Virus record (IMG/VR): IMGVR_UViG_2933953506_000002 | Span: 32,001-96,000 of that record | Direction: 5' to 3' (one strand) | Source: a virus | Lineage: Duplodnaviria > Caudoviricetes | DNA length: 64,000 nt | Shown: positions 1-64,000 of the stretch, piece after piece | How positions within the stretch are numbered: the first letter of the stretch is position 1 | How the letters are laid out: each line of letters starts with the position of its first letter | Notes under the pieces: model-generated | The model's database searches: none | Seen by the model: the letters and a program-made list of their open reading frames with translations, nothing else | What the model was told of the DNA's origin: nothing | Program-made: the position numbers and the translations under genes

Positions 1-25
1 ATGATCTCGTGGGTATCACGCAGGC

Positions 26-415
26 TCATGCCGGTGCCGCGTCCTGGGGGGCTCGCTCGGACGCGCGCTGGTAACCGTCGAGCAGCGTCGACAGCATGAG
101 GATCTGGTCGTTTGTGGTCGTGTCTGCTGTTGCCTGCTCCTCAGCGAGTTGCCGGACTAGGTGCAGGACGGCCCCTAGTCCTGGCTGATCATGCGTGTAA
201 AGCAAGACACGGGCGTTCCGGTCACGAGGAAGCTTGGAAGGGAAGTGGCCGATGGATCGGGCGGCAAGCTCCCGCTCGATACCCGCGACGACGCGGACCC
301 CCGCGGCTTTCGCCCCGGCGAAGACGAGTAGCTCTTCAACGGTCCACCGCAGGTAGCCACCGGTGAAGAGCTTGGGCAGGTTGTCCCACGCGGCGGCCTT
401 CGGGTTTACGGTCAT
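26..415 (-). CDS. hypothetical protein (129 aa), translationally coupled to the upstream HEPN/Zn-ribbon gene
   Basis: ATG at 415 overlaps the TGA of the 412..1329 gene (ATGA); coherent protein MTVNPKAAAWDNLPK... Confidence 0.7.
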   Translation of the reverse strand: MTVNPKAAAWDNLPKLFTGGYLRWTVEELLVFAGAKAAGVRVVAGIERELAARSIGHFPSKLPRDRNARVLLYTHDQPGLGAVLHLVRQLAEEQATADTTTNDQILMLSTLLDGYQRASERAPQDAAPA

Positions 416-1329
416 TCTTTCTCCTTGTAGGCGAATCCACAGTGGAAGCACAGCAGGATGTCGGTGTGCTTGTCCGCGGCTACGCTCGCCCACATCATCA
501 CGTCATCTTTTTCACACACGGGGCAGTCCCCTGCCCCGTCAGGGTCGGCCGCGTTGAGGACGTCCCTCCAGTAGTTGACGACGGCGTCGGTAGGAAACTC
601 GAACGCCCGCAGGCAGAATCGGCAGGTCAGGGGGGTCTCCCCCACCACTAGTGCCCACTGTCTGCAGCTCGGGCAGACCACGGTACGCTCGGCGACCGCG
701 TCGAGTTCGCTGGCTAGGTCCTGCATACGCTTCTTCACCAGTGCGTCGATGTGCTTCAGCGAGTTCCGAACGGCATCCATCGTCTTCGAGACGATCTCGG
801 CATCGCGTGAGAGCGTTGGGTGTAGATACTGGGAGACGAAGTCGATGAGGAAACTCATCGCGCGGGCAGCGCGTGCCTCCACGGCGTAGGCGTTGCCCGT
901 GTGCCCGTAGTGGGTCAGGGCGTTCCTGGTCTCCGCCAAGTCGGTAATGGCCCTGCGTTGCTTGACTGTGATCGGTACGTTGGCGATTTGGGTGAGGCGG
1001 TCCAGGGCGGTGTTTGTGTCACAGCTCTTGAATTTGCCCTGCTCGTACGAGGCGCGCGTGGCACTGCCGGGGTCCGTGAAGACCAGGCACCAGTGCTCGC
1101 GTACGAGGCGAGCCTTCAGGAGAACCTCGACGGCCGCTTGGAGGTGAAGGACGCCGTACTTCAGGTGCCGGGCACTGAGCCAGAACGGCGCTGGCTGCGA
1201 GAAGACGGAGCCGTGGGCAACCTCCGGCCACAGAGGCTGCGCGTCCATCGGTACCTGGATCTTGCCAGTCAGATACAGCACCGCACTGCTGAGGTAGTCC
1301 ATGCCGTTGCGCACGAGCGTGAAATCCAT
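412..1329 (-). CDS. HEPN-like domain protein with C-terminal Cys4 zinc ribbons
   Basis: LHLQAAVEVLLKARL helix and R-x4-H motif (TRNALTHYG); CPSC, CRFC, CPVC and CFHC pairs; start taken at ATG 1329 but could be slightly upstream. Confidence 0.65.
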   Translation of the reverse strand: MDFTLVRNGMDYLSSAVLYLTGKIQVPMDAQPLWPEVAHGSVFSQPAPFWLSARHLKYGVLHLQAAVEVLLKARLVREHWCLVFTDPGSATRASYEQGKFKSCDTNTALDRLTQIANVPITVKQRRAITDLAETRNALTHYGHTGNAYAVEARAARAMSFLIDFVSQYLHPTLSRDAEIVSKTMDAVRNSLKHIDALVKKRMQDLASELDAVAERTVVCPSCRQWALVVGETPLTCRFCLRAFEFPTDAVVNYWRDVLNAADPDGAGDCPVCEKDDVMMWASVAADKHTDILLCFHCGFAYKEKE

Positions 1330-1411
1330 CTCGGGGCGCTCGGGCAGTGACTCGACGTCGGCGTTGTGCAAGGTACCCCCTGAGGCTGGTGGCTGACGTG
1401 ACGCCAGATTA

Positions 1412-1437
1412 CCGACAACAATCACAGTTGTTGTCGG
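1412..1437. promoter_or_regulatory. perfect 10-bp inverted repeat (operator-like) in a divergent intergenic region
   Basis: CCGACAACAA-TCACAG-TTGTTGTCGG. Confidence 0.5.
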
Positions 1438-1582
1438 CTACTTGTCAGTAACAACGTAGAGCCCTCTGGAGACTTGAGACGGCGTTCCGGGCAAGCAGTA
1501 CATCAGCGGCCGCCCCGGACTACATCACGAGATTGCTGAAGTTCGCACCGAGGTGGGGCGGCTGCTCAGGTAGCGTCGGGTC

Positions 1583-2422
1583 ATGCAGTTCCACATCACC
1601 GATGAAGAGCTCCGCGCGACTCTGCACGAGGTTGAGCTCAGCGCCGCAGCAATGCGGAGCCAGCTTGAGGCCGAACAGGGAAGCGGCCCTTCTTCGAGTG
1701 TCGCTGAGGTGAACCGGCTGTTGAAGGCGATGCGGGACACAGAGCTCGCGCTGCGGGATGGGACCATCTACGCGCTGTACGACCCGCGCACAGTCGAGGT
1801 TCGCTATGTGGGCGAGACCATGACCCCGCTGCGCGTGCGCCTGTCCGGCCACCGGAGCAAGGTTGAGCGCCCGGTCGGGCAGTGGTGGGCTGAGTTGAAA
1901 GAGCAGGGGCTGGAGCCGCTCGTTGACGATCTGCGCTACGTACCGGCGAAGTTCCGCCGGACGTACGAGCAGCAGACCATCATCCACTACACCTGGCTCG
2001 GCTTTGACTTGCTCAACCGCTCGACGGCCGATGACGATGCGGTGGCATACCGCTGGCTCCAGAAGCGCCACGGGTACCCGGCCGAGCCGGAGGCGTCCAC
2101 TCCTGGGTGGTGGTGGGACGAGGCCGCAGGGGACTGGCACTGGATGCCGCCGGAGTGGCCGGTCTGGCACTCCATGCGCCAGTGGCGCTACCGGGTCCGC
2201 GGGGCTCACTGCCCTGAGTGCTCGGCGCGGCCGGGGCAGGCGTGCACCGGCATGCGGCAGTCGGCTGCATCACTGAGCGAGGGACGCTCGAACCACCTCG
2301 GGAGGATAGCCGCGCGAGTTCGCCACGAGGGCGGGTGGGAGACCTGGGCGGCTCGCAGGTGGACCGCCGGTCGCCGGCGTTCCTGGCGAGGTGCAAGCGC
2401 CCCCTGTCCGGCCGTGTGTTGA
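1583..2422 (+). CDS. GIY-YIG superfamily nuclease-like protein with C-terminal phage-type zinc finger
   Basis: IYALYDPRTVEVRYVGET..LRVRLSGH, later LLN; CPECSARPGQAC...H..R. Confidence 0.65.
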   Translation: MQFHITDEELRATLHEVELSAAAMRSQLEAEQGSGPSSSVAEVNRLLKAMRDTELALRDGTIYALYDPRTVEVRYVGETMTPLRVRLSGHRSKVERPVGQWWAELKEQGLEPLVDDLRYVPAKFRRTYEQQTIIHYTWLGFDLLNRSTADDDAVAYRWLQKRHGYPAEPEASTPGWWWDEAAGDWHWMPPEWPVWHSMRQWRYRVRGAHCPECSARPGQACTGMRQSAASLSEGRSNHLGRIAARVRHEGGWETWAARRWTAGRRRSWRGASAPCPAVC

Positions 2423-2494
2423 CTCTCAGAGAGGAACGGCACTCGTACGCCCCGCGCGGTGTCGAGGACGCCTGCTTCAGGTGCTGGCCGCGTC

Positions 2495-3625
2495 CTACCG
2501 GAGGATCGCCACCACCTCCTGGAGGACCGCGTTGAGGCGGACGGGCTCCGGGATGTCGTCCATGCTGATACGCGGCACGGAGGGGCCGATCGGCCGGTGC
2601 ATCACGTCGTCGGCTATGTCCTTGAAGGCCGCGAGCTTCTGGGCGTGCGACTTGTCGGTCCGCTTCACGGTGAACACGTGTTGGCTCGCGACCACCTTGA
2701 AGTCCGTGTGCCCGAAAAGCGGCGGGATGTGGTCCAGGATGGCCCGGATCATCGCGCCGCAGACGTATGGGTTTCCGGCCGCGTAGGCGTCGTTCAGTCC
2801 CTCGCACAGCGCGATCAGCTTGTGCACCCGCCACCGCGTCGTCTTCGCCGCCTCATCCAGATCCTTCAGGAGGCCTGGGTCGACGTACGGCCCGCGCGCG
2901 GGCTCGGCGGGAAGCGGCGGCCCCTCCGCAACGGTGGCAGGCACGTACTGGGAGGCCGCCTTGGCGACGGTCTCGCACGTTTGTGTGATGTAGTCCTCCA
3001 AAGTCTTCGCGTCTCGGAACTGCATCACGCTGCGGGTGATCTGCCGCTCCCAGGAGCCGTCCCCGAGTTGGGCGCCACCGGTGCTGATGAGGGGTTCGTA
3101 GGAGAGCAGCTCGGGCAGTGCTTCAACAAACCCAGGCTCGAGGTCCGGCATCGCGGCCATGAGCTCACCGGAACGCAGCATGACGGTGGTGATCTCGCTG
3201 GTAATCGGCCGGTCAAGGTACAGCTTGATCATATGGTGGAGGACTCGCAGGAACGGCTCACAGAACTTCGTCCGCCATGGGGTAATCCAGAGAGAGGCGG
3301 CTATCGTGAGCCGTACCCTCTCGCCCTCGCCGATGGGGCGGCGCATGGGGGCGGTGAGGCCGTACCCGGACGCGAACGGGGCGCTGTTGCCCACGCGCGG
3401 CAGGGAGTGGAACAGTTCCTCGGCGTCCCTGCCTTGCTTGTCGAAGTGGTGCTGGATGTGACCCCACAGTGGCCATTCGCCCTTCGGGAGTCCCTTCGGG
3501 GGCCGCGTCCCGTAGATGTAGGGGGTGGCGTAATTTGCCTGGCCCGTATCGAACCACGGCAGGGCGATGGCTTCGAGAAGTTCCCGCTGGGCCTGCGTGA
3601 GCTGTACGTCGAGGAGAGTGTCCAA
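2495..3625 (-). CDS. hypothetical protein with C-terminal HEPN-like domain
   Basis: TTG start with AAGAGG RBS; LCEGLNDAY..GNPYVCGAMIRAILDHIPPLFG...KDIADDVMH. Confidence 0.6.
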   Translation of the reverse strand: MDTLLDVQLTQAQRELLEAIALPWFDTGQANYATPYIYGTRPPKGLPKGEWPLWGHIQHHFDKQGRDAEELFHSLPRVGNSAPFASGYGLTAPMRRPIGEGERVRLTIAASLWITPWRTKFCEPFLRVLHHMIKLYLDRPITSEITTVMLRSGELMAAMPDLEPGFVEALPELLSYEPLISTGGAQLGDGSWERQITRSVMQFRDAKTLEDYITQTCETVAKAASQYVPATVAEGPPLPAEPARGPYVDPGLLKDLDEAAKTTRWRVHKLIALCEGLNDAYAAGNPYVCGAMIRAILDHIPPLFGHTDFKVVASQHVFTVKRTDKSHAQKLAAFKDIADDVMHRPIGPSVPRISMDDIPEPVRLNAVLQEVVAILR

Positions 3626-4129
3626 GGAAACCTCTTGGTACGAGGCGGGGGTGACGGACCGCCATGGGGCGCGTCCGTGTCCGACAGAGCGTCAGGCCGC
3701 TCATCCTAACGGCGCAATTGGCATCACCCTCGCATAATTTCCCTGATACGTGCCTGGTTGTAAGGGAGGGATCCGCATGGACGGCGCTGTCGAGGCCGGA
3801 AGCCAGGGCGCGAGAGGTTCGGGTCTCTGAATCAGGCCGATGCCCTGATGAGGATCTCTGAAATCGGCCAGGGCCGCTCGTCGCCCCACATGCTCCGTCG
3901 TTCAAGCGAGTGAGGAGTTTCAGCGAGCGCCTCACAGGTGGTCGACTGTGGCCCCGCTCGTGGAGCGTGGCGTCCGTGCCAGCGGTCGAGGTGCCTAGGG
4001 CGGCGGCCGCGCGCCAGCCCGTCGGCGGGGTGTGCCCAGGTACGCCGAAACTCGCTACGGGATGATTTTGAGGATCAGTCGACCCGACGGCTACCGGCCG
4101 CTGCGTCCAAGCGCCAGAGCAACGGAGGG

Positions 4130-5617
4130 TCAGTCCACGTCTTGTTCGACGGAGCAGGGTTGGTCCGCTGCCTGGAATACGCTGGCCATCGCCTCGGCCC
4201 ACGCTGCCGCCGGCTCAAGGTCCTGGCCCGGAGCGCTGATTCGCGCTCCGGGTTGGCTCTCTGAGGCGCGCCCCGTACGCAGGAGCCACTGAACAAACTC
4301 GGTACCAGCGTCTGGGAAACAGACCCACGCGAAGCCTGCCAGCCCCTCAGCAATGACCTCGACTCCCCCTGGGCCCTTCAGCGCCATCGGAGTAGGTCGG
4401 CATTCCTGCCTGGCCCGCTCCGCGACCATCAGCGCGATCTCGTAAAGGCTGGCCCAGTCGCCAGGAATGATCGCTGGCGAGTCAACGGCACCAGAGACCT
4501 TCTTACCGGGGGTCAGCGTGACAAGTTGGACAGGAGCATCATCCTCGATCTTCCACGCAGCCGTGACCTGCTTGCTCTGGCCGTTTAGACCGACAACCGG
4601 AGCACTGATCTCGAACCGGAGATGCTGTGCGTCTCCGTGCGCTGTTTCGTCCCTGAACTTCTTCGGCTCGGCACCATGCAGAGCCGAGAGCAACTGGATC
4701 GCGAGGAGTCTCCAGTTGCTCTGCTCGATTCCCAACTCTCGTTGGAAGAACCTGGCCTTCGAGCCGCCAACGGGATGGGCAAGGTTCAGGGCGTAGTCAT
4801 GCAACTTACTCCGCAGGTCGTCCACCAGGGGCTGCTGACGTCCTACCTTGAAGGACAGGCGACGTTCGGCTTCCTGGTAGTCATGAACGAGTGCCACGAT
4901 CGACTCTTGGTAGGTCCTGCCCCCGGAGAATGCGAGGGCACCTAGCGTCACCGGAGCCCCGGACGGAACCGGGGCGGGGTTCCACAGAATCTGGCAGTGG
5001 GGTTCGGCGATCGGACGATCTTCCAGGCCGATGCCATCCACCGCTATACCCGCGAAGAGTTTCCCCGCCGAGATGCCCTCCTCGCCCGGGTGATCCACCC
5101 ACCCCCGCGAGTACCTCCACCCGGGAAGCAAGGAGAACACCTCTTGGTGGAGGGGGTCGTTCGGGTCGACTTCCATCGCACCGAGGTACCAGCGAAACGC
5201 CCGCAGCCGGTCGTCCAGCGGTGCACGCAGCTCGCTCGGCAGCCGCGAGATCACACCGACGTAGACATTCGATGTCCCGAGAAGCCACGGCGCGTGTGCA
5301 TCCAGTGTGCTCCAGCGGCCTTCGCCGCCTCGGCACAGCGTGGAGGCTGAAGACCACAGGAGAAACGGATCGCGCGCCAGCGTCAACTTGCCGTCGGACG
5401 AGGAACTCTCACAGCGGAAGGTCGGCAACATGAGCGAGCCCCAGTACGTCTGGAACTGGCACCTTCGGGGTTCATCCACGGTGAGGATGGCCGAGAGGAT
5501 CGCCCGTTTGATCCTCGAACCGTACTCAAACTCGCGCGACAGAACAGGATCGTCCGCGCTGACAAAGATGGCAATGGGCCCCTGGTGAGAGATCGCCGCT
5601 GCGGATGCTTCAGCCAT
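4130..5617 (-). CDS. multidomain protein containing a DUF6883-like (putative nuclease toxin) domain
   Basis: KLHDYALNLAHPVGGSKARFF..LG...VTAAWKIE..VQLVT; C-terminal PTPM...EGLAGFAWV module; lower GC3 than its neighbours. Confidence 0.6.
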   Translation of the reverse strand: MAEASAAAISHQGPIAIFVSADDPVLSREFEYGSRIKRAILSAILTVDEPRRCQFQTYWGSLMLPTFRCESSSSDGKLTLARDPFLLWSSASTLCRGGEGRWSTLDAHAPWLLGTSNVYVGVISRLPSELRAPLDDRLRAFRWYLGAMEVDPNDPLHQEVFSLLPGWRYSRGWVDHPGEEGISAGKLFAGIAVDGIGLEDRPIAEPHCQILWNPAPVPSGAPVTLGALAFSGGRTYQESIVALVHDYQEAERRLSFKVGRQQPLVDDLRSKLHDYALNLAHPVGGSKARFFQRELGIEQSNWRLLAIQLLSALHGAEPKKFRDETAHGDAQHLRFEISAPVVGLNGQSKQVTAAWKIEDDAPVQLVTLTPGKKVSGAVDSPAIIPGDWASLYEIALMVAERARQECRPTPMALKGPGGVEVIAEGLAGFAWVCFPDAGTEFVQWLLRTGRASESQPGARISAPGQDLEPAAAWAEAMASVFQAADQPCSVEQDVD

Positions 5618-6109
5618 GCCCGCCAGTATTCGCGACGGTCCGAGCGCCGAACACACCTGTGACGTAGACAGGTACAGATCGAGCAGGCCGGCAGCCGATC
5701 AGCACGGTCAGGGAGAGCCCGCCCCAAGGACAACGACGCGACGGCCGAGAGTGACCACTTCCGCTCGTTGCTCGCCGGGCCAGACAAAGGCGTCGCGGCG
5801 GGGGCCAATCCAGGCGGCCCCTTCCTTGTGGTGGTGCCCGCCCGCAGGTCAGGTGCGGACGGGTGAGGAGAGCCACTGAGCAGGTCTGGGGCTACCCAGA
5901 GCAAGGGGTGGCCGCTTTCAGAGAGCGCCATCAGCCCGCCGCGCAATAACGCGGCACAGCCCGGCACCTGTTCCCAGATGACGACCACGAGCACCTGCTG
6001 GGCCCGAACCCGGTCATGGGCGCGTCCGTCTCCACGGGATTCGCCCGCATGCCGCTGGTCAGCGTCGAACTGACCAACGTCCTGACGTGACGGAGACCCC
6101 ACGACGGGC

Positions 6110-6307
6110 CTACCCGGTAGCGGGCGGCTCCTCGTTGTCCGCCCGGGGCCGCCCCTCGGGCTTCTTGAAACGGTGCCACGCGTCGCGTGCTTTCCCGGCG
6201 GAGTCGATCACGTCCGGGACCTGGTCGAGCAGCCCCTTTAGAGCGAAGAGGCAGATCGAAGCCACGCCAGCGACGGCGAGAATGAAGAGGATGGCTGCGC
6301 CGTCCAC
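6110..6307 (-). CDS. small single-pass membrane protein
   Basis: GTG start with purine-rich RBS; N-terminal hydrophobic helix. Confidence 0.6.
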   Translation of the reverse strand: MDGAAILFILAVAGVASICLFALKGLLDQVPDVIDSAGKARDAWHRFKKPEGRPRADNEEPPATG

Positions 6308-6849
6308 CGATCCCTACCTTCCCTGTCATGGGTCGGATCGGGTGCGCAGGCAGCCTCGATCCGAACCCTTACGGTTCGGACCGAGACACCCGCGCCGACG
6401 TGTGCGCAAATGTTCTCGGTTCTCAGCAGTCGCCAACAGTCCGAGCGAACAAGCTAGCTCGGAGTCTGGAGCGGTCCGCCTCATTGATTCCAGCTCACGC
6501 CGTACAGGTGTGCATTGCGATTGCCGCAGTGCACCCAGCCGGAATGCTCGGAAGCAGCCCGCGAGGCCTCAAGTAGAGAGCCTGACGACTTACCGGTTTG
6601 AATGTAGCACGGGTCAAGGTAGGTGCGGCCGAACGTAACTAGACCGCAGCCCGGTCGAGTTGGGGTGGGGTTGACCAGCCGGTTACGAAGAAGATGTAAC
6701 AGGAACTGGGAGTTCGACGTACAGCAGATGAGGGATGGCCCGGTCTCGCCCCCAGCAAACAGGAGATGCCCCTCTATGAGCACTGAACACGCTGCGCCCC
6801 ACACACCGATCTCGGATCGCGCCCACTCGGCTGGCCAGGGCGGTCACGC

Positions 6850-7092
6850 GTGATATCTCCCCTGTCCGTCCTTATCCCGTCCCTGGCCGCGGACGCCGCC
6901 CACGACGCCGCACATCAGACGCACGCGCAGTTCCGGCACGGCGTCTACTCCGTGCCGTGCGGGACGTGCCACGTCCCGGCCGGCGAACTGTGCCTATCCC
7001 GGCGCGCCGTGCACCCCGCCCGCCGGGACCTGTACCGGAAGAACCAGGAGGCCACCACGCTGGTGCCCCTACTGGTGGGGCGCGTCCGATGA
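6850..7092 (+). CDS. small phage-type zinc-finger protein
   Basis: CGTCHVPAGELC....HPARR; coupled to next gene (ATGA). Confidence 0.6.
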   Translation: MISPLSVLIPSLAADAAHDAAHQTHAQFRHGVYSVPCGTCHVPAGELCLSRRAVHPARRDLYRKNQEATTLVPLLVGRVR

Positions 7093-7742
7093 GCGCCCTC
7101 GCCATCGAGGTCCTGGCCGCCCCGCCCGAGTGGGACGGTCGCCTGGTCGTGCGCGCCGCGGGCCGCCCCGTCCTGCATATCGGCGCCGAAGGCATCACGG
7201 CCCCATCCGTGCCAGTCTTTGCCGTGGCGCTGGAGTGCACGCCGGACGCCGAACGGGCCCCGGGCGTACGGCCGTGGGACGGCCCGGTCACCGAGTCCGC
7301 AATCTGCCCGGCCTGCCTGCGCTCCCTACGTGGAGAGGCGGAACCCGAGGCGCCCCACCTCGTTCCCGTCGGCGTCGCCAAGGCCCTGCCCGAGCCTGAC
7401 CGCCGCGGCCGCCACTTGCAAGTTGTCCTGGACCCGGTCACGTACGCCGAGGCGTGCCTGCCCGACGAGCACGCCGGACGCCCGATCACGTGGTCCCCCT
7501 GGAAACCAGCCCCGACCATCTCCCACTACGACCCTTCGTGTGATTGGTGCGGCCGCCAGGACCACAGCGAGCTGAGCAGTGGCTGCCAGGGACACCCCGG
7601 ATCCAAGACGCCTCCCCCTCGCTTATTCCTCGCCCGCCGGTACACCGCTTGCCAGTTGATGACCGCCTACGAGCAGGTCGGTAGCGAACTCAAGAAGATC
7701 GCACACCACAAGTCGCGCGCCCCCAAGGACTGCAACCGATGA
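7089..7742 (+). CDS. Cys-rich hypothetical protein (contains a TTA codon)
   Basis: ATG at 7089 overlaps the upstream stop; CPAC and CDWC motifs; TTA at 7623. Confidence 0.55.
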   Translation: MSALAIEVLAAPPEWDGRLVVRAAGRPVLHIGAEGITAPSVPVFAVALECTPDAERAPGVRPWDGPVTESAICPACLRSLRGEAEPEAPHLVPVGVAKALPEPDRRGRHLQVVLDPVTYAEACLPDEHAGRPITWSPWKPAPTISHYDPSCDWCGRQDHSELSSGCQGHPGSKTPPPRLFLARRYTACQLMTAYEQVGSELKKIAHHKSRAPKDCNR

Positions 7743-7996
7743 GTTCCATCTTCACCCCCGACGCAACCGCCCTCGAGCAGCGCATCGCCTTGGTCGCGTG
7801 CGGCCCCCGCCCGGGTAAGACACAGGCCTGCGACCACCACCGGCACAAGGCCCGGGGACTGATGGAGGTCGCCTCTTGGGGCGCCATCGACGCTCTCGCA
7901 GCGGCGATATGCGATTCCACGCACCTCCGGGCCTGCGTCGTCTGCGTGGAGAAGGCCGTCGACATCATCCGCGTCGTCAACGGGGAGGTCGAGTGA
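7739..7996 (+). CDS. small Cys/His-rich protein with internal duplication
   Basis: ATGA coupling; two AL...I..C....ACxx(H/C)..KA units. Confidence 0.6.
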   Translation: MSSIFTPDATALEQRIALVACGPRPGKTQACDHHRHKARGLMEVASWGAIDALAAAICDSTHLRACVVCVEKAVDIIRVVNGEVE

Positions 7997-8041
7997 CCAC
8001 GGCTGTTGCCGACCTTGGGTAGTCCGCGAATCTCCGCGGCC

Positions 8042-8083
8042 CTTATAAAACTCAAACCGCATTTGAGGTAGAGTCTTTATAAG
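8042..8083. promoter_or_regulatory. AT-rich nested palindromic operator/promoter upstream of the toxin-XRE pair
   Basis: CTTATAAAACTC...GAGTCTTTATAAG, plus inner CTCAAA-CCGCA-TTTGAG. Confidence 0.55.
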
Positions 8084-8109
8084 CCTACTGTCGACTCCCG
8101 GAGGTCCCC

Positions 8110-8793
8110 TTGGCCCTGCCCCTCGTAACGCCGTCCCCTGAACCCGATGACGTACAGGCCCAGTTGGGCGGTATGGGGACCAGGTTGGAGTTCCTGCACG
8201 ACGTATTGCGCGCAGGCGAGGCGGCGCGACGCACCGCCGTCCCCAATGACCCGACGGGGACGGCGGGCCGACGGGCCTATGAGGCGCACGTGAGGACCAT
8301 CCGCGAACTGCACATCGAGCGGGAGGGGTGGGCCCGGCTCGTTCACGGTCGCCTCGAGCTTGTCTGCAACGCGGACCGGTCGGTCGCGATGGGCGTGATG
8401 GTCGGCGACGCCGCCACAGGGCAGGCAAGCCTCTTCCCGAAGAACGCACGCCGACGCGGACCCGCTACCGACATGGTCACTCGCGCCAATGCCGGTGAGG
8501 GCGCCCCGCACGTACAGACGGCTCTGTTCGTAGCCGGTGCCGGCCCTGACGGGGTTGCTCTAAGCGATGAAGAAGCATTCGCCCTGAAGACGTGGTTCCT
8601 ACTGTCCTATCGCACCCAGATCGGCGAGACGGTGCGGATCGACTGTGAGCTGTCGCAGCCTAAGAGGTTCGAGGACGGCTTCGTGGTCGAATGGGGTCCG
8701 CGGATTCCGCTTCCTGCCCTCGTGATGGACGGAATCGAACCTACGAACGATGATGGGCCCGGAGAGATCGACATCCCCGTCGACTTCCGCTGA
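8110..8793 (+). CDS. Rv2016-like putative toxin, partner of the XRE-COG2856 protein
   Basis: TTG start after GGAGG; GDAATG...PKN.RRRGPAT and WFLL...ELSQP...W..RI pattern; directly upstream of the XRE-peptidase. Confidence 0.6.
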   Translation: MALPLVTPSPEPDDVQAQLGGMGTRLEFLHDVLRAGEAARRTAVPNDPTGTAGRRAYEAHVRTIRELHIEREGWARLVHGRLELVCNADRSVAMGVMVGDAATGQASLFPKNARRRGPATDMVTRANAGEGAPHVQTALFVAGAGPDGVALSDEEAFALKTWFLLSYRTQIGETVRIDCELSQPKRFEDGFVVEWGPRIPLPALVMDGIEPTNDDGPGEIDIPVDFR

Positions 8794-8800
8794 GGCCCGT

Positions 8801-8831
8801 CGGTGGGGCGGCGAACCCTGTCGCCCCACCG
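8801..8831 (+). terminator. GC-rich hairpin between toxin and XRE-peptidase genes
   Basis: CGGTGGGGCGGC-GAACCCT-GTCGCCCCACCG (12-bp stem, one G-U pair). Confidence 0.5.
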
Positions 8832-8859
8832 TGCACCACCAATAACTGAGGCAGCCCAC

Positions 8860-9948
8860 ATGGTGACCCCGTCCCGTATCACATTGGCCCGCAAGCGCAG
8901 AGGCCTCACTCTCGCCGAGCTCTCGGACCAGGCCGAGGTGTCACTGCAAAGCCTGTCAAACTACGAGACAGGTCGAACCTCGCCACGTTCCGAAACCCTC
9001 GACAAGATCGCCTCAGCGCTGGACTTTCCTGTTGCCTTCTTCGAAGGTCCTGCGCTGGACGAGCTCCCCGCGGAAGGCATCTCCTGGCGCGCGCGCAGCA
9101 AGACGTCGGCGAGGGTCCTCGAAGCCGCTCGGGCCGGTGGCACGCTGGGCGCGATGTTGTACGACTGGATCGATGAAAGATTCCGCCTGCCAGCAGCGAA
9201 CGTGCCCTCACTGGGCAAACCCGACCCAGAGACAGCCGCTGCCATGGTCCGCACCCGCTGGGGTCTGGGAGAAGCGCCAGCGCCCAACATGGTGCACCTA
9301 CTGGAGGCACACGGTGTTCGGGTGTTCTCGCTGGATCCCGATCACGCCGAGGTCGACGCATTCGCGGTATGGCGCGACGGCGTTCCGTTCGTGTTTCTTA
9401 ACACGCTCAAGTCAGCCGAGCGGGGCCGCTTCGACGCAGCCCACGAACTGGGCCATCTCGTCATGCACGGCAGTGAGCACGCCTGTTCAGGGCCTGAGGC
9501 AGAACGGCAAGCGAACGAGTTCGCCTCCGCCTTCTTGATGCCTCGATCGAGCGTTCTGGGGCACATGCCATCAGGTGCGCACGTCGACCAGATCCTTCGC
9601 GCCAAGCAGATTTGGAACGTCTCCGCCATGGCATTGACCTACCGCATCCACGATCTGGGGCTACTTTCGGACTGGCAGTACCGGTCCACCTGCGCCGAGC
9701 TGAGCCGTTTGGGGTATCGGTCCGGTGAGCCCCAGGGCATGGGCCAGCGCGAAACGTCGCAGGTGTTGACGAAGGTCTTCGCCGCGCTGCGCTCGAAGCG
9801 CGTTCGCCCCTCGACCGTCGCCGCCGAGCTCGGGCTCACAAGTAAGGAAATGAACCGACTCCTGTTCGGGCTCACGCTCACCACCTTCGAGGGTCAGGGA
9901 CGATTCGTGACGGCTTCGGCGAAACGCAGCCTGTCCATCGTCCCCTGA
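8860..9948 (+). CDS. XRE-family HTH regulator fused to ImmA/IrrE (COG2856) Zn metallopeptidase (Rv2017-like)
   Basis: N-terminal HTH (LARKRRGLTLAELS...LSNYETG); RFDAAHELGH (HExxH) and ERQANEFASAFLMP. Confidence 0.9.
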   Translation: MVTPSRITLARKRRGLTLAELSDQAEVSLQSLSNYETGRTSPRSETLDKIASALDFPVAFFEGPALDELPAEGISWRARSKTSARVLEAARAGGTLGAMLYDWIDERFRLPAANVPSLGKPDPETAAAMVRTRWGLGEAPAPNMVHLLEAHGVRVFSLDPDHAEVDAFAVWRDGVPFVFLNTLKSAERGRFDAAHELGHLVMHGSEHACSGPEAERQANEFASAFLMPRSSVLGHMPSGAHVDQILRAKQIWNVSAMALTYRIHDLGLLSDWQYRSTCAELSRLGYRSGEPQGMGQRETSQVLTKVFAALRSKRVRPSTVAAELGLTSKEMNRLLFGLTLTTFEGQGRFVTASAKRSLSIVP

Positions 9949-10037
9949 GAAACCACATCCACGCAGAGCGCGGGCAGCGCTATGGCCCCCGGGCAGTTGC
10001 GTCCTCGATTCAGCGACCCATGCGATGATCCTCCGTC

Positions 10038-10505
10038 ATGGGGAGACACACATGGGGGAAGACTGCCAGCGCGCTGATCCTGGCCGTGACTGCGGCGGCC
10101 GCGAGCGCCTGCAGCAGCTCGAACGACGACGGCGACGCAAAGCCGGCCGCGAAGGCGAAGACGGTGACCGTGGAGGCCGCGACCACCACGTTCCAGGACG
10201 CGGTGACCAAGTTCGACACGGACGGCGGCTGTCTTGAGCAGGAGCCGGGTACGTGCTGGGACCAGATGCAGGCGCTCATGAAGCCCACCCGCGACCTGCG
10301 GAAGGCCATGAATGCGGAGAAGTCCGTGGGCGCCGACTTCTGGACCGAGGCGTACGCCCTGATCGACACCATGGAAGACGGCATCGCGGTCGGCGAGGAC
10401 CAGGGCGTTCCGGCTGGCGGCGCCACGGAGCTGACGAACCGGGACGACGTCCTCGGCTCCGCGCACGACCTGTCCGACTGGCTCGACGCCCACCCAATCA
10501 AGTAG
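10038..10505 (+). CDS. putative lipoprotein
   Basis: signal peptide with lipobox-like ASAC; acidic helical body. Confidence 0.7.
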   Translation: MGRHTWGKTASALILAVTAAAASACSSSNDDGDAKPAAKAKTVTVEAATTTFQDAVTKFDTDGGCLEQEPGTCWDQMQALMKPTRDLRKAMNAEKSVGADFWTEAYALIDTMEDGIAVGEDQGVPAGGATELTNRDDVLGSAHDLSDWLDAHPIK

Positions 10506-10559
10506 CGGAGATAGGGCCGCATCCGCGCGGGCAGCCGCTCACCGGCTGCCCGCGCTGGC

Positions 10560-11024
10560 CTACTCGCCCTTCGGCTCGCCTGCAGCCAAGCGAGGACCGA
10601 TGCGCCCGCACCGTTCCGCATAAGCCGACAGGTGCCGGGCCTGGAACTCCTCAGCGTCCCAGTCCTCGGTGCGGACATCGACGCCCTGCCAGACGTACGC
10701 CAACCCCATCGTGCCGGTGGAGAGGGACAGTTCCCGCAGTTCGTACTGATCGTCCTCGAATGCGTTCAGAATGCGCCACTCCTCGTTGCTCAGATCGGTG
10801 AGCACCACGCCAGGCGCCGAGCAGCCGAGAGCTTGGACGACGAGGCCAGGGTAGACACGCCCCTCAAGGGCGGCTGCGCGATAGCCGGGAGCGGACGCGG
10901 GCAAGCGGTGGGGAACCCGCCCCAACAGCCCCTTGAGGACGTCATCGAACTGGAGCGTGCCGTAGCAGAACAGCCCCCTGGGGCCTGCCGGGAAGCGATC
11001 TAAGCGCCGTGAGTTGCCTGACAC
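10560..11024 (-). CDS. gamma-glutamylcyclotransferase (AIG2-like) family protein
   Basis: LFCYGTL, YPGL, L.AFE..YE, AYVW motifs; TTA at codon 8. Confidence 0.85.
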   Translation of the reverse strand: MSGNSRRLDRFPAGPRGLFCYGTLQFDDVLKGLLGRVPHRLPASAPGYRAAALEGRVYPGLVVQALGCSAPGVVLTDLSNEEWRILNAFEDDQYELRELSLSTGTMGLAYVWQGVDVRTEDWDAEEFQARHLSAYAERCGRIGPRLAAGEPKGE

Positions 11025-11121
11025 CAGGGTATCCACCCTCCATAGGCTTCGACTTGAGCAGAAACCTACCGGTGCCCTCCCCCGCTTCCCGAAGCCCGAT
11101 ACAGACAGGCAGGATCGGCAC

Positions 11122-12138
11122 ATGAGGATTCTGGTAATCGGCGGTACCTGGTTCCTGGGGAAGTGCATCGCAGAGGGGGCCTTGGCGAGAGGGTGGTCCG
11201 TCACCACCTTCAACCGGGGGCGGTCCGGCCGAGATGTCGAGGGCGTGAGTCCCGTGCACGGCGACCGCACCGACCGGGGAGACCTTCAACGGCTCGCCCA
11301 ACACGGCCCGTGGGAAGCCGTGGTGGACACCTCCAGCTCCGACTTCCCGCCACGCGACGTGCTGCTCGCAGCAACCGCGCTACGCGGCGCCGCGCGACGC
11401 TGGGTGCACATCTCCACCGTATCCGTGTACCAGGGCTGGCCGCACCAGCCGCTCACTGACGCCTCACCAGTCCTGGACTGCCGCACGGATGCTGACGAGT
11501 CGTACGGGTACACCGGTGAAGACGGCAGCCCGACCATCTACGGGTTCCAGAAGGCCGGCGGCGAGCGAGCAGTGGCCGAGGCGTTCGGCGACGCCGCGGT
11601 TTTCCTCCGGCCCGGAGTCATCCTGGGCCCCGGCGAGTACGTCGGTCGGCTGCCCTGGTGGCTGACCCGGGCCAAACGAGGCGGGCGGATTCTGGCGCCC
11701 GCCCCGGCCGATCAGCGCATCCAACCCGTCGACGTCCGTGACGTCGCCGCGTTCGCGCTCGACCAGGCCGCCAGCGACACAAGCGGCGGGTACAACGTCA
11801 CCCACCCGGAGGGCATCACCTTCGCCGACTTCATCAGCGAGTGCCTGACGGTCACCGGCGGAGCTGGGAAACCGGAGTGGGCGGCGCCGGACGTCCTGAT
11901 CGACCACGGCGTCGTGCAGTGGACAGAACTCCCCCTGTGGCGGACGCACGCAGGCGTGTGGTCGGTCGACTCCAGCCGGGCCGTGGCCGCGGGCCTACGC
12001 TGCCGGCCGATCGTCGACACCATCCGCGACACCTGGGCCTGGCTGGCATCCGACGGACGTCCCGTGGACCACCCGAGGTGGGCGGAGCACGGGATCGCCG
12101 AGGAGAAGGAAGCGAAAATCCTCGCCTCCCTCGCCTGA
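11122..12138 (+). CDS. NAD-dependent epimerase/dehydratase (extended SDR)
   Basis: MRILVIGGTWFLG Rossmann motif, FNRGR, YGFQK catalytic motif. Confidence 0.9.
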   Translation: MRILVIGGTWFLGKCIAEGALARGWSVTTFNRGRSGRDVEGVSPVHGDRTDRGDLQRLAQHGPWEAVVDTSSSDFPPRDVLLAATALRGAARRWVHISTVSVYQGWPHQPLTDASPVLDCRTDADESYGYTGEDGSPTIYGFQKAGGERAVAEAFGDAAVFLRPGVILGPGEYVGRLPWWLTRAKRGGRILAPAPADQRIQPVDVRDVAAFALDQAASDTSGGYNVTHPEGITFADFISECLTVTGGAGKPEWAAPDVLIDHGVVQWTELPLWRTHAGVWSVDSSRAVAAGLRCRPIVDTIRDTWAWLASDGRPVDHPRWAEHGIAEEKEAKILASLA

Positions 12139-12139
12139 G

Positions 12140-13465
12140 TCAGGCTTCCAACTGGAGCAGCGCTGAGCGGGTGCTTAGCTGGTGAGTGCTCGCACTGCGG
12201 GTGAAGTCCTCGACGCGGTCGCGCAGCTCGCGCGGCAGCGTCGAGGCACGGTAGACCGGCTGGGCGAGGAACTGCTGGATCTGCCCCGTCCGCACTAGGA
12301 CACCCGTCACCCGCTGGTCTCCCGGGATGTCCCACAGCGGGGTCATCGCGTCGGCAGCTCCCTCGACGTCGTTCGCCAGGAGCCGGGCCATGGCGAGATC
12401 GGCAGCAGCACCACCGAGGACATGCGCCGAACGGCTGGCCTGCGGCCTCTGGCCGATGAGCTCCAGGGCACGACGTGCGGACTGCTCCGCCTGCTCCCCG
12501 TCGTGGATGAGGAGGGCGGTGGAGCTGCTGGACATGGCCAGGCGCTCCGGGGTGAATCCGAACTCGCCCCCGACACCATCGTGGAGGTCGTCCCGGACGC
12601 CGCTCTCCGCCGCCATGGAGAGCTGGAGGGCATGGCGAGCGGAGTCGGTGTCGCCGAGGTATCCGTGCGCCCGCGCCTCGATGGCGAGAAGCCGGCGCCG
12701 GGCCACATCGCCCAGTCCGCCGTAGGCCTGCGCCCGGCGGGCCTTGCTGACGGCCTCGCCCGGCATGCCGGTGAAGTACGCGATATACGCCAAGATGCCG
12801 TCCGCGTACGCCCGCAGCGGCTCGAACCTGGCGCTCTCGCCGTAGAGGTCAGCCGCGCGGGCCAGACGGCGGGCATTGTCGAAGGAACCGAGGTCGAAGG
12901 CCGCTGCGGCGAGCAGCGCCATCGTCTGGCCGGTCAGCTCAAGCAGACGCTGCTGCTGTGTGGGAATCTGCGTGCGATCGCGCTGGCCTTGCAGCTCCTC
13001 CTGGAGCGTGCGGCCGCGTCGGAACACGTCCATCGGAGGGAGCGAAGCGTAAGCGCGCGCGAGGGACGCCACGTCATCGGTGAGTTGGTCGAGGCTGGTG
13101 TCGGAGACGGACGCTGCGGCTGTTGCGCTGGCGTCGTCCTGAGCATCGCGTGCGGTCATGTTGATCTCGTGCTCCAGGTTGAACGCGGGTGCCTGGGAAT
13201 CCTCGGTGGGCGGAGGAGCGAACAAGACTGCGACATCACAGCCGAACATGGCTTGTAAAACGCGCCTGGTGTCCGCGGAAAGCGACTCGGGACGGGCCTT
13301 GCCCGCCTTCCAACGGAACACTGTCCGCTCACTGCAGGTCGGGTTGTTGCCGCCCTTCCCGACGACCTCGTCAGCGGTTCCGTCGAACAGCGTCACGAAG
13401 TCGGGAGCGCCCAAGTTGCGCCTGTCGCAGAGGACCTTGAGCAGCGTCTCGGGTTGTTCGGTCAC
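12140..13465 (-). CDS. XRE-type HTH plus TPR-like transcriptional regulator
   Basis: N-terminal SERTVFRWKAG...RRVLQAMFG..V..LF; helical repeat C-terminus; TTA at 13256-13258. Confidence 0.8.
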   Translation of the reverse strand: MTEQPETLLKVLCDRRNLGAPDFVTLFDGTADEVVGKGGNNPTCSERTVFRWKAGKARPESLSADTRRVLQAMFGCDVAVLFAPPPTEDSQAPAFNLEHEINMTARDAQDDASATAAASVSDTSLDQLTDDVASLARAYASLPPMDVFRRGRTLQEELQGQRDRTQIPTQQQRLLELTGQTMALLAAAAFDLGSFDNARRLARAADLYGESARFEPLRAYADGILAYIAYFTGMPGEAVSKARRAQAYGGLGDVARRRLLAIEARAHGYLGDTDSARHALQLSMAAESGVRDDLHDGVGGEFGFTPERLAMSSSSTALLIHDGEQAEQSARRALELIGQRPQASRSAHVLGGAAADLAMARLLANDVEGAADAMTPLWDIPGDQRVTGVLVRTGQIQQFLAQPVYRASTLPRELRDRVEDFTRSASTHQLSTRSALLQLEA

Positions 13466-13756
13466 ATCGCCCCCAGATATCGCGCCTCGGCCAGTTGGCG
13501 GCCCACCTACGGATCGATCCCTTTGTACGAAGGGGATACCGCCGTCTCGGTCCAGTGCAACACATCTCGCACAGATGGCAGTTGGCTAGCAGTCAGGTGT
13601 CAGTCCGCCGCCCCGATGTCGCTGAGACGGCAGCCCCTCGACATGGCGGTGACACCGCGTGCGGGACCACGCTGATCTACACCCTCGCTGAGAGTGTCCA
13701 AACACACACGTGGACGTAATCGCCGCAGTGACGGACCAACACCCCTAGAGGACGTG

Positions 13757-14236
13757 ATGACGACGACAGCCGTACGGACGCCTCTCGCGGGTCTACGCCG
13801 CGACCAGGACGTGCTGAAGCAGTGGGTCGACATCGGCCCCCGCCAAGCCGACGGCACGCCCGGACGAGCGGCCGCGCACTACGTGGGAGTTCTGCGCCGG
13901 ATCGCCGTCGCCCGAATCCGGTACCACGGCCTTGGCGCGCTGACCGACGAGGTGATGCTCCTCGTCTCCGAGCTGGTGACCAATGCGGTGCTGCACAGCG
14001 GGACCCTCAAGGTCGGCCTGGAGATGGCTGTGAAGGACGGCTTCCTGGACATCGCTGTCATCGACGGCATGCCGGGCGTCGCGACGCTCAAGGAGGCCGA
14101 CGAGGACGCGGAGTCGGGGCGGGGCCTCGCCTTGGTGCAGATGGTGGTCAAGGAGCGCGGCGGAGCCTGGGGAACGAGGGACGCCGGCGCGACGACTTGG
14201 TGCCGCCTCGCCGTACCAGAGGAGGCGGAGGAATGA
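13757..14236 (+). CDS. ATP-binding protein (RsbW-like HATPase_c)
   Basis: LLVSELVTNAVLH, ESGRGLALV, WG...TTWC. Confidence 0.9.
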   Translation: MTTTAVRTPLAGLRRDQDVLKQWVDIGPRQADGTPGRAAAHYVGVLRRIAVARIRYHGLGALTDEVMLLVSELVTNAVLHSGTLKVGLEMAVKDGFLDIAVIDGMPGVATLKEADEDAESGRGLALVQMVVKERGGAWGTRDAGATTWCRLAVPEEAEE

Positions 14237-14661
14237 CGGCCGCCGCCCTCTCCCCCGGCTGGGCCCATCCCGTGCGGGCGGCCGTGCCGCCCTTCACCGA
14301 GGCTGGTCTGAGACGAGTCCTGGAGAAGGTGCAGCGCTGGGCCCCGTACGTTGACGGTTCCTTACTCGACGACGTCGCGGCCGTCCTGGACGACTACACG
14401 CCCCCCGAAGACGAGGTCGAGGAGCACGCGCAGCGGCTCCGCGGCCATCTGATGCGACTCGTCAACCTCGCAGTCACCTCCCAGACAAACCAGAAAGACC
14501 AGCGAATAGCCGACCTCGTCGAGCGGGGCCGCCACATCCGATCCGAGGAAGTACCCAGCGACCATCGCCGTGCCGTTGGGCACGTCCGACAGATGGCATG
14601 GACGCTCAACGAACTCCTCGAACTGCTGGTGGAGAACCAGTGCCTAACGGAGGAGCCGTGA
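14233..14661 (+). CDS. DUF6415-like protein
   Basis: ATGA coupling; LRGHLMRLV motif; TTA at 14362. Confidence 0.7.
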   Translation: MTAAALSPGWAHPVRAAVPPFTEAGLRRVLEKVQRWAPYVDGSLLDDVAAVLDDYTPPEDEVEEHAQRLRGHLMRLVNLAVTSQTNQKDQRIADLVERGRHIRSEEVPSDHRRAVGHVRQMAWTLNELLELLVENQCLTEEP

Positions 14662-15368
14662 CTTTCCCGTCCCTCAGACTCGCGTACAACCCCCGGGCCA
14701 TAGAGCCCCGGGACCCGCGCCTGTCCCTAGTGCCCTACATCACGCAGAGGGCTGGGGAAGACGCAGCTCCGGAGAACCTCTTCATCATCCGGCACGCGTC
14801 CGGTCCGCGGCTGTACTACCGAGATGAGGACCCCAGGGACCGAGACCCGCGAGGCGCCCTGTGGGCCCGGTGCGGCTGGAACCCCGTCGACGCGCAAGGC
14901 CGGATCACCGGTGAACCGCAGTGGAAGCTGATGCACCCCCACCGGCAGATGGTGTGCATGCAGACGATGCTCTGTCAGATCTGCTCACTCCCTGCCAGGA
15001 CGCCGCTCGGCTTCATCTTCCTCGCCGGCCCCCGGGACCACGCCCCGGCCCAGGCGAGCATCCTCACGAATCAGCCGCCCGTGTGCCGCCGGCACGCTCG
15101 TGCAGCCGCGAAGCTCTGTCCGCACCTGGAGGACAACCCGATGGTGTTCCTGGCCAGGAGCGCGCCCCTATACGGCGTGCACGGCACCGTATACGGCCTC
15201 GACGGTGGAGGCGTGAAGGTCGTCGCCCAGCCGGACGCACCGTTGCCCTACGGCCACGCGAACATCGGAACGTTCCTCGCCTCGCAGTTGGTCCGCCGCC
15301 TCCAGTCGTTCCGCGCCGTCGGCCTCGACGAGCTGCTCGAGGACCTGGCGGCGCCCGCCGCCGCATAG
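14658..15368 (+). CDS. hypothetical protein of actinomycete mobile elements (Cys/His metal-binding)
   Basis: GTGA coupling with AGGAG RBS; VPYIT...DRD..G.LW.R...HP.RQ..CM...CQIC...PPVC..HA...CPHL. Confidence 0.7.
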   Translation: MTFPSLRLAYNPRAIEPRDPRLSLVPYITQRAGEDAAPENLFIIRHASGPRLYYRDEDPRDRDPRGALWARCGWNPVDAQGRITGEPQWKLMHPHRQMVCMQTMLCQICSLPARTPLGFIFLAGPRDHAPAQASILTNQPPVCRRHARAAAKLCPHLEDNPMVFLARSAPLYGVHGTVYGLDGGGVKVVAQPDAPLPYGHANIGTFLASQLVRRLQSFRAVGLDELLEDLAAPAAA

Positions 15369-15650
15369 ACCCCTGCCTGGTGACCACACGACCGGCTCTG
15401 TGGCCATCAGGCAGGCAGCAAGCTCCGCCCGTACGACAACGGCATTCGGCGCGGGCGGAGGACGGCGCTGGGGCCCACGTCCCCCAAAGGCCCCAGCGCC
15501 GGACCAATTCGCCGCAATCCGACAGTCGATCGCTGCCCCTGAGGCCCCACGGCCCCACGGCCCCACCCGCTGTCGGGCCGCCTTCGGCGCCCGGGCGGGA
15601 GCACCAGCAAAGCGACACCTCGAGGACCCCAAGAGACAAGGAAGCTCCGC

Positions 15651-16553
15651 GTGTTCATCGACATCCCGAGCGAACTCGAAGCCTCTCTGATCGAACGTTC
15701 TCTCCCGCCCTGGGAACTGGACGGTTCGTTCCTGGCGCAGTCCACCATTGCGGAGTACCGGACCGAGCTGACGGCCGCCCCGCGATTCGAGGAGGTCACC
15801 GCGACCCTGCGCCACGCGCTGACCGGAGAGGGTGGCGGATACGCCGTCCTGCGCCTGGGAAACCTCGCCAAGGCGCTGGGGATCGACGATGACCGGTTCC
15901 TGCGGCTGGTGACGGGCTTCGCGGCCGAGGTGGCTGTCCCCTTCTCGCCCTTCCCGCGGTGGCCCCTTTGGAAGGACATCGGGGTCAAGGTCGACAAGGA
16001 CCCCGGCAAGTCCAGCGGCATCGGGTACAACGCGTTTCACATGGACCTGGTGAACGGGACCCTGCCCCCGGACTACACCACGCTCCTCTGCGTTCGCCGC
16101 GACCCGCTCGGCGGCGGCCCCAGCATCCTTTCCGACGCCCACGCGGCGGTGGCGCGGCTGTCGGAGGACAGCCGCGCTCTGCTGGCCGAGTCGGCCTACC
16201 ACTACGGGACCTTCTTCGACCTGTTCGGCGTGGGCGAGGAGTACAAGCCGTTTCCGATCCTGGACGGCTCCGACCCGGGCGAGGGGTTCGTCCGGTTCAC
16301 CGCCAAGATGCTGGAGAGGTCCGAGCTCGGCCAGGCGCACGCCGACGCCGCCAGGGAACTCGCCGAAGAGCTCGTCCGGGGTCAGGTCTCCTTCATGCTT
16401 CAGCCCGGGGACTACCTCATCGTGAACCAGCGCCGTTTCCTGCACGGTCGGGAGGCGCTCCACAGCGGTCAGGAAACCGTCCCGGTCTCCGACCGGCGGC
16501 TACTCCTCCAGTTGTTCCTGCGCGCGAGGGCCGGCGATGGCTCGGCCGCGTAG
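15651..16553 (+). CDS. TauD/TfdA-family Fe(II)/2-oxoglutarate dioxygenase
   Basis: FHMD (HxD), LLCVR.D..GGG, LQPGDYLIVNQRRFLHGR and RLL motifs. Confidence 0.85.
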   Translation: MFIDIPSELEASLIERSLPPWELDGSFLAQSTIAEYRTELTAAPRFEEVTATLRHALTGEGGGYAVLRLGNLAKALGIDDDRFLRLVTGFAAEVAVPFSPFPRWPLWKDIGVKVDKDPGKSSGIGYNAFHMDLVNGTLPPDYTTLLCVRRDPLGGGPSILSDAHAAVARLSEDSRALLAESAYHYGTFFDLFGVGEEYKPFPILDGSDPGEGFVRFTAKMLERSELGQAHADAARELAEELVRGQVSFMLQPGDYLIVNQRRFLHGREALHSGQETVPVSDRRLLLQLFLRARAGDGSAA

Positions 16554-16692
16554 CCGGCCGACGGCACCGGTGACCCACCCAGCCCCGCCCCCGGGTCCAG
16601 CCCCGGAGCACGCGGCACGGCCACGGGGCTGGGGCCGGTCGGGCGCCCCCGGAAACCGTCGCGCACCCGGTTCCCCGGGCCCGTGCACGGAT

Positions 16693-17466
16693 CTAGATGC
16701 GCGAGTTGCTCAGCGACTGCCACACAGCGCCGGCGAGCGCCCGCGTCGCCCGCGGGACCGACAGGCGCTCGTGCCGGCGGTACAGGGACCAGTTGTATTG
16801 CACGAGCGACAGCTTGTTGGAGGACAGCGATCCCGCCTGGTGGGCCCTGTAAATCGCAAGTGGCTCAGCCAGGCCACGGGCGTCAGCGCCGTCCCGCATG
16901 ATCGACAGCCACAGGGCGTAATCCTGGCGTTTGCGCATCTCCGGCATCAGCCTCGTGCCCAGGACATTGCGGTCGTACATGGCGGTGAGTGCACCGATGT
17001 GGTCTCGGACCAGCATCGCGCGGTAGTCCACGTGCTCCCGCGCACGGACCACCCGCCCGTTCGGGACCCAGTCGGTGCTCTCGCCGTCGTAGTCGGCGTC
17101 CATCTTGAAGTACGAGGTGAACGTCAGCGGCGCACCACCTTCCGCGGCGAAGGCGAGCTGCTTCTCGGTCTTCTCCGGAAGCCACATGTCGTCGCTGTCG
17201 AGAAAGGCGATGTAGTCCCCGCGGGCCCGCTCGATCGCGAGGTTGCGGGCCCGGCCCGCACCGCCCCGTTCGGGTGCCGACTGAGGCAGGACGCGCTCGT
17301 CCTGCTTGGCGAACTCGCGGAGCAGGTCCATGGAGGCATCGGAGGACTGGTCGTCGGTGACCAGCAGCTCCAGGTCGCTGTGGGTCTGCGTGAGTACCGA
17401 TCGGACGGCCGCGCCGAGGGTGGCTGCCGAGTTGTACACGGGCATCACGACCGACACCAGGGGCAC
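16693..17466 (-). CDS. GT2 glycosyltransferase (TuaG-like)
   Basis: VSVVMPVYNS, DD.SSD, ARN.AI, FLDSDD.W, QDYALWL, LSSNK; AAGGAG RBS before GTG 17466. Confidence 0.9.
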   Translation of the reverse strand: MPLVSVVMPVYNSAATLGAAVRSVLTQTHSDLELLVTDDQSSDASMDLLREFAKQDERVLPQSAPERGGAGRARNLAIERARGDYIAFLDSDDMWLPEKTEKQLAFAAEGGAPLTFTSYFKMDADYDGESTDWVPNGRVVRAREHVDYRAMLVRDHIGALTAMYDRNVLGTRLMPEMRKRQDYALWLSIMRDGADARGLAEPLAIYRAHQAGSLSSNKLSLVQYNWSLYRRHERLSVPRATRALAGAVWQSLSNSRI

Positions 17467-17532
17467 AGCACTTCTCCTTGCCAGACCAGGAACGACGGTC
17501 CATTCAAGCACCGGAATCGAGCAGGAGCTGCC

Positions 17533-18783
17533 ATGCAGATAGTTGTCGCTGGTCAGGGCTATGTAGGGCTTCCCCTGGCCGTACGCGCGGCCGAGGTGGG
17601 ACACCGTGTCGTCGGCTACGACGTGGACACGGACCGTGTCCAGCAGCTCGCCGCCGGCCAGTCCTACGTGCGGGACGTGGACTCCTCGCGGCTGCGCGCA
17701 GTGCTGGACTCCGGGGCCTACTCCTCGACCGCCGACGGTGCCGCGCTGGCCGGCTTCGACATCGCGGTGATCACCGTGCCGACCCCGCTGCGGGACGGCG
17801 TGCCCGACCTGACCTACATCGAGTCCTGCGCCCGGACACTGGGGGAGCACCTGTACCCCGGCGCGACGGTGGTCCTGGAGTCCACGAGCTATCCCGGCAC
17901 CACCGAGGAGCTGCTGCTGCCGATCCTGGAAGAGACCTCGGGCCTCAAGGGCGGGGCGGACTTCCTGGCCGGCTTCAGCCCCGAGCGGATCGGAAACAAG
18001 CGGTGGTCGTTCGACGGGACGCCGAAGCTGGTGTCCGGAATCGACGCCAAATCGCTCGACGTGATCAAGGGTTTCTACGACGGCATCTTCGAGACCACGG
18101 TGCCGGTGTCAGGGCCGAAGGTCGCCGAGCTGGCCAAGCTGCTGGAGAACACCTTCCGGTTCGTCAACATCTCCATGATCAACGAGATGGCGATGCTGGC
18201 CGATGCCCTCGGCGTGAACATCTGGGAGGCGATCGACGCCGCCGCGACCAAGCCGTTCGGATTCACGAAGTTCACCCCGGGGCCGGGGGTCGGCGGGCAC
18301 TGTCTGCCCGTCGACCCGATGTTCCTCTCGTGGAAGGCCCAGCAGGAGCTTGGCATCCCGTTCCGGTTCGCGGAACTCGCCGCCGACGTGAACTTGCACA
18401 TGCCCGACTACGTCGTCCGGCGCCTCGTGGAAGCACTCAACAAGCGAGGCATGCCGGTCAACGGATCTCGGATTCTGCTGCTCGGCCTGACCTACAAGTT
18501 CAACGCCACCGACCTTCGCAATTCCCCTTCGACACGTGTCGCCGAACTTCTCATCGGCCTCGGCGCCGATGTCCGCGGCGCCGAACCCAACATCCCGGAC
18601 AACGACGACACCCGGCTGAACGTGCCCCGGGTCGATGCCACCCCGGAAGAGGTGGCCGCCGCTGATGCGGTGGTTCTTCTCATGGATCATCCGCGATTCG
18701 ACCTCGCGATGATCGAGGAGCACGCGCCGTACGTGCTCGACTGCCGAAACCGCCTGTCCGGAGCGAACGTCGAGACCCTGTAG
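17533..18783 (+). CDS. nucleotide-sugar dehydrogenase (UDP-GlcNAc/ManNAc 6-dehydrogenase family)
   Basis: GQGYVGLP, VPTP, ESTSYPGTT, KLLENTFR.VN, GVGGHC catalytic Cys; AGGAG RBS. Confidence 0.92.
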   Translation: MQIVVAGQGYVGLPLAVRAAEVGHRVVGYDVDTDRVQQLAAGQSYVRDVDSSRLRAVLDSGAYSSTADGAALAGFDIAVITVPTPLRDGVPDLTYIESCARTLGEHLYPGATVVLESTSYPGTTEELLLPILEETSGLKGGADFLAGFSPERIGNKRWSFDGTPKLVSGIDAKSLDVIKGFYDGIFETTVPVSGPKVAELAKLLENTFRFVNISMINEMAMLADALGVNIWEAIDAAATKPFGFTKFTPGPGVGGHCLPVDPMFLSWKAQQELGIPFRFAELAADVNLHMPDYVVRRLVEALNKRGMPVNGSRILLLGLTYKFNATDLRNSPSTRVAELLIGLGADVRGAEPNIPDNDDTRLNVPRVDATPEEVAAADAVVLLMDHPRFDLAMIEEHAPYVLDCRNRLSGANVETL

Positions 18784-18831
18784 CTCCCGAACTCCCCTGG
18801 CCTGCTGCTGACTTCAACCCCCGGAGTTCCC

Positions 18832-20217
18832 TTGCGTGAAGAATGGGAGCACGTCCACACGGACTACGCCCGGCCCGCGCAGCGCCCCGCTCCTGCCTCG
18901 TTGGCCGAGAGCGAGGGCGACTGGCGCCGCTACCTGGAAGATGACACCCCGAACGGTTGGCTGATCCAGCACAGCGCGATGGCGGAAGCACTCGCCAGCG
19001 GCCGACCCATGTACCTGCTGCACACCACCAAGGACATCGCCGCGATCCGCACCAGCGGTGAGCTGCACGTCTCCACCGGGTGCCTGGTCGGGGCCCTGTA
19101 CTGCTCCCCTCTGGTACGTCAGCGTGAAGGAATGCGTCCGCACAATCTCGGCGCCTACCTGATGCAGACGAAGCCCGACACCACGCCCATGATCTTCGAG
19201 GTCATCCCGGACGCTCCGATCCCAACCAAGGGTGTGGATTATCTGCGTCTCGGTGCCATCCACCTGCGTACCTACCTGCGCTACCGGAGCTTTCTCACCC
19301 GGGCCGAGAACGGCCAGCTCGACCATGTCGTGCTGGCCGGACTGGGCGCCGCGGCCGGATTCCTCGACCTGGCCCTGCGCAACGCAGTCGGCCGCGCCAC
19401 GGCGGCCCCCGAGTTCATCGACCAGTTGGCCGCTGCCGTGCCCGCCGTACCGTTTCTCGGCTACCTGTACTTCGAGGTGCTGTCCGAGTACCTGATGCTC
19501 AACTCCACGACTCCGGAGACCAAGGGCTACGCCCAGGTCGGAGAGCTGAACAACTGGCTGTACAAGCGACTCGCGTTCGCCGCCGTGGACGGCATGCACC
19601 GGTTGTTCGACCTGGCCCGCTTCCATCCGCGCCACCAGCAGCTCGTCCAGCTCATCGCCAGCGTGGAACCGGCGCTCGCTCCGGGAGTCGCCGAGTACGT
19701 GCGGCGGCGGCTGTCCCATCTGTTCGCCCGGATCGCGCTGCACCCGTCCCAGGACGCGGCCACGGTGACCTTCCGGGGCATTGATCTCAGCGCGCTCCGG
19801 TACGTCGCGCCGGGACTGACCGGGCAGATGATCTTTCGCGAGATCCGGTACATGCCGCGCTATCGGCAGCTCTACCACTGCTTCGAGAAGGCCAAGGCAC
19901 TGGAGGCTTGGGACTACTGGAACCACGAGGGCATCCCCACGCCCTTCAACGGCATCCTCCCCAAGGGCGAGATCGGGATACATCCCGTCTACCCCCGGTC
20001 GGCCGTCAGGGCGTGGACGGCAAAGCAGGACAGCAGAGGCTTCCTGCACCCAGCCCAGGAGATCACCGCGGTTCTCACGCCGCACCTGGCGTCGTGGTGG
20101 GCGCCCCCTCGCAACCGCGGACGGGTGATCACCACCGATCCGCAGGTCACAGTGGACCGTAGTGCCCCGTCCTCGGTTCCCGCCCACCGATCATCCATCG
20201 AGGGGATCTCCGCGTGA
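18832..20217 (+). CDS. hypothetical protein, possible ADP-ribosyltransferase-like fold
   Basis: long high-GC3 ORF coupled to GT4 (GTGA); YLLHTT..I..SG.L..S.GCL.GALY and PKGEIGI. Confidence 0.6.
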   Translation: MREEWEHVHTDYARPAQRPAPASLAESEGDWRRYLEDDTPNGWLIQHSAMAEALASGRPMYLLHTTKDIAAIRTSGELHVSTGCLVGALYCSPLVRQREGMRPHNLGAYLMQTKPDTTPMIFEVIPDAPIPTKGVDYLRLGAIHLRTYLRYRSFLTRAENGQLDHVVLAGLGAAAGFLDLALRNAVGRATAAPEFIDQLAAAVPAVPFLGYLYFEVLSEYLMLNSTTPETKGYAQVGELNNWLYKRLAFAAVDGMHRLFDLARFHPRHQQLVQLIASVEPALAPGVAEYVRRRLSHLFARIALHPSQDAATVTFRGIDLSALRYVAPGLTGQMIFREIRYMPRYRQLYHCFEKAKALEAWDYWNHEGIPTPFNGILPKGEIGIHPVYPRSAVRAWTAKQDSRGFLHPAQEITAVLTPHLASWWAPPRNRGRVITTDPQVTVDRSAPSSVPAHRSSIEGISA

Positions 20218-21380
20218 CCACGAAACCCTTGACGATCCTCACGGGCATCAACCGCACGTCCGAGCCTTCGTCCGGCAGCATGATCCTCGTCAGCGACCTC
20301 TACCGCGCCATGCCCGACACCCATACGACCTTCCTCGGCCGGACACCGGTCCATCACGTGTGGAAGACCGCGTTCGATCACCTGATCCCCCTCTCCACGA
20401 CGAAACGACCCCAGGGCCCCGGCTTCGACACCTACGTGGACAAGCTGACGCAAGAGGTAGGGACGCTCATCGAGCAGATCCGACCCGACGCCATCCACGC
20501 CCAGAACGTCGGGTTCGCGCTCAGCCTCGCGCTCAGTCGCACCGCCGGCACCATCCCGATCATCTCCATCGCTCACGGCCCCGAAGTGATGGCGGCCGAG
20601 CGCAACACGGCGGAACACGAGGCCCTGCTCGAAGTCGCCGGCGCCAGCGCCGCGATCGTCACCCCGACCTCCGTCCTCGCCGACCGCATCGACCGCCTCA
20701 CCGGGCGCCGGTTCACCGACCGCATCGTCATCATCCCGTGGGGCATCCGTCTGGCCGATGCCCATGTACGTGATCAGCCCTCCGCAGGGACCGGACCCCT
20801 GTCTCTGGTACAGGCCGGCCGCCTGGACGACAACAAATCCACGATCACCGCCGTCGAATCCCTCGCATTGACCGATCAGCCACACCACTTGACCGTGATC
20901 GGCAACGGACCCCTACGCGAGTACCTGGAACAGCGGGCTACCGACCTCGGCCTGCGGGATCGGGTCCATTTTCATCCGTTCCTGCCCCGTGCCGAACTCT
21001 GGCGCCGCCTGCCGAACTTCGACGCCTGGGTCTTCACAACCACGGGTCTGGAGGCTTTCGGACTCGTCCTCATTGAGGCTCAAGCCCACGGACTCCCGGT
21101 TGTCTACTCCGATCTTCCCGGAGTGAGGGAAATCCTCGGAGGCGCTGGCATCGCCTACACTCCGGGCGACCCGCTCTCGCTGGCTGCGGCCCTAGACGAG
21201 ATGGGCCGGGACTCCCACCAACGCCGGGCCCTGAACAAAGCGGCTCTCAATAACGCGCGCCGATACGACATCACTACCACCGGCCGCCAGCTTCGCGAAC
21301 TGACGCTCCGCGTTACCTCCCCACGGGGCAGTCATCGGTGGGGCCCGTGCACCAAGGGCCCCACCGATGTTGGGGTGTAA
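20214..21380 (+). CDS. GT4 (GT-B) glycosyltransferase
   Basis: GRL...K, IGNGP, EAFGLVLIEAQAHGLPVV (E-x7-E motif). Confidence 0.9.
   Translation: MTTKPLTILTGINRTSEPSSGSMILVSDLYRAMPDTHTTFLGRTPVHHVWKTAFDHLIPLSTTKRPQGPGFDTYVDKLTQEVGTLIEQIRPDAIHAQNVGFALSLALSRTAGTIPIISIAHGPEVMAAERNTAEHEALLEVAGASAAIVTPTSVLADRIDRLTGRRFTDRIVIIPWGIRLADAHVRDQPSAGTGPLSLVQAGRLDDNKSTITAVESLALTDQPHHLTVIGNGPLREYLEQRATDLGLRDRVHFHPFLPRAELWRRLPNFDAWVFTTTGLEAFGLVLIEAQAHGLPVVYSDLPGVREILGGAGIAYTPGDPLSLAAALDEMGRDSHQRRALNKAALNNARRYDITTTGRQLRELTLRVTSPRGSHRWGPCTKGPTDVGV
21333..21369 (+). terminator. perfect 14-bp stem-loop overlapping the GT4 3' end
   Basis: CATCGGTGGGGCCC-GTGCACCAA-GGGCCCCACCGATG. Confidence 0.6.
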
Positions 21381-21456
21381 CAGAACGCGGTCGTTGACGT
21401 TCCGGCTGTGAAGGGGGTTGCGCTTTACGTCAATCCCGCGTTGATCCGGAGGAACG

Positions 21457-21966
21457 GTGACGACCGCTATAGCTGCCCTTTCGTCCACGACCGGCAGGTC
21501 GCACCTGCAGGAGTCTCTGTTCTCGTGGCTCGCCCCGGAGAGCACTCCGCCCCTGCCCGAGACCAAGGCCCTGGTGGAGTCCGACCCCGAAGGCCCGCCC
21601 GAGCCCCCCGCCGAGGAGGAGAAGGCCGACCTCTCCCACGTCTGGGTTGTGGCCGCGGAGATCGAGGTCATCCCGAAGATTGCGAAGGTGGCCGACTACC
21701 GCGGCAGCTTCAAGGCGAGCGAGGGCCAGCGCATCGACGCGCTCGAGGTCTACTGCAAGGGATGCCGACGCCCGTACGACGAAGTCACCGGCCAGGACTG
21801 CTCAGCGAAGATCGACAACCGGCACTTGATCGGCGGCGACCAGAGCACCCGGGCCAAGCGGAAGATCCCCGTCCCGCCCCGGAACGCCCGGGTCGTGCCC
21901 GGCGGCCGTATCCAGCGCCGCGGCATCGAGGCCTACGTGGGAGGGGTGTCGCGGCCCCCGCGCTGA
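21457..21966 (+). CDS. phage hypothetical protein (putative Zn-binding)
   Basis: GGAGG RBS plus GTG; H...CKGC...C...H motif. Confidence 0.75.
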   Translation: MTTAIAALSSTTGRSHLQESLFSWLAPESTPPLPETKALVESDPEGPPEPPAEEEKADLSHVWVVAAEIEVIPKIAKVADYRGSFKASEGQRIDALEVYCKGCRRPYDEVTGQDCSAKIDNRHLIGGDQSTRAKRKIPVPPRNARVVPGGRIQRRGIEAYVGGVSRPPR

Positions 21967-21970
21967 CCAC

Positions 21971-22000
21971 GCGACACTAACGCCGCCCGCTGTCCACTGT
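21971..22000 (+). promoter_or_regulatory. phage late-promoter motif copy (leaderless GTG 22008)
   Basis: GCGACACTAAC at 21971, CACTGT at +24, start codon at +37. Confidence 0.7.
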
Positions 22001-22007
22001 GCGCGGC

Positions 22008-22361
22008 GTGACTACTCAGCGAACCTCCTGGGCGCTCGCGCGTGAAGCCGCCGGCCTGTTCCTCACCGCGTTCGGCCTGCTCGGCGTCCTCGTGGCGTTG
22101 GGCGCACTCCACTGGGCCGCCGGACTCTCCGCCGCGATGGCCGGTCTCCTCGCCACGGGCCTGTTCATGCGCCCGAAGCCGACCGCAGCGCCCTGGGCGC
22201 ACCTTGCCCGTGCCGCCGTCTGCATCCTCGGCTACGGCGGTCTCACCGGCTGCGCGTTCGCCCTCTGCACCCCCCTGGGCTGGATCGGCGTCGCCCTGGC
22301 GGTCGTGCTCCTCGGCCTGTGGCTCACCACCCGTGAGCACGAGGACGAGGGGGCCGCCTGA
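22008..22361 (+). CDS. small 4-TM membrane protein upstream of portal
   Basis: duplicated hydrophobic hairpins; stop overlaps the portal ATG (TGATG). Confidence 0.75.
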   Translation: MTTQRTSWALAREAAGLFLTAFGLLGVLVALGALHWAAGLSAAMAGLLATGLFMRPKPTAAPWAHLARAAVCILGYGGLTGCAFALCTPLGWIGVALAVVLLGLWLTTREHEDEGAA

Positions 22362-24820
22362 TGCCCCGCCAGTTCCTCCCCACGCTCCGGGGACTCCTCG
22401 TTCCGCGCTCCGCTGCTCCCCCACCCGCACCGACCGCTGAGACCAAGGACCTGCTCGCGGGCAACGCGTACGTGTCGATGACCTACGCCGGCGTCACGAA
22501 CGTGTGGGGCACGCCCGGCCGAGCGGACGGCTGGGACATGGAACGCGTCATCGTCGAGGGTTACGAGCGCTCCATCTGGACCTTCAAGTCCATCGAGGCG
22601 ATCAGCAAGCACGCCAGCACCCTCCCGATTCAAATCGGCCGAGGCGGAGACGAACGGCGCTTCGAGGAGACCCTCGACGATCACCCGCTGTTGAAGCTGC
22701 TCAACAAGAAGGCCAATCCGCTGGAGAGCGGCGATGTCTTCAAGAAGCGGCTGAGCGCGCAGCTCCTTCTGTCGAAGAAGGGCGTCTTCATCGAGAAGAC
22801 CTACAGCCGTGGCGGCACCCTCGTACGTCTCGACCTGCTTCCGCCGGACCGCGTCCAGATCATCCCCGACGACCGCAACGCCGACTATGTGAAGCACTTT
22901 GAGTTCACGGACTACAGCGGCCACGTCCGGGAGCTGCTGCCCAATCACGTCATTTGGATTCGCGATCCCCACCCCGTCGACCCTTTTTGCGGCGTCACCC
23001 CGCTCGAAGCGGCGGGCCTGTCCATCGACCTGGACGTGAAGGCCCGCACCTACAACATCAGTTTTATTGACAATGACGGCAGACCGGGCGGAATTGTCGG
23101 TATCGACCTGGACGGCGTCGACCAGCGCGAGGTCGACCGCATCCAGAAGCGACTGGCCCCCGGCGCGCACAACGCCGGCCAGCTCACCCTCGTCGGCACC
23201 GGGCCCGGCGGCGTCACCTACGTCGACACCTCCGCCCGCCCCCGCGAGATGGCCTACGAGACGCTGTCCAGTACCTCCAAGGGCGAGATCCTGGCCGCGT
23301 TCGGCGTCCCAGAGAGCATCGTCGGCAATGCCTCCGAGCGGACCTACGCGAACGCCGACCGCGAGGAATACAACTTCTGGGACCACACGGAACTGCCCCA
23401 CCTCAACCTGATCGCGTCCGGGTTCGACGCGGACCTTGATGACGAGTGGATCGTCCGCTTCGACACCTCCAGTGTTCAGGCGTTGGAGTTTCCCCGTCGT
23501 CAGGCCCGGGAGGAAGCCCGCAAGGAGTGGGAAGCCGGCCTCATCACGATCGACGAGTACCGGGAGATCGCGGGGCGCCCGGCATTCAACGTCCCACAGT
23601 CCCGGGCCCTGTGGATCTCTCCGCAGAAGGCCCCCGTCCCCGCCAACGACCAGGACGCCGCCGCACTGGGCCTCGGCCCCGACCCGGCCGCGGGTGGAAC
23701 ACCCGGAGCCGCGCCCACCGGCGCCCCGCTCCCGCCGACCGCTCCGGACACCGCGGCCGCCGACGTCGCCGCCGCCCGCGCTCTGGACGCTGGCCCGAGC
23801 GCCGCCGCGGATGTCGCCGCCGCACGGGCGCAGGGCACTCCCCTCGCCCTGCCTGCCGGTTCGACGGCTACCGACGCCGTCGCCGCGGCCCGCGCCACCA
23901 CTACCGACAGCGGCCCCGGCGACGCGGCCGCCGACGTCGACCGCGCCCGCAGCACTCAGAACGCTGCACTCCCCGGCGACGCCGCCGAGGACGTCGAAGC
24001 CGCACGCGCCACGGTCGAGACCAAGGCCCTGCCCGAGGACGACGGATACGAGGTCACTGACGACGACTTCGACGCTCTGTCTATGGCCGTGGCCACAGCC
24101 GTCACCGCGCTCCTCGCACGCCAGGAAGGCGTCATACTCGCCCGGCTCCGCGCCCCGAAAATCCGCAAGTACACGAGGTACTGGGAGCCAGAGAACGACG
24201 ACGACGTCCGGCACGTCGACACCGACCTCGACCAGGACCGTGTGGTCAGCGCCGCCCGCTGGGCCGAGGAGACCAGCCAATCCCTGACCCCGATCCTGCA
24301 GCAGGCGGCCATCGCCACGGCACGCAAGGTCGGCCAGGCCCTCACCAGCACGGACGAGGTCCCGCCGGCCGCGGCCGCGGCCGCCATTGTTACCGCGGCG
24401 TACGCCGGCGAGGCCATGACCACGTTCCTCCGCGAACTGGCCACCGCCTTGTTCGACGCGCAGCACGGCGTACCGACGATCAGCGACCTCGAGAACACAG
24501 TCGCCTTCTTCTACCGCTCCGCGGCCCCCAGCCTGGTGGCACGGCTGGCCGAAGCCTGCGCCGTGGCGACCATCAACGGCGCCGCAGACGCGGCCGCGGA
24601 GCACGCCGGCCCCGATGTCGTCCGGACCTGGATCACCCGCGGAGACACCCGCGTACGGCCCGCTCACAAGGCGCTCCACGGCACGACGCTGCCCGTCGGC
24701 ACCCCGTACACCGTCGACGGCGCCAGCCTCCGCTACCCCGGCGACCCCTTCGCCCCCATCGCCCTCACGATCAACTGCCGCTGCCGCCTGCACTACGCCA
24801 CCGACAAGGAGCCCCAGTGA
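22361..24820 (+). CDS. phage portal protein fused to C-terminal MuF (phage minor head) domain
   Basis: HK97-like portal motifs (HPLLKLLN..NP, G.TPLEAA, ILAAFGVP..IVG...TYANA, GLITIDEYR); C-terminal RTWIT.GD.RVRPAH...YPGDP...INCRC. Confidence 0.9.
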   Translation: MPRQFLPTLRGLLVPRSAAPPPAPTAETKDLLAGNAYVSMTYAGVTNVWGTPGRADGWDMERVIVEGYERSIWTFKSIEAISKHASTLPIQIGRGGDERRFEETLDDHPLLKLLNKKANPLESGDVFKKRLSAQLLLSKKGVFIEKTYSRGGTLVRLDLLPPDRVQIIPDDRNADYVKHFEFTDYSGHVRELLPNHVIWIRDPHPVDPFCGVTPLEAAGLSIDLDVKARTYNISFIDNDGRPGGIVGIDLDGVDQREVDRIQKRLAPGAHNAGQLTLVGTGPGGVTYVDTSARPREMAYETLSSTSKGEILAAFGVPESIVGNASERTYANADREEYNFWDHTELPHLNLIASGFDADLDDEWIVRFDTSSVQALEFPRRQAREEARKEWEAGLITIDEYREIAGRPAFNVPQSRALWISPQKAPVPANDQDAAALGLGPDPAAGGTPGAAPTGAPLPPTAPDTAAADVAAARALDAGPSAAADVAAARAQGTPLALPAGSTATDAVAAARATTTDSGPGDAAADVDRARSTQNAALPGDAAEDVEAARATVETKALPEDDGYEVTDDDFDALSMAVATAVTALLARQEGVILARLRAPKIRKYTRYWEPENDDDVRHVDTDLDQDRVVSAARWAEETSQSLTPILQQAAIATARKVGQALTSTDEVPPAAAAAAIVTAAYAGEAMTTFLRELATALFDAQHGVPTISDLENTVAFFYRSAAPSLVARLAEACAVATINGAADAAAEHAGPDVVRTWITRGDTRVRPAHKALHGTTLPVGTPYTVDGASLRYPGDPFAPIALTINCRCRLHYATDKEPQ

Positions 24821-25062
24821 GACGCACAGCCAGCTTCATCCGACGGAACCTCAGCGCGTTTCTCTGGGGCGGCTGGGCGCTGTTCTTCGCCGTCTACGAG
24901 ACCATCGCGCTGATTACCAAGAAGGACGACGACACGCTGAGCGAGAACACGCGCAAGCTGTTCCGCATTCGCAGCTCGAAGGCAGGACGCGCCGCGTTCA
25001 CGGTCATCTTGGGCGGGGGCGCAGCGTGGTTCCTCCTGCACATCCTCACCGAGACGATGTAA
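24817..25062 (+). CDS. small 2-TM membrane protein
   Basis: AAGGAG RBS, GTGA overlap; two hydrophobic helices around DDTLSEN. Confidence 0.75.
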   Translation: MRRTASFIRRNLSAFLWGGWALFFAVYETIALITKKDDDTLSENTRKLFRIRSSKAGRAAFTVILGGGAAWFLLHILTETM

Positions 25063-25080
25063 GAGCGGGCTCGCGGGCGG

Positions 25081-25110
25081 CTTGCACAATTGTGCAAGAA
25101 CGATCTTGGG
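25081..25110. promoter_or_regulatory. 29-30 bp operator, copy 1
   Basis: perfect 18-bp palindrome CTTGCACAATTGTGCAAG plus AACGATCTTGGG; recurs at 42508 and inverted at 48523. Confidence 0.75.
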
Positions 25111-25133
25111 TGCGGAGGGTTGTCCCGCAGCGC

Positions 25134-25163
25134 GCGACGCTAACCACCCGCACTGTGCATGGT
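25134..25163 (+). promoter_or_regulatory. phage late-promoter motif copy (leaderless ATG 25171)
   Basis: GCGACGCTAAC, CATGGT at +24, ATG at +37. Confidence 0.7.
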
Positions 25164-25170
25164 CCGCGCC

Positions 25171-28100
25171 ATGCTGAATCGCCCCACTGCACAGGCTGAG
25201 TCGCAGGACCTGAGTCGCGACCTCGAGGTCAAGGTCACGCGCCGGCCGTGGAACCCTGCCCTGCACCCCCGGGACAGCAAGGGCCGCTTCATCGAGACCG
25301 GCGGCGTGGTGAGGACCTGGGGCGGCAAGCTCGCGCGCGTCATCCGTGCGCTCCCGCACGACCGCATCCTCGTCCAGGACCAGACCGGCCCGGACGAGTT
25401 CCGCGGCCGCAGGCACACCACCAGTGCCAAGTGGGTCAGCATGGTCGCGCGCCCCGACGGCAGCGCGCCCACCGACGACGAAGAGAAGGTCGCCGAAGAG
25501 GACGAGCGGCGCACCCAGGACCCGCGCCGCGGCAACGGCGTTGCCCGCGACGACGACGGCGACCCCAACACCCCGAACGAGCCTCACGACCAGGACGACA
25601 AGGGCCGCCCGATCGGCGCCGATGACGGCGACGGCCCGGACGACGATGACGACCAGGACGAGCCCGAGGACGGCGCCCACCCGGTCAACGTCGATGCCCT
25701 GCCGAACCAGCAGCATGCCGCCGGGGCCCGGTACGCCGATACCGCCGCCGTCCGCCGCCACTTCATGCAGGTAGCCGCCCAGCCCGGCACGAGCACGGAC
25801 ATGGCCACCTTCCTGCGCTCGGTGGCACACGACGACGACCTGCGGACCACACCGTCCGGCCGACTCCTCATCCTCCTCGACGACCGGCCCGAACACGCCG
25901 GCCGCTGGAACCTCACCGCAACCGGCTCCGGACAGCGCGTCGACGCCGCCGGCACCTTTGCCACCGCCGAGGACGCCGCCCGATTCGCCGAACACCTCGA
26001 CAAGACCGCCGTCAACGGTCAGCTCACCAAGTTCCAGCAGCCGTTCGACTTCTCCGACCCACAACTGGACCGGGCCGCCCACGACTGGCGCTCCACCAAG
26101 GGCGAGAACATCCAGGGCGCCATCCAGCGGGCCCGCACGGAGTTCGACGGCACCCCGGCACCCGCGGCCGCGCCGAAGGCCACCACGGACAGCCCGACCG
26201 ACGGCAACGGCCAGCGCTTCAGCACGCTCCAGGCCGTTCGCGCCCACTGGCAGCAGCGCCTCGACCAGATCAACGAACTCGGCCCGGACAGCCTCCGAGA
26301 GCAGCGCGCCGCGCGACACCTGGAAGGCCTGATTGGCAACGACCGGATCAAGCTTGTCGGCCGCGGCCAGTTCGTCGTCGGCCAGGACCAGAACGGCGAG
26401 TGGTACCTGGTCGCCACTGGCAACGGCCTGCCGCTCCGCCGTCGGTGGACCTCCCAGCAGGAAGCGCAGGCATTCGCCCAGTCCTTCACCGAGAACGCCC
26501 CCATGGGCGACGACGGAAAGCCACTGGACCTCTCCGACCCCAACGTCCGCATCGCGACGTGGCGCTCGGACGACAACCGGTCGATCAGCGAGGTCATCGA
26601 CGCGGCCGCCGAGAGGTTCCAGCGCGACGACGCCGCGGAGGGCGGCCCGGAGGCGACCCCGGCGCCGGCCGCCGCTCCGGAGACGCCCGCCGCCCCGCAG
26701 GCACCGGAGACCCCGGAGGAGCCTCAGACGCCCGCACTGCCGGGCAACGCCGAGCCCGTCGAGGGCGTCGAGGGGTACCACTACGTCAACGACGGCGGCT
26801 CAATCACGCTGTACGGCCCGGACGGACAGGTCGCCGCGACCAGCGAGCGCGGCTACCCGCCGAAGGCCAAGATCGACGGCGTCACCGTGCCCGTGCCGCA
26901 GTACCCGAAGCAAGGCGCCGCGGTGATGGCCCGGCTGCACCGCGCCGCCCAGAACCCCGACCAGCGCGACCGGATCACCGCGGCGTGGGTGATGAAGCCC
27001 GGCAAGGAAGGCAAGCCCGCCAAGCGGGTCATGGTCTTCCGCGGCACCATCAAGGGCGACGAGCGGGACTACAGCGCCGTCGGCTCCACGCGTGCCATCA
27101 AATGGGCCCCGTCCCTGCGGGGGTACTCGACCCAGTCGAACATGACCGAGGCCACCCGGGACGAGCGGATTACCGAGGTCCTGTCCAAGCTCGCCCGCCA
27201 GGGCCGCAACATCCACGTCACCGACGAGACCGCCGCGGGCACCCCCAACGCTCCGGCCAACGCCGTCGACGAGACCGAGGCTCTGCGCGAGGCCATCGCC
27301 AACGCGGACGACCCCCGCCTGTCGCAGATGAAGCACGAGCGGTGGGGCATGCTCAACAGCACCCGCTCCGAGGCCAAGCGCAAGCGACTCAACTCCGAGA
27401 TCGAAATGATCAACGAGGAGTTGAAGCGCCGTCGGCAGGAGCGGGACGAGGCTGCCGCCCGGGACGCCACATCGCTCAGCGACGACGACATCGCCAACCG
27501 CATCCGCGAGTCGCAGGAAGAACGCGGCACGTACGGCTCCCGCAGGGGCCAGGAAGCCAACGACGTTGAGCGGGCCATCTACAGCGAGCGCCGCCGCCGT
27601 TCGCAGGCCCTCGTCGACGATGACACCGATCTGACCACGGCCGCTGAGGACGACCTGGTAAAGGCCCGCGAGACGATCGCCGAACGGGTCCGCATGCACC
27701 AGGCCGCCGGCGACGACCCCGAGGCCGAGCGCATCATGCGCCAGGCCCTGCAGGCGCGGCACGACGCCGTCGTCGGCGAGCAGCAGCGCCGCCATGCCCA
27801 GCAGATCGCCGACCGGCCGCCGGTCGTCGACCTCACCGACGAGGAACTGTCGCAGGAGTACAACGACTTGCTCCGGCGCGACTTCCGGAAGGCCCCGCCG
27901 GAGGCGCAGCAGGTCCTCGAGGGCCGCATGGAGGACGTCAAGCGGGAGCGCCGCGACCGGGAGAAGCGGGCTATCACCGACCGGGACGCCCCCGAGAACC
28001 TGAGTGATGAGGACCTGAAGGCGGAGTACACCGAGCTTCGCCGAACGCGCTCCTCGTACACCGGGACCGACGACGTCAAGGCGGCCCGCAAGGAACGCAT

Positions 28101-31100
28101 GGCCGTGCTGGAGGCCGAGCAGAACCGCCGCAGCACTACGCCGGAGGTCGAGCAGCTCGTCGCGCGCGTCGACAACCCCGACGACAACGGCATGATCAGC
28201 ATCGGCGGCGGCAGCGATTACGGCTACGTCGACTACCGGGACCAGACACACGGGCACACGACCCGCGAGATCGGATGGACCTGGGGCAAGCACAGTTGGG
28301 GGCACGCAGACACCGCCTACCCCTCCCGCGCCGCAGCTCTGGCAGCGATGGTCCAGGCGTACGACAACGACCCCGACACCCGCGGTGAGCGCACCTGGGG
28401 CCGTAAGCGCCCCGTGTTCGTGCCGAAGATGTTCGTCGAGCTCTACCAGAACGAGCGTCTTCGCGACCGGCTCGCCGATGCCAGCGAGGAGCGGAAGTAC
28501 CTCTACAGCCTGTTCCGGGACCGGTACGGCTGGGACGACGGCGTGAACCCCCTGGTGCCCAGCAACAAAAAGGGCCACCACATCAAGGGCCGGAAGCTGT
28601 GGGTGCCCGAAGGCCTCCTCGCCGAGCTGAACCGGGTGACGGAGGAGCTTTCCCGGGAGATGTCCGTACGGGCCACGGACCGGGACGCGGACAGTTCCGA
28701 CCGGCAGAAGGCCAAGACCCGGCTCGCGTCCATCAACGTGGCTCTGCACGGCATTGAGGCGCTGCGCGAGTCAGTCCGCAAGAATGGCGGGGACGACGAC
28801 CGGAAGGTCATCTCCCGCGAGGAGATCGAGGCACAGCAGGCCGCGCTCCGTGCAGCGCTGGGAGGCGACGATGACGAACATGTTCAGTCCGATGGTCCGG
28901 GATCACTGGCGGACGTACCGGCCCAAGGAGTGGGCGGCGATGACCGATCCGGAGGCGTTCGTGGAGACGAAGGCCAGGGAGATCGAGACTCAGATTCTGA
29001 AGGCCGAGGAGGCGCTGGAGCAGACGGTTCCGGAGCCGACGGAGTACGAGGAGCAGGTCGGCCGGCACAAGCAGATCAGGGCGGACGCAACGGCGATGGT
29101 CCTGGCGGATCTTCTGCCGGAGCCGGAGCCCGGGGCGGAGACGGCGCCGGAGCAGACGCCGATGGAGCAGCACCTGCAGGAGATCAGGGACCTGATGTAC
29201 GACGCGTAGCGCGGTTCCGGCCGGACCCGGCCGACGCGCCCAAGGGCGCCCGCGCGCGTGCGACGGCCAATGTCGAGGCCATCCGCGTCCTCAAGAAGGT
29301 TGAGGCCGAGAACCGGCCGGCCACCGACGAGGAGCGCCGCATCCTCGCCCGCTGGTCCGGCTGGGGCTCGGTTCCGATCCTCTTCGCCAACGAGCCGAAC
29401 GAGAAGGAGCCCCGCTACCAGCAGGGCGGCACCCGGTACGGCAAGTTCGCCAAGGACCACGAGCGGTGGTCCGAGTACAGCGACATTCGCAGCGAGTTGC
29501 AGCGCGTGCTCACGCCTGTGGAGTTCCGGCAGGCATCCCGCGGCGTGCTGTCCATGCACTACACGCCGCAGCCCATCGCTGAGGCGATGTGGGAAGGCCT
29601 TCGGGCATTCGGCTTCGAGCGCGGCGACGTCCTTGAAGCCGGCTCCGGCGCGGGCACGTTCTTCGGCGTCGCTCCGGACGGCGCCCGCCTGACCGGCGTC
29701 GAACTGGACCCGACCACGGCCCGGATCGCTCAGGCGATCTACCCGCACGCCAACGTTCTCAACGAGTCTTTCGCGGAGACCGACGCCCGGCCGGGCACCT
29801 TTGACGCCGCCATCGGCAACGTGCCCTTCGCTCGGGTCCCGTTCGATGACAAGCGGTACCCGGCAGAGAGCCTTCACAACGGCTTCGTCACCAAGGAGAT
29901 CGCCCTCGTCCGGCCCGGCGGTATCACCGCCGTCATCACCTCCCGCCAGACCCTCGACTCCAAGGGCGACAAGGCCCGCCGCCAGATGGCCAAGTACGGC
30001 GACCTGGTCGGCGCCGTCCGCCTGCCCTCCGGCGTCTTCACCGACGCCGGCACCGGGGTCACCACCGACGTCCTCGTGTTCCGCCGCCGCGAGGACGGCA
30101 CCGAGCCGGCCGACACGTCATGGCTGGACGCCCCTGAGCGGGACATCAACGGCACCGCGCACCACATCAACGCCTACTTCGACGAGCACCCCGAGCACAT
30201 CCTCGGCACGCTCACCACGCAGTCCGGCCCGTACGGGCCCGAGGTGACCGTCAAGGGCGACCCGGCCAAGGCCGCCGAGCAGCTTCGCGCCGCGCTCGAC
30301 GACATCGCCACCAAGGCGAAGGCCGACGGCCGCGGCTACGAGCCGCACCCCGACGGCGACAACCGGCCTCCGGTACAGCTCCAGGCGGCCCGGGAGAAGC
30401 ACGCGAACGACTGGACCGGCCGCCTCTACGAGGGCGACGACGGCCAGTTGTACCAGCACGTGAACGGTGCCGAACCGGTCCTGCTGGAGCCCGCCGACGG
30501 CAACACCGCCCAGCTTCGCGCCCTCATGCAGCTCCGCGACGTCGCCGCCGAACTGCGCGAGCTGGACCGGAAGAACGACGAGGAGGAGCGCGCCGAGGCT
30601 CTGCGCGCCCAACTCCGCGACTTGCACGCCGCCTACGTCGCCGAGTACGGCCCCCTGTCCAAGCCGGGCCAGCACCGCACCAAGGGCGGCCGCCCGACGG
30701 CGTGGGGGTACTTCCGGGCCGACCCGGACGCCGCGGCGGTCCTCGCTCTGGAACGGTGGGACGCCAACAAGGGTGAGCCTGTCCTCTCCCGCGTCTTCAC
30801 TGAGCGCGCCGCGGCCCGCCGACAGCCGCTCTCCTCGACCAACGACCCGAAGGCGGCCCTGGCCGCGGTCGTCGCTGCCAAGGGCGAAGTGGACCTCGGC
30901 GAGATCGCCCGGCTCCTCGACGTCACCCCGCAGGAGGCGGTGAAGCGCCTCGGCAACGAGGTCTTCACCGACCCGGAGACCGGCCGCCTCGAACTGGCCA
31001 GCGCCTACCTGTCCGGCGCCGTCCGCGACAAGCTCGACGCCGCCCGCAAGGCCGCCGAGCGCGACCCGGCGTACGCGGTCAACGTCGCCGCGCTGGAGGC

Positions 31101-34100
31101 CGTGCAGCCGCCGGACCGCACCATCGGCCAGTTCACGCCTGAGATGGGCGCCCACTGGACGCCCCCAGAGCTTCTGCAGGGCTTCCTGCGCGAGTACCTG
31201 GGCGACCGCACACTCCGCGTCGCTCATGACGACCGGTACGGCTGGATTCTCAACACCGGCCGCGTGCCCGAGGCCAACAACGTCATGTACGGCGTCCCGG
31301 CCGTCGAGCCCGACCCGGAAAAGGGCATCAAGGGCAACAAGGGCAAGAACGCCGTGGAGATCGCCCGCGCGATCCTCGGCTTCGGCTCGCTGACCGTCTA
31401 CGAGGACGACAAGCGCAAGGAAGTCGACGAGGCGACCTCACGTCTGATCCGGCAGAAGGCCGATCAGATGCGGGCCGAGTTCGCCAAGTACGCCACGGCG
31501 AACGCCGAGCGGCTGAGCGTCCTCACCGACTCGTACAACCGCATCATGAACGGGCACATCGTCCGTTCGTACGAGGGCATGTCGCCCACCCTCGAGGGCT
31601 TCACCCCCGACCGGAACCCGCACGCCTGGCAGCGCTCCGGCGCGGCCCGGATGCAGTTCGAGCGGGGCGTGATCCTCGCCCATGAGGTGGGCCTCGGTAA
31701 GACGTCCACGCTCGTCATGGGTACCCAGGCCCTCAAGGCGTCCGGGCAGATCGAAAAGCCCATGGCCGTGGTGCCGAACCACCTCGCGCGCCAGTGGTAC
31801 AACGAGGCCCGGTTCCTGTACCCGAACGCCGACATCCACCTGATCACCTCGGCGGACCTGGCCGGCGACCGGCGCGGCAGCACGCTGGAGTGGCTGCGCG
31901 CCAACAGGCCGGACCTGGTCATCTTCACTGAAGAGGCGTTCGGCTCGATCAAGATGAGCCCGGAGGCTCAGGACGAGTACGAGTTCCGGGAGCTGGAGGC
32001 GCTGCGCGAGCAGCTTGACCGCCAGTACGAGGACGCCGACAACCCGAACCACCCGTTCATCGTCGCGAAGATCGAGCAGCGCATCGCGACGGTCAGCAAG
32101 AACATCAACAAGAACGCCGCCCCGATGCGGCGACCGGGTGAGACGTACTGGGACGACCTCGGGTTCGACTACTTCGTCGTCGACGAGGCCCACAGGTACA
32201 AGGGCGTCGGCTTCCGCTCCAAGGAGGGTGGCGGCGACCCGGCGTCTATCCGCGGCGTCGACCTGCACCAGAAGACGAGCGACCTGCACCGCCGCCGCCA
32301 GGGCCGAGCCACGATCACGCTCGCCACCGGTACGCCGCTGTCGAACAGCATCAGCGAGCAGTTCACCATGCTGATGTTCGCGGCGCCGTGGGTGCTGGAC
32401 GCCTACAAGGCGGGCGCCCCCGACCTGTGGGCCAACACCTTCGGCCGCAAGACCCTGCGCATCGAGAACGCCCCCGACGGCTCCGGCCTGCGCGTCGTGG
32501 AGCGGTTCTCCGAGTTCCACAACAAGCGCGCCATGAAGACCATGTGGGGCCTGGTCGCGGACACCAAGCGCGGTGACGACGTCGGCATTCCCCGTCCGAA
32601 GCTCAAGGGCGGCAAGCCGAACCTGATCATGGTCGACGCGACGCCCGACCAGAAGAAGCGTCTCAAGGGGCTCGTCGCCCGCGGCCGCGCGATCCACAAC
32701 GGTGAGGTCGACCGCCACCAGGACAACATGCTCGCGGTGTCCAACGAGGGCACCAGCGTGGCCCTCGACCCGCGGCTCATCGACGCCAAGGCCCCGGCCG
32801 GCAACAAGCTCAAGGCCGTCGCAGACCGGCACATCGAGCGCTACCACCAGAACAAGGACCGGCTCTATCCGGTCGCCCTCGACAGCCTCGTCAACCACCC
32901 GGTACCGGGTGCCCTCCAGATGATCTTCCTGAACGAAGGCGTCCCGGGAGGCAAGAACAAGGGCAACTTCGACGCCTACGCCGAACTCAAGCGGCTCATG
33001 GTCGCGGGCGGCATCCCCGCGGACAAGATCGCCTTCGTTCAGGACGCCAAGAAGTCCGGCAAGCCCGAGGACATGACGGAGCTGTTCCGGAAGGCCCGCG
33101 AAGGTGAAATCGCGGTCCTCATCGGCTCCAGTGCCGTCGCGGGTACGGGCATGAACGCCCAGGACCGCATGATCTCCCTCTCGCACGTCGACCTCGACTG
33201 GGGCGCCGCGCAGATGGAGCAGCGCAACGGCCGCATCCTGCGCTACGGCAATCTGAACCCCGAGGTCGAGATCGACATCTACGCGACCAAGGGCTCCATG
33301 GACGGCTGGAAGGCCGGATTCGTCGCAGCCAAGGCCGAGGGCCTGGTCGACATCCAGCGGCCGGAGCCGGAAGACGGCGACTCCAGCGACGTCGTCCAGG
33401 AGATCGACGGCGCCGAGTTCGACTACGAGACGATGGAAGCCGAGATCGGCGGCAACCCCTACATGAGCCAGCTCATGAAGGCGAAGCGCCGTCTCAAGGA
33501 CCTGGAGATCGACCAGCACAACGAGGCCGCCGAGCGTATCCGTCGCGCCGAAGCCCTCGATGCGCTGCGCCAGGAAGCCCAGGCCACCCGCGACGGTATC
33601 CAGCGCCGCGAGCAGGCCCTGCCCAGCATCCAGGAGGCCGACGACCGGTTCCGCATGACCATCGACGGCTCCCCGTACGGCGAGCGCTCCGACGCCGGCA
33701 AGGCCCTGCACCGGCAGATCACCTCCCGCCTCTTGGAGCACAACCGTGAGGGCCTGAGCGACTGGCACATCCTTGGCCAGTTCCGCGGCCTGGACTTCGG
33801 TGTCCGCACCGAGAAGACAGCGGACGGCAAGCTCGTCGCGCACGTCGGCTTCCCCGACCTGCGGCACTCCGACTTCGAGCGGACCGTGGAGGACCTGCAG
33901 AAGAAGGGCGCCGGGTCGGGCATGATCACCCGCCTCGGCAATGCCCTCGACAAGGCGCCCGCGTTGCAGGAGTCGGACCGGGCCAAGGTGCCGGAGCTGG
34001 ACGAGCAGATAGCCCTGCTCCAGTCCGCGCACGCGGCCGCTGACCTCACTCCGCAGATCGACCACGCCCGCAAGCGGTCGAACCTGCTCGAGGAGATCGT

Positions 34101-37100
34101 CGCCCGCGTCACCAACCTGGACGCGAAGCCGGAGATCGACCCCGACGAACTCGACAAGGAGCGGTACAAGAACAAGGACGACCGCGAGAAGATCGCCAAG
34201 GGGCGGCGCGAGGAACGCGAGCCGCTGCAGGCCGCCGTCGACGAGGCCGTCGCGAACCTGCACCGCTGGGACGAGGAGAACCCGGCACCGGAGCAGGACG
34301 ACACGGTTCGCCTCTCTGAGGACGAGGTGCGCGAAGCTCTTGCCCGTCTCCGCCCGGAGCCCAGCACTACCCCGCAGCCGGACGCCCCGGAGACCAGCGA
34401 CCGCAGTTCCGCGGACGCCGACACCGACGTCGACGAGCCGAACACCGACGAGACGGCGACGCCTGACACCACCGGCGCAGGCAGCAGCGACGAGCCGCTG
34501 ACCGACACGCCAGCCGCGGGCGACACCGGGGCCCAGAACAACGGCCAAGACCAGGACGACGTCGTTCGCCTCTCCGAGGACGAGGTGAACAACACCCTCG
34601 CCAGCATCCAGCCGGACGCCGACACGACCGCCACCGACGAGCCGGACGAGCCCCTTCGGTACGCGTGGGACAAGCCCGAGGACTTCGTCACCCTGACCAT
34701 GCCGGCCGCACTCGTCAACTTCCTGAACGTCGACGAGACCGCCGCCATGGAGGACCCCGACACCCGGAAGGCTCTCAAGGAAGCCAAGCCGGGGCGCCGT
34801 GGCACGCTCCAGGTGACCGGCCCGATCGACGTACACCGCGCCCTCCTCCAGTGGGCATGGACGCTCGAGGGTGGAGAGGGGCTGGAGTCCGACCCCAGCG
34901 ATGTCCGGGCCTACAAGGCGTACGCCAAGCGCATCGAGGAGGCCGACGCCGACCTGCAGCGCCGTCGCGCCGAGCGGGAGACCGCGGCCGCCGCTGACTC
35001 CGACGAGAACGACGACGCCCCGGAGACCGACGGAACGAACGACGGCGGCAGCGACGAGCCGCCGGCCGACGCGCCGAGCACGGCTGAGCCGGGCGACGAG
35101 AACGACGACCAGGACCAGCGCACAGCGGAGGACAGCGACACCGTCACCCTGACCCCGGACGAGGTGTCCGACCAGCTCGACTCTGTACGCCCCGAGGGGT
35201 CCAAGGCCCCGTCCTCGATGGACGATGGCGAGATCCGCGACGAGATCGTCGACCTGATGGGCCGGGAGATGGCTGATGAGCTGTCCGGCGCGGACCGTAC
35301 CCGCCTGCAGGTCCTGGAAGCGGAGGAGGCCCGCCGTGCCGGCCGGGCCCCGAAGCAGGAGCCCAAGCCGAAGCGGACGACCGAGGAGCCCGGAGGACTC
35401 TTCGACGTCGACCAGCCCACCACCCAGCAGCCGAGCAGCGCCGCCGACGTCGACAACCCCGAGGACCAGCCCGACGACCTCTTCGGCACGCCGGACATGA
35501 TCGCCGACGCCGAGGGCCGCAGCACCGAGGGCCTGCGCCCGGCGCGCATGCGCAACGCCGCCGACCTGACCCAGGGCGACCGGTACACCGACGCAGACGG
35601 CCGCACGCACACCGTGTCCGAGCCGCCGGTCAAGACGCCTCGCGGCCGGACCCGACTCGTCACCGACGACGGCGAGGAGCGCTTCTACAACGCCGATGCC
35701 CAGGTGCGCCTGCGCTACCCGGACGAGGAGATCCCCGACAACGAGACCGACGAGCGGTCCGCCGACGACGATGCCGACAACGCCCCGGCCGTCGACGAAC
35801 CGGAGACCTCCGAGCCGGACGTCGACGAGCCCGCCGCCGACGAGCCGGAAACTACCGCGGACAGCGACCGCAGCAGCACCAAGGACCGCGTCGACCGCAT
35901 GTCAGGCCTCATCGACCAGGCCACCGACGGGGCGGGCGGTGACGAGCTGCCCGAGGTCAGCGAGATCCGGGACGCCTTGGGCCGGGCCGAGGACTCCGCC
36001 GACCCGGACGCCGAGCTGCGTTCCGCCGCCGACCGGCTCGACGACCTTGCGGAGATGTACGAGCTGGGAGGCCCGGACGGAGAGCACGCCGCAGACCTGT
36101 TCCGGCAGGCCGCCCGTATCGCGAGGGGCGAGGACGATGACGACCGCCGCGGCGACGACAACGACCGCAGCGAGGACGACAACGACGCCCCCGCCGCGAC
36201 GAACCAGGACTCCGAGGAGGACCAGGACGACGACGCGGGACGCTTGCAGCGGGACGGAGACGGCAACGCCGCCGACCCGAACGGCACCCCCGACGGAGGC
36301 GGCGCCGGTGCGCCCGACGCACCCGCCGACGACGAAGGCGACAGCGACAGCCCCGACGATGCCCCGGACAACGCTGACGACGAGCAGAACGAGCCGGACG
36401 CGGAGGACGAAGACGAGCAGGACGACGACCAGGAGCGCCGTCGCCGGCGTCGGCGCCGCCGCAACGGCGGAGGCGGTAACGGTGGCCCCGGCGGGCCTGG
36501 CGGCCCCGGACTGCCGCGCCTGAACCTCCCCGACCTCAAGACCCCGAACGCCAGCGGCGACGGCGGTGAAGGAGACAGCGAGGACGGCGCTGCCGCCCGC
36601 GGCCGCCGCCCGGCCGCACGGCACCGCGACGTGGCGTCCCTGCGGCGCGCTTGGAAGAACGGCGACGGGCTCACCGCCGCCGAGGACACCCCGGAGCGTC
36701 GCGCAGCCCTGGCCCAGGCAGCCGACCGGGACGGCCTGACGCTGTCCCCGGGCAGCGGCCTGGTCACATGGCCCGAACCGCAGGAAGACGGCACCACCCT
36801 GTGGCACTTCGCGCAGGCCCGGAACGGCAACAACCTGCCCGGCTTGTCCCTGGCCACGGACAACCCCGAGGAGGCCCGCGCCCTGGCTGGCCGCTTCGAG
36901 CAGATCACCGGCAGCGACGGTCAGCCCTTCGACTGGCACCGGCCGTGGGGCCCGAGCACCGTCACCCAGTGGCGCGACGGAGAAGGCCGCAACCTGCAGC
37001 GCGCCCTCCACGCCGTCCGCGACGACTTCGAGCAGCAGCGTGCCGCCTCCGCCCAGCCGGAGCCCACGACGGAGCCGGAACGGAGGGCACTGCCGGACGA

Positions 37101-40100
37101 CCTCACCGGCCTGGACGACGACGAGCTGGTCGACGCGTGGAGCAACGACCTCAGCGACGAGGACCAGCAGCGCCTTATGGCGGAGATGGACCGCCGCGAC
37201 GGCTACACCGACCAGCGCGTTCGTGACGTGCTGCCGGACACCCCGCCGGCCGACGCCGAAGAGGCCGAGCGCCGTGCGAAGGCCGTCGACGAGGCCCTCG
37301 GCTTCGGGGGCGTCGACGTCCCGCGCGTGCGCCGCACCCGTGAGGACATCATCCGTGCGGAGTTCGCCGACTTCGACGAGGCCCGCTACCAGGCCGCCAT
37401 CGACGCCACGAACGGCTACTTCTACGCCCGGAAGTACAAGTACGGCAGCGGCATCAACGAACGAGAGCTGTTCTCCGGCGGTGAACTCGCCAAGTTCGGC
37501 CGCTGGGAGGAGTACGCCAGCGAGGAACTGAAGGACTGGTACAAGGCCAACGGCGGCCGCATCACGTACAACCAGTTCCGGCAGACCTACCGGGACAACG
37601 ATCGCCGGGACCGGCAGCAGTTCGAGGAGGAGCAGCGCCGCCAGGCGGAAGTCGGGCAGACCGAGGAGCCCACGACCCCGGAGACCGAGCCGTACGACCC
37701 GGCCACGCCGCGCTTCGCGGACGAGGCGGCCCTTCGGGATCACATCCGCAGCGGGCAGCTCGACGAGGTGCCCGAGGACCAGCGTGGGGACATTCCCTCA
37801 GCCGAGGAACGCGCGGAGATCGCCGATGCCGAGAGCACCCAGCTCTCCGACGGCGGCCGACTGCTCATCTACGGCAACGAGGCCGGTCGCGCTGGCAGCC
37901 GCCGCGGACAGCGGTTCGACGTGGCCCTTCCAGGCAGCATGCAGCCCCTGTTCCGCAACGGCTTCCACAGCGCCGAGGAGGCCCGCAAGTACGCCAGCGT
38001 CCTCGACGGCATCAAGGACACGGACGGCAACGCGTTCCCGTGGGACGCCCCCAACGTCGCCGAGCGCGCCCGCGCGTTCCGCACCGCCGACGGCAACCGC
38101 CTGTTCGACGAGATCACGGAACGCCTGTACGGCTTCAACGAGCTCTACGAGCAGTGGAACAGCGACCGCGGCCAGGCATTGCACCACCGGACGTGGAGCC
38201 AGCAGGAAGCCGACTGGAACACCCGCGAGGAGGAGGCCGGCTACTCGATCCCCGTCGACCTGACGGACATCCGCCCCGGCGACGAGATCAGCTTCCCCCT
38301 GGCCACGAGCCGCGGGCAGAACACGCGGCCGCAGGACGAGTACGTGGGAACCGTGCACGCCACGGTGACCGGCGAGGGAGAGCCCTTCCAGTACCGCTCG
38401 CAGTTCTCCGCCTTCGGGAACCAGCAGCTCTACCGGTTCCCGGCCGAAGGCTCTTGGACCAACCAGTACGGAGAGCACAGCGAGATCGATGAGGCGTTCC
38501 CGAACCTGGGAGTCGTCCGTCGCCGCCCGCGGCCCGACGAGGTGTCCAGCACGGGCGACGGCCGCGACGACCGTTCGTCCCGCGCGGACACCCCGCAGGC
38601 GGAGACGCCGGGCACCGCGACGCCCCCCTCGCGCCGGCAGCCCGCCCCGGACCGCGCTCCTGCGGAGCCGGAGCCCGCCGTGCCCTCGGCGCCGGCCGAC
38701 GAGCCGCAGGGTGAACCCGAGCCCGTGGGCGGTCAGCCCGCACACTGGGCGCGTGTCCGCGACCTGGTGCCGGGCGACATGGTCCGTATGGAGGGCCGCA
38801 CGAGGAACGGCCGCGCCATCACGCGGTCTGGTTACGTCTTCACCGGGCCCGTCGACGTGGAGGTCACTCGCAACGGCCGCACGGAGCGGATGCTGCGCAC
38901 GTACGTCACGGAGAACCCGGACGGCACCGGTAAGAGCGGCAACGTCTTCACGCCGCTGAACGCCACCGCGGCGCGGGCCGAGGCGCCCGACGACGTGGTG
39001 CCCGGGTCTCCGGCCAGCGGCGCTCAGAGCACCGTTCAGGCGGGCAGCCTCCCCGACGTGGTCCCCACGGACCGGAACGGCCGGGGCTTGTTCCCGGGTA
39101 GCACCGTCACCGGTGTTGACGGGCTGCGTACCCGTGAGGGCACCGTCACGGGCGCCACCAACACCACGGTGTCGGTGCGCTGGGACAACGACGACACCGC
39201 CGACGGCCTCTCGCCGAACACCCTCACCGTAACCGGTGGCGACCGCCCCGACGGCTGGACCTCGTCCGGGCAGCGCGTGACCCCGCGGCACATCGTAACC
39301 GACACCGAGGGCGCTCTCCTCGGGCCAGTCGACGAGGTCAACGGCGACCGCGTCACCATCACCACCGCCGAAGGCACCATCACGCGGAGCGCCGGAGACC
39401 TCCGCGTCGCCGGCGAAGTGCGCGACGACGCCCCGGGCACCGACCCCGTCACCGGCATCGACGACCCGGCGGCCGCGGACCTCAAGGAGGACGACGTCGT
39501 GGTCCTGGACCTCGACGGCACGCCGACCACCGTGGCGGTCACCGGTATCAACCGCGAAGGCGACCGCGTCACCATCGACTTCGCCGACACCACCACGGGC
39601 GAGATCGGCCAGATCGACGTGGACGCCTCCCAGGTCATCCCCCGGGCCCAGGGCGCCGACGGCACCCCGCCCGACCTCGGGCCGGACGACGCCCCAGACA
39701 CCCCGGACGACCTAACCGTGCACGAGCCGCCGCACCGCGTCGAACCCGTCACCGGCCCGACCGTCGACCCCGACCTCACGACGGGCGACCGAGACGTCAT
39801 CGGTGACCTCGCCGACGGCCCGGACGACGACCCCGACGCCCAGCAGGCCGCCGTACGCATCACGGCCGACCTGCCCGTCACCCCGGAGCAGGCCGCCGCA
39901 CTCGCCGCGCAACTCCGCGATTCCGCCGACCCCTCGACCCCGGAGGGCCGCGCCGCCCTGCGTGCCGCCAACCACCTTGACCGGGCCATCGGCCGGACCC
40001 CTCCGCCCGAGCTCAACCGGCCGCGGCCGTCGAACGCCGCACAGGTCGCGGAAGACGACACGATCGCCATCCCCGACAACCAGGGCAACGGCGTACGCGT

Positions 40101-42219
40101 CTACCGCGTCCGGGGTGTCGAAGACGGCCCCGGCGGTACGCGCAGCCTCTTCCTGGAAGGCGAGGACGGCCGTACACGCCGCCGCGTCGTCCACGGAGCG
40201 ATGCCGCTGTGGCAGCTCGGTGAGCCCCAGTCGGACGGCGAGAGCGGACCGGACGACACCGCCCTCGTGCCGGGCGCCCCGGCTGCGCCGACCCCGAGCC
40301 TGCCGCCGGCCGGTGCTCCGCGGGACCCCAACCCGTCTCCGCAGTCCGACGCCGACCGCATCGTCGCCGACCACCCCCGCGCCGTAGCTGCGCGGATCAT
40401 CGACGCGGCGATTGCGGGCACCGAACCGCCCGGTGACATCCACGCGCTTCGTGAGCAGATCGCCCAGCGCCTCACCGCCGAGGCCCTGCGCGATGCACGT
40501 CAGGCCGCTCGCCAGGACGCCGTGGCCGCGTTGGATGCCGCGGGCATCACCGGCCGCGACCGGTCCGCAGCGCTGCAAGCCCTCAAGAGGGCGCGGCAGA
40601 AGGCGCACACCGCGACGGTGCGCGCCGCCCTGCGCACCATCAACGACCTGGAGCCGCTGCCCGACGAGAGCGACGAGGACCTCGCCGCGCGAGCCCGCGA
40701 CCTCCTCAGCCTCATTCCCGACCAGATGGGAGGCACCCCCAACGGGCTCGACGACGACGGCGATGCAGACGTCGCCCGCACCGTCGCTGGGCACGTCGAC
40801 GACGCCGTGAACGCGATCATGCAGCAGCTCCAGGCCGCGGGCATGGACCCGGGCGACGCCGACCGCATCGCCCGCCTCCTCACTCAGCAGATGAACGGCT
40901 CCCGACAGGCCACCGCCCGGCAGATCGCCCGTCGAGTTACGGCCGTGTCCCCGCAGGCTGGCCGCCAGCCGGGTCTGCTCGCCCGGATCGTGGCCGCGCT
41001 CGTCCGTCTCGCCAAGCGCTTCGCGGAACTTGTGCGGGCCGGAGCCCGGAAGATCGCAGGGAAGTACCGCAGTGCCCGCGAGCGGCTGCGTCGTCTGCGC
41101 GCCTTCCTCGGCCGCCTCGCCCGTCGCGTGCGGGAGTGGCCGGAGTCCCGGCGCCTGGCTCGCCTGCACCGCGCCCTCGACCTGCCCGGAGCCGACGGCG
41201 AGTCCCTGGCCGCCCGGATCTCCCACTGGGCCGGCCTGATGCCGGAGGCCGGACGCTTCGGTCAGGCTCAGCGCCGTGTCACGTGGTGGAGGCCCACGAC
41301 GTGGGCGCAGCTTGCCGCCGGACGACTCCCTGGCCGAAGCGACCGCACCCAGTGGGCCCCGGACCAGGCCGCGGACGCTGGCCCCGGCCTGACCGCGCTC
41401 CGCCACCTGGCAGCGCTGAGGGCGGCCGGCGGCGACGTCGACCAAGACGTGACCCGCCGTCTGGCCGACACTCTCGGCGACGACTTCGGCGGCGACCCTC
41501 ACGGCACGCTGCAGCGCGCGGACGACTACGTGGCGCTCACCGAACGCCGCCTGGTCAACCTCCAGGCCGCGCGGACGGGCGGCACCCTGCCGGATGACCC
41601 CGACCTCGAGGTCGAGATCACTGCGGCTCGGGCCGAAGCCGCGGCCGCGCGCCGAGAGTGGGCGGACCTGCGGGCTCAGTACGCCGCGGCGGTCCCGGAC
41701 GCGGTCGCGGCGACCCTCGCCGAGATCCGCGACATGGGACCTGCGGGGAACGCCGGCATCGTGTTCGGCCCGGACTCCACGCCGGACGCCGAGCGGGCCG
41801 TACGGGGCGTGCAGCGCATCGTGCCTCAGGCGTGGCTCAACACCCCGGCCACGCGCCGACTGACGGCCGTTGACGGCGACGAGGGCCGCTACGAGCCCGA
41901 CGGACAGCGAATCACCGTCGCCGACCTCGCCGACGACGGGCTGGGCACCGCCGGGCACGCCCTAGCGCAGCACCTTGCCCAACACCTGGGAGACCTGGAC
42001 GCCGCCCAGCGCGCGTTCTGGTTCAACCAGACCCACACCGGCCGACCGGGCGCCCGCCGCATGCGGCGCAGCACCCTCAGCCGCATCCTGCGTCGCCAGC
42101 AGACGCAACCGGACACCGGTGACACCCTCGCCCGGTCCGTTCAGTCGATGTTCAATGGCGACTGGTACCTGGATGACGACCTGCGGGCGTTCCTCCTGGG
42201 CCTGCTCGCCACCCGATGA
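25171..42219 (+). CDS. giant (~5,680 aa) polyvalent virion-associated protein with DarB-like adenine methyltransferase plus SNF2/SF2 helicase core
   Basis: WNPALHPRDSKGRF; MTase VLEAGSGAGTFF, GVELDP, AIGNVPF; helicase AHEVGLGKT, VDEAH, ATGTPLSNS, GTGMNAQ, EQRNGRILR; lies between portal and protease; start refined from promoter spacing. Confidence 0.88.
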   Translation: MLNRPTAQAESQDLSRDLEVKVTRRPWNPALHPRDSKGRFIETGGVVRTWGGKLARVIRALPHDRILVQDQTGPDEFRGRRHTTSAKWVSMVARPDGSAPTDDEEKVAEEDERRTQDPRRGNGVARDDDGDPNTPNEPHDQDDKGRPIGADDGDGPDDDDDQDEPEDGAHPVNVDALPNQQHAAGARYADTAAVRRHFMQVAAQPGTSTDMATFLRSVAHDDDLRTTPSGRLLILLDDRPEHAGRWNLTATGSGQRVDAAGTFATAEDAARFAEHLDKTAVNGQLTKFQQPFDFSDPQLDRAAHDWRSTKGENIQGAIQRARTEFDGTPAPAAAPKATTDSPTDGNGQRFSTLQAVRAHWQQRLDQINELGPDSLREQRAARHLEGLIGNDRIKLVGRGQFVVGQDQNGEWYLVATGNGLPLRRRWTSQQEAQAFAQSFTENAPMGDDGKPLDLSDPNVRIATWRSDDNRSISEVIDAAAERFQRDDAAEGGPEATPAPAAAPETPAAPQAPETPEEPQTPALPGNAEPVEGVEGYHYVNDGGSITLYGPDGQVAATSERGYPPKAKIDGVTVPVPQYPKQGAAVMARLHRAAQNPDQRDRITAAWVMKPGKEGKPAKRVMVFRGTIKGDERDYSAVGSTRAIKWAPSLRGYSTQSNMTEATRDERITEVLSKLARQGRNIHVTDETAAGTPNAPANAVDETEALREAIANADDPRLSQMKHERWGMLNSTRSEAKRKRLNSEIEMINEELKRRRQERDEAAARDATSLSDDDIANRIRESQEERGTYGSRRGQEANDVERAIYSERRRRSQALVDDDTDLTTAAEDDLVKARETIAERVRMHQAAGDDPEAERIMRQALQARHDAVVGEQQRRHAQQIADRPPVVDLTDEELSQEYNDLLRRDFRKAPPEAQQVLEGRMEDVKRERRDREKRAITDRDAPENLSDEDLKAEYTELRRTRSSYTGTDDVKAARKERMAVLEAEQNRRSTTPEVEQLVARVDNPDDNGMISIGGGSDYGYVDYRDQTHGHTTREIGWTWGKHSWGHADTAYPSRAAALAAMVQAYDNDPDTRGERTWGRKRPVFVPKMFVELYQNERLRDRLADASEERKYLYSLFRDRYGWDDGVNPLVPSNKKGHHIKGRKLWVPEGLLAELNRVTEELSREMSVRATDRDADSSDRQKAKTRLASINVALHGIEALRESVRKNGGDDDRKVISREEIEAQQAALRAALGGDDDEHVQSDGPGSLADVPAQGVGGDDRSGGVRGDEGQGDRDSDSEGRGGAGADGSGADGVRGAGRPAQADQGGRNGDGPGGSSAGAGARGGDGAGADADGAAPAGDQGPDVRRVARFRPDPADAPKGARARATANVEAIRVLKKVEAENRPATDEERRILARWSGWGSVPILFANEPNEKEPRYQQGGTRYGKFAKDHERWSEYSDIRSELQRVLTPVEFRQASRGVLSMHYTPQPIAEAMWEGLRAFGFERGDVLEAGSGAGTFFGVAPDGARLTGVELDPTTARIAQAIYPHANVLNESFAETDARPGTFDAAIGNVPFARVPFDDKRYPAESLHNGFVTKEIALVRPGGITAVITSRQTLDSKGDKARRQMAKYGDLVGAVRLPSGVFTDAGTGVTTDVLVFRRREDGTEPADTSWLDAPERDINGTAHHINAYFDEHPEHILGTLTTQSGPYGPEVTVKGDPAKAAEQLRAALDDIATKAKADGRGYEPHPDGDNRPPVQLQAAREKHANDWTGRLYEGDDGQLYQHVNGAEPVLLEPADGNTAQLRALMQLRDVAAELRELDRKNDEEERAEALRAQLRDLHAAYVAEYGPLSKPGQHRTKGGRPTAWGYFRADPDAAAVLALERWDANKGEPVLSRVFTERAAARRQPLSSTNDPKAALAAVVAAKGEVDLGEIARLLDVTPQEAVKRLGNEVFTDPETGRLELASAYLSGAVRDKLDAARKAAERDPAYAVNVAALEAVQPPDRTIGQFTPEMGAHWTPPELLQGFLREYLGDRTLRVAHDDRYGWILNTGRVPEANNVMYGVPAVEPDPEKGIKGNKGKNAVEIARAILGFGSLTVYEDDKRKEVDEATSRLIRQKADQMRAEFAKYATANAERLSVLTDSYNRIMNGHIVRSYEGMSPTLEGFTPDRNPHAWQRSGAARMQFERGVILAHEVGLGKTSTLVMGTQALKASGQIEKPMAVVPNHLARQWYNEARFLYPNADIHLITSADLAGDRRGSTLEWLRANRPDLVIFTEEAFGSIKMSPEAQDEYEFRELEALREQLDRQYEDADNPNHPFIVAKIEQRIATVSKNINKNAAPMRRPGETYWDDLGFDYFVVDEAHRYKGVGFRSKEGGGDPASIRGVDLHQKTSDLHRRRQGRATITLATGTPLSNSISEQFTMLMFAAPWVLDAYKAGAPDLWANTFGRKTLRIENAPDGSGLRVVERFSEFHNKRAMKTMWGLVADTKRGDDVGIPRPKLKGGKPNLIMVDATPDQKKRLKGLVARGRAIHNGEVDRHQDNMLAVSNEGTSVALDPRLIDAKAPAGNKLKAVADRHIERYHQNKDRLYPVALDSLVNHPVPGALQMIFLNEGVPGGKNKGNFDAYAELKRLMVAGGIPADKIAFVQDAKKSGKPEDMTELFRKAREGEIAVLIGSSAVAGTGMNAQDRMISLSHVDLDWGAAQMEQRNGRILRYGNLNPEVEIDIYATKGSMDGWKAGFVAAKAEGLVDIQRPEPEDGDSSDVVQEIDGAEFDYETMEAEIGGNPYMSQLMKAKRRLKDLEIDQHNEAAERIRRAEALDALRQEAQATRDGIQRREQALPSIQEADDRFRMTIDGSPYGERSDAGKALHRQITSRLLEHNREGLSDWHILGQFRGLDFGVRTEKTADGKLVAHVGFPDLRHSDFERTVEDLQKKGAGSGMITRLGNALDKAPALQESDRAKVPELDEQIALLQSAHAAADLTPQIDHARKRSNLLEEIVARVTNLDAKPEIDPDELDKERYKNKDDREKIAKGRREEREPLQAAVDEAVANLHRWDEENPAPEQDDTVRLSEDEVREALARLRPEPSTTPQPDAPETSDRSSADADTDVDEPNTDETATPDTTGAGSSDEPLTDTPAAGDTGAQNNGQDQDDVVRLSEDEVNNTLASIQPDADTTATDEPDEPLRYAWDKPEDFVTLTMPAALVNFLNVDETAAMEDPDTRKALKEAKPGRRGTLQVTGPIDVHRALLQWAWTLEGGEGLESDPSDVRAYKAYAKRIEEADADLQRRRAERETAAAADSDENDDAPETDGTNDGGSDEPPADAPSTAEPGDENDDQDQRTAEDSDTVTLTPDEVSDQLDSVRPEGSKAPSSMDDGEIRDEIVDLMGREMADELSGADRTRLQVLEAEEARRAGRAPKQEPKPKRTTEEPGGLFDVDQPTTQQPSSAADVDNPEDQPDDLFGTPDMIADAEGRSTEGLRPARMRNAADLTQGDRYTDADGRTHTVSEPPVKTPRGRTRLVTDDGEERFYNADAQVRLRYPDEEIPDNETDERSADDDADNAPAVDEPETSEPDVDEPAADEPETTADSDRSSTKDRVDRMSGLIDQATDGAGGDELPEVSEIRDALGRAEDSADPDAELRSAADRLDDLAEMYELGGPDGEHAADLFRQAARIARGEDDDDRRGDDNDRSEDDNDAPAATNQDSEEDQDDDAGRLQRDGDGNAADPNGTPDGGGAGAPDAPADDEGDSDSPDDAPDNADDEQNEPDAEDEDEQDDDQERRRRRRRRRNGGGGNGGPGGPGGPGLPRLNLPDLKTPNASGDGGEGDSEDGAAARGRRPAARHRDVASLRRAWKNGDGLTAAEDTPERRAALAQAADRDGLTLSPGSGLVTWPEPQEDGTTLWHFAQARNGNNLPGLSLATDNPEEARALAGRFEQITGSDGQPFDWHRPWGPSTVTQWRDGEGRNLQRALHAVRDDFEQQRAASAQPEPTTEPERRALPDDLTGLDDDELVDAWSNDLSDEDQQRLMAEMDRRDGYTDQRVRDVLPDTPPADAEEAERRAKAVDEALGFGGVDVPRVRRTREDIIRAEFADFDEARYQAAIDATNGYFYARKYKYGSGINERELFSGGELAKFGRWEEYASEELKDWYKANGGRITYNQFRQTYRDNDRRDRQQFEEEQRRQAEVGQTEEPTTPETEPYDPATPRFADEAALRDHIRSGQLDEVPEDQRGDIPSAEERAEIADAESTQLSDGGRLLIYGNEAGRAGSRRGQRFDVALPGSMQPLFRNGFHSAEEARKYASVLDGIKDTDGNAFPWDAPNVAERARAFRTADGNRLFDEITERLYGFNELYEQWNSDRGQALHHRTWSQQEADWNTREEEAGYSIPVDLTDIRPGDEISFPLATSRGQNTRPQDEYVGTVHATVTGEGEPFQYRSQFSAFGNQQLYRFPAEGSWTNQYGEHSEIDEAFPNLGVVRRRPRPDEVSSTGDGRDDRSSRADTPQAETPGTATPPSRRQPAPDRAPAEPEPAVPSAPADEPQGEPEPVGGQPAHWARVRDLVPGDMVRMEGRTRNGRAITRSGYVFTGPVDVEVTRNGRTERMLRTYVTENPDGTGKSGNVFTPLNATAARAEAPDDVVPGSPASGAQSTVQAGSLPDVVPTDRNGRGLFPGSTVTGVDGLRTREGTVTGATNTTVSVRWDNDDTADGLSPNTLTVTGGDRPDGWTSSGQRVTPRHIVTDTEGALLGPVDEVNGDRVTITTAEGTITRSAGDLRVAGEVRDDAPGTDPVTGIDDPAAADLKEDDVVVLDLDGTPTTVAVTGINREGDRVTIDFADTTTGEIGQIDVDASQVIPRAQGADGTPPDLGPDDAPDTPDDLTVHEPPHRVEPVTGPTVDPDLTTGDRDVIGDLADGPDDDPDAQQAAVRITADLPVTPEQAAALAAQLRDSADPSTPEGRAALRAANHLDRAIGRTPPPELNRPRPSNAAQVAEDDTIAIPDNQGNGVRVYRVRGVEDGPGGTRSLFLEGEDGRTRRRVVHGAMPLWQLGEPQSDGESGPDDTALVPGAPAAPTPSLPPAGAPRDPNPSPQSDADRIVADHPRAVAARIIDAAIAGTEPPGDIHALREQIAQRLTAEALRDARQAARQDAVAALDAAGITGRDRSAALQALKRARQKAHTATVRAALRTINDLEPLPDESDEDLAARARDLLSLIPDQMGGTPNGLDDDGDADVARTVAGHVDDAVNAIMQQLQAAGMDPGDADRIARLLTQQMNGSRQATARQIARRVTAVSPQAGRQPGLLARIVAALVRLAKRFAELVRAGARKIAGKYRSARERLRRLRAFLGRLARRVREWPESRRLARLHRALDLPGADGESLAARISHWAGLMPEAGRFGQAQRRVTWWRPTTWAQLAAGRLPGRSDRTQWAPDQAADAGPGLTALRHLAALRAAGGDVDQDVTRRLADTLGDDFGGDPHGTLQRADDYVALTERRLVNLQAARTGGTLPDDPDLEVEITAARAEAAAARREWADLRAQYAAAVPDAVAATLAEIRDMGPAGNAGIVFGPDSTPDAERAVRGVQRIVPQAWLNTPATRRLTAVDGDEGRYEPDGQRITVADLADDGLGTAGHALAQHLAQHLGDLDAAQRAFWFNQTHTGRPGARRMRRSTLSRILRRQQTQPDTGDTLARSVQSMFNGDWYLDDDLRAFLLGLLATR
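28871..29209 (+). CDS. TnpV-like small protein (112 aa) nested in an alternative frame inside the giant ORF
   Basis: GGAGG at 28861, ATG 28871; high-GC3 codons in this frame while the host frame becomes A/T-ending and G/D/R low-complexity; HWRTYRP..W..M.DP..F...EYEEQVGR..Q.R..A. Confidence 0.75.
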   Translation: MTNMFSPMVRDHWRTYRPKEWAAMTDPEAFVETKAREIETQILKAEEALEQTVPEPTEYEEQVGRHKQIRADATAMVLADLLPEPEPGAETAPEQTPMEQHLQEIRDLMYDA

Positions 42220-42229
42220 GGAGGTAGCC

Positions 42230-42499
42230 GTGCCGTTCACTGTCACCGGCGCGTTCGACGACGGGGCGACCTACAGCGTGCAGGTCACCGGGCGGGCCGA
42301 CCGCCCGGTGATCGGGTCGTACCGGGCCAGCGCCCTGGTGGAGCTCCACCAGGGGAGCCCGATCTCCCTGTCCCCGACCGGCCCCGTCCGTACGGTGGCC
42401 GGGGACGATGAAGCGACCGTGCTCGCAGTGCTTCGGGAGTACACCAGGGTCGTCGAGGAGGGGCCTGGCGCTCCCCGGCAGGCCAGTGTTCCCGGGTGA
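42230..42499 (+). CDS. small hypothetical protein immediately downstream of the giant gene
   Basis: GAGGAGG RBS plus GTG 42230. Confidence 0.75.
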   Translation: MPFTVTGAFDDGATYSVQVTGRADRPVIGSYRASALVELHQGSPISLSPTGPVRTVAGDDEATVLAVLREYTRVVEEGPGAPRQASVPG

Positions 42500-42507
42500 T
42501 TCAGGCG

Positions 42508-42537
42508 CTTGTGTAATTGCGCAAGAACGATCTTGGG
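42508..42537. promoter_or_regulatory. 29-30 bp operator, copy 2
   Basis: CTTGTGTAATTGCGCAAG-AACGATCTTGGG. Confidence 0.75.
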
Positions 42538-42594
42538 CCGGGGTGGGGCAGTTGTGGCCGGGACACAAGCGGCCCCGCCCGTCATCCTCCGCCC

Positions 42595-43200
42595 GTGACC
42601 AGATACGGATTCGCCATCAAGGCTCTCCCCAAGGGCGGTAAGCCGTTCGGGGACGAAGAAGACGACGAGCAGCCCGAGGGCACAGAGGAGGAGACGCTCG
42701 AAGGTGACGACCCCTCAGCGGCCTTCGAAGACCCTTCCGCCGACATGGGCCAGGACCCCCTGGCGCCGCCCGAGGACCCGGCCGCGCCGCCAGAGGAACC
42801 AGCCGCCGAACCACCCGCAGAGAGAGCCGAGCCCCCGGCCGAGGGCGAGGAGCCGGTCGACGCACCGGAGCCGCCAGCCGACGACGCCCGGCCGTGGGCC
42901 GGCGACATGTACGACGAGGGAGACGAGACCGACCCGGCCGACTCCTTTTCCGCGTACACCGGCAGCAACGGTGAACAGGCTTGGTTGGACCGGGCCCCAG
43001 ACGGCACACTGACCGGGTGGGTCAGGGACGGTACGGGCCAGGTGTGGCGCTACACCGATCCGGACGCGTGGGCGATCGACGTGGACGGCGCGCACATGAC
43101 CCGCACGCACAGCCAGGCCGACGACCCCTCCGCCCCGCCCGCGGACGCCCCACCCGGCAACCGCGGCGTACAGGACTCGATGTTCCAGCAAGGGAGCTGA
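42595..43200 (+). CDS. acidic Pro-rich phage protein (probably leaderless)
   Basis: GGGACACAAGC...CATCCT promoter motif ending 6 nt before GTG; folded-looking C-terminal part AWLDR..DGTLTGWVRD. Confidence 0.7.
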   Translation: MTRYGFAIKALPKGGKPFGDEEDDEQPEGTEEETLEGDDPSAAFEDPSADMGQDPLAPPEDPAAPPEEPAAEPPAERAEPPAEGEEPVDAPEPPADDARPWAGDMYDEGDETDPADSFSAYTGSNGEQAWLDRAPDGTLTGWVRDGTGQVWRYTDPDAWAIDVDGAHMTRTHSQADDPSAPPADAPPGNRGVQDSMFQQGS

Positions 43201-43201
43201 C

Positions 43202-43411
43202 GTGCAGTTGAACCGCAGCACCGCCCTCGCGCTCCAGCAGGAGGGCAAGGCCGCCTTCGAGGCGGGCGACCCCGCTGACTCCAGCCCGTACAACAGGTTC
43301 GGCAACGCGGAGCAGCAGTTCGGCTATCAGTTCTGGACCCGCGGCTACATCACGGCGCGTTCGACGGCCGAGGGCGCCCAGGAACCTGCAGGAGCCAGCG
43401 CAGGACGTTAG
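43202..43411 (+). CDS. Rmf/CrpP-fold-like small protein
   Basis: EGKAAF.AG.....PY........W.RGY pattern; GGGAG RBS. Confidence 0.6.
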   Translation: MQLNRSTALALQQEGKAAFEAGDPADSSPYNRFGNAEQQFGYQFWTRGYITARSTAEGAQEPAGASAGR

Positions 43412-43470
43412 CCAGACGCGAACGACACGGTGCCCGGCGGCCCACTGTCCACCGCCGGAGGTTCCCCGCC

Positions 43471-45399
43471 GTGCCGAGCGCTCCACCCACCAGATCGTCA
43501 CACCCGAACACCCTGCGAGGCACCAGCCGGGCAATCTACGCCGTCACTGGCGTGGTCGACGAGGTCAACGACCTCATCGTCCCCGGCGCCTTCGCCCACA
43601 CCCTGGCCACCCGTCGCGTCAAGGCTGTATGGCACCACGAATGGAAGGACGCCGTCGGCGTCGTCCTGCACGTGGAGGAGTGGCTACCCGGCGACCCCAG
43701 GTTCGCCGACGTCCCCGACTGGCCCGCCGAGGCCGGCGCGCTGGTCGCAACCGTCGAGTACAACCGGCGCACCAGCAAGGGCCGCGACACCTACGAGCAG
43801 GTCAAGCAGTGGTACGAGCACGGCGAGGCCGCGTTCTCCATCGGCTACCGCGTGCCCGCAGACGGAGCCACCCGCCGCGGTGACGGCGTCCGCGTCATCC
43901 ACCGCCTCGACCTGTTCGAAGTGAGCCCCGTCCTGCACGGCGCGCACCCGATGACCCGGGCGCTCGAGGTCAAGGCCGCGGCCAACCCCGGCATGGAGTA
44001 CAAGGCGACGCCAAACGTCGTCGAACTCGACACAGGGAAAGACGAGGACCGCATCAAGGTCGCCGGACTCGTCCTCAAGGCCGAGGACACCGGCCGCGTC
44101 CTGCTCATCCAGCGCGCACTCGACGACGAGGACCCGGCCGCTGGAACCTGGGAGTTCCCCGGCGGCCACCTGGAGAAGGACGAGGACGCGCTCGCCGCGG
44201 CGCTGCGCGAGTGGCAGGAAGAGACCGGCGCCGAACTCCCCGGATCGGCAAGCGTAGTCGGCTCCTGGACCGCCCCGAACGGCATCTATCGCGGGTTCGT
44301 AGCCATAGTCCCCGGCGAGTCCCACGTACCCCTGAACCAGCCCCCCAGCGAACGACGGGTGACCAACCCTGACGACCCCCAGGGCGAAACGCCAGAGGTC
44401 ACCGCCTGGTGGCCGATCACCGCCCTCCCCGACATGTCCCTGCTCCGCCCCGCCTGCCGTGAGACCCCCTGGTCCCTCCTGGCAGGCGCCACCCTGCCGC
44501 AGGGCCCGGCGGCCAAGAAGCCCAGCGCCGAGGCCGAGCAGTTCGCCGCCGGCGTCATGAACACCTACGCCGCTCTCGGCACCACGGAAGCGAAGTCCGC
44601 GCACGTCGCAGTAGCCGCCGCCCGCTCCGTCCAGCCGCGCATCGAGCACAAGTCCGCCCGCTCCACGGTCGCCGAGGCCAAGAGCCATCCCACGCCCCTC
44701 TCGGAGGCTTCTGTGATGTCCCGCACCCCCCTGCCCGAGTCCCAAGAGCAGTTCCGTGCCCGCCTCTCCGACAGCGTCCGCGAACTCCTCGACCAGGACG
44801 GCCAGACCTGGACGTGCGTCGAAGGCACCTACCCGGACCGCGTCATCGTGTCCGTACACAGCGAGGACGAGCGGCGCAGCAGTTACTACGCCATCCCTTA
44901 CACGGCCGCCACGAATGGCGAGATCAGCCTCGGCACCCCTCAGCCCGTCGAACTCGCCACGGTCGTACTCCCGGAGGGCGCCAGCGCACAACGCACGGCC
45001 ACCGACGCGGAAGACGTCGACGCCCGCGTCGTGCAGCCCACAGTGGAAGCCCTCGCCGACGCCACCGCCCGCATCAACACCACCGAGGCTGACCCGGACC
45101 AACTCACGGGCGTACGGGACAAGGTGCGCACGCTGATCGCCGCCCTGTCCGCGAAGGGCCTCGACGTCGCCGGCGACGCCAGCGAGCCGACGTCCGCCCC
45201 CGCCCGGGACCGCCTGGCCGGCCCCACCGGCATGGACCTGTGGGACGACTACACGTTCGCCGACGACGAGAACGACGAGGTACCCACGGAGGCGGCTCCG
45301 CCGCCCGCCGAGGAGGACGTCGACGCGGAGGACGACCCGGACACGGTCCGGCTGGACGAGGACGAAGTGAAGTCCGTGCTCGCCATGATGCGGAGCTGA
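43471..45399 (+). CDS. HK97-family prohead protease fused to NUDIX hydrolase and scaffold-like tail
   Basis: D.VND.I.PGAF, WHH, FSIGY, LFEVSPV..GA; NUDIX box GGHLEKDEDALAAALREWQEETG. Confidence 0.88.
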   Translation: MPSAPPTRSSHPNTLRGTSRAIYAVTGVVDEVNDLIVPGAFAHTLATRRVKAVWHHEWKDAVGVVLHVEEWLPGDPRFADVPDWPAEAGALVATVEYNRRTSKGRDTYEQVKQWYEHGEAAFSIGYRVPADGATRRGDGVRVIHRLDLFEVSPVLHGAHPMTRALEVKAAANPGMEYKATPNVVELDTGKDEDRIKVAGLVLKAEDTGRVLLIQRALDDEDPAAGTWEFPGGHLEKDEDALAAALREWQEETGAELPGSASVVGSWTAPNGIYRGFVAIVPGESHVPLNQPPSERRVTNPDDPQGETPEVTAWWPITALPDMSLLRPACRETPWSLLAGATLPQGPAAKKPSAEAEQFAAGVMNTYAALGTTEAKSAHVAVAAARSVQPRIEHKSARSTVAEAKSHPTPLSEASVMSRTPLPESQEQFRARLSDSVRELLDQDGQTWTCVEGTYPDRVIVSVHSEDERRSSYYAIPYTAATNGEISLGTPQPVELATVVLPEGASAQRTATDAEDVDARVVQPTVEALADATARINTTEADPDQLTGVRDKVRTLIAALSAKGLDVAGDASEPTSAPARDRLAGPTGMDLWDDYTFADDENDEVPTEAAPPPAEEDVDAEDDPDTVRLDEDEVKSVLAMMRS

Positions 45400-45472
45400 G
45401 TCGCGCGACCCAGCTTCCCCCGCTCTCGGTGCCTTTCCAACGGCATGACGAAAAACCGCAGGTCAAACCTAT

Positions 45473-45508
45473 GCGCTGCCCGCTCTTGACTCCCTGAGCG
45501 GGCAGCGC
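45473..45508 (+). terminator. perfect 13-bp hairpin between protease and capsid genes
   Basis: GCGCTGCCCGCTC-TTGACTCCCT-GAGCGGGCAGCGC; abuts the GCGACGTTAAC motif at 45509. Confidence 0.6.
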
Positions 45509-45623
45509 GCGACGTTAACCCCTCTCTCCCTCTTCACTCCCGCCTCGCGTTGAGGCTGTCCCGGTGCTGGCCGGGCGGAGCGACGCACGTCAACCGCACC
45601 CCAGCACCAGGGAGAGAGCAGCA

Positions 45624-46913
45624 ATGCCCGACAACGCTCGCATCAAGGAACTGCAGAAGCAGCTCCAGGCCAAGAGCGCCGAGGCCGAGGAGATCAGCAA
45701 GTCCTTCAAGGTCGAGGACGGCGGGTTCGTCGTCTCCACCGAGCAGGCCACGAAGTTCCGTAGGATCTCCAGCGAGGCGCAGGAGATCAAGTCCCTCATC
45801 GACGCCGAGCAGGGCCTGATCGAGGTCAAGCAGTACCTCGACACCCCGGAGACCACGCCGGCCGCGGCCGCGCACTACGGCAAGACGCCGACCCTGGAGG
45901 AGAAGTCCCTCGGTGACCTGTTCATCGAGTCCGACTCCTTCAAGCGCGCCAGCGCCTCTGGGTTCGACGACCGCCCGTACATCCGCTCCGCGATGGAGGG
46001 GAAGTCGATCTTCTCCCTGTCCGCGGGCACCGTCACGCACCAGACCCTCGGCAGCGTCCAGAACCTGGGCATCGCCGAACGGCAGTTCCGCAAGTTCCAC
46101 ATCCGGGATCTGTTCCCGAAGTCCTCGACCAAGCAGGCCGTCCTCTACGGCGCCCGAGAGACCGGCTGGACCAACAACGCCCGCCAGGTGAAGGAGCGCT
46201 ACGCCGCCGACGGGACCAGTCCGGCGACCGGCGCGGACACCGACACCTGGGGCCGCGCACCGCGGTCCAAGCTGGCCCTTACGCCGGTGATGTACCCGGT
46301 TGCCGAGATCGCGCATTTGATCGATTCCCACAAGAACATCCTCACGGACGAACCGCGTCTGAAGACGTTCATCAATGGGCGCATGGTCGAGGGGGTCAAG
46401 TACCAGGAGGACTGGGACCTGCTCCACTCCGTCGGCGACGGCCAGTCCCTCACCGGCATCTACAACACGCCGGGCGTCCAGCAGTACACCGGCCTTGCGG
46501 CCGACAAGTACAGCGTCCAGATCCGGCGCGCCATCACCAAGGCGCTCCTGGCTGAGTACGAGCCGACCGGCATCGTCCTGTCGCCCACGATGTGGGAGCA
46601 CGTCGAGGTCGAAGAGGACGACAACGGCGCGTTCCGCGTCGCCGTCGCCGTCGCCATCGGCGCGGAGAAGAAAGTGTGGAGGCTGAACGTCGTCGAGACC
46701 ACGGCCATGGCAGACACGGACTTCCTGATCGGCGCCTTCGGGTTGGGCGCCCAGTTGCACGACAGGGAGAACGTCAGCGTCACCGTCTCCTCGGAGAACG
46801 CGGAGAACTTCGAGAAGGGGCTGATCACCTTCCGTGCGGACGAGCGCGTGGCCCTTGAGGTTCCGCGTCCCGAGTCGTTCGTCATCGGCACCTGGACGCA
46901 GCCCACCGGCTGA
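45624..46913 (+). CDS. major capsid protein (HK97 fold)
   Basis: N-terminal coiled-coil delta domain, EKSLG, IRDLFP, IAH.I, LL...GDG..L.GI, NFEKGLITFRADERVALEV.RP.SF. Confidence 0.92.
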   Translation: MPDNARIKELQKQLQAKSAEAEEISKSFKVEDGGFVVSTEQATKFRRISSEAQEIKSLIDAEQGLIEVKQYLDTPETTPAAAAHYGKTPTLEEKSLGDLFIESDSFKRASASGFDDRPYIRSAMEGKSIFSLSAGTVTHQTLGSVQNLGIAERQFRKFHIRDLFPKSSTKQAVLYGARETGWTNNARQVKERYAADGTSPATGADTDTWGRAPRSKLALTPVMYPVAEIAHLIDSHKNILTDEPRLKTFINGRMVEGVKYQEDWDLLHSVGDGQSLTGIYNTPGVQQYTGLAADKYSVQIRRAITKALLAEYEPTGIVLSPTMWEHVEVEEDDNGAFRVAVAVAIGAEKKVWRLNVVETTAMADTDFLIGAFGLGAQLHDRENVSVTVSSENAENFEKGLITFRADERVALEVPRPESFVIGTWTQPTG

Positions 46914-46996
46914 CCCGGACGCGGGTGAGGGGTGTGTCCCGCCGTAGGCGGGCGCGCCCCCTCCACGTACCACCACCACGACCACGGAGGACGCCG

Positions 46997-47272
46997 GTGA
47001 TCGAGATACAACCCCTTGGCCTCGCGGCAGAGTTGGACGCGCTTGCCAACGCCCCCGCCACCCACCGGGGCCCTCAGTGCAGCATCGGGGCGTTCCTGGC
47101 CGCCGCAGATGAGAAGGCAACGGCATCCCTGCGCGCGGCCCTGGACTCTGACCGTGTCACGGCGAAGTCCATCGCCGACACCCTCAGCCGGTACGGCGAC
47201 GCGGTCACCGCGTACACCGTCGCCCGGCACCGGCGCCGCGGGCAGTCCAACGGATGCCGGTGCGAGCGATGA
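46997..47272 (+). CDS. small Zn-binding phage protein
   Basis: GGAGG plus GTG; GPQCSIG...RHRR...CRC; ATGA-coupled to the next gene. Confidence 0.7.
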   Translation: MIEIQPLGLAAELDALANAPATHRGPQCSIGAFLAAADEKATASLRAALDSDRVTAKSIADTLSRYGDAVTAYTVARHRRRGQSNGCRCER

Positions 47273-48516
47273 GCCTGGACAGCGACCTGCAGGCGCTCCT
47301 CGAACCGGCCTCCCCCGAGCAGAGCCACCCCGCGCAGGCACAGCGCACGCTGCCGGCCGCCCCCCGCGGCTGGGAGGCAGGAGTCCGGTTCGAGCCCGGC
47401 GGCACGATGGTCGTCACGGCCCCGCCCACTGAGGCGAAGCCCGGCGGCGAAGCTGACTGGCGCGAGCGCGTCGAGGAGATGGGACTTGCCGTCCCCGACG
47501 GGTTCCGCGTCCGCCTCGTGGAGGCCAAGCACGACCCAGCCGCCTGGCACCGCGACAACCAGGGCGACGACGCCGTCACCCGGGCCGTGTGGCGCTGCCG
47601 GTACGTCATCGAACCGGCCGCTCTCGCCTGGCAGTCCACCGGTGACGTCGACGCCCTCGTGCGCGATGCGATGCGCCGCCGCCGCAAGGCCCGACCAACG
47701 GTCGACACCGCGGAGCGCGCCCTGGTCGTGGTCTACGCCGACGCCCAGGCCGGAAAGGTCGGGAGGGACGGCGGAACCCCCGAGTTGATCGCGCGCGTCG
47801 CCGACCGCTTCGACAAGCTCGACGACCACGTACGCGACCTCAAGGCCATTGGTCGCGGCCCCACCGCGGCGTACTGGATGGACGCCGGAGACTGCGTCGA
47901 GAACTACGAGAACACCGCCCAGCAGGCGTACACCAACGACCTGACCATGACGGAGATGATCCGCGTCCACCGTCGGATCACCTTCGAGGGCCTGGACCGC
48001 CTAGCCGGACGCTTCGGCCGCGTCGTCGCCGCGACGTGCGGCTCGAATCACGGCCGAGTGCGACGCGGCCGTGAGGCTGTCGGACCGCCCAGCGACGATT
48101 GGGGCCTTGAAGTCCTGTCGCAGATCGCCGACGCGTACGCCCGCAACCAGGACGCCTACGGGCACGTCAGCTTCGTCATGCCGGAACGGTGGCGGGAGTC
48201 GGTGTCGCTGGACGTTGCCGGCACCATCGTGGGCCTGTCGCACGGGCACCAATACCCGCGGCCGGATAAGGCCGTGGACTGGTGGCGCGGACAGACCTTC
48301 GGGCGGCAGCCGATCGCCGACGCGGACGTGTTGATCACCGGCCACTTCCACCACTTCCGCGCCCAGCAGGTCGGCAACGGCCGACTGTGGATTCAAGCCC
48401 CCACCCTCGACAACGGGTCCGATTGGTACACCGCGCGCAGTGGAGAGGTGTCCGCGTCCGGCCTCCTCGTGTTCAGCATCGGTCCCGACGGCTGGGACGA
48501 CCTTCGGCTCCTGTGA
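47269..48516 (+). CDS. metallophosphoesterase (calcineurin-like/Mre11-like)
   Basis: ADAQAG, GDCVE, GSNHG, SHGH, GHFHH motifs. Confidence 0.8.
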   Translation: MSLDSDLQALLEPASPEQSHPAQAQRTLPAAPRGWEAGVRFEPGGTMVVTAPPTEAKPGGEADWRERVEEMGLAVPDGFRVRLVEAKHDPAAWHRDNQGDDAVTRAVWRCRYVIEPAALAWQSTGDVDALVRDAMRRRRKARPTVDTAERALVVVYADAQAGKVGRDGGTPELIARVADRFDKLDDHVRDLKAIGRGPTAAYWMDAGDCVENYENTAQQAYTNDLTMTEMIRVHRRITFEGLDRLAGRFGRVVAATCGSNHGRVRRGREAVGPPSDDWGLEVLSQIADAYARNQDAYGHVSFVMPERWRESVSLDVAGTIVGLSHGHQYPRPDKAVDWWRGQTFGRQPIADADVLITGHFHHFRAQQVGNGRLWIQAPTLDNGSDWYTARSGEVSASGLLVFSIGPDGWDDLRLL

Positions 48517-48522
48517 GGGGCA

Positions 48523-48551
48523 CCAAGATCGTTCTTGCGTAATTGTGCAAG
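48523..48551. promoter_or_regulatory. 29-bp operator, copy 3 (inverted)
   Basis: CCAAGATCGTT-CTTGCGTAATTGTGCAAG. Confidence 0.75.
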
Positions 48552-48631
48552 CCCACCCAGGGCGCGACCGTAGCTTTCTCTGTCCCCCATCCTTCCGCGG
48601 CCACCACACCGGAAGCAGCGGAAGGAAACCC

Positions 48632-49096
48632 ATGGGGCTCTACCGAGAGAACGGGCAGCGGATCACGAAGGCGGCGTTCCCGGCCGCCGCGCTCACCGAC
48701 CCGCCCAAGCGCATCACCGAGAACGTCTACCAGACCGAGCCGTACGGCCGCGGCGACGGCCGCCCCGAAGGCTCCCGCCGTCACCTGCTCTACGAGGCCG
48801 GGGACATCGTCCCTCAGTCGGTGATCGACCGGCTGTTCACCACGGCGACGATCGACACCGTCACGCCGGCCACCGGCCCGGCCGCGGGCGGCACCACCGT
48901 CACCATTACCGGCAGCGCCCTCGACGGCGTCTCCGCGGTGAACTTCGGCGCGACCGCCGGGACCGAACTCAAGGTCGTCTCCGCGACCGAGCTGCGCGTC
49001 AAGACGCCCGCAGGCGCGTCCGGGGCGGCGAACGTCGTCCTCGTCGACGACGCCGGCAACGTCACCAAGACCAACGGCTTCACCTACACCGCCTGA
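48632..49096 (+). CDS. IPT/TIG (Ig-like) domain protein, possible capsid decoration
   Basis: IDTVTPATGPAAGGTTVTITGS...V.FG...L.V.TP...FTY; AAGGA RBS. Confidence 0.82.
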   Translation: MGLYRENGQRITKAAFPAAALTDPPKRITENVYQTEPYGRGDGRPEGSRRHLLYEAGDIVPQSVIDRLFTTATIDTVTPATGPAAGGTTVTITGSALDGVSAVNFGATAGTELKVVSATELRVKTPAGASGAANVVLVDDAGNVTKTNGFTYTA

Positions 49097-49105
49097 TCCC
49101 GGGCG

Positions 49106-49143
49106 CCGGGCGTCCCCTGTGCCCTGTCTGTGGGGACGCCCGG
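49106..49143 (+). terminator. 12-bp hairpin after the IPT gene
   Basis: CCGGGCGTCCCC...GGGGACGCCCGG. Confidence 0.6.
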
Positions 49144-49251
49144 TACCGCTGTGCGTCCGCGCTGCCCACCGCAGCGACAGGGCGCGACACAAGCGCCGCC
49201 CGGTGTGCAGGGTGCGCGCCGACCGGACCACCACCCGAGAGGGAGCCACCC

Positions 49252-49788
49252 ATGGCAGGCAACACCACCCGCACCCGTAAGACCACCGCGGCGAAGCCCA
49301 CGGAGGCCGGCGACACCCCCGTCGCCGAGACCGAGCAGACCACCGCCGATCCCTCGGGCGATCTGGCCACCGAGGAATCCAACTCCTCGGCGGGCGCCGA
49401 GGAGTCCCCCGCGGCCGAGACCAGCCCGAAGGCGCCCGACGTGGCCCCGCTGGAGCCTCCGGCCGTTCACGAGGCCCCCGAGCCCCCGGCGGAGCCCGGC
49501 TACGTCTCCCCGACCGAGGTCATCCCCGACGACATCGCCGAGGTCATCCTCGACGACGCCACCAAGGAACCCCCGGCCGACATCGACGCCGTGTTCCAGC
49601 CCGTCACCCCGTACGGCTCCACCCTCCGCTGCACCGTCCGACTGGTCGAGCGGACCTACGTGGGCCCGCACCGCAACCCGATCGAGCGGCTGCTGCAGCC
49701 CAAGGGCGCCCACGTCTCCGAGAGCATCGCCGCCCGCATCCGCGAGCGCCTGGTCGCGCAGGCCGACGCCACCAGCACCGAGAAGTAG
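49252..49788 (+). CDS. phage hypothetical protein (acidic N-terminal half)
   Basis: GAGGGAG RBS; high GC3; promoter motif at 49184. Confidence 0.7.
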   Translation: MAGNTTRTRKTTAAKPTEAGDTPVAETEQTTADPSGDLATEESNSSAGAEESPAAETSPKAPDVAPLEPPAVHEAPEPPAEPGYVSPTEVIPDDIAEVILDDATKEPPADIDAVFQPVTPYGSTLRCTVRLVERTYVGPHRNPIERLLQPKGAHVSESIAARIRERLVAQADATSTEK

Positions 49789-49799
49789 GGGAGGCCGGG

Positions 49800-50663
49800 G
49801 TGTCGGTCATCGACTACGAACCCATGTACGGCGGGGCGCACTACGACCCCGAACCGGCCGGAGGGCAGGTCACGAGCCTCGTCCTCTACGACGGCCCGGA
49901 ACGCACCACCGAAGTTGCCGCGGCAGGGCCGGGCACTCGACTGCGTCCCGGGACGTACCGGTTCGCGCTGCCCGACGTGCTACCCGGCCGGTACTGGGCG
50001 ACCGTCACTTTCACCCCGAGCAACGGCGCCCAGCCCGTCAAGGACCAGTCCGTACGGCTGGACCTCCCCCTCGGGCTGGGGCTCGCCACCTCCCCGGAAG
50101 CCGTCGCCGACGACCTCGGCGTTCCGCTCCCGCTCACCCCCTCCCAGCGCGACTCCCTCACGACCGCGATCCGCCGGGCGCAAGCCGACGTCGAGGGCTA
50201 CCTCGGCCGCTCCCTCATTCCGCGCGTCGTCACCCGCACCGCGGTCACGCCCTACTGGCGCCCCGGTGAGGACCTGACCGACCCCGAGGCGTGGCCGTTC
50301 GACATCGACGACGACTGGCAGGTGTCCGCCTACCGCGACCGCGGGGACGGCGCGTACGACGTCGACCTCCTCGTGGGCCTGGACGGCGCCGCCGAAGACC
50401 CGGTCGTCCGCTACGTCACCGCCCACGCCGCGGAGTCCGAACGCAACCGGCCCGGCGGCGTCGGCGCCCAGGGCCGCCGCGTCTCCTCCGTGAGTGCTGA
50501 AGGACAGTCGATCTCGTACGACTCAGCGCCCACGACCGGTCAGGCCGGCGCCCTGCCGACCATCGACACCCTGTCCCGGTTGAAGCGCCGCCTGTGGCAG
50601 TCGCTCGCCACCCCGCCGCGCCCGCCGTGGCCGTACTCCTCCACCCGCTACCGCCGCCGCTGA
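49800..50663 (+). CDS. head-to-tail adaptor-like protein
   Basis: position; AQADVEGYLGR and SVSAEGQSISY motifs. Confidence 0.65.
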   Translation: MSVIDYEPMYGGAHYDPEPAGGQVTSLVLYDGPERTTEVAAAGPGTRLRPGTYRFALPDVLPGRYWATVTFTPSNGAQPVKDQSVRLDLPLGLGLATSPEAVADDLGVPLPLTPSQRDSLTTAIRRAQADVEGYLGRSLIPRVVTRTAVTPYWRPGEDLTDPEAWPFDIDDDWQVSAYRDRGDGAYDVDLLVGLDGAAEDPVVRYVTAHAAESERNRPGGVGAQGRRVSSVSAEGQSISYDSAPTTGQAGALPTIDTLSRLKRRLWQSLATPPRPPWPYSSTRYRRR

Positions 50664-50679
50664 ACAGGAGCTGCCCCGC

Positions 50680-51012
50680 ATGGCCGTCGTGCTGCCGAAT
50701 GCCACGCTGACGGTGCGCGCGCTCGCCCACCCCTGGGAGCGCGACGCCAACGGCGTGCCCGTACCGCCGAACCCAAATCAGAAGCCGGCCCCGCGCGGCA
50801 CCTGGCCCGGGTCGGTCCTCGAGCAGACCGACGGCTCATGGTCGGTACGCCTCGACCCGCAGGCATGGCCGGTCAAGGAGGGCGACACCATCGAGGACGA
50901 GACCGGCAGGTCCTGGACCCTGACCAGCGCCCGCAACCACACCGTGCCCAGATACTCCGACGCCGACTATGTCCAGGCAACTGCCACCCTCAACCCGCCG
51001 GAGATCCCCTGA
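50680..51012 (+). CDS. head closure (stopper)-like protein
   Basis: position and size; RDANG.P...GD.I.D..GR.W. Confidence 0.55.
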   Translation: MAVVLPNATLTVRALAHPWERDANGVPVPPNPNQKPAPRGTWPGSVLEQTDGSWSVRLDPQAWPVKEGDTIEDETGRSWTLTSARNHTVPRYSDADYVQATATLNPPEIP

Positions 51013-51542
51013 TGGCGAAGTTCACGGCCGCCCCCGGGCTCGAGGAGGCGCTCGCCCGGATGGTGGCGCCCCACGTCCAACGGATCGCTCAGCAGGTGGA
51101 GATCGAGGCCAAGCGGCTCGCCCCGCCGGTCAAGCGCTGGATCACCGTCGGCGACGACAAGGTGCGCCCGACCCACGTCGCCGCCCAGGGCCAAGAGGTC
51201 CCGGGCAACCTGCGATTCGCCATCAACTCCATGGACTGGGACCGCCGGCACCGCGGCCTCGGCGACAAGACGTACATGCGAGAGCCCAAGGACCAGTCCT
51301 CCCGCGCCGTCGCCAACATCAAGAACTGCCGGTGCACAACCCACAGCGACCCGGACGGCATCGCAAGGAACATCAACACCGGCCCGCCCGTCGTCTCCGG
51401 GAAGAAGGTCACCGTGACCGTCACCGCCCGCGGCCACCTGGTCGTCGAGGCCGAAGTCGGCACGGTCTACCCCGGCAACCTCGTCGCCGACGGCGCGCAC
51501 TTCATGTCCCGTGGCGCTGCCATCGTCGCCAGCCGCCGCTAG
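51012..51542 (+). CDS. neck (HK97 gp10-like) protein carrying a MuF-like insert
   Basis: AKRLAP...EVGT...FM framing KRWITVGDDKVRPTH...NCRC; TGATG coupling. Confidence 0.6.
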   Translation: MAKFTAAPGLEEALARMVAPHVQRIAQQVEIEAKRLAPPVKRWITVGDDKVRPTHVAAQGQEVPGNLRFAINSMDWDRRHRGLGDKTYMREPKDQSSRAVANIKNCRCTTHSDPDGIARNINTGPPVVSGKKVTVTVTARGHLVVEAEVGTVYPGNLVADGAHFMSRGAAIVASRR

Positions 51543-52357
51543 GCTCCGATGTCCTCCAGCTCAACGGTCACCCGGCTCACGGTCACAAGGGCGCGAAGTA
51601 CTTCCCGCGCGGAATTGATGCCGCTGTCGAGGAGACGCAATGATGCGGGGTTTCCGTCTCTTCGGTTACGCAACTCCTGAACGTGATGCTCCACCATGCT
51701 GATGGAAGGAGTCTTTTCGAGGACCTGTACCGCCTTCCGCATATCCGAATACCGGGGATTAGGCAGCCACCGCAAGTCCAGCTCTTCGAGACGAGGTCGA
51801 ACATCTTCGTCGAGAGACCGCCAGCTCAAGATGATCTCGTTGAACCACTCCGAGTCACGGTAGGAAGGATTGGCGGGGAAGAGTGCAGTCAGGGCGTTGT
51901 CTCGCGCAGCTGCAGTCTCGCGTAGAACCTCGTATCTTTCGCTGTCCGATCTCTGACGGTAGCGCTGTAGAGCCATCCTGGCCTGGTCGTTCGCATCGGA
52001 TGCTCTCTCAAAAGCTGAGGGAAGGTTCGCCCGTACGTCTTCTGCGACGCGCAGGTTCAAGGCGTCACGCACGCGTGCAGCGCCCTTCTTGGCCCGTCGC
52101 CTGATCGACAGCCGCGCTTGGGTCTCGGCCTGATGAGTGTTCAGCCATCCCAACACGACAAGAGCTGTCGGGATTCCGAAGAGCACACTCGTCATGCTTG
52201 ACAGCAAGTTAGTCAGGAAGCCGAAGTTGTCCCACCAGCCGACAGTGTCGCCGTAAACCCCAAAAGCTGTCATCGTGACGCCCAGCGGTAGACAAATATA
52301 GGTCGCCCACTTTGCCGATGGCGCAGTCTCAGACCAGAAACCGGTCACGCGATTCAT
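51539..52357 (-). CDS. antisense moron: 2-TM membrane protein with soluble helical domain
   Basis: GGGAGGG RBS plus ATG 52357; low GC3; interrupts the head-tail operon on the opposite strand. Confidence 0.7.
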   Translation of the reverse strand: MNRVTGFWSETAPSAKWATYICLPLGVTMTAFGVYGDTVGWWDNFGFLTNLLSSMTSVLFGIPTALVVLGWLNTHQAETQARLSIRRRAKKGAARVRDALNLRVAEDVRANLPSAFERASDANDQARMALQRYRQRSDSERYEVLRETAAARDNALTALFPANPSYRDSEWFNEIILSWRSLDEDVRPRLEELDLRWLPNPRYSDMRKAVQVLEKTPSISMVEHHVQELRNRRDGNPASLRLLDSGINSAREVLRALVTVSRVTVELEDIGA

Positions 52358-52420
52358 GTGTTCCCTCCCCTTAGGTCTAGGAGGCGACGCTAGCGGGCCG
52401 TTGCCTCCACAGTGCGCGCT

Positions 52421-52693
52421 ATGGCTACGAACACCACCACCAAGCGGACCGCCGCCGAGACCGAAGAATCCGTCGCGGCCACCACCGAAAGCACTGGGGC
52501 CCGCCCCGAGCACACTGCAAGCCGCGCCCCGGTCGTCGGCCCGCCCCTCGGCGAGGGCCAGGAGCCGGTGACCGTCACCCTGTCGCATCACCTGCGCATC
52601 GACGGCACCGACTACACGCCCGGCGCCGAGATCATCGTCTCCCCGGACTACGCCCGCCGTCTCCGCGGTCAGGGCTTCACCGCTCGCACCTGA
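52421..52693 (+). CDS. small phage protein (leaderless)
   Basis: GCGAC at 52384, CACAGT at +24, ATG at +37; VTLSHH..IDG.DY.PG..I.V....A..L...G. Confidence 0.7.
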   Translation: MATNTTTKRTAAETEESVAATTESTGARPEHTASRAPVVGPPLGEGQEPVTVTLSHHLRIDGTDYTPGAEIIVSPDYARRLRGQGFTART

Positions 52694-53118
52694 TGACCGA
52701 GCTGACCCTCGCGGACGCCGACCCGGTATCCGCTCTCCTGGCCTGGCTCCAGCAGAGCGCCGAGGCCGCCGATGCCCTCGGCGGCCCCGGACGAGTATCC
52801 GGCATCGCCGAAGCGCCGTGGCCGCACCTGGTCATCGGCCACGGCCCCGGCGGCGACCTCCGCGACTTCCGATGGGCCACCGCTCCGGAGGTGACTCTCG
52901 AGGTCCACGGAGACCCGGGCGGCTGGCCGGGCAAGGCCGAACTCCGGCGCATCCTCGTCGGCTGCGCGCAGGCCGCCCAGAGCATCGTCGAGGCCCCACA
53001 CACGCCCGGCCAGCCGGTCATCAACGGCGTGAAACCCTCCGGCCTCCTCCTCTGGTCACCACTCGTCGACGGCCAACCCCGATGGCTGCTGAACCTCTCC
53101 GTGACCCTCCACCCCTGA
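52693..53118 (+). CDS. tail terminator-like protein
   Basis: position before tail tube; TGATG coupling. Confidence 0.6.
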   Translation: MTELTLADADPVSALLAWLQQSAEAADALGGPGRVSGIAEAPWPHLVIGHGPGGDLRDFRWATAPEVTLEVHGDPGGWPGKAELRRILVGCAQAAQSIVEAPHTPGQPVINGVKPSGLLLWSPLVDGQPRWLLNLSVTLHP

Positions 53119-53191
53119 CGACGCGACGCTAACCACCTCGGCTCTCCAAGGTGGCCCGGCCTTACCACCGGACCCCCTTGGAGAGCACGTC

Positions 53192-53779
53192 ATGGCAGGC
53201 GAAGCCAACAGCAACCAGATCGTCATCCCCGCAGTCACTCGGATCTACCTGGGACCTGTCGGGTCCACGGCGCCGGCCGACGCCACGTCGGCGATGCCCG
53301 AAGCCCTCCGAAATTGCGGCCTTTCCACCGAGGACAGCCTGAAGTTCAACACCGAGCCCAACTTCGAGCAAGTCAGAAGTGCCCAGTCCTCCTACCCGAC
53401 CCGGACCTTCCAGACCACGGACGCGGCGACGATCGAAATCGACCTGCAGCAGTGGTCCGGCGAGAACTTCAAGGCCGTGTACGGCGGCGGCGAGATCAGC
53501 GAGATCACCGTGGCCGGCCAGACCAGTGTCAAGCACTACAAGTTCTCCCCGCCGAAGATCGGCGGCCGTACCGAGGTGATGGCCGTCGTCGAGGTCATCG
53601 ACGGCGGCAAGCACTACCGGTTCGTCTTTCCGCGCTGCATGCAGATGGAAGGCGTCTCCGGCGACCTCGCCAAGACCAAGGAAGCCGTCCTTCCTCTGCG
53701 CCTCGCCGTCCAGGGCGGCGACGACCTCGACGCCTGGTATGTCATCACCGACGACCCGGCGTTCGACCTGACGGCGTGA
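53192..53779 (+). CDS. major tail (tube) protein
   Basis: IYLGPVGSTAP, GLSTEDSL.F..EP, VRSAQS.YP.R; upstream of chaperone and TMP. Confidence 0.85.
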   Translation: MAGEANSNQIVIPAVTRIYLGPVGSTAPADATSAMPEALRNCGLSTEDSLKFNTEPNFEQVRSAQSSYPTRTFQTTDAATIEIDLQQWSGENFKAVYGGGEISEITVAGQTSVKHYKFSPPKIGGRTEVMAVVEVIDGGKHYRFVFPRCMQMEGVSGDLAKTKEAVLPLRLAVQGGDDLDAWYVITDDPAFDLTA

Positions 53780-53880
53780 CCTCTCTCGGCAGCGCGCGAC
53801 ACAAGCCCTGACGGCTTGCCACTGTCCGCGCGCTGCCGCACCCCCGCGACTCAGCTACGCAGACACGAGAGGTCACGCAC

Positions 53881-54405
53881 ATGTCGTACGTCATCGACCT
53901 GGACGCGGAACGCCGTGAGGTCCAGTACCCCGACGGCATCCCGGTCAAGTTCGGCGGAGAGCAGTTCATCTTCCCCGCGGAACTGCCGGCCGAAGCCCTC
54001 GACCCGATCCTCTCGGACGAGTTGGACCTGGTCGGGCTCCTCGGCGACGTCATCGACTCCGCCGAAGGTGACGCGGGAATCACCGAGGTCGTCACCGCCC
54101 TGTTCCGCCGCCCGTCCCTGCCGCGGAAGTTCCTCGCCGCGATCCGGGAGACGTACGCCGTCCTCCTCCGCGACCAGCATGAGGACTTCCTCAAGCAGCG
54201 CCCGTACATCGGCGACTACGTCCGTCTGACGACCGCTCTGACCCGCGTCTACGGGGTGGAGCTGGGGAAACTCTTTCGGTCGGCCGACTCCTCCGCGAAC
54301 GATTCGCAGACGTCGAAGCCGACCTCTCCCGATACCACCGGATCGACGCCCGACGCGTCTGGCTCCGACCAGGACAGCCCGGATTCCTCGGAGTCCGACG
54401 GCTGA
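53881..54405 (+). CDS. tail assembly chaperone (short form)
   Basis: between tail tube and TMP; ELGK at slippery site GGGGAAA 54264-54270. Confidence 0.8.
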   Translation: MSYVIDLDAERREVQYPDGIPVKFGGEQFIFPAELPAEALDPILSDELDLVGLLGDVIDSAEGDAGITEVVTALFRRPSLPRKFLAAIRETYAVLLRDQHEDFLKQRPYIGDYVRLTTALTRVYGVELGKLFRSADSSANDSQTSKPTSPDTTGSTPDASGSDQDSPDSSESDG

Positions 54406-54710
54406 TCTCCCTCGTCGACGGACTGCCAGACGACTCCCAGGTCCGCTCCGCCCCTGCTGGGGGCTGGACCAAGGTCCTGGAACTCCTGGCCCTGATCGTC
54501 GACGAAGTCGGGCTCCTGGCCGCAGACAAGCGGCGTGAGGAGCCGACCCACGTCATCCGCCCGCCCCGCTCCAGCAGCGCAGGGCGCCAGCGCGGCGGTT
54601 CCGCACCGCCGCCAGCGCAGCCCCCACCGGAGCAGCAGGCGCCCCGCATGACCGGCCACCGGCAAATGCTCATGGCCGCCATGCAGAGAGGAATGATCCG
54701 CAGTGGCTGA
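54264..54710 (+). CDS. tail assembly chaperone -1 frameshift extension (absent from ORF track)
   Basis: -1 frame open from slippery site to TGA 54708-54710: VEADLSRYHRID...W...RRL..LVDGLPDDS. Confidence 0.75.
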   Translation, partial: GETLSVGRLLRERFADVEADLSRYHRIDARRVWLRPGQPGFLGVRRLISLVDGLPDDSQVRSAPAGGWTKVLELLALIVDEVGLLAADKRREEPTHVIRPPRSSSAGRQRGGSAPPPAQPPPEQQAPRMTGHRQMLMAAMQRGMIRSG

Positions 54711-57700
54711 GGGCCTGCAGGCCGGTCGCCTCGACGTGCCGGTCGTCGCCGACCTTGCAGGCTTCGCAGCGAAGCTCCGCACCGAGGTCGAATCGGCCGC
54801 CGAGGGGCTGGCCGCCAAGATCAAGGTGGAGGTCGACGCCAAGGGGCTGCGACGCCGCCTCAAGGACGTCGTCAAGGAGGCGTCCAAGGGCGTCACCGCC
54901 ACCGTCAAGGTCAGGGTCGACGAGGAGCGGTTCCGCGCCGAGATCGACGGAATCCGCCGCCGTCTCGACGACGCCGACCTCAACCTCCCCGTGCGCCCCA
55001 ACGGCGACGGGGACGGGGAGCGTAGAGGCGGACTGCTCAGCGGTCTGCGGAACCTGATCACCGGCGCCCAGGGCGAGGCCGACCGGAACCCGGTCAACGT
55101 GCCAGTGCAGATGCGCATGCCCGGCCGCGGCCGCGGTTCACTGCGGATGCTCGGCATCGGCGCGATCGTCTCCCTGCTCGAGCCCGCGGTCGCCCTCATC
55201 GGCCAGTACGGCGCCGGCCTCACCGCGCTCGTCTCAGCGGCCGCGCCCGCGGTCGGTGTCCTCGGCGCGATACCCGGGCTGATCGCCGCGGCAGGCTCCG
55301 CGGCGATCGGGACGAAGATCGCGTTCAGTGGGTTCGGCGAAGCGCTCAAGCAGTCGGCGGCCGCGCAGCAGATGCTCGCGCGGGACGGCAAGGTCACCGA
55401 GGCGCAGCAGAAGAAGCTGCAGGAGGCGCTGGACAAGCTCTCTCCGTCAGCCCGCGACGCCGTCAAGGCCGTCTCCTCGCTGCAAGGGGCGTGGAGCAAG
55501 GTCCGCATGTCGGTCAGCGACCGGTTCTTCTCCAAGGTCGCCGACGACATCAAGCCCCTGGCGAAGTCAGTCTTTCCGCTCCTGGAAGACGCCCTCGGCG
55601 ACTCCGCCGCCCAGATGGGCAGCCTCGCGGAACGTGGCGCCGAGGCCATGCAGACGGGTCCGTTCCGCAAGGACTTCAAGACCATCGCGTCGACGAACTC
55701 GCGGGTCCTCGGGCACCTGACAGACAGTCTCGCCAACGTGGGGTCCGCTACCAAGGACTTCCTGGTGGCGAGCGGGCCGTTCGTCGAGCGCGTCGCCCGC
55801 GGCGGCGAGCGGATGACCCAGTGGTTCCGCGCCTCCGTGAAGGCAGGCCGGGAGACCGGCAGCCTCGCCAAATTCCTCGATCACGCCGGAGACAAGGCCG
55901 CTCAACTCGGCCGCACGACCGGCAGCCTGATCGCGGGTTTCGGTGGCGTCGGCCGGGCCGCAATGGACACCGGCAATGCGCTGCTCAACGGCCTCGAAGG
56001 CAGCATGCTGCGGTTCGAGCGCTGGGCCAACTCGGGCGCAGGCCAGAAGGCCATGCAGCAGTTCTTCTCCGACGCTGCGCCGGTCATCCACGAGGTCAAC
56101 GCCCTGTTCGGCGACCTCATGCGCGGGATGGGCCGGTCCATGAAGGACGGCGGAATCCTCGACCTGGTCCGCCAGATCCGCACCGAGCTGATGCCGGCCT
56201 TGGGCACCTTCTTCAGCGCCCTCGGACAGACCGTCGGTCCGGCAGTCATCTCCGTCATCTCGAACGTCGCCACGGCGATCGGCAACCTCTCGGCGGCCGG
56301 CTCCGGGCTTGGGGTCCTGCTCGTGGCGTTCAGTGGACTGCTGAACGTCTTCAACACGTTGATGAGCGTCATTCCCGGCGCGAACACCGTGTTGGCGACC
56401 TTCCTCGGCACGATGCTCGCCCTCAAGGTGGTCACGGCCGTCGGGAACATGGTCCGCTCTTTCGGTACCTCCGTCACGGCCGCGGGCACCTCCGTGCGTG
56501 GACTCGGAACGACGATGCGCGGCAGCCTAGGCCCCGGCGTCCTTGGCCCGCAGATCACCATGTGGCAGCGGATGGGCCTCGCCTACTCGGGGGCCGCAGC
56601 GCAGGGGAACCGCTTCACCGGAGCCATGCGCGGGATCGGCGCGGCCAACCGCGTCGCCTCCCGGGCCATCGGTGGTATCACCTCGGCCCTAGGCGGCCCG
56701 CTCGGTATCGCGCTCGCCGGCGTCACTATCGGTCTCGGTCTCCTCGCCTCACGGCAGGAAGAGGCGGCCCGCGCCACTCAGGCCCACAAGGAGCGCGTGC
56801 AGTCCCTCACGGACGCCTTGGTCGCCTCCGGTGGCGCGATCGACGCCAACGTGAGGGCCCAGGCCGCTCAGCTCCTACAGGACACGGAACTGGCCGACGG
56901 CAAGGGCAAGTTGGTCGACATGATGTCCAAGGCGGGCGTCAGCCTCGGTGAGCTGACGAACGCCTATCTCGGCCAGGGCACGACCCTCGACGCCCTGCAG
57001 AAGGACCTTCAGTCGACGGCCGACGCGCACAAGGTATGGGTGACCACCGCGTCCGGTGCCGCGCAGGCATGGGACGACGAGGGCCTCGCAGCGATCCGCG
57101 CGAGGGATGCTCTCGGCACTGTGAAGGGCGAGCTCGGGGACGCCGCGAAGAAGCACAAGGAACTCGCCGACGCCATCAACAACTCCGGCACCACCGGCAA
57201 CTCCGCTTACGACCGTCTCGGTGCGGCCGTGCAGACGTTCGGCGACAAGACGAAGTCGGCGGACGAGCGGGTCAACGCCCTCAAGCGGGCACTGGACGCG
57301 CTCAACGGCAACACGCAGAGCTTCCACGACGCCGAGGCCCAGCTCAACGCCGTGATGCTCCAGATCGACGACACGATGAAGTCGAACATCGAGAACGCGG
57401 ACGGCTGGGGCAAGGCACTCGTCGGCAACGACAACCTGGTCGACACCTCGACGAAGAACGGCCAGACCCTCAACAGCCAGCTCACGGAACTGCGCGACAA
57501 CATGCTGGCCGTGGCGACCCGGGCGAAGGAAGCCGGGGAACAGGGCCTGATGCCCATGTCCGAAGCGATGGACAAGAGCCAGACCGCCATGGAGCAGTCC
57601 CGCGCAAAGGCCATCGCTCTCGCCAGGGACCTCGGCATCCCGAAGGAGCAGGCCAAGGCGCTCGCCGACCAGATGGGGTTCGTCCCGGACACCATCACCA

Positions 57701-58752
57701 CCCTGGTCACCGCCCAGGGAATCCCGCAGGCGACGGCCGAAATCCTCAGCCTGCGCAGCAAGCTCGAGGGCATCAAGCCGGGCAAGTCGATCAAGATTGA
57801 TGCGCCCACCGCCGCGGCCCGGCAGCAGCTCGAGGCCCTCGGCTTCACCGTGACGAAGGTTCCGGGGTCCAAGAAGGTCAGCGTCACCGCCCCCACCGGC
57901 GGCGCGCGCGTGAACATCGCAGCCCTGGCCGCGGACATCGCCAACGCCCCGGACAAGAAGAAGGTGACCGTCCAGGCCATCATCCAGAAGGCCGCGGGCG
58001 ACCTCAAAAGTGTCCAGGAGAAGGTCGCGGGCCTGCCCAAGGGCAAGAGCATCGACGTCAAGGCACCGACGAAGACCGCACAGCAGGCGCTGAAAGACCT
58101 TGGATACAAGATCAAGACCGTCGACGGCTCGAATGGCAAGACGGTGAGGATCACCGCCCCGACTGCGTCGCCGCTGGCCAATGTGCAGCGCATCCAGGGA
58201 GCGATCAACGGCCTCACCGGCAAGACCGTCAACGTCACGGTGCAGTACACCGAGTCAGGGAAGCCGGCCGTCGTACGGACGCACGCGGACGGCGGCATCG
58301 TGCACTACGCCAACGGCGGCATCCGCGCGGCGACCAACCGCATCAAGGCGTTCGCGGCCGGGGCTGAGCGGCACATTGCGCAGATCGGGCGGCCGGGCGA
58401 AATGCGCATATGGAATGAGCCGGAGACTCAGGGGGAGGCCTACATCCCTCTGGCCCCCGGCAAGCGCAAGCGCAGCGAGGCCATCCTCCAGCGCGTTGCG
58501 CAGATGTTCGGCGGACAGGTCGTGTACTTCGCTCAGGGCGCCCTCCGCCAGTACGCGGCCGGCGGCGTGCGCAGCTCCAGCCTGACCACGACCAGGCCCC
58601 GCGCGAGCACCGCCCCGGCGTCCACTCCGCTCGTCGGCGGTGACCTGAACCTGAACATGACCAGCGCCCCCACAAGCCCGAGCCAGGCATTGGGCGACGC
58701 GATGTTCGAACTGCGCCGCATCAAACTGGGAGGTGCGTATGCCTCTGGCTGA
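54703..58752 (+). CDS. tape measure protein
   Basis: 1349 aa Ala/Gly-rich helical protein with hydrophobic stretches; C-terminal HADGG...EPETQGEAYIPL. Confidence 0.92.
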   Translation: MAEGLQAGRLDVPVVADLAGFAAKLRTEVESAAEGLAAKIKVEVDAKGLRRRLKDVVKEASKGVTATVKVRVDEERFRAEIDGIRRRLDDADLNLPVRPNGDGDGERRGGLLSGLRNLITGAQGEADRNPVNVPVQMRMPGRGRGSLRMLGIGAIVSLLEPAVALIGQYGAGLTALVSAAAPAVGVLGAIPGLIAAAGSAAIGTKIAFSGFGEALKQSAAAQQMLARDGKVTEAQQKKLQEALDKLSPSARDAVKAVSSLQGAWSKVRMSVSDRFFSKVADDIKPLAKSVFPLLEDALGDSAAQMGSLAERGAEAMQTGPFRKDFKTIASTNSRVLGHLTDSLANVGSATKDFLVASGPFVERVARGGERMTQWFRASVKAGRETGSLAKFLDHAGDKAAQLGRTTGSLIAGFGGVGRAAMDTGNALLNGLEGSMLRFERWANSGAGQKAMQQFFSDAAPVIHEVNALFGDLMRGMGRSMKDGGILDLVRQIRTELMPALGTFFSALGQTVGPAVISVISNVATAIGNLSAAGSGLGVLLVAFSGLLNVFNTLMSVIPGANTVLATFLGTMLALKVVTAVGNMVRSFGTSVTAAGTSVRGLGTTMRGSLGPGVLGPQITMWQRMGLAYSGAAAQGNRFTGAMRGIGAANRVASRAIGGITSALGGPLGIALAGVTIGLGLLASRQEEAARATQAHKERVQSLTDALVASGGAIDANVRAQAAQLLQDTELADGKGKLVDMMSKAGVSLGELTNAYLGQGTTLDALQKDLQSTADAHKVWVTTASGAAQAWDDEGLAAIRARDALGTVKGELGDAAKKHKELADAINNSGTTGNSAYDRLGAAVQTFGDKTKSADERVNALKRALDALNGNTQSFHDAEAQLNAVMLQIDDTMKSNIENADGWGKALVGNDNLVDTSTKNGQTLNSQLTELRDNMLAVATRAKEAGEQGLMPMSEAMDKSQTAMEQSRAKAIALARDLGIPKEQAKALADQMGFVPDTITTLVTAQGIPQATAEILSLRSKLEGIKPGKSIKIDAPTAAARQQLEALGFTVTKVPGSKKVSVTAPTGGARVNIAALAADIANAPDKKKVTVQAIIQKAAGDLKSVQEKVAGLPKGKSIDVKAPTKTAQQALKDLGYKIKTVDGSNGKTVRITAPTASPLANVQRIQGAINGLTGKTVNVTVQYTESGKPAVVRTHADGGIVHYANGGIRAATNRIKAFAAGAERHIAQIGRPGEMRIWNEPETQGEAYIPLAPGKRKRSEAILQRVAQMFGGQVVYFAQGALRQYAAGGVRSSSLTTTRPRASTAPASTPLVGGDLNLNMTSAPTSPSQALGDAMFELRRIKLGGAYASG

Positions 58753-59677
58753 GGGCGAATTCAAGCTGACGTACAGCGCGAACGGTGTTCACCCGGGCGC
58801 CGCCTTCACCTTCGGGACCGAGCGGACGGGGTACTACCTGCTCGACGACTTCGAGGTGAAGGACACCGACATCACGGCCGGCGACACCCCGCTCCCGCGG
58901 GAGGACGGTATCCGGCACGGCCAGGACTACACCACGGGCGCCATCATCACGTTCGAGGTCGGAGTCGACACCGTCGACGCCGGAAGCACCCTGCTTGACC
59001 GGCATGGGGCGAACTTGGACGCGGTATCGGTCATGAAGCAGGCGTGGGACGCGAAGGCGGTGCGCGACCGCATGGCCACGCCCGCAGTGCTGTCGACGAC
59101 GCAGGGCGGCCGGGCACGGCGCTGGTACGGGCGGCCGCGCCAGCTTGCGAAGGCAGCGTCGAAGCTGACGCGCCAGGGGTACACGCCCGTCGTCGCCACG
59201 TTCGCCACGGCGCACACGGGCAGCTTCGACGACGTCGAGCAGAGCGTGCGCGTCGATATGGCCCCGCCCCCGCACCGCGGCATCGTGGGCCCGCTCAAGG
59301 ACCCGTTGACGATGATCGGCGAGGGAAGCGTGCGCGTCCCCGGCGAGATCGTCGTGCGCGGCAACCGCCCGGCCTGGCCGGTCATCACCATCACCGGACC
59401 GATCTCCCAACCGGTGTGCGAGTTGGTCGGCAGGTGGAAGCTGGGCCTGAACCTGACGCTCAAGGCGGGCGAGAAGGTCACCGTCGACCCGCGGCCGTGG
59501 GTCCGCACGGTCCTGCGCGGCAGCGGAAGCGTTGCGGGCCTCCTCACCAGGGGCTCACCGCTGCTCGAGGACCTGCTCATCCCGCCCGGCCGGCAGGACT
59601 TCGTACTGCGCGGCACCGACGCAACCGCCACGGCGTTCATGACGGTGGCCTGGCGCGACGCCTACGCCTACCTGTAG
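58739..59677 (+). CDS. distal tail (Dit-like) minor tail protein
   Basis: follows TMP; REDG.R.G.DY, G..PAWPVITITGPI.QP, VAWRDAY; GGAGGT RBS. Confidence 0.8.
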   Translation: MPLAEGEFKLTYSANGVHPGAAFTFGTERTGYYLLDDFEVKDTDITAGDTPLPREDGIRHGQDYTTGAIITFEVGVDTVDAGSTLLDRHGANLDAVSVMKQAWDAKAVRDRMATPAVLSTTQGGRARRWYGRPRQLAKAASKLTRQGYTPVVATFATAHTGSFDDVEQSVRVDMAPPPHRGIVGPLKDPLTMIGEGSVRVPGEIVVRGNRPAWPVITITGPISQPVCELVGRWKLGLNLTLKAGEKVTVDPRPWVRTVLRGSGSVAGLLTRGSPLLEDLLIPPGRQDFVLRGTDATATAFMTVAWRDAYAYL

Positions 59678-59756
59678 GCCACCAGGACGCGACATAAGCG
59701 CGACAGGCCCGTGATCCTCCGCTGTCCACCAGGACCAGCAGCGAGGAGAAGCAGAG

Positions 59757-60731
59757 ATGGCGTGGGACAGCGTGCCGTGGTTCACCGAGGGCGGCGCCGA
59801 GCACAGCAGTGAGGTGGCGCGGCTTCTGGCGTACGCAGCGTTCGGCGGTGCGCAGGGGGTGGTCGGCTCCGGGGACCTGGCCGTGAAGGCGCTGTCGTCG
59901 CCGGCGGCCCAGATCCAGGTACGCCCCGGAGCATGCGCGATCATCAACCGGGCCACCGGGTCGACGTACCAGGCGTACGCGGGCCGACTGCCGACGTCGG
60001 ACACGGTCAACGTCGCCGGGACCGGCACGTCTGCCCGCTCGGACCTGGTCGTGGCCCGGGTCGAAAACCCGTACTCCTACGGAGAGACCTGGCCGAACCC
60101 CTCGGACCCCGTGGTCGGGCCGTACATCTTCACGCGGATCATCTCCGGAGTGGCCAAGACGGTTACCGACGTCAGACAGGTCCGTCCCAACGACTCGGCG
60201 ATCACCCTGGCCCGCATCGACATCCCCGCGAACACCTCGGCCATCACCCAAGCGATGATCAAGGACCTGCGGGACATGGTCAGCCCTCGCCGGGACCGAC
60301 GTCTCTACACCGCGTTCCCCGACAGCCTGTCAACGCTGGCCTACTCCGACAACAAGTGGCACAACTGGCCCGGCGTGGCGTCCTGGGACATCGACGTGCC
60401 GTCGTGGGCAACCCGGGCCAAGATCGTGATGACGTTCGCGGGCTTCCGCATGACGAAGGCCGACGTGTTCGCGCGGATGCAGACCAAGTTCGGCTCCCTT
60501 CTCGGGCAGGACACCGGCATCGACGACGACCAGGGCAACAACACCCGGCGTTCCACGATCGTCCTCGCGGACAACTACGCCATCACCAGCGCGCTGCGCG
60601 GCACCACGCAGACCCTGTCCGTGCAGACGTACATGTACAAGAGCCCGACGGGCGACGTGTCCGTCGACGCCAACACCTCGATCATCGCCGATGTCGAGTT
60701 CGTCGAGAGCCCGGACGACGAGGAGGTGTGA
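59757..60731 (+). CDS. minor tail protein
   Basis: G.V...DL.V, RSDLVVARVENP, LARIDIPANTSAIT..MI.DLR; GAGGAG RBS. Confidence 0.8.
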   Translation: MAWDSVPWFTEGGAEHSSEVARLLAYAAFGGAQGVVGSGDLAVKALSSPAAQIQVRPGACAIINRATGSTYQAYAGRLPTSDTVNVAGTGTSARSDLVVARVENPYSYGETWPNPSDPVVGPYIFTRIISGVAKTVTDVRQVRPNDSAITLARIDIPANTSAITQAMIKDLRDMVSPRRDRRLYTAFPDSLSTLAYSDNKWHNWPGVASWDIDVPSWATRAKIVMTFAGFRMTKADVFARMQTKFGSLLGQDTGIDDDQGNNTRRSTIVLADNYAITSALRGTTQTLSVQTYMYKSPTGDVSVDANTSIIADVEFVESPDDEEV

Positions 60732-60734
60732 GGC

Positions 60735-61958
60735 GTGGCGACCGGGTGGCGCTTCATCGCGCAGGACGCGCTCACCGAGGAGGTGCTGGACTGGCAGGTG
60801 CCGTTCACTCTGTCCTCAAATCCGAAGCGGGATCTCTCAGGGCCGGGCGCCATGGCCGGGACCATTGATCCGGAGTACGCGCGGATGCTCGGCCCGAGCG
60901 GGGACCCGATCCTGCAGGAGTGGAGCACGAAGCTGTACCTCGAGGTAGACGGCGCGATCCGGTGGGGCGGCGTCGTCACCAAGACCGCGTACGACGGGGC
61001 GCAGGCGACGGTCAACTGTGAGGGGTTCTCGACGTATCCGCACGGCATCCCGTTCGAGGGCTACATCATCTCCGGCAAGAAGATCACGCCAAAAGACCCA
61101 TACGCGGGCAAAGATAAGAATCACGACGGATACATTGACGGATCGAACCCCAAGCGGAAGGTGCCCAAGCCCCCCAAGTCGTACGGCGGCCCCCGCATCG
61201 ACGTGTATGACGCCTTCCGCAAAATCTGGTCGCACGTCCAGTCGAAGCCCAACGGGGATATTGGCCTGGTCATCGACTCCCACGACAAGGGGGAGCTGCT
61301 GGGGACCGCCGACGGCGAGGACCCGTGGGAACTCGCCTGGTGGGACGCACCCGACTGTGGCCAGACCCTCGACACCATGGTCAATCAGTTCATGTTCGAC
61401 TGGATCGAGACGCACGCCTGGAAGGACTCGACCAGCAACACCATTACCCACCGGCTGAGGCTGGGCACGCCCCGACTCGGCCGCAAGCGCACCGACCTCC
61501 GGTTCGCGCAGGGCGAGAACATCGCCGCCATCGCCAAACCCGAGGGCATGGGTGAGGACTACGCCAACGAGGTCATCGTCCTGGGGCGCGGCGAAGGCCA
61601 GAAGATGAAGCGCATCCAAGTGGCAGACCTCTCTTCCCACGGCTGGTCACAGGGGCGGCGACTGCGCCGGGTGGCGACCGTCACCGACAAGACGCTGTCC
61701 TCGGCCGACGCGCTGCGCAAGAGGGCATCGAAGGAACTCGCCGGCCGCACGGCCGCCCTCCAGATCCCCGCCATCCAGATCATCGACCACCCCAACGCCC
61801 GGTTCGGGTCCTGGTCCCTCGGCGATGACATCCGCGTCCAGGTGCACGTCCCGTGGGTCGGGGACATCGACGTATGGCACCGCATCATCTCCGACGAGAT
61901 CAGCGCGGACGGGTTCATCACCCTCACCCTGAAAAGGTCCGACAGCTTCCACTACTAG
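60735..61958 (+). CDS. minor tail protein (Tal/baseplate hub-like)
   Basis: LSGPG...G.I, IRWGG, PRLGR.R.DLRF..GEN, YAN.V.V.G.GEG, GSW.LGDDI. Confidence 0.8.
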   Translation: MATGWRFIAQDALTEEVLDWQVPFTLSSNPKRDLSGPGAMAGTIDPEYARMLGPSGDPILQEWSTKLYLEVDGAIRWGGVVTKTAYDGAQATVNCEGFSTYPHGIPFEGYIISGKKITPKDPYAGKDKNHDGYIDGSNPKRKVPKPPKSYGGPRIDVYDAFRKIWSHVQSKPNGDIGLVIDSHDKGELLGTADGEDPWELAWWDAPDCGQTLDTMVNQFMFDWIETHAWKDSTSNTITHRLRLGTPRLGRKRTDLRFAQGENIAAIAKPEGMGEDYANEVIVLGRGEGQKMKRIQVADLSSHGWSQGRRLRRVATVTDKTLSSADALRKRASKELAGRTAALQIPAIQIIDHPNARFGSWSLGDDIRVQVHVPWVGDIDVWHRIISDEISADGFITLTLKRSDSFHY

Positions 61959-62003
61959 CCAGGACGCGACACTAACCACCTGGACCGTTGACCATCCCGC
62001 GCC

Positions 62004-64000
62004 ATGGTCAACTTCCTGGACGGTCAGTCAGACGCCAAGCGCTTCGCTGCGCTCCTGGCTGACTATGACCGGCGCCTGAAGGACCTCGAGCGCACCTCCA
62101 AGGCCGCGTACACCAGCGTCGAGGGCGGCACCCTCGACATCTACACCGAGGACGGGACGCTCGCCGGATCGGTCGGTGTGCAGCCGGACGGCGGGATCGC
62201 GCTCGTCCCCGAACCCGCGGCCGCCGCCGCGCCCCCTACGCCCGGCGCCCCGACGGTGACGTCGGCACTGTCCGGCCTCACCGTCACCTGGGATGGCTGG
62301 TGGGACGACTCCAACGCCCCGCCGACGGACTTCGCCGCCATGCAGGTGCATGTCGGCGCGGCCGCCGACTTCACCCCAGACGCCACCACGCTCGCCGCGG
62401 CCATCGTCGACGTCACCGGCGGCAGTGTCTCCCTTGCGCTGGAGGGCTATGACGAGCGATGGATACGCCTCGTCGCCCTGAACACCGCGGGCCTCGTCAG
62501 CGCCCCATCCGTGGGCGTATCTGGCAAGGCGCGGCAGGCCGTAGAGCAGGACCTGGTCGACGGGATGGTCACCGAGGTCAAGCTCGCCGAGAGCGCAGTC
62601 ACTCAGGCGAAGATCGCCCTTGGAGCAGTAGGGGCGGCCGCCCTCGCCGATGGCGCGGTCCTGGAGGAGAAGCTCGCCAAGGCCGCGGTCACTCTCGGGA
62701 AGATCGCGGACGGCGCCGTCACGATCAACGCCCTCGGCGGCGCGCTCAGCGACAGTGCAGCACAGCGCTACGTCGACGCGATGGGCGACCCGGCGGCCTG
62801 GACCGTCAACGCGCAGGGCACCGGCGCCACCTGGACCCACAAGTCCGGAATCGCCGACGCTCCTACCGGACAGACCGTCGGCGAGGCCGCGGGCTTCGCC
62901 CGGCTGCTCGGGAACACGGTCATCCCGTACGAGCCCGGCGTCCTGTACCGGCTCAGTGCCCGTGTCCGCCTCACGGCCGGCGCCTCCAACTCCTTCTATA
63001 TCGGCGTCGCCGGTATCGCTGCCGACGGCGTGACCCTGGTCAACCGCGACGGAGTCCACGGCAGCGCGAACTCGCACTACTACGTCGCCGCGTCAGGCAA
63101 GGCCATCGCACAGGCCGACGGCTGGGTGCAGGTCATCGGTTTCATCAAGGACCGGGCCGCGGCCGGGGTGAGCGGTTCGGCCGGACCGAACAACGACCCC
63201 CGGGCCGCGGGCCTGGCGCACGCCGACGTCCGGTTCATCGCGCCGTACATCTGGCTCAACTATGCGGGCCAGGGAACGACGTCGACGAGCGTCATGCAGG
63301 TCGACTGTGTGACCCTCGAGGCCCTCAAGACGGGCATCGTCGACTCCGTAAATCTGGTGGCCGGATCGGTCACCACCGCGGCGCTCGCCACGGACTCCGT
63401 GACGGCCGGGAAGGTCGCGGCCGACGCGATCAGCGCCCGAGAGCTGCAAGCGAACTCGGTCACGGCGCAGGAACTCGCCGCGAACTCCGTCACCGCGAAC
63501 GCCGTGGCGGCCGGCGCCATTACGGCCGAGAAACTGACCGTCGTTGGCGGGACGAACATCCTGCCCGACCCCAGCTTCGAGGGAGCGGTCGCCGCCTCCC
63601 TGGTGGTGGGCCTGTCGTACGCCTCGCAGGACAAGACGCGCGGCAACGGCTCGGCCGCCTCCCTCAAGATCGACTCTCGGTCCGCCACCGCCGTGTTCCG
63701 GGACATCCCGCTCACCCTGATCCCGTGCCTGGCCGGTGACCAGCTCCACCTCGCCACGGATTACTACCTCTCCGCGGACTGGGCGGGGTCCTCCGTCAAC
63801 ATTCACGCCCGCTGGGAGGACGCCGCCGGAGCAATCCTCGGCTACGGCGTCATCGGCACGACCACCGTCGTACGGGAAGCATGGACTCGGCTCGCCGGCA
63901 CGACCACTGCCCCGGCCGGAACCGTACGGGCCGCAATCCGACTTCAGGCCGCCAGCGCCACCGCGGGCGACGCCTGGTTCGACAACGCCGCGCTACGCCC
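62004..64000 (+). CDS. tail fibre / receptor-binding protein (partial, runs off window)
   Basis: open frame from ATG 62004; FN3-like LTVTWDG...MQVH, AVT..K(I/L)A repeats, CBM-like NILPDPSFE. Confidence 0.8.
   Translation, partial: MVNFLDGQSDAKRFAALLADYDRRLKDLERTSKAAYTSVEGGTLDIYTEDGTLAGSVGVQPDGGIALVPEPAAAAAPPTPGAPTVTSALSGLTVTWDGWWDDSNAPPTDFAAMQVHVGAAADFTPDATTLAAAIVDVTGGSVSLALEGYDERWIRLVALNTAGLVSAPSVGVSGKARQAVEQDLVDGMVTEVKLAESAVTQAKIALGAVGAAALADGAVLEEKLAKAAVTLGKIADGAVTINALGGALSDSAAQRYVDAMGDPAAWTVNAQGTGATWTHKSGIADAPTGQTVGEAAGFARLLGNTVIPYEPGVLYRLSARVRLTAGASNSFYIGVAGIAADGVTLVNRDGVHGSANSHYYVAASGKAIAQADGWVQVIGFIKDRAAAGVSGSAGPNNDPRAAGLAHADVRFIAPYIWLNYAGQGTTSTSVMQVDCVTLEALKTGIVDSVNLVAGSVTTAALATDSVTAGKVAADAISARELQANSVTAQELAANSVTANAVAAGAITAEKLTVVGGTNILPDPSFEGAVAASLVVGLSYASQDKTRGNGSAASLKIDSRSATAVFRDIPLTLIPCLAGDQLHLATDYYLSADWAGSSVNIHARWEDAAGAILGYGVIGTTTVVREAWTRLAGTTTAPAGTVRAAIRLQAASATAGDAWFDNAALR

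Follow-up and report, generated by a model that had tools for sequence, protein, structure and literature searches.

The window analysed here is a 64,000-nt stretch of DNA from an IMG/VR provirus record of 115.8 kb that is related to Streptomyces phage Gilgamesh. It raises the question of what a single gene of about 17 kb is doing among the genes for head assembly. A sequence-only reading of the window had assumed a prophage, in agreement with the provirus status of the record.

One reading frame between the portal and protease genes

The giant gene and its surroundings contain the following features.

22361..24820, + strand: portal protein with a C-terminal MuF fusion (PF04860 Phage_portal, E 5.2e-42; phrog_2662 portal, E 5.9e-83)
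24817..25062, + strand: 81-aa small protein with two hydrophobic stretches, matching Gilgamesh gp47 ('membrane protein') in position
25072..25110, + strand: 38-nt element, copy 1; 18-nt perfect palindrome CTTGCACAATTGTGCAAG, then AACGATCTTGG
25159..42219, + strand: giant ORF (P0001), 5,686 aa from the first ATG, single frame
42224..42499, + strand: small gene of ~91 aa, start uncertain, downstream of the giant ORF and syntenic with Gilgamesh gp49
42499..42537, + strand: 38-nt palindromic element, copy 2, oriented as copy 1
43471..45399, + strand: prohead protease (S78) fused to NUDIX, 642 aa (PF04586, E 1e-10; PF00293, E 3.4e-17)
45564..46913, + strand: HK97-type major capsid protein (PF05065, E 2.9e-30; phrog_10, E 2.5e-34)

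The uninterrupted ORF of ~5,680 aa described previously was recovered, and its earlier start at 25171 is Met5 of the same frame. GC1/GC2/GC3 across the entire ORF was 0.74/0.49/0.90. When the frame was divided into 23 bins of 250 aa each, GC3 was at least 0.85 in 22 of them; the lone low bin (0.71) is a Gly/Asp/Arg low-complexity stretch at aa 1251–1500. High G+C promotes long spurious frames, and this was the one point found in favour of the possibility that several genes had been fused through sequencing or assembly errors. However, the coding signature is even along the frame, one open frame of 5,424–5,854 aa is kept in all 13 independent IMG/VR relatives that bear the enzymatic core described below and have a complete gene, and ~70 NCBI, JGI or Logan clusters have sizes of 5,200–6,300 aa. 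As every one of the 13 complete relatives keeps a single frame, we conclude that the giant ORF is not an assembly artefact; merged genes are ruled out for practical purposes.

The same reading had put the repeated modules around the enzymatic domains at over 4,000 aa, which was an overstatement. Some 3,830 aa fall outside the span homologous to DarB, and profile searches of the giant protein identified one true repeat, a module of ~136 aa present in four copies, plus three short peptides. Self-BLASTP of the protein detected no repeats at E <= 0.01, and four look-alike beta-rich segments (aa 4515–4850) do not detect one another.

Pfam and PHROG matches on both sides bear out the claimed position between the portal-MuF and prohead protease genes of a conserved head-assembly module. 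The order portal-MuF, giant gene, protease-NUDIX and capsid is identical in Gilgamesh, and none of the relatives examined departs from this placement of the giant gene between portal and protease. Just the 81-aa gene separates it from the upstream portal-MuF gene, and four small genes lie between the portal-MuF and S78 protease-NUDIX genes. The MuF part of the portal fusion (aa 735–810) matched PF04233 Phage_Mu_F with an E-value of 4.8e-5, which is under the curated cut-off, and phrog_2468 (head morphogenesis) with an E-value of 4.2e-20; Gilgamesh gp46 is annotated as 'portal and MuF-like fusion protein'. None of four segments of the giant protein itself matched PF04233. The true start of the capsid protein is likely the ATG at 45624; its N-terminal ~100 aa are coiled-coil-like and, by analogy, may constitute a scaffolding/delta domain. 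The proposal that these genes form a head-cargo system gained some support for the NUDIX part, which is 47–49% identical to a NUDIX domain that Arthrobacter phages carry within their portal-MuF fusion; the small neighbouring genes spoke neither for nor against it. None of the P1 helper proteins DarA, Hdf, Ulx, DdrA and DdrB came up when ten neighbouring proteins were scanned against PHROG.

The 38-nt element has just three copies in the 115.8-kb record. Copy 1 sits ~49 nt upstream of the giant ATG. Among 18 relatives examined, 5 have the element 47–51 nt upstream of the giant frame, and compensatory changes there preserve the palindrome. In 7 of the 18, including Gilgamesh, it lies 302–307 nt past the giant stop. 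The element is likely an operator or promoter element.

A DarB-type core within a conserved carrier

The enzymatic domains of the giant protein map to one span.

28732..34299, + strand: DarB-like span (aa 1192–3047), core of a 'slot 1' cassette (cassette ~aa 560–3047)
29230..30126, + strand: N6-adenine methyltransferase domain (aa 1358–1656; phrog_11801 DNA methyltransferase, E 1.7e-154)
31654..33249, + strand: SNF2-type SF2 helicase (aa 2166–2697; PF00176, E 4.4e-8, and PF04851, E 7.3e-6, both above cut-off)

These spans agree with the methyltransferase (~29230–30310, NVPF at 29818) and SF2/SNF2 helicase (~31620–33330) proposed from the letters. Three overlapping segments matched phrog_10089 ('DarB-like antirestriction') with E-values of 6.7e-23, 5.7e-262 and 4.4e-44, the match spanning only profile positions 1416–3272 of 4647. 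Methyltransferase motif I is EAGSGAG at aa 1493 and motif IV is NVPF at aa 1554 (nt 29818), within a GNVPF (aa 1553–1557) that is identical in P1 DarB; Pfam methyltransferase matches in the giant protein were sub-threshold only. The helicase carries GLGKTS (nt 31690), DEAH (nt 32182), TGTP (nt 32326) and QRNGR (nt 33220), such that methyltransferase motifs I and IV and helicase motifs I, II, III and VI are all intact. Its PF00271 match (E 1.5e-4) was slightly under cut-off, and the DrmD, DpdE and BrxH-type helicase models matched weakly.

BLASTP comparison with P1 DarB (2,255 aa) yielded 31% identity over aa 1464–1644 of the methyltransferase (E 9e-25) and E-values of 1e-13 and 6e-9 for the N and C lobes of the helicase. 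The order, methyltransferase then SNF2-type helicase, is colinear with aa 1464–2750 of the giant protein, and the P1 gene likewise adjoins a portal gene. Relatives of the core occur in 140 phage records (29 at >=80% of the query), including Bcep22, BcepMigl, DC1 and JC1 ('DarB-like antirestriction'). Bcep22 gp75 and JC1 gp69 are single polypeptides of >4,500 aa encoded in a virion module with the same dyad, and the Bcep22-type proteins are 32% identical to the core query across 75% of its length. P1 DarB and, in Bcep22-type phages, the giant 'DarB-like' proteins are thus homologues of the core, and the suspected kinship with DarB stands.

In both cases the similarity is confined to the core. 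The identity with P1 DarB (25–31%) covers the dyad only, the giant protein is 2.5 times longer, and its N-terminal, module and C-terminal parts have no DarB match. The Bcep22-type phages are podophages of Gram-negative hosts, and the flanks of their proteins are unrelated to those described here, with a transglycosylase annotated in some records; their gene occupies the far end of the structural module instead of the interval from portal to protease.

We then compared the giant protein with Gilgamesh gp48 (4,624 aa, 'hypothetical protein'), which is orthologous and occupies the same genomic place. The two proteins share aa 1–333, 3151–3558, 3785–4193, 4523–5024 and 5044–5686 of the giant protein, with 69% identity at the N-terminus and 71–78% across the last 1,160 aa, whereas nothing of aa ~350–3150 is shared and the whole methyltransferase-helicase cassette is absent. 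Gilgamesh gp48 has no Pfam and no PHROG match, including in the ~1,600 aa of its second slot. The core is colinear in 13 IMG/VR contigs. In five others (L006, L008, L009/L028, L020/L029 and L021; four with a complete gene, L021 being cut at its 5' end) the N-terminus is joined straight to the block at aa ~3150, and six further contigs contained no core within the 10 kb examined. In Gilgamesh gp48 and the other carriers listed that lack a recognisable enzyme domain, the N-terminal block, modules and C-terminal domain are conserved at 60–97% identity.

The carrier family is large in Streptomyces prophages, including elements of ~125–130 kb, and comprises at least 150 clusters at 90% identity from Streptomyces and relatives, with sizes of ~3,200 to 6,300 aa. 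Among the 120 clusters listed, 69 have the SNF2/PF28553-5 set, 7 have a UvrD set, which occupies the second slot, and 44 have no Pfam domain. Because this carrier can lack the dyad altogether or bear a UvrD helicase instead, the dyad is a cassette, and the earlier description of the protein as a much larger DarB relative does not hold. On sequence comparison, the giant protein is a conserved carrier into which the methyltransferase-helicase dyad is inserted as a cassette of ~2,500 aa. As 44 of the 120 clusters listed have no recognisable enzyme, the carrier must itself serve some function, one that the reading favoured below leaves unnamed.

The giant protein is a member of the known class of phage polyvalent proteins, as had been suggested, and the class itself is not new. 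One polypeptide combines a methyltransferase, an SNF2 helicase, a zincin-like domain and at least two further domain types without an assigned family. The polyvalent proteins of Iyer et al. 2017 (PMC5512222) are likewise multidomain, occur in a late or packaging context with MuF, and couple an adenine methyltransferase with a SWI2/SNF2 ATPase in a polypeptide that also holds a zincin-like peptidase (MPTase) domain as a hub; actinomycete giants bearing UvrD are mentioned there. No part of the giant protein matched the Pfam 'LPD' families.

Conserved parts of the carrier

Four kinds of part make up the carrier: an invariant N-terminal block of ~100 aa, the 136-aa module in two to four copies, long linkers of acidic character and, at the C-terminus, a zincin-like domain.

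25159..25473, + strand: N-terminal block (aa 1–105), an invariant motif and then a small beta-barrel (aa ~50–97)
25726..26148, + strand: module copy 1 (aa 190–330), alpha/beta
26212..26622, + strand: module copy 2 (aa 352–488)
36616..37032, + strand: module copy 3 (aa 3820–3958)
37708..38130, + strand: module copy 4 (aa 4184–4324)
40288..42216, + strand: conserved C-terminal region (aa 5044–5686), 62–96% identity in 25 relatives
41782..42216, + strand: zincin-like core, last ~145 aa, with HALAQ in place of HExxH at aa 5600–5604 (nt 41956–41970)

The invariant motif of the N-terminal block, W31-N-P-x-L-HPRDSKGRFIETGG49 (nt 25249–25305), begins with WNPALHPRDSKGRF at aa 31 (nt 25249–25290). It is unique in the record. 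All 26 locus rows that were checked contain it, although some of these rows share a contig, and so do 110 of the 120 homologue clusters listed. An AF2 model placed strands at residues 50–97 with pLDDT values of 69–80, and Foldseek returned weak KOW/Tudor-like rows only (best E 0.049). The block is a candidate capsid- or portal-docking signal; it is unrelated in sequence to the 30-aa N-terminal signal of P1 DarB. No instance of the block on a clearly different, smaller cargo was found, the 32 shorter matches being mostly fragments of the same family, so that its portability as a signal is conjectural.

Profile searches identified 59 copies of the 136-aa module in 19 giants. The block containing copy 1 was modelled by AF2 with pLDDT mostly 71–89. 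The module has no Pfam family and no usable Atlas match, and it is new.

The C-terminal region yielded an AF2 model with a pLDDT of 87.4 and a pTM of 0.82, comprising strands 238–244, 248–250 and 255–259 and helices 266–280 and 282–296. This layout fits the MPTase description of Iyer et al., but the structural matches were all weak (lethal factor, IrrE, SprT and M34). The Atlas row for the domain was ATLF at 0.91 with low recognition, a VIA search aligned the helical hairpin alone, and neither the N-terminal nor the C-terminal model had a significant PDB match.

A search of 1.84 billion representatives produced 93 matches to the C-terminal domain, nearly all at the extreme C-terminus of the carrier. 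HExxH was present in the aligned columns of 8 of 11 distant homologues and within the last 260 aa in 46 of the 93 representatives. In contrast, the Glu and second His of this motif are absent from the window and from all 24 locus-derived close relatives (alignment A3), of which 19 have HALAQ as in the window and the other five have variants. Distant homologues also possess an extra segment of ~23 columns ending in a conserved Glu, a possible third zinc ligand, and this segment is missing from the close relatives. As distant homologues carry HExxH and close relatives do not, we conclude that the C-terminal domain is homologous to proteins with HExxH without being an active member. Presumably this catalytically dead, peptidase-like domain has been retained as a binding module; the loss of the motif sets it apart from the polyvalent proteins of Iyer et al. 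One distant carrier of this domain (P0034, 2,835 aa) begins with a MuF domain that is 47% identical (E 2e-24) to the portal-fused MuF of this phage. Such a fusion occurred in 1 of the 93 representatives, with a Pfam score that does not reach the curated threshold.

These properties raise the question of whether the carrier is primarily a structural or ejection part of the head, such as an internal body, a DNA-spooling or channel-forming component or a portal plug, with the enzyme as a minor optional passenger and a conserved function that is mechanical, in assembly or genome delivery, rather than anti-defence. The strong conservation of carrier parts in Gilgamesh gp48 and the other carriers listed without a recognisable enzyme, the fixed place of the gene between portal and protease and the suitability of a dead peptidase-like domain for binding are all in keeping with this explanation. 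However, two DNA-tracking cassettes have been recruited, which points to DNA conflict. Moreover, the lack of a Pfam domain is not the lack of an enzyme, as the second-slot region of Gilgamesh gp48 illustrates, and the spread in size is unusual for a fixed structural part. We therefore regard a primarily structural role as unlikely.

Protease-tail-like peptides and the proposed route into the cell

The last 19 aa of the protease-NUDIX protein (nt 45340–45396) form a conserved tail, ...DTVRLDEDEVKSVLAMMRS, that is kept behind a hypervariable linker in 20 of 21 loci; in 20 of 21 the motif stops exactly five residues short of the stop codon. The three short peptides of the giant protein resemble this tail.

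34300..34344, + strand: protease-tail-like peptide 1 (aa 3048–3062), DTVRLSEDEVREALA, in an acidic linker right after the cassette
34558..34602, + strand: protease-tail-like peptide 2 (aa 3134–3148)
35137..35181, + strand: protease-tail-like peptide 3 (aa 3327–3341), DTVTLTPDEVSDQLD

With a PSSM built from the protease tails alone, peptide 1 scored 33.0, peptide 2 scored 17.4–17.5 and peptide 3 scored 17.7, compared to null maxima of 16.6 and 17.1. A tail pattern composed after its four instances were known occurs four times in the six frames of the 115.8-kb record, three times in the giant protein and once at the protease end. Carriers hold one to three such peptides. With the tail-only matrix, 16 of 19 complete giants scored above the 99th percentile of the null, as did 82 of the 120 clusters listed when whole proteins were shuffled and 91 of 121 when 60-aa blocks were shuffled, these positives being related family members and not independent events. 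No copy above threshold was found in 38 of the 120 clusters listed or in 3 of the 19 complete giants. Peptide 3 has counterparts in cassette-less carriers (Gilgamesh gp48 at aa 801, L006, L009 and L020), and 4 of 7 UvrD carriers have a copy directly after the UvrD cassette.

The tails of the HK97 protease and the herpesvirus scaffold bind the capsid interior. What the tail described here has in common with those of HK97 gp4 and the herpesvirus scaffold is a short conserved peptide at the C-terminus, set off in this prohead protease by a variable linker. By analogy, the peptides may dock the giant protein on the inner capsid surface. To our knowledge there is no case of a protease-tail peptide copied inside a second, giant protein.

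The peptides could instead, or also, be cleavage sites, in which case the giant protein would be a polyprotein cut in the head by the prohead protease to free the cassette, and the protease's own terminal copy would be a self-processing site. Their location at module boundaries in disordered acidic linkers, right after the methyltransferase-helicase cassette (aa 3048) and after the UvrD cassette, fits such an arrangement, and Iyer et al. (PMC5512222) proposed that polyvalent proteins are processed either inside the head or once delivered. Any processing would need another protease because the carrier's own peptidase domain is dead. On the other hand, a motif five residues from the protease stop fits a terminal docking helix better, because a cut there would remove only a few residues, and the protease group is one without a known cleavage specificity. 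We consider cleavage a somewhat unlikely explanation, and docking remains our preferred reading of the peptides.

Many phages encode methylases that work in the cytoplasm, and the giant protein might accordingly never be packaged, serving instead as a late methylase-helicase that modifies progeny DNA, with its position among the head genes reflecting late timing only. However, a non-enzymatic carrier of ~3,800 aa, an invariant N-terminal block and protease-tail copies would not be needed by a cytoplasmic methylase, one distant relative has the MuF fusion, and homologous giants are virion components in P1 and JC1. P1 DarB is a head protein of ~40 copies with a 30-aa N-terminal capsid-targeting signal (PMC9024508) that protects DNA in cis (PMC9024508, PMC5512222), and JC1 gp69, a DarB-like protein of 4,515 aa, was identified by 51 unique peptides in virions purified on CsCl (PMC9144972). 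A purely cytoplasmic role is very unlikely.

The N4 virion RNA polymerase is likewise giant, packaged and ejected, and its MPTase-containing region is required for encapsidation (PMC5512222); it is a precedent for a peptidase-like domain in packaging, with an unrelated cargo. The two-slot carrier, the 136-aa module and the protease-tail copies were not met in the passages of Iyer et al. that were covered, and the family may be listed elsewhere in that work. A literature search returned no paper on the giant protein or its carrier family.

The reading that we favour, and hold to be probable, is that of a carrier-plus-cargo polyvalent protein that is packaged in the head, ejected with the DNA and guards that DNA from restriction. 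We infer its expression, packaging, ejection and antirestriction activity; the case for packaging and injection is built on synteny, the protease-tail copies, the one distant MuF fusion and the precedents of P1 DarB and JC1 gp69. The giant gene would be expressed together with the genes for the head, driven by the palindromic element upstream of it. The protein would be built into the procapsid, docking through its N-terminal block and its dead-peptidase C-terminal domain, and its protease-tail copies, one to three in number, would hold it at the inner capsid surface, the presumed site of the protease tail. The protein would exit the head together with the DNA, aided by its beads-on-a-string build. 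Inside the cell the SNF2 motor would track along the incoming DNA while the methylase modified it, providing protection from restriction in cis like that of P1 DarB. More tentatively, and with less than even confidence, the carrier may be a modular delivery chassis that is loaded through the N-terminal block, the decayed zincin and the tail mimics, and that has at least two slots in which DNA-tracking enzymes (methyltransferase-SNF2, UvrD and others) are swapped in an arms race with host defences, with the tail mimic as a portable capsid-targeting tag.

Members of the carrier family have been annotated as 'hypothetical', 'SNF2-related' or 'UvrD-helicase', and their parts are now mapped. They include a clear case of a peptidase domain kept despite loss of its catalytic motif. 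The exchangeable enzyme cargo is a natural experiment on the activities that phages send ahead of their DNA into hosts rich in restriction, BREX/Pgl and other defence systems. A capsid-targeting role of the peptide, if real, would account for the entry of a 600-kDa protein into the head and offer an easy means of loading foreign proteins into actinophage capsids.

The giant gene and its setting

The giant gene lies in the head-assembly region of a 115,774-base IMG/VR provirus record (CheckV completeness 89%) that encodes two tyrosine-recombinase genes. The closest named phage was Streptomyces phage Gilgamesh, whose 129-kb genome matched 48% of a 24.6-kb query at 78% nucleotide identity; it can be grown on S. 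lividans JI 1326. Its gene order is identical, and gp48 (4,624 aa, 'hypothetical protein') occupies the position of the giant gene. The following features were located in the window.

Features of the head-assembly region and its flanks
16537-18783, plus strand: protein of 748 aa whose C-terminal 415 aa hold a UDP-glucose/GDP-mannose dehydrogenase; upstream of the head genes
20214-21380, plus strand: GT4 glycosyltransferase, also matching PF20706 'GT4 in conflict systems' (E 1.4e-7)
22361-24820: portal-MuF fusion, upstream of the giant gene
Between portal-MuF and the giant gene: 81-aa protein with two hydrophobic stretches
25072-25110 (plus), 42499-42537 (plus) and about 48500-48538 (minus): 38-nt element
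25159..42219, plus strand: giant ORF, a single open frame of 5,686 aa from the first ATG
Between the giant gene and protease-NUDIX: three small genes
42517-43200, plus strand: very acidic, Pro/Glu/Ala-rich protein of 227 aa (start uncertain) with a small C-terminal globular part
43202-43411, plus strand: 69-aa protein at the position of Gilgamesh gp51 ('ribosome modulation factor')
43471-45399: S78 prohead protease-NUDIX fusion, downstream of the small genes
After the protease-NUDIX gene: HK97-type capsid gene

The sequence-only reading had started the giant ORF at 25171. The frame was correct and this position is Met5, the first ATG being at 25159; the motifs that it named were all found where it had placed them. 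GC1/GC2/GC3 over the whole length was 0.74/0.49/0.90. Of 23 bins of 250 aa, 22 had a GC3 of 0.85 or more; the exception (0.71) is a low-complexity stretch of Gly, Asp and Arg (aa 1251-1500). Along its full length the frame has the coding signature expected of a gene from a high-G+C actinomycete. That several genes had been merged by sequencing error was raised as a refuting scenario. We dismiss this idea because all 13 core-bearing IMG/VR relatives with the whole gene readable keep one frame of 5,424-5,854 aa, and because about 70 clusters of 5,200-6,300 aa occur in public protein sets among the matches listed.

In the 38-nt element a perfect palindrome of 18 nt, CTTGCACAATTGTGCAAG, precedes AACGATCTTGG; the three copies of the element are the only ones in the 115.8-kb record. 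Relatives carry it at equivalent positions with compensatory changes that preserve the palindrome (GCACAATTGTGC to GCCCAATTGGGC and the reverse). The element is probably an operator or promoter of a phage regulator. Two direct copies flank the giant gene and the small gene 3' of it; recombination between them could delete a 17.4-kb segment.

The 227-aa acidic protein is syntenic with Gilgamesh gp50, gave no match in PHROG and Pfam scans, and might be a scaffold or other head-internal protein. A 'ribosome modulation factor' would be an odd gene in the middle of a head module; the 69-aa protein was matched to gp51 by position alone, and a PDB sequence search with it gave no match. Arthrobacter phages Sonali and Mufasa8 have a NUDIX domain within their 'portal and MuF-like fusion protein', and the NUDIX domain of the protease fusion (aa 195-342) was 47-49% identical to it. 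In Pseudanabaena phage Pam4, a part of the 'capsid maturation protease' was 44% identical to the NUDIX domain of the protease fusion. On these sequence matches, NUDIX seems to have been joined repeatedly to head-assembly proteins, as a head cargo might be. Gilgamesh has other genes at the place of the dehydrogenase and GT4 pair, which may be a phage sugar-modification module or host genes.

Carrier and cargo

The core (aa ~1192-3047) matched phrog_10089, 'DarB-like antirestriction', with an E-value of 5.7e-262 for the central of three overlapping segments, the match being limited to profile positions 1416-3272 of 4647. This core was colinear with P1 DarB: identity was 31% in the methyltransferase (MTase; E 9e-25, with motif IV GNVPF in both proteins), 25% in the helicase N lobe (E 1e-13) and 31% in the C lobe (E 6e-9). 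The AdoMet motif and helicase motifs I, II, III and VI are intact. Relatives of the core were found in 140 phage records, all below 60% identity and 29 with at least 80% query coverage; among them is the Bcep22 group, where the annotation reads 'DarB-like antirestriction'. The profile match and the colinear alignment thus bear out the DarB relationship proposed for the core. A JGI protein bearing PF28553, PF28554 and PF28555, which are precomputed annotations on homologues, was named 'N12 class adenine-specific DNA methylase'.

The description of the whole protein as a much larger DarB relative did not hold: the MTase-SNF2 dyad is a cassette within a carrier, and the carrier occurs without it. 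Gilgamesh gp48 has aa 1-333 (69% identity), 3151-3558, 3785-4193, 4523-5024 (71%) and 5044-5686 (78%), has no counterpart of aa ~350-3150, and gave zero matches in Pfam and PHROG scans. The core was colinear in 13 IMG/VR contigs. In five others the N-terminus was joined straight to the aa ~3150 block with the core absent (whole gene readable in four; L021 is cut at its 5' end), and in six further contigs the core was not found within the available 10 kb.

A cargo census was carried out on 120 clusters, among the matches listed, that carry the C-terminal 643 aa; their named sources were all Streptomyces.

Cargo of the 120 clusters with the C-terminal 643 aa, among the matches listed
SNF2/PF28553-5 cargo: 69 of 120 clusters; 5,213-6,321 aa
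UvrD-type helicase cargo: 7 of 120 clusters; 4,439-5,331 aa
No Pfam domain: 44 of 120 clusters; 3,209-5,140 aa

The MTase-SNF2 cassette lies N-terminal to the aa 3151-3565 block, whereas the UvrD cassette occupies a second slot C-terminal to it (aa 1224-1785 of the homologue P0136). No enzyme was recognisable in 44 of the 120 clusters among the matches listed. A mainly structural or ejection role for the carrier we consider unlikely.

In P0229, a partial 3,085-aa protein of Kitasatospora, the N-terminal block (52% identity) is combined with both the SNF2 and the UvrD domain sets. One carrier can therefore bear both cargoes, and the carrier family extends past Streptomyces (Kitasatospora, Nonomuraea). 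P0229 resembles a 12,242-aa S. viridifaciens plasmid protein that Iyer et al. (PMC5512222) mention.

The homologous gene was also seen on 124-132-kb contigs in many Streptomyces assemblies, near the 129 kb of Gilgamesh. One such sequence of 124,398 bp is labelled a plasmid; other copies of the gene are on 8-11-Mb chromosomes. The Gilgamesh-like phage group may often exist as an extrachromosomal prophage, besides being integrated.

Conserved parts of the carrier

The N-terminal motif W-N-P-x-LHPRDSKGRFIETGG was present in 26 of 26 locus rows (some rows share a contig) and in 110 of 120 clusters among the matches listed, and it occurs once in the record. An AF2 model placed a small beta-barrel C-terminal to the motif, with weak KOW/Tudor-like Foldseek rows only. 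When smaller proteins were searched for the N-terminal block, 32 hits were obtained; most were incomplete members of the carrier's own family, and no separate kind of cargo was among them.

Self-BLASTP of the giant protein gave no internal repeats at E of 0.01 or below, and the repeat module was detected by profile methods only. This alpha/beta module of ~136 aa has four copies in the giant protein and 2-4 in each of the 120 clusters among the matches listed; Pfam, PDB and ESM Atlas gave no usable match to it. Four beta-rich segments (aa 4515-4850) appeared SH3/Tudor-like by eye. They are not sequence repeats, because the iterative HMM of each recovered 19-22 domains in 19 giants, at the orthologous position only. 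Acidic linkers reach 36% D+E (aa 3501-3750). A run of eight Arg followed by a Gly/Pro/Asn-rich stretch (RRRRRRRRNGGGGNGGPGGPGGPG; aa ~3742-3765, window about 36380-36460) abuts the most acidic linker C-terminally. Pfam, NCBIfam and PADLOC had no match to aa 1-1190 or 3900-5686, and no PDB sequence match was obtained with aa 490-1191 (best E 0.42) or aa 3048-5043 (best E 0.03).

A search of 1.84 billion representatives matched the C-terminal domain 93 times; the proteins are 436-7,217 aa long, and nearly all have it at the extreme C-terminus. Its AF2 model was confident (pLDDT 87.4, pTM 0.82), with a topology of three strands, the motif helix and a second helix, which fits the description of the MPTase core by Iyer et al. 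(PMC5512222). HExxH lies within the last 260 aa of 46 of the 93 representatives, and in the alignment 8 of 11 distant homologues have it at the column of HALAQ in the window. Neither its Glu nor its second His was kept in any of 24 locus-derived close relatives, which also lack the downstream segment that ends in a conserved Glu in the distant homologues. From alignment and model, we read the domain as a zincin-like peptidase that would have lost catalysis and been retained for another role.

Weak rows for lethal factor, IrrE, SprT, M34 and ATLF agree with a zincin-like fold but are not significant. A PDB sequence search with the C-terminal profile (A3) gave nothing, the best row (E 0.022) being a designed helical protein, and Foldseek of the N-terminal and C-terminal models against the PDB gave 0 matches at E of 0.001 or below. 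In BFVD the best rows, at E 3.5e-5 to 4.5e-3 and TM 0.38-0.44, belonged to three phage proteins, all uncharacterised; the wide VIA comparison of the C-terminal model (Z of 9.3 or below) matched a helical hairpin only and was uninformative, and ESM Atlas gave low-recognition leads only. A permissive Pfam scan of the eight HExxH-bearing distant homologues gave zinc-peptidase hits on P0078 only, under the cut-off (E 0.0059 and 0.038), and 12 of 13 other carriers of the domain had no Pfam family.

The protease-NUDIX protein ends in ...DTVRLDEDEVKSVLAMMRS, a tail kept in 20 of 21 loci and preceded by a hypervariable acidic linker; its conserved residues are V-R-L...D-E-V...L. Three places in the giant protein carry the tail pattern (aa 3048, 3134 and 3327); this pattern, written post hoc, was found nowhere else in six frames of the record. 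A 19-residue tail HMM (hmmsearch) behaved erratically on the giants, missing obvious copies, and was replaced by a plain weight-matrix scan with shuffle controls, built from 19 distinct protease tails only. The three copies scored 33.0, 17.5 and 17.7, whereas none of 380 whole-protein shuffles scored above 16.6. Scoring a protein as positive above the 99th percentile of its own null, we obtained 16 of 19 complete giants, 82 of 120 clusters among the matches listed and, under local 60-aa block shuffles, 91 of 121 proteins; as these proteins are related, the counts represent conservation and not independent origin. A copy lies C-terminal to the UvrD cassette in four of seven UvrD carriers among the matches listed, and the third copy is also present in carriers that lack the cassette, Gilgamesh gp48 for example. 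The tails of the HK97 protease and of herpesvirus scaffolds bind capsid. By analogy, the tail-like peptides would tether the giant protein to the inner capsid wall during assembly. That they are instead cleavage sites for the protease whose own tail they match is possible, although we think docking peptides the better description.

Probable head association and what is new

A single carrier among the 93 representatives is fused to MuF: P0034 (2,835 aa), a distant carrier of the C-terminal domain, whose N-terminal MuF was 47% identical (E 2e-24) to the portal-fused MuF. In published work, the head of P1 contains about 40 copies of DarB, which has an N-terminal targeting signal of 30 aa (PMC9024508); 51 unique peptides of the DarB-like JC1 gp69 (4,515 aa) were detected in CsCl-purified virions (PMC9144972); and polyvalent proteins join adenine MTase, SWI2/SNF2 and MPTase, the MPTase region being required for encapsidation of N4 vRNAP (PMC5512222). 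A purely cytoplasmic enzyme appears very improbable. We consider it reasonably probable that the giant protein is a DarB-like polyvalent protein that is packaged and injected.

The class is already known, as polyvalent proteins and as giant DarB-like virion proteins. A literature search found no publication on the carrier family, which the supplementary tables of Iyer et al. may list. What is new is this family and its map, with two cargo slots for different DNA-tracking enzymes, a zincin-like domain that appears decayed, and copies of the protease tail.

What the first reader, a model, noticed from the sequence alone, without database searches (positions are those of the whole stretch)
28861..29209. 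Complete second gene nested out-of-frame inside the giant ORF (dual-coding DNA)
Seen: GGAGG (28861), ATG (28871) and TAG (29207-29209) define a 112-aa globular-looking protein with typical high-GC3 codons (MTNMFSPMVRDHWRTYRPKEWAAMTDPEAFVE...EYEEQVGRHKQIRADA). Over the same interval the giant frame switches to A/T-ending codons (GAT, GGA, CGA, GTT) and a G/D/A/R low-complexity linker, yet has no stop. The nested gene ends right where the MTase domain begins. It resembles TnpV-like proteins found beside MTase-helicases (recalled, not searched). Inference: an ancestral 'small gene + MTase-helicase' unit was fused to a virion-targeting N-terminus by reading through the small gene, and both frames are maintained. 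The small protein may be a chaperone or inhibitor of the enzyme.
Basis: partly seen in the sequence, partly recalled or inferred. Interest (0 to 1): 0.85.

Follow-up and report, generated by a model that had tools for sequence, protein, structure and literature searches.

The report
Small gene nested inside giant prophage gene
A 112-residue TnpV-like gene sits in another reading frame inside a 5,686-residue prophage gene, both frames look maintained by selection, and the same nesting recurs in related genes on actinobacterial plasmids and prophages, where annotation usually misses one of the two genes.

Summary
GGAGG (28861), ATG (28871) and TAG (29207-29209) bound a 112-aa ORF in the +1 frame of a 5,686-aa ORF (25159-42219). 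This is the only stretch of the giant ORF where its own GC3 collapses (0.33-0.5) while the nested frame has GC3 of 0.88-0.97.

Both frames appear to be maintained:
- The small protein is conserved with the same start and stop in 35 Streptomyces loci and folds confidently (pLDDT 87).
- The host frame has no stop inside the nested gene in 36 of 36 sequences. Chance gives about 0.3 per sequence.
- T-ending codons are avoided exactly where they would create host-frame stops (0 of 50 against 27 of 86 alignment columns, p=8e-7).
- Four-fold codons are skewed to G (0.76-0.85 against 0.32-0.39 in the flanks), and synonymous divergence is about 40% lower than in the flanks.
- The host-frame product is a predicted disordered Gly/Asp/Ala/Arg tether.

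In about 1,800-aa plasmid relatives the methylase-helicase ORF already starts about 80 nt upstream of the small gene and reads through it. So the nesting predates the phage fusion.

"TnpV-like" holds only as remote similarity. The small protein's function is untested.

The parts
25159..42219 (+). Giant ORF of 5,686 aa: a polyvalent protein with a DarB-like N6-adenine methylase plus SNF2 helicase pair
   Evidence: ORF list. Pfam N6_Mtase, SNF2-rel_dom, ResIII and Helicase_C hits. GC3 of 0.85-1.0 everywhere except 28819-29298.
25159..28869 (+). N-terminal extension of 1,237 aa with no recognised family, conserved in the Streptomyces prophage relatives
   Evidence: 0 PHROGs families and only a sub-threshold DUF6158 hit in Pfam. 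The host frame is open from about -3,400 to -4,200 nt in 33 of 35 loci. dN/dS is about 0.47.
28861..28866 (+). Shine-Dalgarno-like GGAGGC, 5 nt before the nested ATG. The host frame reads it as Gly-Gly using the codon GGA.
   Evidence: Sequence. GGGAGG or GAAGGGG is conserved upstream of the nested start in the 35 loci, and GGAG-type runs in distant relatives.
28871..29209 (+). Nested gene of 112 aa plus TAG, in the +1 frame of the giant ORF. It encodes a TnpV-like helical protein.
   Evidence: Translation. GC3 of 0.88-0.97. 10 protein clusters at 58-96% identity. Same start and stop in 35 loci. AlphaFold2 pLDDT 87.1. Profile search gave 1,243 cluster representatives at E<=1e-3.
28870..29211 (+). 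Host-frame codons across the overlap (about aa 1238-1351 of the giant protein): a Gly/Asp/Ala/Arg-rich tether predicted to be disordered
   Evidence: Translation and composition. pLDDT of 31-36 with no secondary structure over residues 79-196 of the 343-aa model. Stop avoidance and G3 skew.
29212..30147 (+). Conserved N-terminal helical region (ARFRPDPAD...RWSGWGS) followed by the N6-adenine methylase domain
   Evidence: Pfam Methyltransf_25 at aa 1491-1561 and N6_Mtase at aa 1535-1663. Alignment A4 has many invariant columns. 17 of 401 genomes hold a relative.
31654..33249 (+). SNF2/ResIII helicase core and Helicase_C
   Evidence: Pfam SNF2-rel_dom at aa 2168-2218, ResIII at aa 2166-2348, Helicase_C at about aa 2635-2697.
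22361..24820 (+). Portal protein with a C-terminal Mu F-like domain, two genes upstream of the giant gene
   Evidence: Pfam Phage_portal 5.2e-42 and Phage_Mu_F 4.8e-5.
43471..46913 (+). Prohead protease (with a NUDIX domain) and major capsid protein, downstream of the giant gene
   Evidence: Pfam Peptidase_S78 1e-10, NUDIX 3.4e-17 and Phage_capsid 2.9e-30.

Best explanation
This is true dual-coding DNA.

A small gene for a 112-aa, all-helical, TnpV-like protein is fully nested in the +1 frame of a 5,686-aa polyvalent gene. That gene has a 1,237-aa N-terminal extension followed by a DarB-like methylase and SNF2 helicase. It lies in the head-morphogenesis module of a Streptomyces prophage.

Shown:
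- The nested frame is the one with normal codon statistics and a foldable product.
- The host frame crosses it as a disordered, net-acidic Gly/Asp/Ala/Arg tether.
- That tether is kept open and biased to G-starting codons by selection on the nested gene's synonymous sites.
- The methylase part has no start codon of its own near the nested stop, so it can only be made by translating through the nested gene.
- The arrangement is ancestral to a whole actinobacterial family. Plasmid and chromosomal relatives of about 1,800 aa start about 80 nt upstream of the small gene, with a short conserved N-terminal peptide, and read through it in the same way.

Inferred:
- The small protein is made by independent initiation at its own Shine-Dalgarno and ATG inside the large mRNA.
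- It acts together with the methylase-helicase, as an accessory subunit or regulator. Nesting would then guarantee co-inheritance and co-expression.
- The tether tolerates the overlap because only flexibility and charge matter for it.
For: Nested frame:
- GC3 of 0.88-0.97 against 0.33-0.54 for the host frame.
- 35 homologous loci at 55-98% identity share the start (ATG or GTG after GGGAGG or GAAGGGG) and the stop (TAG, once TAA).
- pLDDT of 87.
- 1,243 cluster representatives at E<=1e-3, all returned as small proteins of 88-303 aa among the 150 listed.

Host frame:
- No stop inside the nested gene in 36 of 36 sequences.
- The ORF is continuous from more than 3.4 kb upstream to the locus end in 33 of 35 loci.
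- Chance gives about 0.3 per sequence.
- T-ending codons: 0 of 50 columns in stop-creating contexts against 27 of 86 elsewhere, p=8.3e-7. In distant relatives, 1 of 274 against 57 of 802.
- Four-fold codons: G/(G+C) of 0.76-0.85 against 0.32-0.39 in the flanks, p=1e-9 to 1e-14 in 6 of 6 tested Streptomyces-type sequences. The skew is present in 11 of 12 distant loci.
- Four-fold-site divergence of 0.228 (bootstrap 0.174-0.293) against 0.386 and 0.369 in the flanks.
- All three codon positions evolve at 0.18-0.21, whereas flank third positions evolve at 0.34-0.38.
- No host-frame start codon lies within about 40 nt of the nested stop. Group II loci have none inside the nested gene at all.
- Overlap residues have pLDDT of 31-36.

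Family-wide nesting:
- 12 of 12 distant loci.
- 3 further loci with a longer nested ORF.
- 8 plasmid loci.
- Of 17 genomes among 401 with a relative of the methylase part, 16 also have the nested gene, and the 17th is a 215-aa fragment.

Link to the enzyme: in an Iamia plasmid the small frame runs in frame into the methylase and is annotated as one CDS.
Against: - There is no direct evidence that either product is translated. No Ribo-seq or peptide data were available, and the one RNA run laid did not cover the nested gene.
- For the window alone, the open host frame is what chance gives about one time in three.
- NG86 dN/dS in the overlap is high in both frames (0.71 nested, 0.94 host). Selection on each product's amino-acid sequence is therefore moderate. 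The equal rates at all three codon positions could in principle also come from relaxed constraint plus a younger coalescence of this segment.
- Two of 35 loci break the pattern. L018 has a frameshift just after the nested stop, and L009 is a relic that keeps the small gene but only about 240 aa of the large one.
- The loci were mostly found by searching with the small protein. Only one search tests the reverse direction.
- The function of the small protein is unsupported by fold searches (best Z of 6.0, generic helical hairpins).
- The Iamia fusion is a single case and could be an assembly frameshift.
Confidence: 0.8

Rival explanations
1. Artefact of high G+C. The giant ORF is really separate genes (N-terminal gene, small gene, methylase-helicase gene), and the host frame is open across the small gene only because the -1 frame of a high-GC3 gene rarely contains stops.
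For: The -1 frame of real genes here is stop-free over 113 codons in 318 of 909 windows. The analytic P(open) for the window is 0.28. PGAP-annotated plasmids do call the small gene separately and start the large gene downstream.
Against: - The upstream coding frame has no stop codon at or near the junction in 33 of 35 loci.
- The conserved methylase start (RFRP...) has no start codon within about 40 nt, and the nearest downstream ones lie 55-60 codons into conserved sequence.
- Stop avoidance is significant across columns (p=8.3e-7).
- The G3 skew and the 40% lower four-fold divergence are not expected for a single-coding gene.
- The conserved N-terminal peptide upstream of the small gene in plasmid relatives is in the host frame, at varying distance.
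Confidence: 0.05
2. Recoding. The TnpV-like segment is a domain of the giant protein, reached by programmed frameshifts into and out of the +1 frame. Or ribosomes that start at the nested ATG shift -1 near its end to make a TnpV-methylase-helicase fusion.
For: In the Iamia plasmid the small frame continues in frame into the methylase. This shows that such a fusion protein can be encoded.
Against: - The start with its Shine-Dalgarno and the TAG stop are conserved in 36 of 36 sequences.
- No X XXY YYZ heptamer in the -1 phase occurs anywhere in the nested gene in 0 of 36 sequences.
- The C-terminal tails of the small protein vary in length and sequence in distant relatives.
- Stop avoidance in the host frame would be pointless if ribosomes left that frame.
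Confidence: 0.05
3. Selfish insertion. The small gene is a mobile element that inserted into the large gene in a way that keeps the host frame open, like the out-of-frame HNH 'ShiLan' insertions in actinophage methylase genes.
For: The analogy with PMC11855218 (abstract and outline read): an insertion read through in frame by a phage methylase gene, hiding an out-of-frame gene.
Against: - No nuclease or other mobility domain was found (0 Pfam, PHROGs or NCBIfam families).
- The position is the same, immediately before the conserved methylase start, in every relative examined.
- No empty site was found. 16 of 17 genomes with the methylase relative carry the nested gene, and the 17th is a fragment.
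- Divergence of the small gene tracks that of the flanks.
Confidence: 0.04
4. Decaying region. The segment is under little selection in either frame, and the equal substitution rates at all three codon positions reflect neutrality plus recent exchange between prophages.
For: Equal p-distances of 0.187, 0.208 and 0.178 at codon positions 1-3. dN/dS of 0.71 and 0.94.
Against: - No frame-breaking indel or stop occurs in either frame in 36 of 36 sequences down to 55% protein identity.
- Strong GC3 periodicity persists.
- The fold is confident.
- The profile reaches 801 clusters at E<=1e-10.
- The same architecture is seen across several actinobacterial orders.
Confidence: 0.03

Closest known systems
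DarB-type methylase plus SWI2/SNF2 'dyad' polyvalent proteins of phages and conjugative elements (Iyer et al. 2017, PMC5512222; passages read)
   Same: An N6-adenine methylase and an SNF2 helicase sit in one very large polypeptide. The gene lies among the portal/MuF, protease and capsid genes of a prophage. Gigantic actinomycete examples on plasmids are described.
   Different: That paper's main text has 0 occurrences of 'TnpV', 'overlapping' or 'out-of-frame'. Its supplementary files were not seen. The nested gene, the read-through tether and the short N-terminal peptide of the plasmid forms are not described there.
ShiLan-type out-of-frame HNH endonuclease hidden in actinobacteriophage DNA methylase genes (PMC11855218; abstract and outline read)
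   Same: A complete gene with its own start and stop lies out of frame inside a phage methylase gene. The host frame reads through it without stops, as a loop or linker.
   Different: ShiLan is a sporadic, homing insertion that encodes a nuclease. Here the nested gene has no nuclease domain, sits at a fixed position before the methylase region, and is present in essentially all relatives examined.
TnpV of Tn4451 and Pfam PF14198
   Same: Small proteins of about 110 aa on mobile elements. Relatives of the nested protein are named 'TnpV protein' in RefSeq plasmids. PF14198 is the only recurring Pfam match.
   Different: The window's protein does not match PF14198. PF14198 found 0 of 401 actinomycete genomes over its cut-off. 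TnpV of Tn4451 was postulated to act in excision by likeness to lambda Xis (PMC3158075, passages read). The model here is a helical hairpin bundle and gave no informative fold match. Whether firmicute TnpV genes are ever nested was not examined.
Classical fully nested same-strand gene pairs: lambda Rz/Rz1, phiX174 B in A and E in D, Bacillus comS inside srfAB (recalled, not searched)
   Same: A small gene with its own start lies wholly inside a larger gene in another frame, and both are functional.
   Different: Here the overlap is 336 nt, and up to about 750-1,000 nt in one subfamily. The host is 17 kb. The host-frame product is a disordered tether. The pair is conserved across plasmids and prophages of many actinobacterial genera.

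Membership tests
Pfam TnpV (PF14198) | Match to the family HMM at or above the gathering score (27 bits) | tested here: not met
   The window's protein had no PF14198 match at E<=0.01 or E<=10. Relatives: 4 of 8 distant ones at 12-17 bits, and 8 of 93 at E<=1e-3, best 1.5e-6. 0 of 401 genomes were over the cut-off.
Pfam TnpV (PF14198) | Remote homology (same superfamily) shown by profile or naming evidence | tested here: inconclusive
   PF14198 is the only recurring Pfam family. RefSeq names plasmid relatives with 47-57% identity to a distant family member 'TnpV protein'. The nearest Atlas clusters are named TnpV, with scores of 0.91-0.93. No profile-profile comparison with bona fide TnpV could be run.
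DarB-like methylase-SNF2 polyvalent proteins | N6-adenine methylase and SWI2/SNF2 ATPase in one polypeptide | tested here: met
   Pfam N6_Mtase at 21.7 bits (cut-off 20.4), SNF2-rel_dom at 31.1 bits (24.9) and ResIII at 24.9 bits (22.5). Helicase_C at 21.1 bits is below its cut-off of 23.5.
DarB-like methylase-SNF2 polyvalent proteins | Encoded within a portal-terminase head module or a conjugative transfer context | tested here: met
   Portal/MuF lies upstream, prohead protease and capsid downstream. Plasmid relatives lie beside T4SS coupling protein, ArdC-like, relaxase or ParA genes.
DarB-like methylase-SNF2 polyvalent proteins | Packaged into the virion and delivered with the DNA | not testable with these tools
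   Needs virion proteomics.
Same-strand nested dual-coding gene pair | Both frames open, with a start and stop for the inner gene, conserved in relatives | tested here: met
Same-strand nested dual-coding gene pair | Selection acting on both frames | tested here: met
   Nested frame: GC3, conserved ends, fold. Host frame: stop avoidance at p=8.3e-7, G3 skew at p<=1e-9, four-fold divergence of 0.228 against 0.37-0.39.
Same-strand nested dual-coding gene pair | Both products translated | not testable with these tools
   No Ribo-seq or peptide data. RNA contigs laid did not cover the nested gene.
ShiLan-type homing insertion | Encodes a homing (HNH) endonuclease | tested here: not met
   0 families in Pfam, PHROGs and NCBIfam. 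The model is all-helical.
ShiLan-type homing insertion | Sporadic presence or absence among close relatives of the host gene | tested here: not met
   16 of 17 genomes with the methylase relative carry the nested gene, and the 17th is a fragment.
Programmed -1 ribosomal frameshift | Slippery X XXY YYZ heptamer in phase | tested here: not met
   0 of 36 Streptomyces-type sequences have one anywhere in the nested gene.

The most novel reading that the evidence does not exclude
The nested pair is a built-in expression device for an early-acting anti-restriction enzyme. Two start sites in two frames on one mRNA compete, so the ratio of TnpV-like protein to methylase-helicase is set by translation. 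The small protein is an obligate partner that gates or targets the enzyme. The overlapped tether links the enzyme to its delivery or recruitment module. That module is a virion-associated N-terminus in phages. In plasmids it is a sliding-clamp-binding peptide of the QL[S/D]LF type, which would bring the methylase to newly replicated incoming DNA. TnpV-family proteins would then gain their first defined function.
Probability: 0.2. Interest if true: 0.85.

Novelty: new variant of a known kind. Interest (0 to 1): 0.72.

Why it matters
1. This is a well-supported case of long same-strand dual coding (336 nt, and longer in one subfamily). It is conserved across a large family of mobile-element genes in Actinomycetota, and it comes with a clear comparative signature: stop avoidance, G3 skew and suppressed synonymous change. 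Such cases are rare outside small viruses, and they are useful for calibrating methods that look for hidden overlapping genes in high-G+C genomes.

2. It exposes a systematic annotation error. Some records call the small gene and start the large gene downstream, losing its conserved N-terminal peptide and tether. Others call only the large gene and lose the small one. In none of the 8 annotated plasmid records examined were both called overlapping.

3. It ties the uncharacterised TnpV-like proteins of actinobacteria to DarB-type methylase-helicases. That gives a concrete and testable hypothesis for both.

4. It illustrates how a disordered tether can host a second gene.

Tried and rejected
- **Family scans of the 112-aa protein.** Pfam, PHROGs and NCBIfam found nothing.
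- **Phage searches.** tblastn of the 112-aa protein against 50,697 phage records gave no match. blastn of 3 kb against the phages gave only short methylase matches of 5% coverage in 4 records.
- **Fold searches of the small-protein model.** Foldseek against PDB gave no match at E<=0.001. VIA-align wide gave a best Z of 6.0, with generic helical hairpins and nothing standing out. An Xis-like winged helix was therefore not seen, but it is not excluded by these searches.
- **Sequencing runs.** All runs are kept as contigs. A DNA contig of another strain (X2) spans the stretch with 55 substitutions and no indel, which agrees with the frames being real. The single RNA run (X24) laid one clean 241-nt contig at 27981-28221 and nothing clean over the nested gene. 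This says nothing on expression of either frame.
- **The first simulation timed out.** It was replaced by an exact dynamic-programming calculation.
- **One search gave a wrong control value (0.685).** One interval was entered out of phase. One search corrects it to 0.350.
- **Some P(open) values are unreliable.** Those for L057 and L060 (and also L055) are affected because the downstream gene used for codon usage is broken there. The L009 value is unreliable for the same reason.
- **Three weak small-protein hits** (L052-L054, E>1e-3) looked spurious: the coding signal was in another frame. They were dropped.
- **L055 was left out of alignment A2.** Its small frame runs on to 207 aa and its host frame is interrupted.
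- **Literature.**
  - 'TnpV' gave 38 papers, 20 listed, none on actinobacterial nesting.
  - 'TnpV'+'helicase' gave 2 unrelated papers.
  - The nested/overlapping/out-of-frame/conjugative plasmid/Actinobacteria/methyltransferase query gave 5 papers, of which only the ShiLan paper is close.
  - On these searches I found no description of this nesting.
  - Subscription journals and supplementary files were not searched.
Full report
**What is there**

The window is 64 kb of a 115.8-kb record that IMG/VR classes as a provirus, with 69% G+C. On the + strand a single ORF runs from 25159 to 42219, 5,686 aa.
- Pfam finds an N6-adenine methylase (aa 1491-1663), an SNF2/ResIII helicase core (aa 2166-2348) and a sub-threshold Helicase_C hit.
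- The first 1,237 aa match nothing in Pfam or PHROGs.
- The gene lies downstream of a portal protein with a Mu F-like C-terminus (22361-24820) and a short 81-aa ORF. It lies upstream of a prohead protease/NUDIX protein and the major capsid protein.
- This is the setting described for virion-packaged "polyvalent proteins" with the DarB-type methylase-SNF2 pair (PMC5512222, passages read).

**The observation**

GGAGG at 28861, ATG at 28871 and TAG at 29207-29209 bound a 112-aa ORF in the +1 frame of the giant ORF.

Per-frame GC3 shows a clean switch. The giant frame has 0.85-1.0 on both sides and 0.33-0.54 inside, while the nested frame has 0.88-0.97 inside. This is the only low-GC3 stretch in the 17-kb ORF.

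The host frame reads the interval as 36 Gly, 20 Asp, 18 Ala and 11 Arg of 118 residues.

**Is the nested frame a gene?**

Yes, as far as sequence can show.
- Ten protein clusters of 105-112 aa at 58-96% identity exist, all from Streptomyces where named.
- 21 genome loci and 14 viral-contig loci encode it.
- Start (ATG or GTG preceded by GGGAGG or GAAGGGG) and stop (TAG, once TAA) are at the same places in all 35.
- With a 16-sequence alignment, AlphaFold2 gives pLDDT 87.1 and five helices.
- A profile search of 1.84 billion representatives finds 1,243 at E<=1e-3 and 801 at E<=1e-10. The 150 listed are 88-303 aa long.

**Is the host frame kept, or just open by chance?**

In a high-GC3 gene the -1 frame starts each codon with the gene's third base, so stops are rare. 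For one sequence the open frame is therefore unremarkable.
- The exact probability under synonymous resampling with flank codon usage is 0.28 for the window, and 0.11-0.46 for most relatives.
- The empirical rate for 113-codon windows in real genes is 318 of 909 in the window and 1,468 of 4,754 in homologous flanks. One search had a phase error.

The comparative data are another matter.

(a) There is no host-frame stop inside the nested gene in 36 of 36 sequences. In 33 of 35 loci the host frame is continuous from 3.4-4.2 kb upstream to the end of the locus.
- L018 is one exception. It has a frameshift just after the nested stop.
- L009 is the other. It is a relic with only about 240 aa of the large gene.

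(b) Codons ending in T are used at 3-8 of 43-57 eligible sites per sequence when the next codon does not begin AA, AG or GA. They are used at 0 of 20-31 sites when it does.
- Counted by alignment column, to blunt relatedness, this is 0 of 50 against 27 of 86 (Fisher p=8.3e-7).

(c) At four-fold codons the nested gene uses G rather than C: G/(G+C) of 0.76-0.85 against 0.32-0.39 in the flanks of the same ORF (p=1e-9 to 1e-14 in 6 of 6 sequences tested).
- G at these sites makes the host codon start with G (Gly, Ala, Asp, Glu, Val) rather than C (Arg, Pro, Gln, His, Leu).

(d) Synonymous change is suppressed.
- Four-fold-site divergence is 0.228 (bootstrap 0.174-0.293), against 0.386 and 0.369 in the flanks.
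- Median NG86 dS is 0.31, against 0.65 and 0.54.
- The three codon positions evolve at 0.187, 0.208 and 0.178, whereas flank third positions evolve at 0.377 and 0.344.

(e) The conserved start of the methylase part (ARFRPDPAD...) follows the nested stop by one codon and has no start codon nearby.
- The nearest host-frame ATG/GTG/TTG downstream are mostly at +164 to +179 nt, inside conserved sequence.
- One group of loci has none inside the nested gene.

The enzyme can therefore only be made by translating through the nested gene. The host-frame product of the overlap is predicted disordered: pLDDT of 31-36 and no secondary structure for residues 79-196 of a 343-aa model, with helices at pLDDT 60-90 on both sides.

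**Evidence against, stated fully**
- dN/dS is high in both frames of the overlap (0.71 and 0.94). Part of this reflects the lowered dS.
- Equal rates at the three positions could also arise from weak constraint plus recent exchange.
- No data show translation.
- Most loci were found with the small protein as query.

**The family-wide picture changes the evolutionary reading**

A profile of the Streptomyces proteins found the gene in 16 of 401 genomes sampled from the class. 13 of these, counting G001 itself, were at E<=5e-7. I fetched 18 kb around the 12 new ones.
- In all 12 the small gene (MNRYG... type) has GC3 of 0.87-0.98.
- The -1 frame is open across it, and continues into a large ORF with GC3 of 0.87-0.96 in 11 of the 12; in L060 that frame is broken soon after the small gene.
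- In the unfused forms the large ORF (1,791-1,989 aa) begins with an ATG 76-82 nt upstream of the small gene. It encodes a short conserved peptide, crosses the small gene as a Gly/Ala/Asp/Arg/Pro-rich stretch, and continues into FRPxxQDDLAPSG, the same methylase start.
- Two loci (L059, L063) have long N-terminal extensions like the window's.
- The same codon signatures hold. T-ending codons occur at 1 of 274 stop-creating sites against 57 of 802 others, and the one exception is in the broken locus L055. The G3 skew is present in 11 of 12.

Searching in the reverse direction, the methylase part found relatives in 17 of the same 401 genomes.
- 13 had been found with the small protein.
- Two more (G050, G104) have a divergent small-protein match by an HMM of alignment A3.
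- One (G392) has a similar, longer nested ORF by inspection.
- One is a 215-aa fragment.

In that third subfamily the nested ORF is about 250-350 aa, and the host frame has low GC3 for about 750 nt.

On plasmids, tblastn found 69 records in Streptomyces, Arthrobacter, Nocardia, Micromonospora, Kocuria and others. I examined eight loci.
- Seven have the host frame open across the small gene.
- Four continue into ORFs of more than 1,300 aa, one into 766 aa, and two are truncated.
- In the Iamia plasmid the small frame itself runs in frame into the methylase and is annotated as one 1,760-aa CDS. The usual host frame stops 602 nt in.

So read-through of the small gene is ancestral to the family. 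The prophage form adds a long N-terminal extension upstream of an existing nested pair.

**Annotation**

GenBank pTC2 calls one 1,829-aa "putative helicase" from 76 nt upstream of the small gene, and no small gene. RefSeq records call the small gene ("TnpV protein" or "hypothetical") and start the large gene 78-255 nt after the small gene's annotated end. In at least two of these this omits the conserved start seen. None of the eight calls both as overlapping.

**What is the small protein?**
- PF14198 (TnpV) does not match the window's protein.
- It matches 4 of 8 distant relatives below threshold, and 8 of 93 family members at E<=1e-3.
- It finds 0 of 401 genomes over its cut-off.
- RefSeq naming and Atlas cluster names point the same way.

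I therefore call it TnpV-like, not a member by Pfam's criterion.

TnpV of Tn4451 was only postulated to act in excision (PMC3158075, passages). Fold searches gave nothing specific.

A role together with the methylase-helicase is inferred from three things: strict co-occurrence, the fixed position, and the single Iamia fusion.

**How it most likely works**

Shown: two conserved, overlapping reading frames, with selection signatures on both.

Inferred:
- The large mRNA is translated in the host frame to give N-terminal module, disordered tether and methylase-helicase.
- Independently, ribosomes start at the internal Shine-Dalgarno and ATG to give the small protein.
- The tether tolerates the overlap because only openness, flexibility and charge matter.
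- The small protein is an accessory or regulator of the enzyme.

Rivals, with my confidence in each:
- GC artefact: 0.05.
- Recoding: 0.05. No slippery heptamer in 0 of 36 sequences.
- Homing insertion like ShiLan (PMC11855218): 0.04.
- Decay: 0.03.

**Novelty**

Nested genes are known, and the host protein class is known. A TnpV-like gene nested in the tether of this enzyme family across actinobacterial plasmids and prophages was not found in print by my searches, nor in the main text of PMC5512222. Supplementary files and subscription journals were not seen.

Noticed in passing
L056-L058, L060-L062 about 80 nt upstream of the small gene; L063, L064; L080, L082, L083 N-termini; L087-L090, L068, L069: The unfused plasmid and chromosomal relatives of the large gene begin with a short conserved peptide containing QLSLxxLW, QLSLW, QLTLW, QLSFxALW, QLSLDDLL, QPDLFS or (Iamia) QLSLF. 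These resemble the sliding-clamp-binding consensus QL[S/D]LF / QxxLF quoted in PMC12309361. The window's giant protein has no such motif by a regex scan. Binding was not tested.
   Followed up: partly
L087 (Iamia sp. plasmid NZ_CP050949.1), locus 3501 onward: The TnpV-like frame continues in frame into the methylase-helicase and is annotated as one 1,760-aa CDS. The usual -1 frame, which carries a QLSLF motif, ends 602 nt in. This is either a natural fusion or a frameshift in the assembly.
   Followed up: partly
L080, L082, L083 (G050, G104, G392): A third subfamily has a much longer nested ORF (about 250-350 aa, with a TnpV-like core plus extra N- and C-terminal parts). It overlaps about 750-1,000 nt of low-GC3 host frame. 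The large gene there starts with a QPDLFS-type peptide.
   Followed up: partly
window 43471-45399: The prohead serine protease (Peptidase_S78) ORF also carries a NUDIX domain, an unusual fusion in a head module.
   Followed up: no
window 20214-21380 and 15651-16553: A GT4 glycosyltransferase (also matching the 'GT4-conflict' family) and a TauD-family dioxygenase lie just upstream of the portal gene. They are possible DNA- or virion-modification functions.
   Followed up: no
window 25159-25330 (N-terminus of the giant protein): The giant protein starts with ...WNPALHPRDSKGRFIETGG. From memory, an HPRD..GRF-type motif recurs in actinophage head-associated proteins. This was not checked with any tool ('HPR' has 0 occurrences in PMC5512222).
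   Followed up: no
L009 (NZ_JBEXXS010000053.1) and L018 (NZ_JBNJLY010000001.1): L009 keeps an intact small gene inside a relic that retains only about 240 aa of the large gene. L018 has a 1-nt frame change in a C-run just after the nested stop, which splits the large ORF.
   Followed up: partly
L090 (Micromonospora plasmid) and the Streptomyces viridifaciens plasmid hit H22: Relatives of the nested pair sit at the head of even larger genes (a 15.5-kb 'UvrD-helicase domain-containing' CDS). One is on the plasmid species that PMC5512222 cites for a 12,242-aa protein. An ArdC-like gene lies immediately upstream in Micromonospora.
   Followed up: no

Follow-up and report, generated by a model that had tools for sequence, protein, structure and literature searches.

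The window (the whole stretch of DNA analysed, 64,000 nucleotides) derives from the 115,774 bp genome of a phage related to Streptomyces phage Gilgamesh, and all features described below lie on its plus strand. A gene for a portal protein with a C-terminal MuF-like part (22337..24820; PF04860, E 5e-42) was located directly upstream of a gene for a giant polyvalent protein of 5686 aa (25159..42219), which forms an uninterrupted open reading frame with a GC3 of 0.90. The match of the portal protein to PF04233 (MuF) was under its cut-off, and the Gilgamesh homologue of the gene is annotated as 'portal and MuF-like fusion protein'. The giant open reading frame is thus placed between the portal-MuF and protease genes, that is, within the head module. 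The prohead protease (43471..45399; Pfam PF04586 and PF00293, and PHROGs) consists, in this order, of an S78 protease domain, a NUDIX domain, a conserved C-terminal domain, an acidic linker and a tail. Its PF04586 match (E 1e-10) was over the cut-off, and the gene caller placed its start 27 codons later, giving a product of 615 aa, the length of P0125. It is followed by the gene for an HK97-fold major capsid protein with an N-terminal delta (scaffold) domain (45624..46913; PF05065), the start of which is likely the ATG 20 codons into the longest open reading frame; an identical database protein (P0005) has 429 aa. With the portal gene upstream and the PF05065 capsid gene downstream, the S78 protease gene was assigned to the HK97-type proteases, and the protease is expected to reside in proheads because of its membership in the S78 family. 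Homologues of the capsid protein (60-96% identity) were found in more than 100 database clusters, so that the family is common; many of them were on contigs of ~125-135 kb from Streptomyces assemblies, and some of these records are labelled plasmid.

The central part of the giant protein (~aa 1192-2983; 28732..34107) was identified by PHROGs and Pfam as a module of a DarB-like N6-methyltransferase and an SNF2-type helicase, with matches to phrog_10089 ('DarB-like antirestriction', E 8.7e-270) and to the Pfam families N6_Mtase, SNF2-rel_dom, ResIII and Helicase_C. Several unrelated domains, among them an N6-methylase and an SNF2 helicase, are therefore joined in a head-gene context, as is characteristic of polyvalent proteins. 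No Pfam or PHROGs match was obtained for the C-terminal half when Pfam was run on two overlapping halves of the protein. When its modules were compared with those of Gilgamesh gp48 and of four distant giants, the N-terminal ~165 aa and the C-terminal ~1200 aa proved to be conserved in the family and the middle to be variable; the N-terminal region was found in 4/4 distant giants with the N-terminus in view, and the C-terminal region was also found in L013, L015 and L016, and as the last ~640 aa only in L014. Judging from the gene position and the DarB-like module, the giant protein is probably packaged in the virion, and its conserved terminal regions could hold the real packaging determinant.

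A peptide common to the prohead protease and the giant protein

The protease ends in a tail motif of 20 residues (aa 623-642; 45337..45396), next to which is the stop codon. The initial annotation had reported three copies of this peptide in the giant protein, and all three were recovered exactly where it had placed them. Copy A1 (aa 3047-3066; 34297..34356) lies just after a conserved helical domain ending in W-D-E-E-N-P-A-P-E-Q, copy A2 (aa 3133-3152; 34555..34614) is a tandem duplicate of A, and copy B (aa 3326-3345; 35134..35193) is always followed by a conserved E-G-S-K-A-P-S-S-M segment. In ungapped alignment (BLOSUM62) with the last 20 residues of the protease, the three copies scored 58, 47 and 34, far above the null, for which the giant protein was shuffled 1000 times in 60-residue blocks (best score, mean 24.0, sd 3.8, maximum 42; third-best score, 26 or less in all 1000). 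A weaker copy proposed at about 28795 was rejected as a chance match: this candidate (28795..28848, residue 1213) scored 20, below the mean best score of 24 in the null, and was not detected by the profile.

The profile built from the four copies was searched against 1464 six-frame ORF pieces of the 115,774 bp genome, and the four copies alone were detected, at 30.7-37.7 bits, followed by the next match at 4.3 bits. In five whole Streptomyces genomes (~44 Mb), the top 14 matches (18.4-44 bits) were all in giant (9) or protease (5) frames, and the best match outside these frames scored 16.9 bits. The motif is therefore common to the protease and the giant protein alone, both in the whole phage genome and in these five genomes. 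It comprises an extended T-V-(R/T/H)-L stretch, followed by an amphipathic helix of 10-12 residues with the pattern (D/E)(D/E)-V-x-x-x-L-x-x-(I/L/M/V). Recent gene conversion does not account for the copies, because synonymous differences separate the four copies at the DNA level. The initial annotation had called the motif a 'protease/scaffold' peptide; the word scaffold is loose here, as the capsid protein most likely supplies the scaffold itself, in the form of its N-terminal delta domain.

The motif is always preceded by an acidic, disordered linker, in agreement with the setting first described for the copies in the giant protein. The linker between A1 and A2 (34357..34554) is rich in P and T (26% D+E, 3% hydrophobic), that on the 5′ side of copy B (34969..35133) contains 38% D+E and 0% hydrophobic residues, and that before the protease tail (aa 593-622; 45247..45336) contains 47% D+E; pLDDT was <50 in both linkers of the giant protein and across residues 563-627 of the protease. 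Overall, the linkers flanking the copies have 26-47% D+E and 0-13% hydrophobic residues, and the protease linker varies in length and sequence in the family alignment (A6). AlphaFold2 placed a short helix on every copy with adjoining pLDDT <50, that is, on a flexible linker outside the folded domains: at model residues 95-105 in A1, followed by a disordered stretch; at 181-189 in A2, as an island of pLDDT 62 in surroundings of 33-47; at 374-383 in B; and at 630-641 in the protease tail. For the protease as a whole, the model was poor (mean pLDDT 44.8), and only its C-terminal domain, disordered linker and tail helix were used.

Conservation of the motif in related phages

Conservation in homologues, on which the initial annotation had made its proposal depend, was observed: the motif forms the C-terminal end of 22/22 related proteases, and internal copies (at least 10 bits) were found in 19/22 related giant genes, one to three in each. 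E632, V633, K634 and L637 are invariant across 25 proteases (A6), and the motif is kept in proteases with identity to that of the window as low as 43-46%. The 40 internal copies show little or no variation at the hydrophobic positions and at the terminal Pro. In the six genomes with three copies, the gap-free copies had pairwise identities of 0.86 (A1), 0.82 (A2) and 0.93 (B), similar to those of the folded domains (0.88-0.91), and the linkers had identities of 0.22-0.55 with many indels. The A1-A2 linker had an identity of 0.45 with 23/80 alignment columns gapped, and the linker before copy B had an identity of 0.22 with 91/141 columns gapped. The copies are thus conserved islands in diverging linkers.

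The number of internal copies varies. L003, L023 and L013 have one A copy and no A2, and in L003 and L023 this lone copy looks like a hybrid at the place of A1 and A2 of the window; Gilgamesh gp48 has only half a copy, orthologous to copy B. Such shifts by duplication and deletion would be expected if the copies had no shared function and were left over from past recombination of the giant gene with the 3′ end of the protease gene, or if they were generic helix caps in linkers that are kept for local folding. Similar sequences do arise elsewhere: a profile search with the copy-A1 segment against 1.84 billion representatives gave seven matches at E of 0.001 or less, and besides five giant homologues and P0135, which is without the motif stretch, these included P0139, an unrelated tandem-repeat protein of 76 aa with three similar acidic helices. 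A lack of shared function is nevertheless very improbable in view of the amino-acid conservation, which persists despite synonymous divergence and down to 43-46% protease identity while the linkers are randomised, and in view of the near-invariance of the hydrophobic positions and the terminal Pro.

In three genomes (L014, L015 and L016), the giant gene contains no copy at or above 10 bits, and the protease still ends in the tail. The internal copies therefore cannot be the sole packaging route. The same genomes bear on the idea that like pairs with like, in which the protease tail would bind the copies of the giant protein through the strand-plus-helix element and one protein would carry the other into the head with no receptor on the shell. 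All copies share the strand-plus-amphipathic-helix pattern with its invariant hydrophobic positions, and a giant protein with as many as three copies could bring in several proteases; however, the tail has been kept where the giant protein offers no copy, and the strong acidity of all copies disfavours self-association, so that we regard such pairing as quite unlikely. No covariation between tails and internal copies was found: the tails of L018 and L020 have Met at motif position 6 and the corresponding A copies (L030 and L031) have Leu, and in L024 both the tail and the internal copy have Met.

Outside this group, the portal-to-capsid genes of Brevibacterium phage Cantare and Gordonia phage ChisanaKitsune, which encode related proteases, contained no peptide like the tail; the best scores against the last 20 residues of the protease were 12 and 19, respectively, versus null means of 20.9 and 20.1. 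A word-indexed search with the tail, which covered proteins of up to 3210 aa and hence not the giants, gave six proteases at near length and no longer protein that shares the tail. A free C-terminus right after the motif is not required, because L023, P0126 and P0127 have a 17-residue read-through past the tail.

The tail lysine and the capsid maturation site

The conserved Val of the motif is followed by Lys in 25/25 protease tails versus 0/40 internal copies. This Lys completes an E-x-K-S/A pattern, which is also present at the predicted maturation site of the capsid protein (45897..45914). The latter, E-E-K↓S-L-G (the arrow indicates the bond presumed to be cut), was assigned as the probable boundary between the delta domain and the mature protein by likeness to K103↓S104 of HK97, in which gp5 has N-K followed by S-L-G-S with the first S as residue 104. 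E92 and K94 of this site are invariant in 88 capsid proteins. Two further conserved E-x-K-S-A repeats (aa 373 and 392; 44587..44658) lie in the protease between the cargo and C-terminal domains; K375 is invariant and K394 and S395 are nearly invariant (A6), and the pattern is enriched in the 25 related proteases (59 observed vs 0.7 expected). These repeats are candidate self-cleavage sites, and E-x-K↓S probably represents the cleavage motif of the protease.

These observations raise the possibility that the motif is an element recognised by the protease, with the internal copies serving as exosites or cleavage markers for cutting the giant protein into modules and the tail as a self-substrate or an auto-inhibitory pseudo-substrate. 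The copies are indeed situated at module boundaries within linkers, the E-x-K-S overlapped by the tail of the window is also present at the predicted capsid site and at two further positions in the protease, and proteolytic processing of polyvalent proteins is proposed in the consulted part of the article by Iyer et al. (PMC5512222). By contrast, the capsid protein, which is the one near-certain substrate, contained no 20-mer in the profile search; the 20-mer is thus not located at the capsid maturation site, and the Lys at which cleavage would occur, present in every tail, is absent from every internal copy, so that the motif does not behave as a prohead-protease cleavage site. Furthermore, E-x-K-(S/A) is depleted in 23 giant pieces (4 observed vs 20.5, sd 4.6, in block shuffles) and D-x-K-(S/A) is not (22 vs 21.3), although the pieces are related and the counts are non-independent. 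Recognition by the protease is accordingly considered unlikely.

A putative docking motif and its relation to known systems

The reading that we prefer, at about even confidence and in line with the shared capsid-targeting tag proposed in the initial annotation, is that the motif is a short linear docking motif that places the protease and the giant protein inside the assembling head through putative binding to the procapsid. All copies would bind one procapsid site, located on the delta-domain scaffold or on the interior surface of the HK97-fold capsid protein. Protease and giant cargo would then enter the head together as it assembles, and the giant protein would later exit from it with the DNA. 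The invariant Lys of the tail would give E-V-K↓(S/A/D), resembling E-E-K↓S-L-G, at which the protease may cut its own tether, and the copies of the giant protein, without Lys, would remain intact. Docking to the capsid fits the conservation of the motif, its linker setting and the helix models, and the position of the giant gene in the head module and its DarB-like module also fit a packaged cargo.

In the middle of the protease, the cargo domain is NUDIX in some phages and 2H phosphoesterase in others, and the tail is kept throughout, which fits a role linked to the head and not to the carried enzyme. The swappable effector domains on the protease polypeptide could also be taken to indicate a partner other than the shell, such as the portal-MuF protein, the gene of which is immediately upstream of the giant gene, or a host factor met after ejection, and the motif would then localise the DarB-like module and the NUDIX or 2H enzyme; the candidate cleavage sites in the protease could release a fragment of effector plus tail. 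We consider a partner of this kind improbable, as the tail belongs to the one protein that is known to act within the prohead and no evidence singles out any partner. We know of no host-binding motif similar to the 20-mer.

An extended form of the docking reading, in which the motif acts as a portable tag for encapsidation in HK97-fold heads that also works internally and tethers both the protease and a 620-kDa injected anti-restriction polyprotein to the procapsid wall or the delta-domain scaffold, with the presence or absence of Lys as a switch between release and retention, is put forward tentatively, and we would not presently bet on it. A conserved candidate of 20 residues makes the entry of giant polyvalent anti-defence proteins into phage heads directly testable. 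If the motif is such a tag, it would be the first loading signal of polyvalent proteins to be defined in sequence, and it would naturally tether, at several points, a cargo that exceeds the width of the head. The peptide would then offer an easy means of bringing foreign proteins into the capsids of actinophages, and the Lys/non-Lys difference would suggest a route for freeing one tethered protein while keeping another.

The system resembles HK97 gp4 in having an S78-family protease, an HK97-fold capsid protein with a delta scaffold domain and a targeting function that has been assigned, in HK97, to the protease C-terminus; Duda, Oh and Hendrix reportedly found in 2013 that the C-terminal part of the HK97 protease directs fusions into proheads. 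By eye, the HK97 gp4 tail also has a terminal amphipathic helix, together with a K-S-hydrophobic triplet like that at HK97 K103↓S104. However, it gave no match to the motif profile (the best of 500 shuffles reached 2.0 bits), and no homology of the two tails was found. Unlike in HK97, the tail of the window recurs inside a giant cargo, and the protease also bears an enzyme domain; to our knowledge, no other protein of HK97 copies the protease tail.

In herpesvirus UL26/UL26.5 and lambda C/Nu3, a protease and a scaffold share a C-terminal capsid-binding tail by nested in-frame translation, and a protease site near the shared tail releases both proteins. The phage described here is similar in that the same peptide is present on two proteins that would both enter the procapsid, and differs in that the copies are diverged, belong to separate genes and are internal in three of the four cases. 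Encapsulin cargo-loading peptides are short and conserved, are borne on flexible linkers of unrelated cargo proteins and bind the interior of an HK97-fold shell. A short, conserved, linker-borne peptide on unrelated proteins and an HK97-fold shell are common to both systems, with binding being putative here; encapsulin peptides differ from the candidate motif in sequence, and encapsulins have neither protease nor DNA.

T4 internal proteins and P1 DarB, the latter being the nearest functional relative of the central module of the giant protein, are examples of internal or ejected anti-restriction proteins that, as far as the sources consulted in part describe them, are brought into proheads by a short peptide. 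For DarB, the consulted part of PMC9024508 describes capsid loading by a short N-terminal targeting peptide of 30 residues, and it states that no consensus signal was found among the P1 Dar proteins. In these accounts, the signal of T4 and that of P1 each occur once, at the N-terminus, whereas the candidate here is internal, multi-copy and shared with the protease; its copies, being internal (aa 3047-3345 of 5686) or C-terminal, do not have the N-terminal propeptide form of a T4-type targeting sequence.

The literature search, which covered main texts, turned up neither a published encapsidation signal for polyvalent proteins nor any account of such a protein with repeats of the tail peptide of a protease; papers on phage Gilgamesh were likewise not found. 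Phage polyvalent proteins were predicted to be packaged and injected by Iyer, Burroughs, Anand, de Souza and Aravind in 2017 (PMC5512222), the consulted part of which names no encapsidation signal for them. The giant protein of the window is like the polyvalent proteins described there in its giant multi-domain organisation, DarB-type methylase-helicase pair and head-gene context, and the phage family of the window thus offers a concrete candidate for an encapsidation signal of polyvalent proteins.

Head genes of the window and copies of the motif

The window covers bases 32001-96000 of a virus record that is a single contig of 115,774 bp, and its G+C content is 63-75%. Its nearest named relative is Streptomyces phage Gilgamesh, in which gene order is identical and the protease shares 67.6% identity over the full length. 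Encoded on the plus strand are a portal with a MuF-like C-terminus (22337-24820), the giant polyvalent protein (25159-42219; 5,686 codons), a small acidic ORF between the giant ORF and the protease gene, a 642-aa prohead protease with Peptidase_S78 and NUDIX domains (43471-45399), and an HK97-family capsid protein (45624-46913). Giant residues ~1192-2983 hit 'DarB-like antirestriction' in PHROGs (E 8.7e-270) as well as methylase and helicase models in Pfam; the last ~2,900 residues had no match in either database. The giant also contains several copies of a ~100-aa domain without known family (aa ~170-580 and ~3800-4200; residues 344-576 and 3819-3960 both align with residues ~169-432 of Gilgamesh gp48) and, near aa 3700, nine consecutive Arg followed by a Gly/Pro-rich stretch. 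An exonuclease/metallophosphoesterase-like gene (47254-48516; phrog_284, E 3e-56) lies within the head module immediately after the capsid gene, and a TauD-family dioxygenase gene lies upstream (15543-16553). Capsid homologues (60-96% identity) were found in over 100 database clusters, mostly from Streptomyces assemblies and very often on contigs of ~120-136 kb, some records being labelled plasmid; this spread points to large temperate or plasmid-like phages as a widespread group. IMG/VR classed 4 of 5 related records as provirus.

The initial annotation had placed three peptides resembling the protease C-terminus in acidic linkers of the giant. All three were found there, at residues 3047, 3133 and 3326 (A1, 34297-34356; A2, 34555-34614; B, 35134-35193), and the related 20-mer is indeed the C-terminal end of the protease (the tail; aa 623-642, 45337-45396), against which the copies scored 58, 47 and 34 (BLOSUM62, ungapped). 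After 1000 shuffles of the giant in 60-residue blocks, the best score averaged 24.0 (sd 3.8, max 42) and the third-best never exceeded 26. The 'weaker copy' proposed at 28795 scored 20, which is chance level, and was dropped. When a profile of the four copies was run against six frames of the whole genome, just those four matched (30.7-37.7 bits) and no fifth was detected, the next best scoring 4.3 bits. Synonymous positions differ among the DNA sequences of the copies, so these are not fresh gene-conversion tracts. The linkers are acidic, as had been claimed (D+E 26-47%), with 0-13% hydrophobic residues.

Conservation, specificity and predicted structure

Related sequences were sampled from 11 viral contigs and 13 Streptomyces genome loci, with extra pieces of ten of these records; L013-L016 and L030-L034 are such additional pieces of genomes already counted. 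The protease count does not include loci L010, L012 and L029, which match the NUDIX part only, or L028, whose sequence breaks off after protease residue 178. The motif was retained in homologues: it was present in 22/22 protease C-termini (window, Gilgamesh, 9 viral loci and 11 genomic loci) and, as at least one copy at >=10 bits, in 19 of the 22 giant genes covering the relevant region, the giants of L014, L015 and L016 having none at that threshold. It forms the extreme end of the protease in 21/22. In L023 and in the database proteins P0126 and P0127 the tail runs on into 17 read-through residues; this one sublineage (L023:11840-11980) has lost the protease stop codon, which leaves a naturally 'internal' tail.

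Three copies were found in 6 genomes (window, L002, L004, L005, L017 and L022), two in 11, and one in 2 (a further copy in L024 scores 8.1 bits, and the copy in Gilgamesh comprises the first half only); these are minimum numbers, since many giant genes extend past the ends of their loci. Type A copies follow a conserved helical domain ending W-(D/E)-x-E-N-P-x-P-E, and type B copies precede a conserved E-G-S-K-A-P-S-S-M segment. A1 and A2 of the window are a tandem duplication absent from L003, L023 and L013. Modules have been reshuffled along with their copies, as shown by genomes G009 and G010, where an A-like copy stands in a different context with a B-type copy ~1,050 residues upstream of it.

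In five complete Streptomyces assemblies (~44 Mb), the top 14 matches of the four-copy profile (18.4-44 bits) lay in reading frames of the giant (9) or the protease (5), and the best match elsewhere scored 16.9 bits. When 1.84 billion representative proteins were searched exhaustively with a profile, 7 matched at E <=0.001: 5 giant homologues, 1 protein without the motif stretch and 1 unrelated protein of 76 aa built from three similar acidic helices (entry P0139 / P0140). The latter carries three tandem L-T-E-E-E-V-K-A-Q-L-E-x-L-x-P units resembling the motif helix, a likeness that probably reflects convergence of acidic amphipathic helices; its 116-aa cluster mate is annotated at source as a hypothetical protein of a Candidatus Kaiserbacteria MAG.

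Among the 6 three-copy genomes, mean pairwise identity was 0.86, 0.82 and 0.93 (ungapped) for the copies, 0.88-0.91 for the adjoining folded domains, and 0.45, 0.55 and 0.22 for the linkers (gapped columns 23/80, 6/18 and 91/141). Across 40 internal copies, neither the Val of D-E-V nor the next Leu varies, and the first Val, first Leu and final Pro are each at least 90% conserved; E632, V633, K634 and L637 are invariant in 25 proteases. AlphaFold2 modelling of giant residues 2960-3460 (15-row alignment, mean pLDDT 64) gave a helical second half for each copy (model residues 95-105, 181-189 and 374-383) and pLDDT <50 at model residues 106-176, 192-208 and 324-369. The protease model, poor overall (mean pLDDT 44.8), had pLDDT <50 at residues 563-627 and a terminal helix at 630-641. 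Taken together, these helices, the low-pLDDT stretches and the acidic, hydrophobic-poor linkers suggest a short linear motif in which an extended T-V-x-L leads into an amphipathic helix, with V11, L15 and position 18 sharing a face, and which is presented on acidic disordered tethers.

The tail lysine and the E-x-K-S pattern

Lys follows the invariant Val in 25/25 tails and in 0/40 internal copies, where the position is S in 17, R in 14, N in 4, A in 3, E in 1 and T in 1; the tail Lys completes E-V-K-(A/S/D). In the window, E-x-K-S-(A/L/V) occurs five times in the protease and capsid protein (3 + 2): at protease residues 373 and 392 (44587-44658) and 632, in the tail (45364-45378), at capsid residue 54 (45783-45797), and as E-E-K-S-L-G at capsid residue 92 (45897-45914), the predicted boundary between the delta domain (N-terminal scaffold part) and the mature protein. 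The last lines up with the HK97 maturation site N-K↓S-L-G-S, in which S is HK97 residue 104. None was found in the 5,686-residue giant. Observed against expected counts were 59 and 0.7 in 25 proteases, 108 and 3.4 in 88 capsid proteins, and 2 and 1.5 in 23 giant pieces. The shorter E-x-K-(S/A) was rarer in the 23 related giant pieces than in block shuffles (4 versus 20.5, sd 4.6), whereas D-x-K-(S/A) was not (22 versus 21.3). Because the sequences are related, these counts are not independent; for the window's giant alone, E-x-K-(S/A) stood at 0 versus 2.15 expected (P ~0.11).

From these sequence patterns we infer that E-x-K↓S may be a protease cleavage motif, a candidate S78 motif that cargo avoids. 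With cleavage at E-x-K↓S, the protease could sever its own tether at the tail Lys, and the cargo copies, lacking Lys, would be built to resist cutting. That the shared 20-mer is itself a cleavage site is an explanation weakened by two observations: the capsid protein has no 20-mer, and the residue at which cleavage would occur is missing from the cargo copies.

Putative docking in the procapsid and known systems

The motif is carried by the one protein that must be inside the prohead, the protease, and by the giant, which is probably packaged cargo judging from its gene position and DarB-like content. The most economical reading, held at about even credence, is that tail and copies would share a putative docking site inside the procapsid. 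The tail is kept where the protease's central enzyme domain is swapped between NUDIX and 2H phosphoesterase (PF13563, E 4.5e-14 in L008), which fits a role for the tail in the head and not in the work of the enzyme carried. Duda et al. 2013 reportedly found that the C-terminal part of the HK97 protease targets it to proheads. For P1 DarB, loading is by a 30-residue targeting peptide (PMC9024508), and packaging followed by injection has been predicted for phage polyvalent proteins (PMC5512222).

The prohead protease is a cargo fusion in its own right (window 43471-45399; L006, L008, L009, L011, L024-L027). Its middle is NUDIX in the window's subclade and 2H phosphoesterase in others, and an extra ~85-aa domain is inserted in some members (L004, L005, L009 and L026); the S78 domain, C-terminal domain, acidic linker and tail are constant.

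Against a common docking site, the protease tail is kept in phages whose giants have no copy (three) or half a copy (Gilgamesh), no covariation was found between tails and internal copies, and the HK97 tail has no detectable homology to the motif. The N-terminal ~165 residues of the giant are conserved and common to all four distant giants compared, and the C-terminal ~1,200 residues are common to L013, L015 and L016 (L014 has the last ~640 only); an essential packaging determinant could lie in either region, as in P1. Nor was a shared tail seen in Gordonia phage ChisanaKitsune (L037) or Brevibacterium phage Cantare (L036), two actinophages that are more distant but have related proteases. From portal to protease these phages have, in place of one giant gene, separate putative cargo genes, for an RNA ligase, an ADP-ribosyltransferase, a 969-aa HNH protein and a 1040-aa unknown protein; the putative cargo may be split up in one lineage and joined in the other.

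A literature search returned no description of a protease-tail motif repeated in a polyvalent protein. Examples of shared capsid-binding tails come from the herpesvirus and lambda protease/scaffold pairs, the T4 targeting sequences and encapsulin cargo peptides. The motif shared by giant and protease is a variant of this principle; new are its multi-copy internal version in a giant polyvalent protein, matching an S78 protease tail, and the tail-specific Lys.
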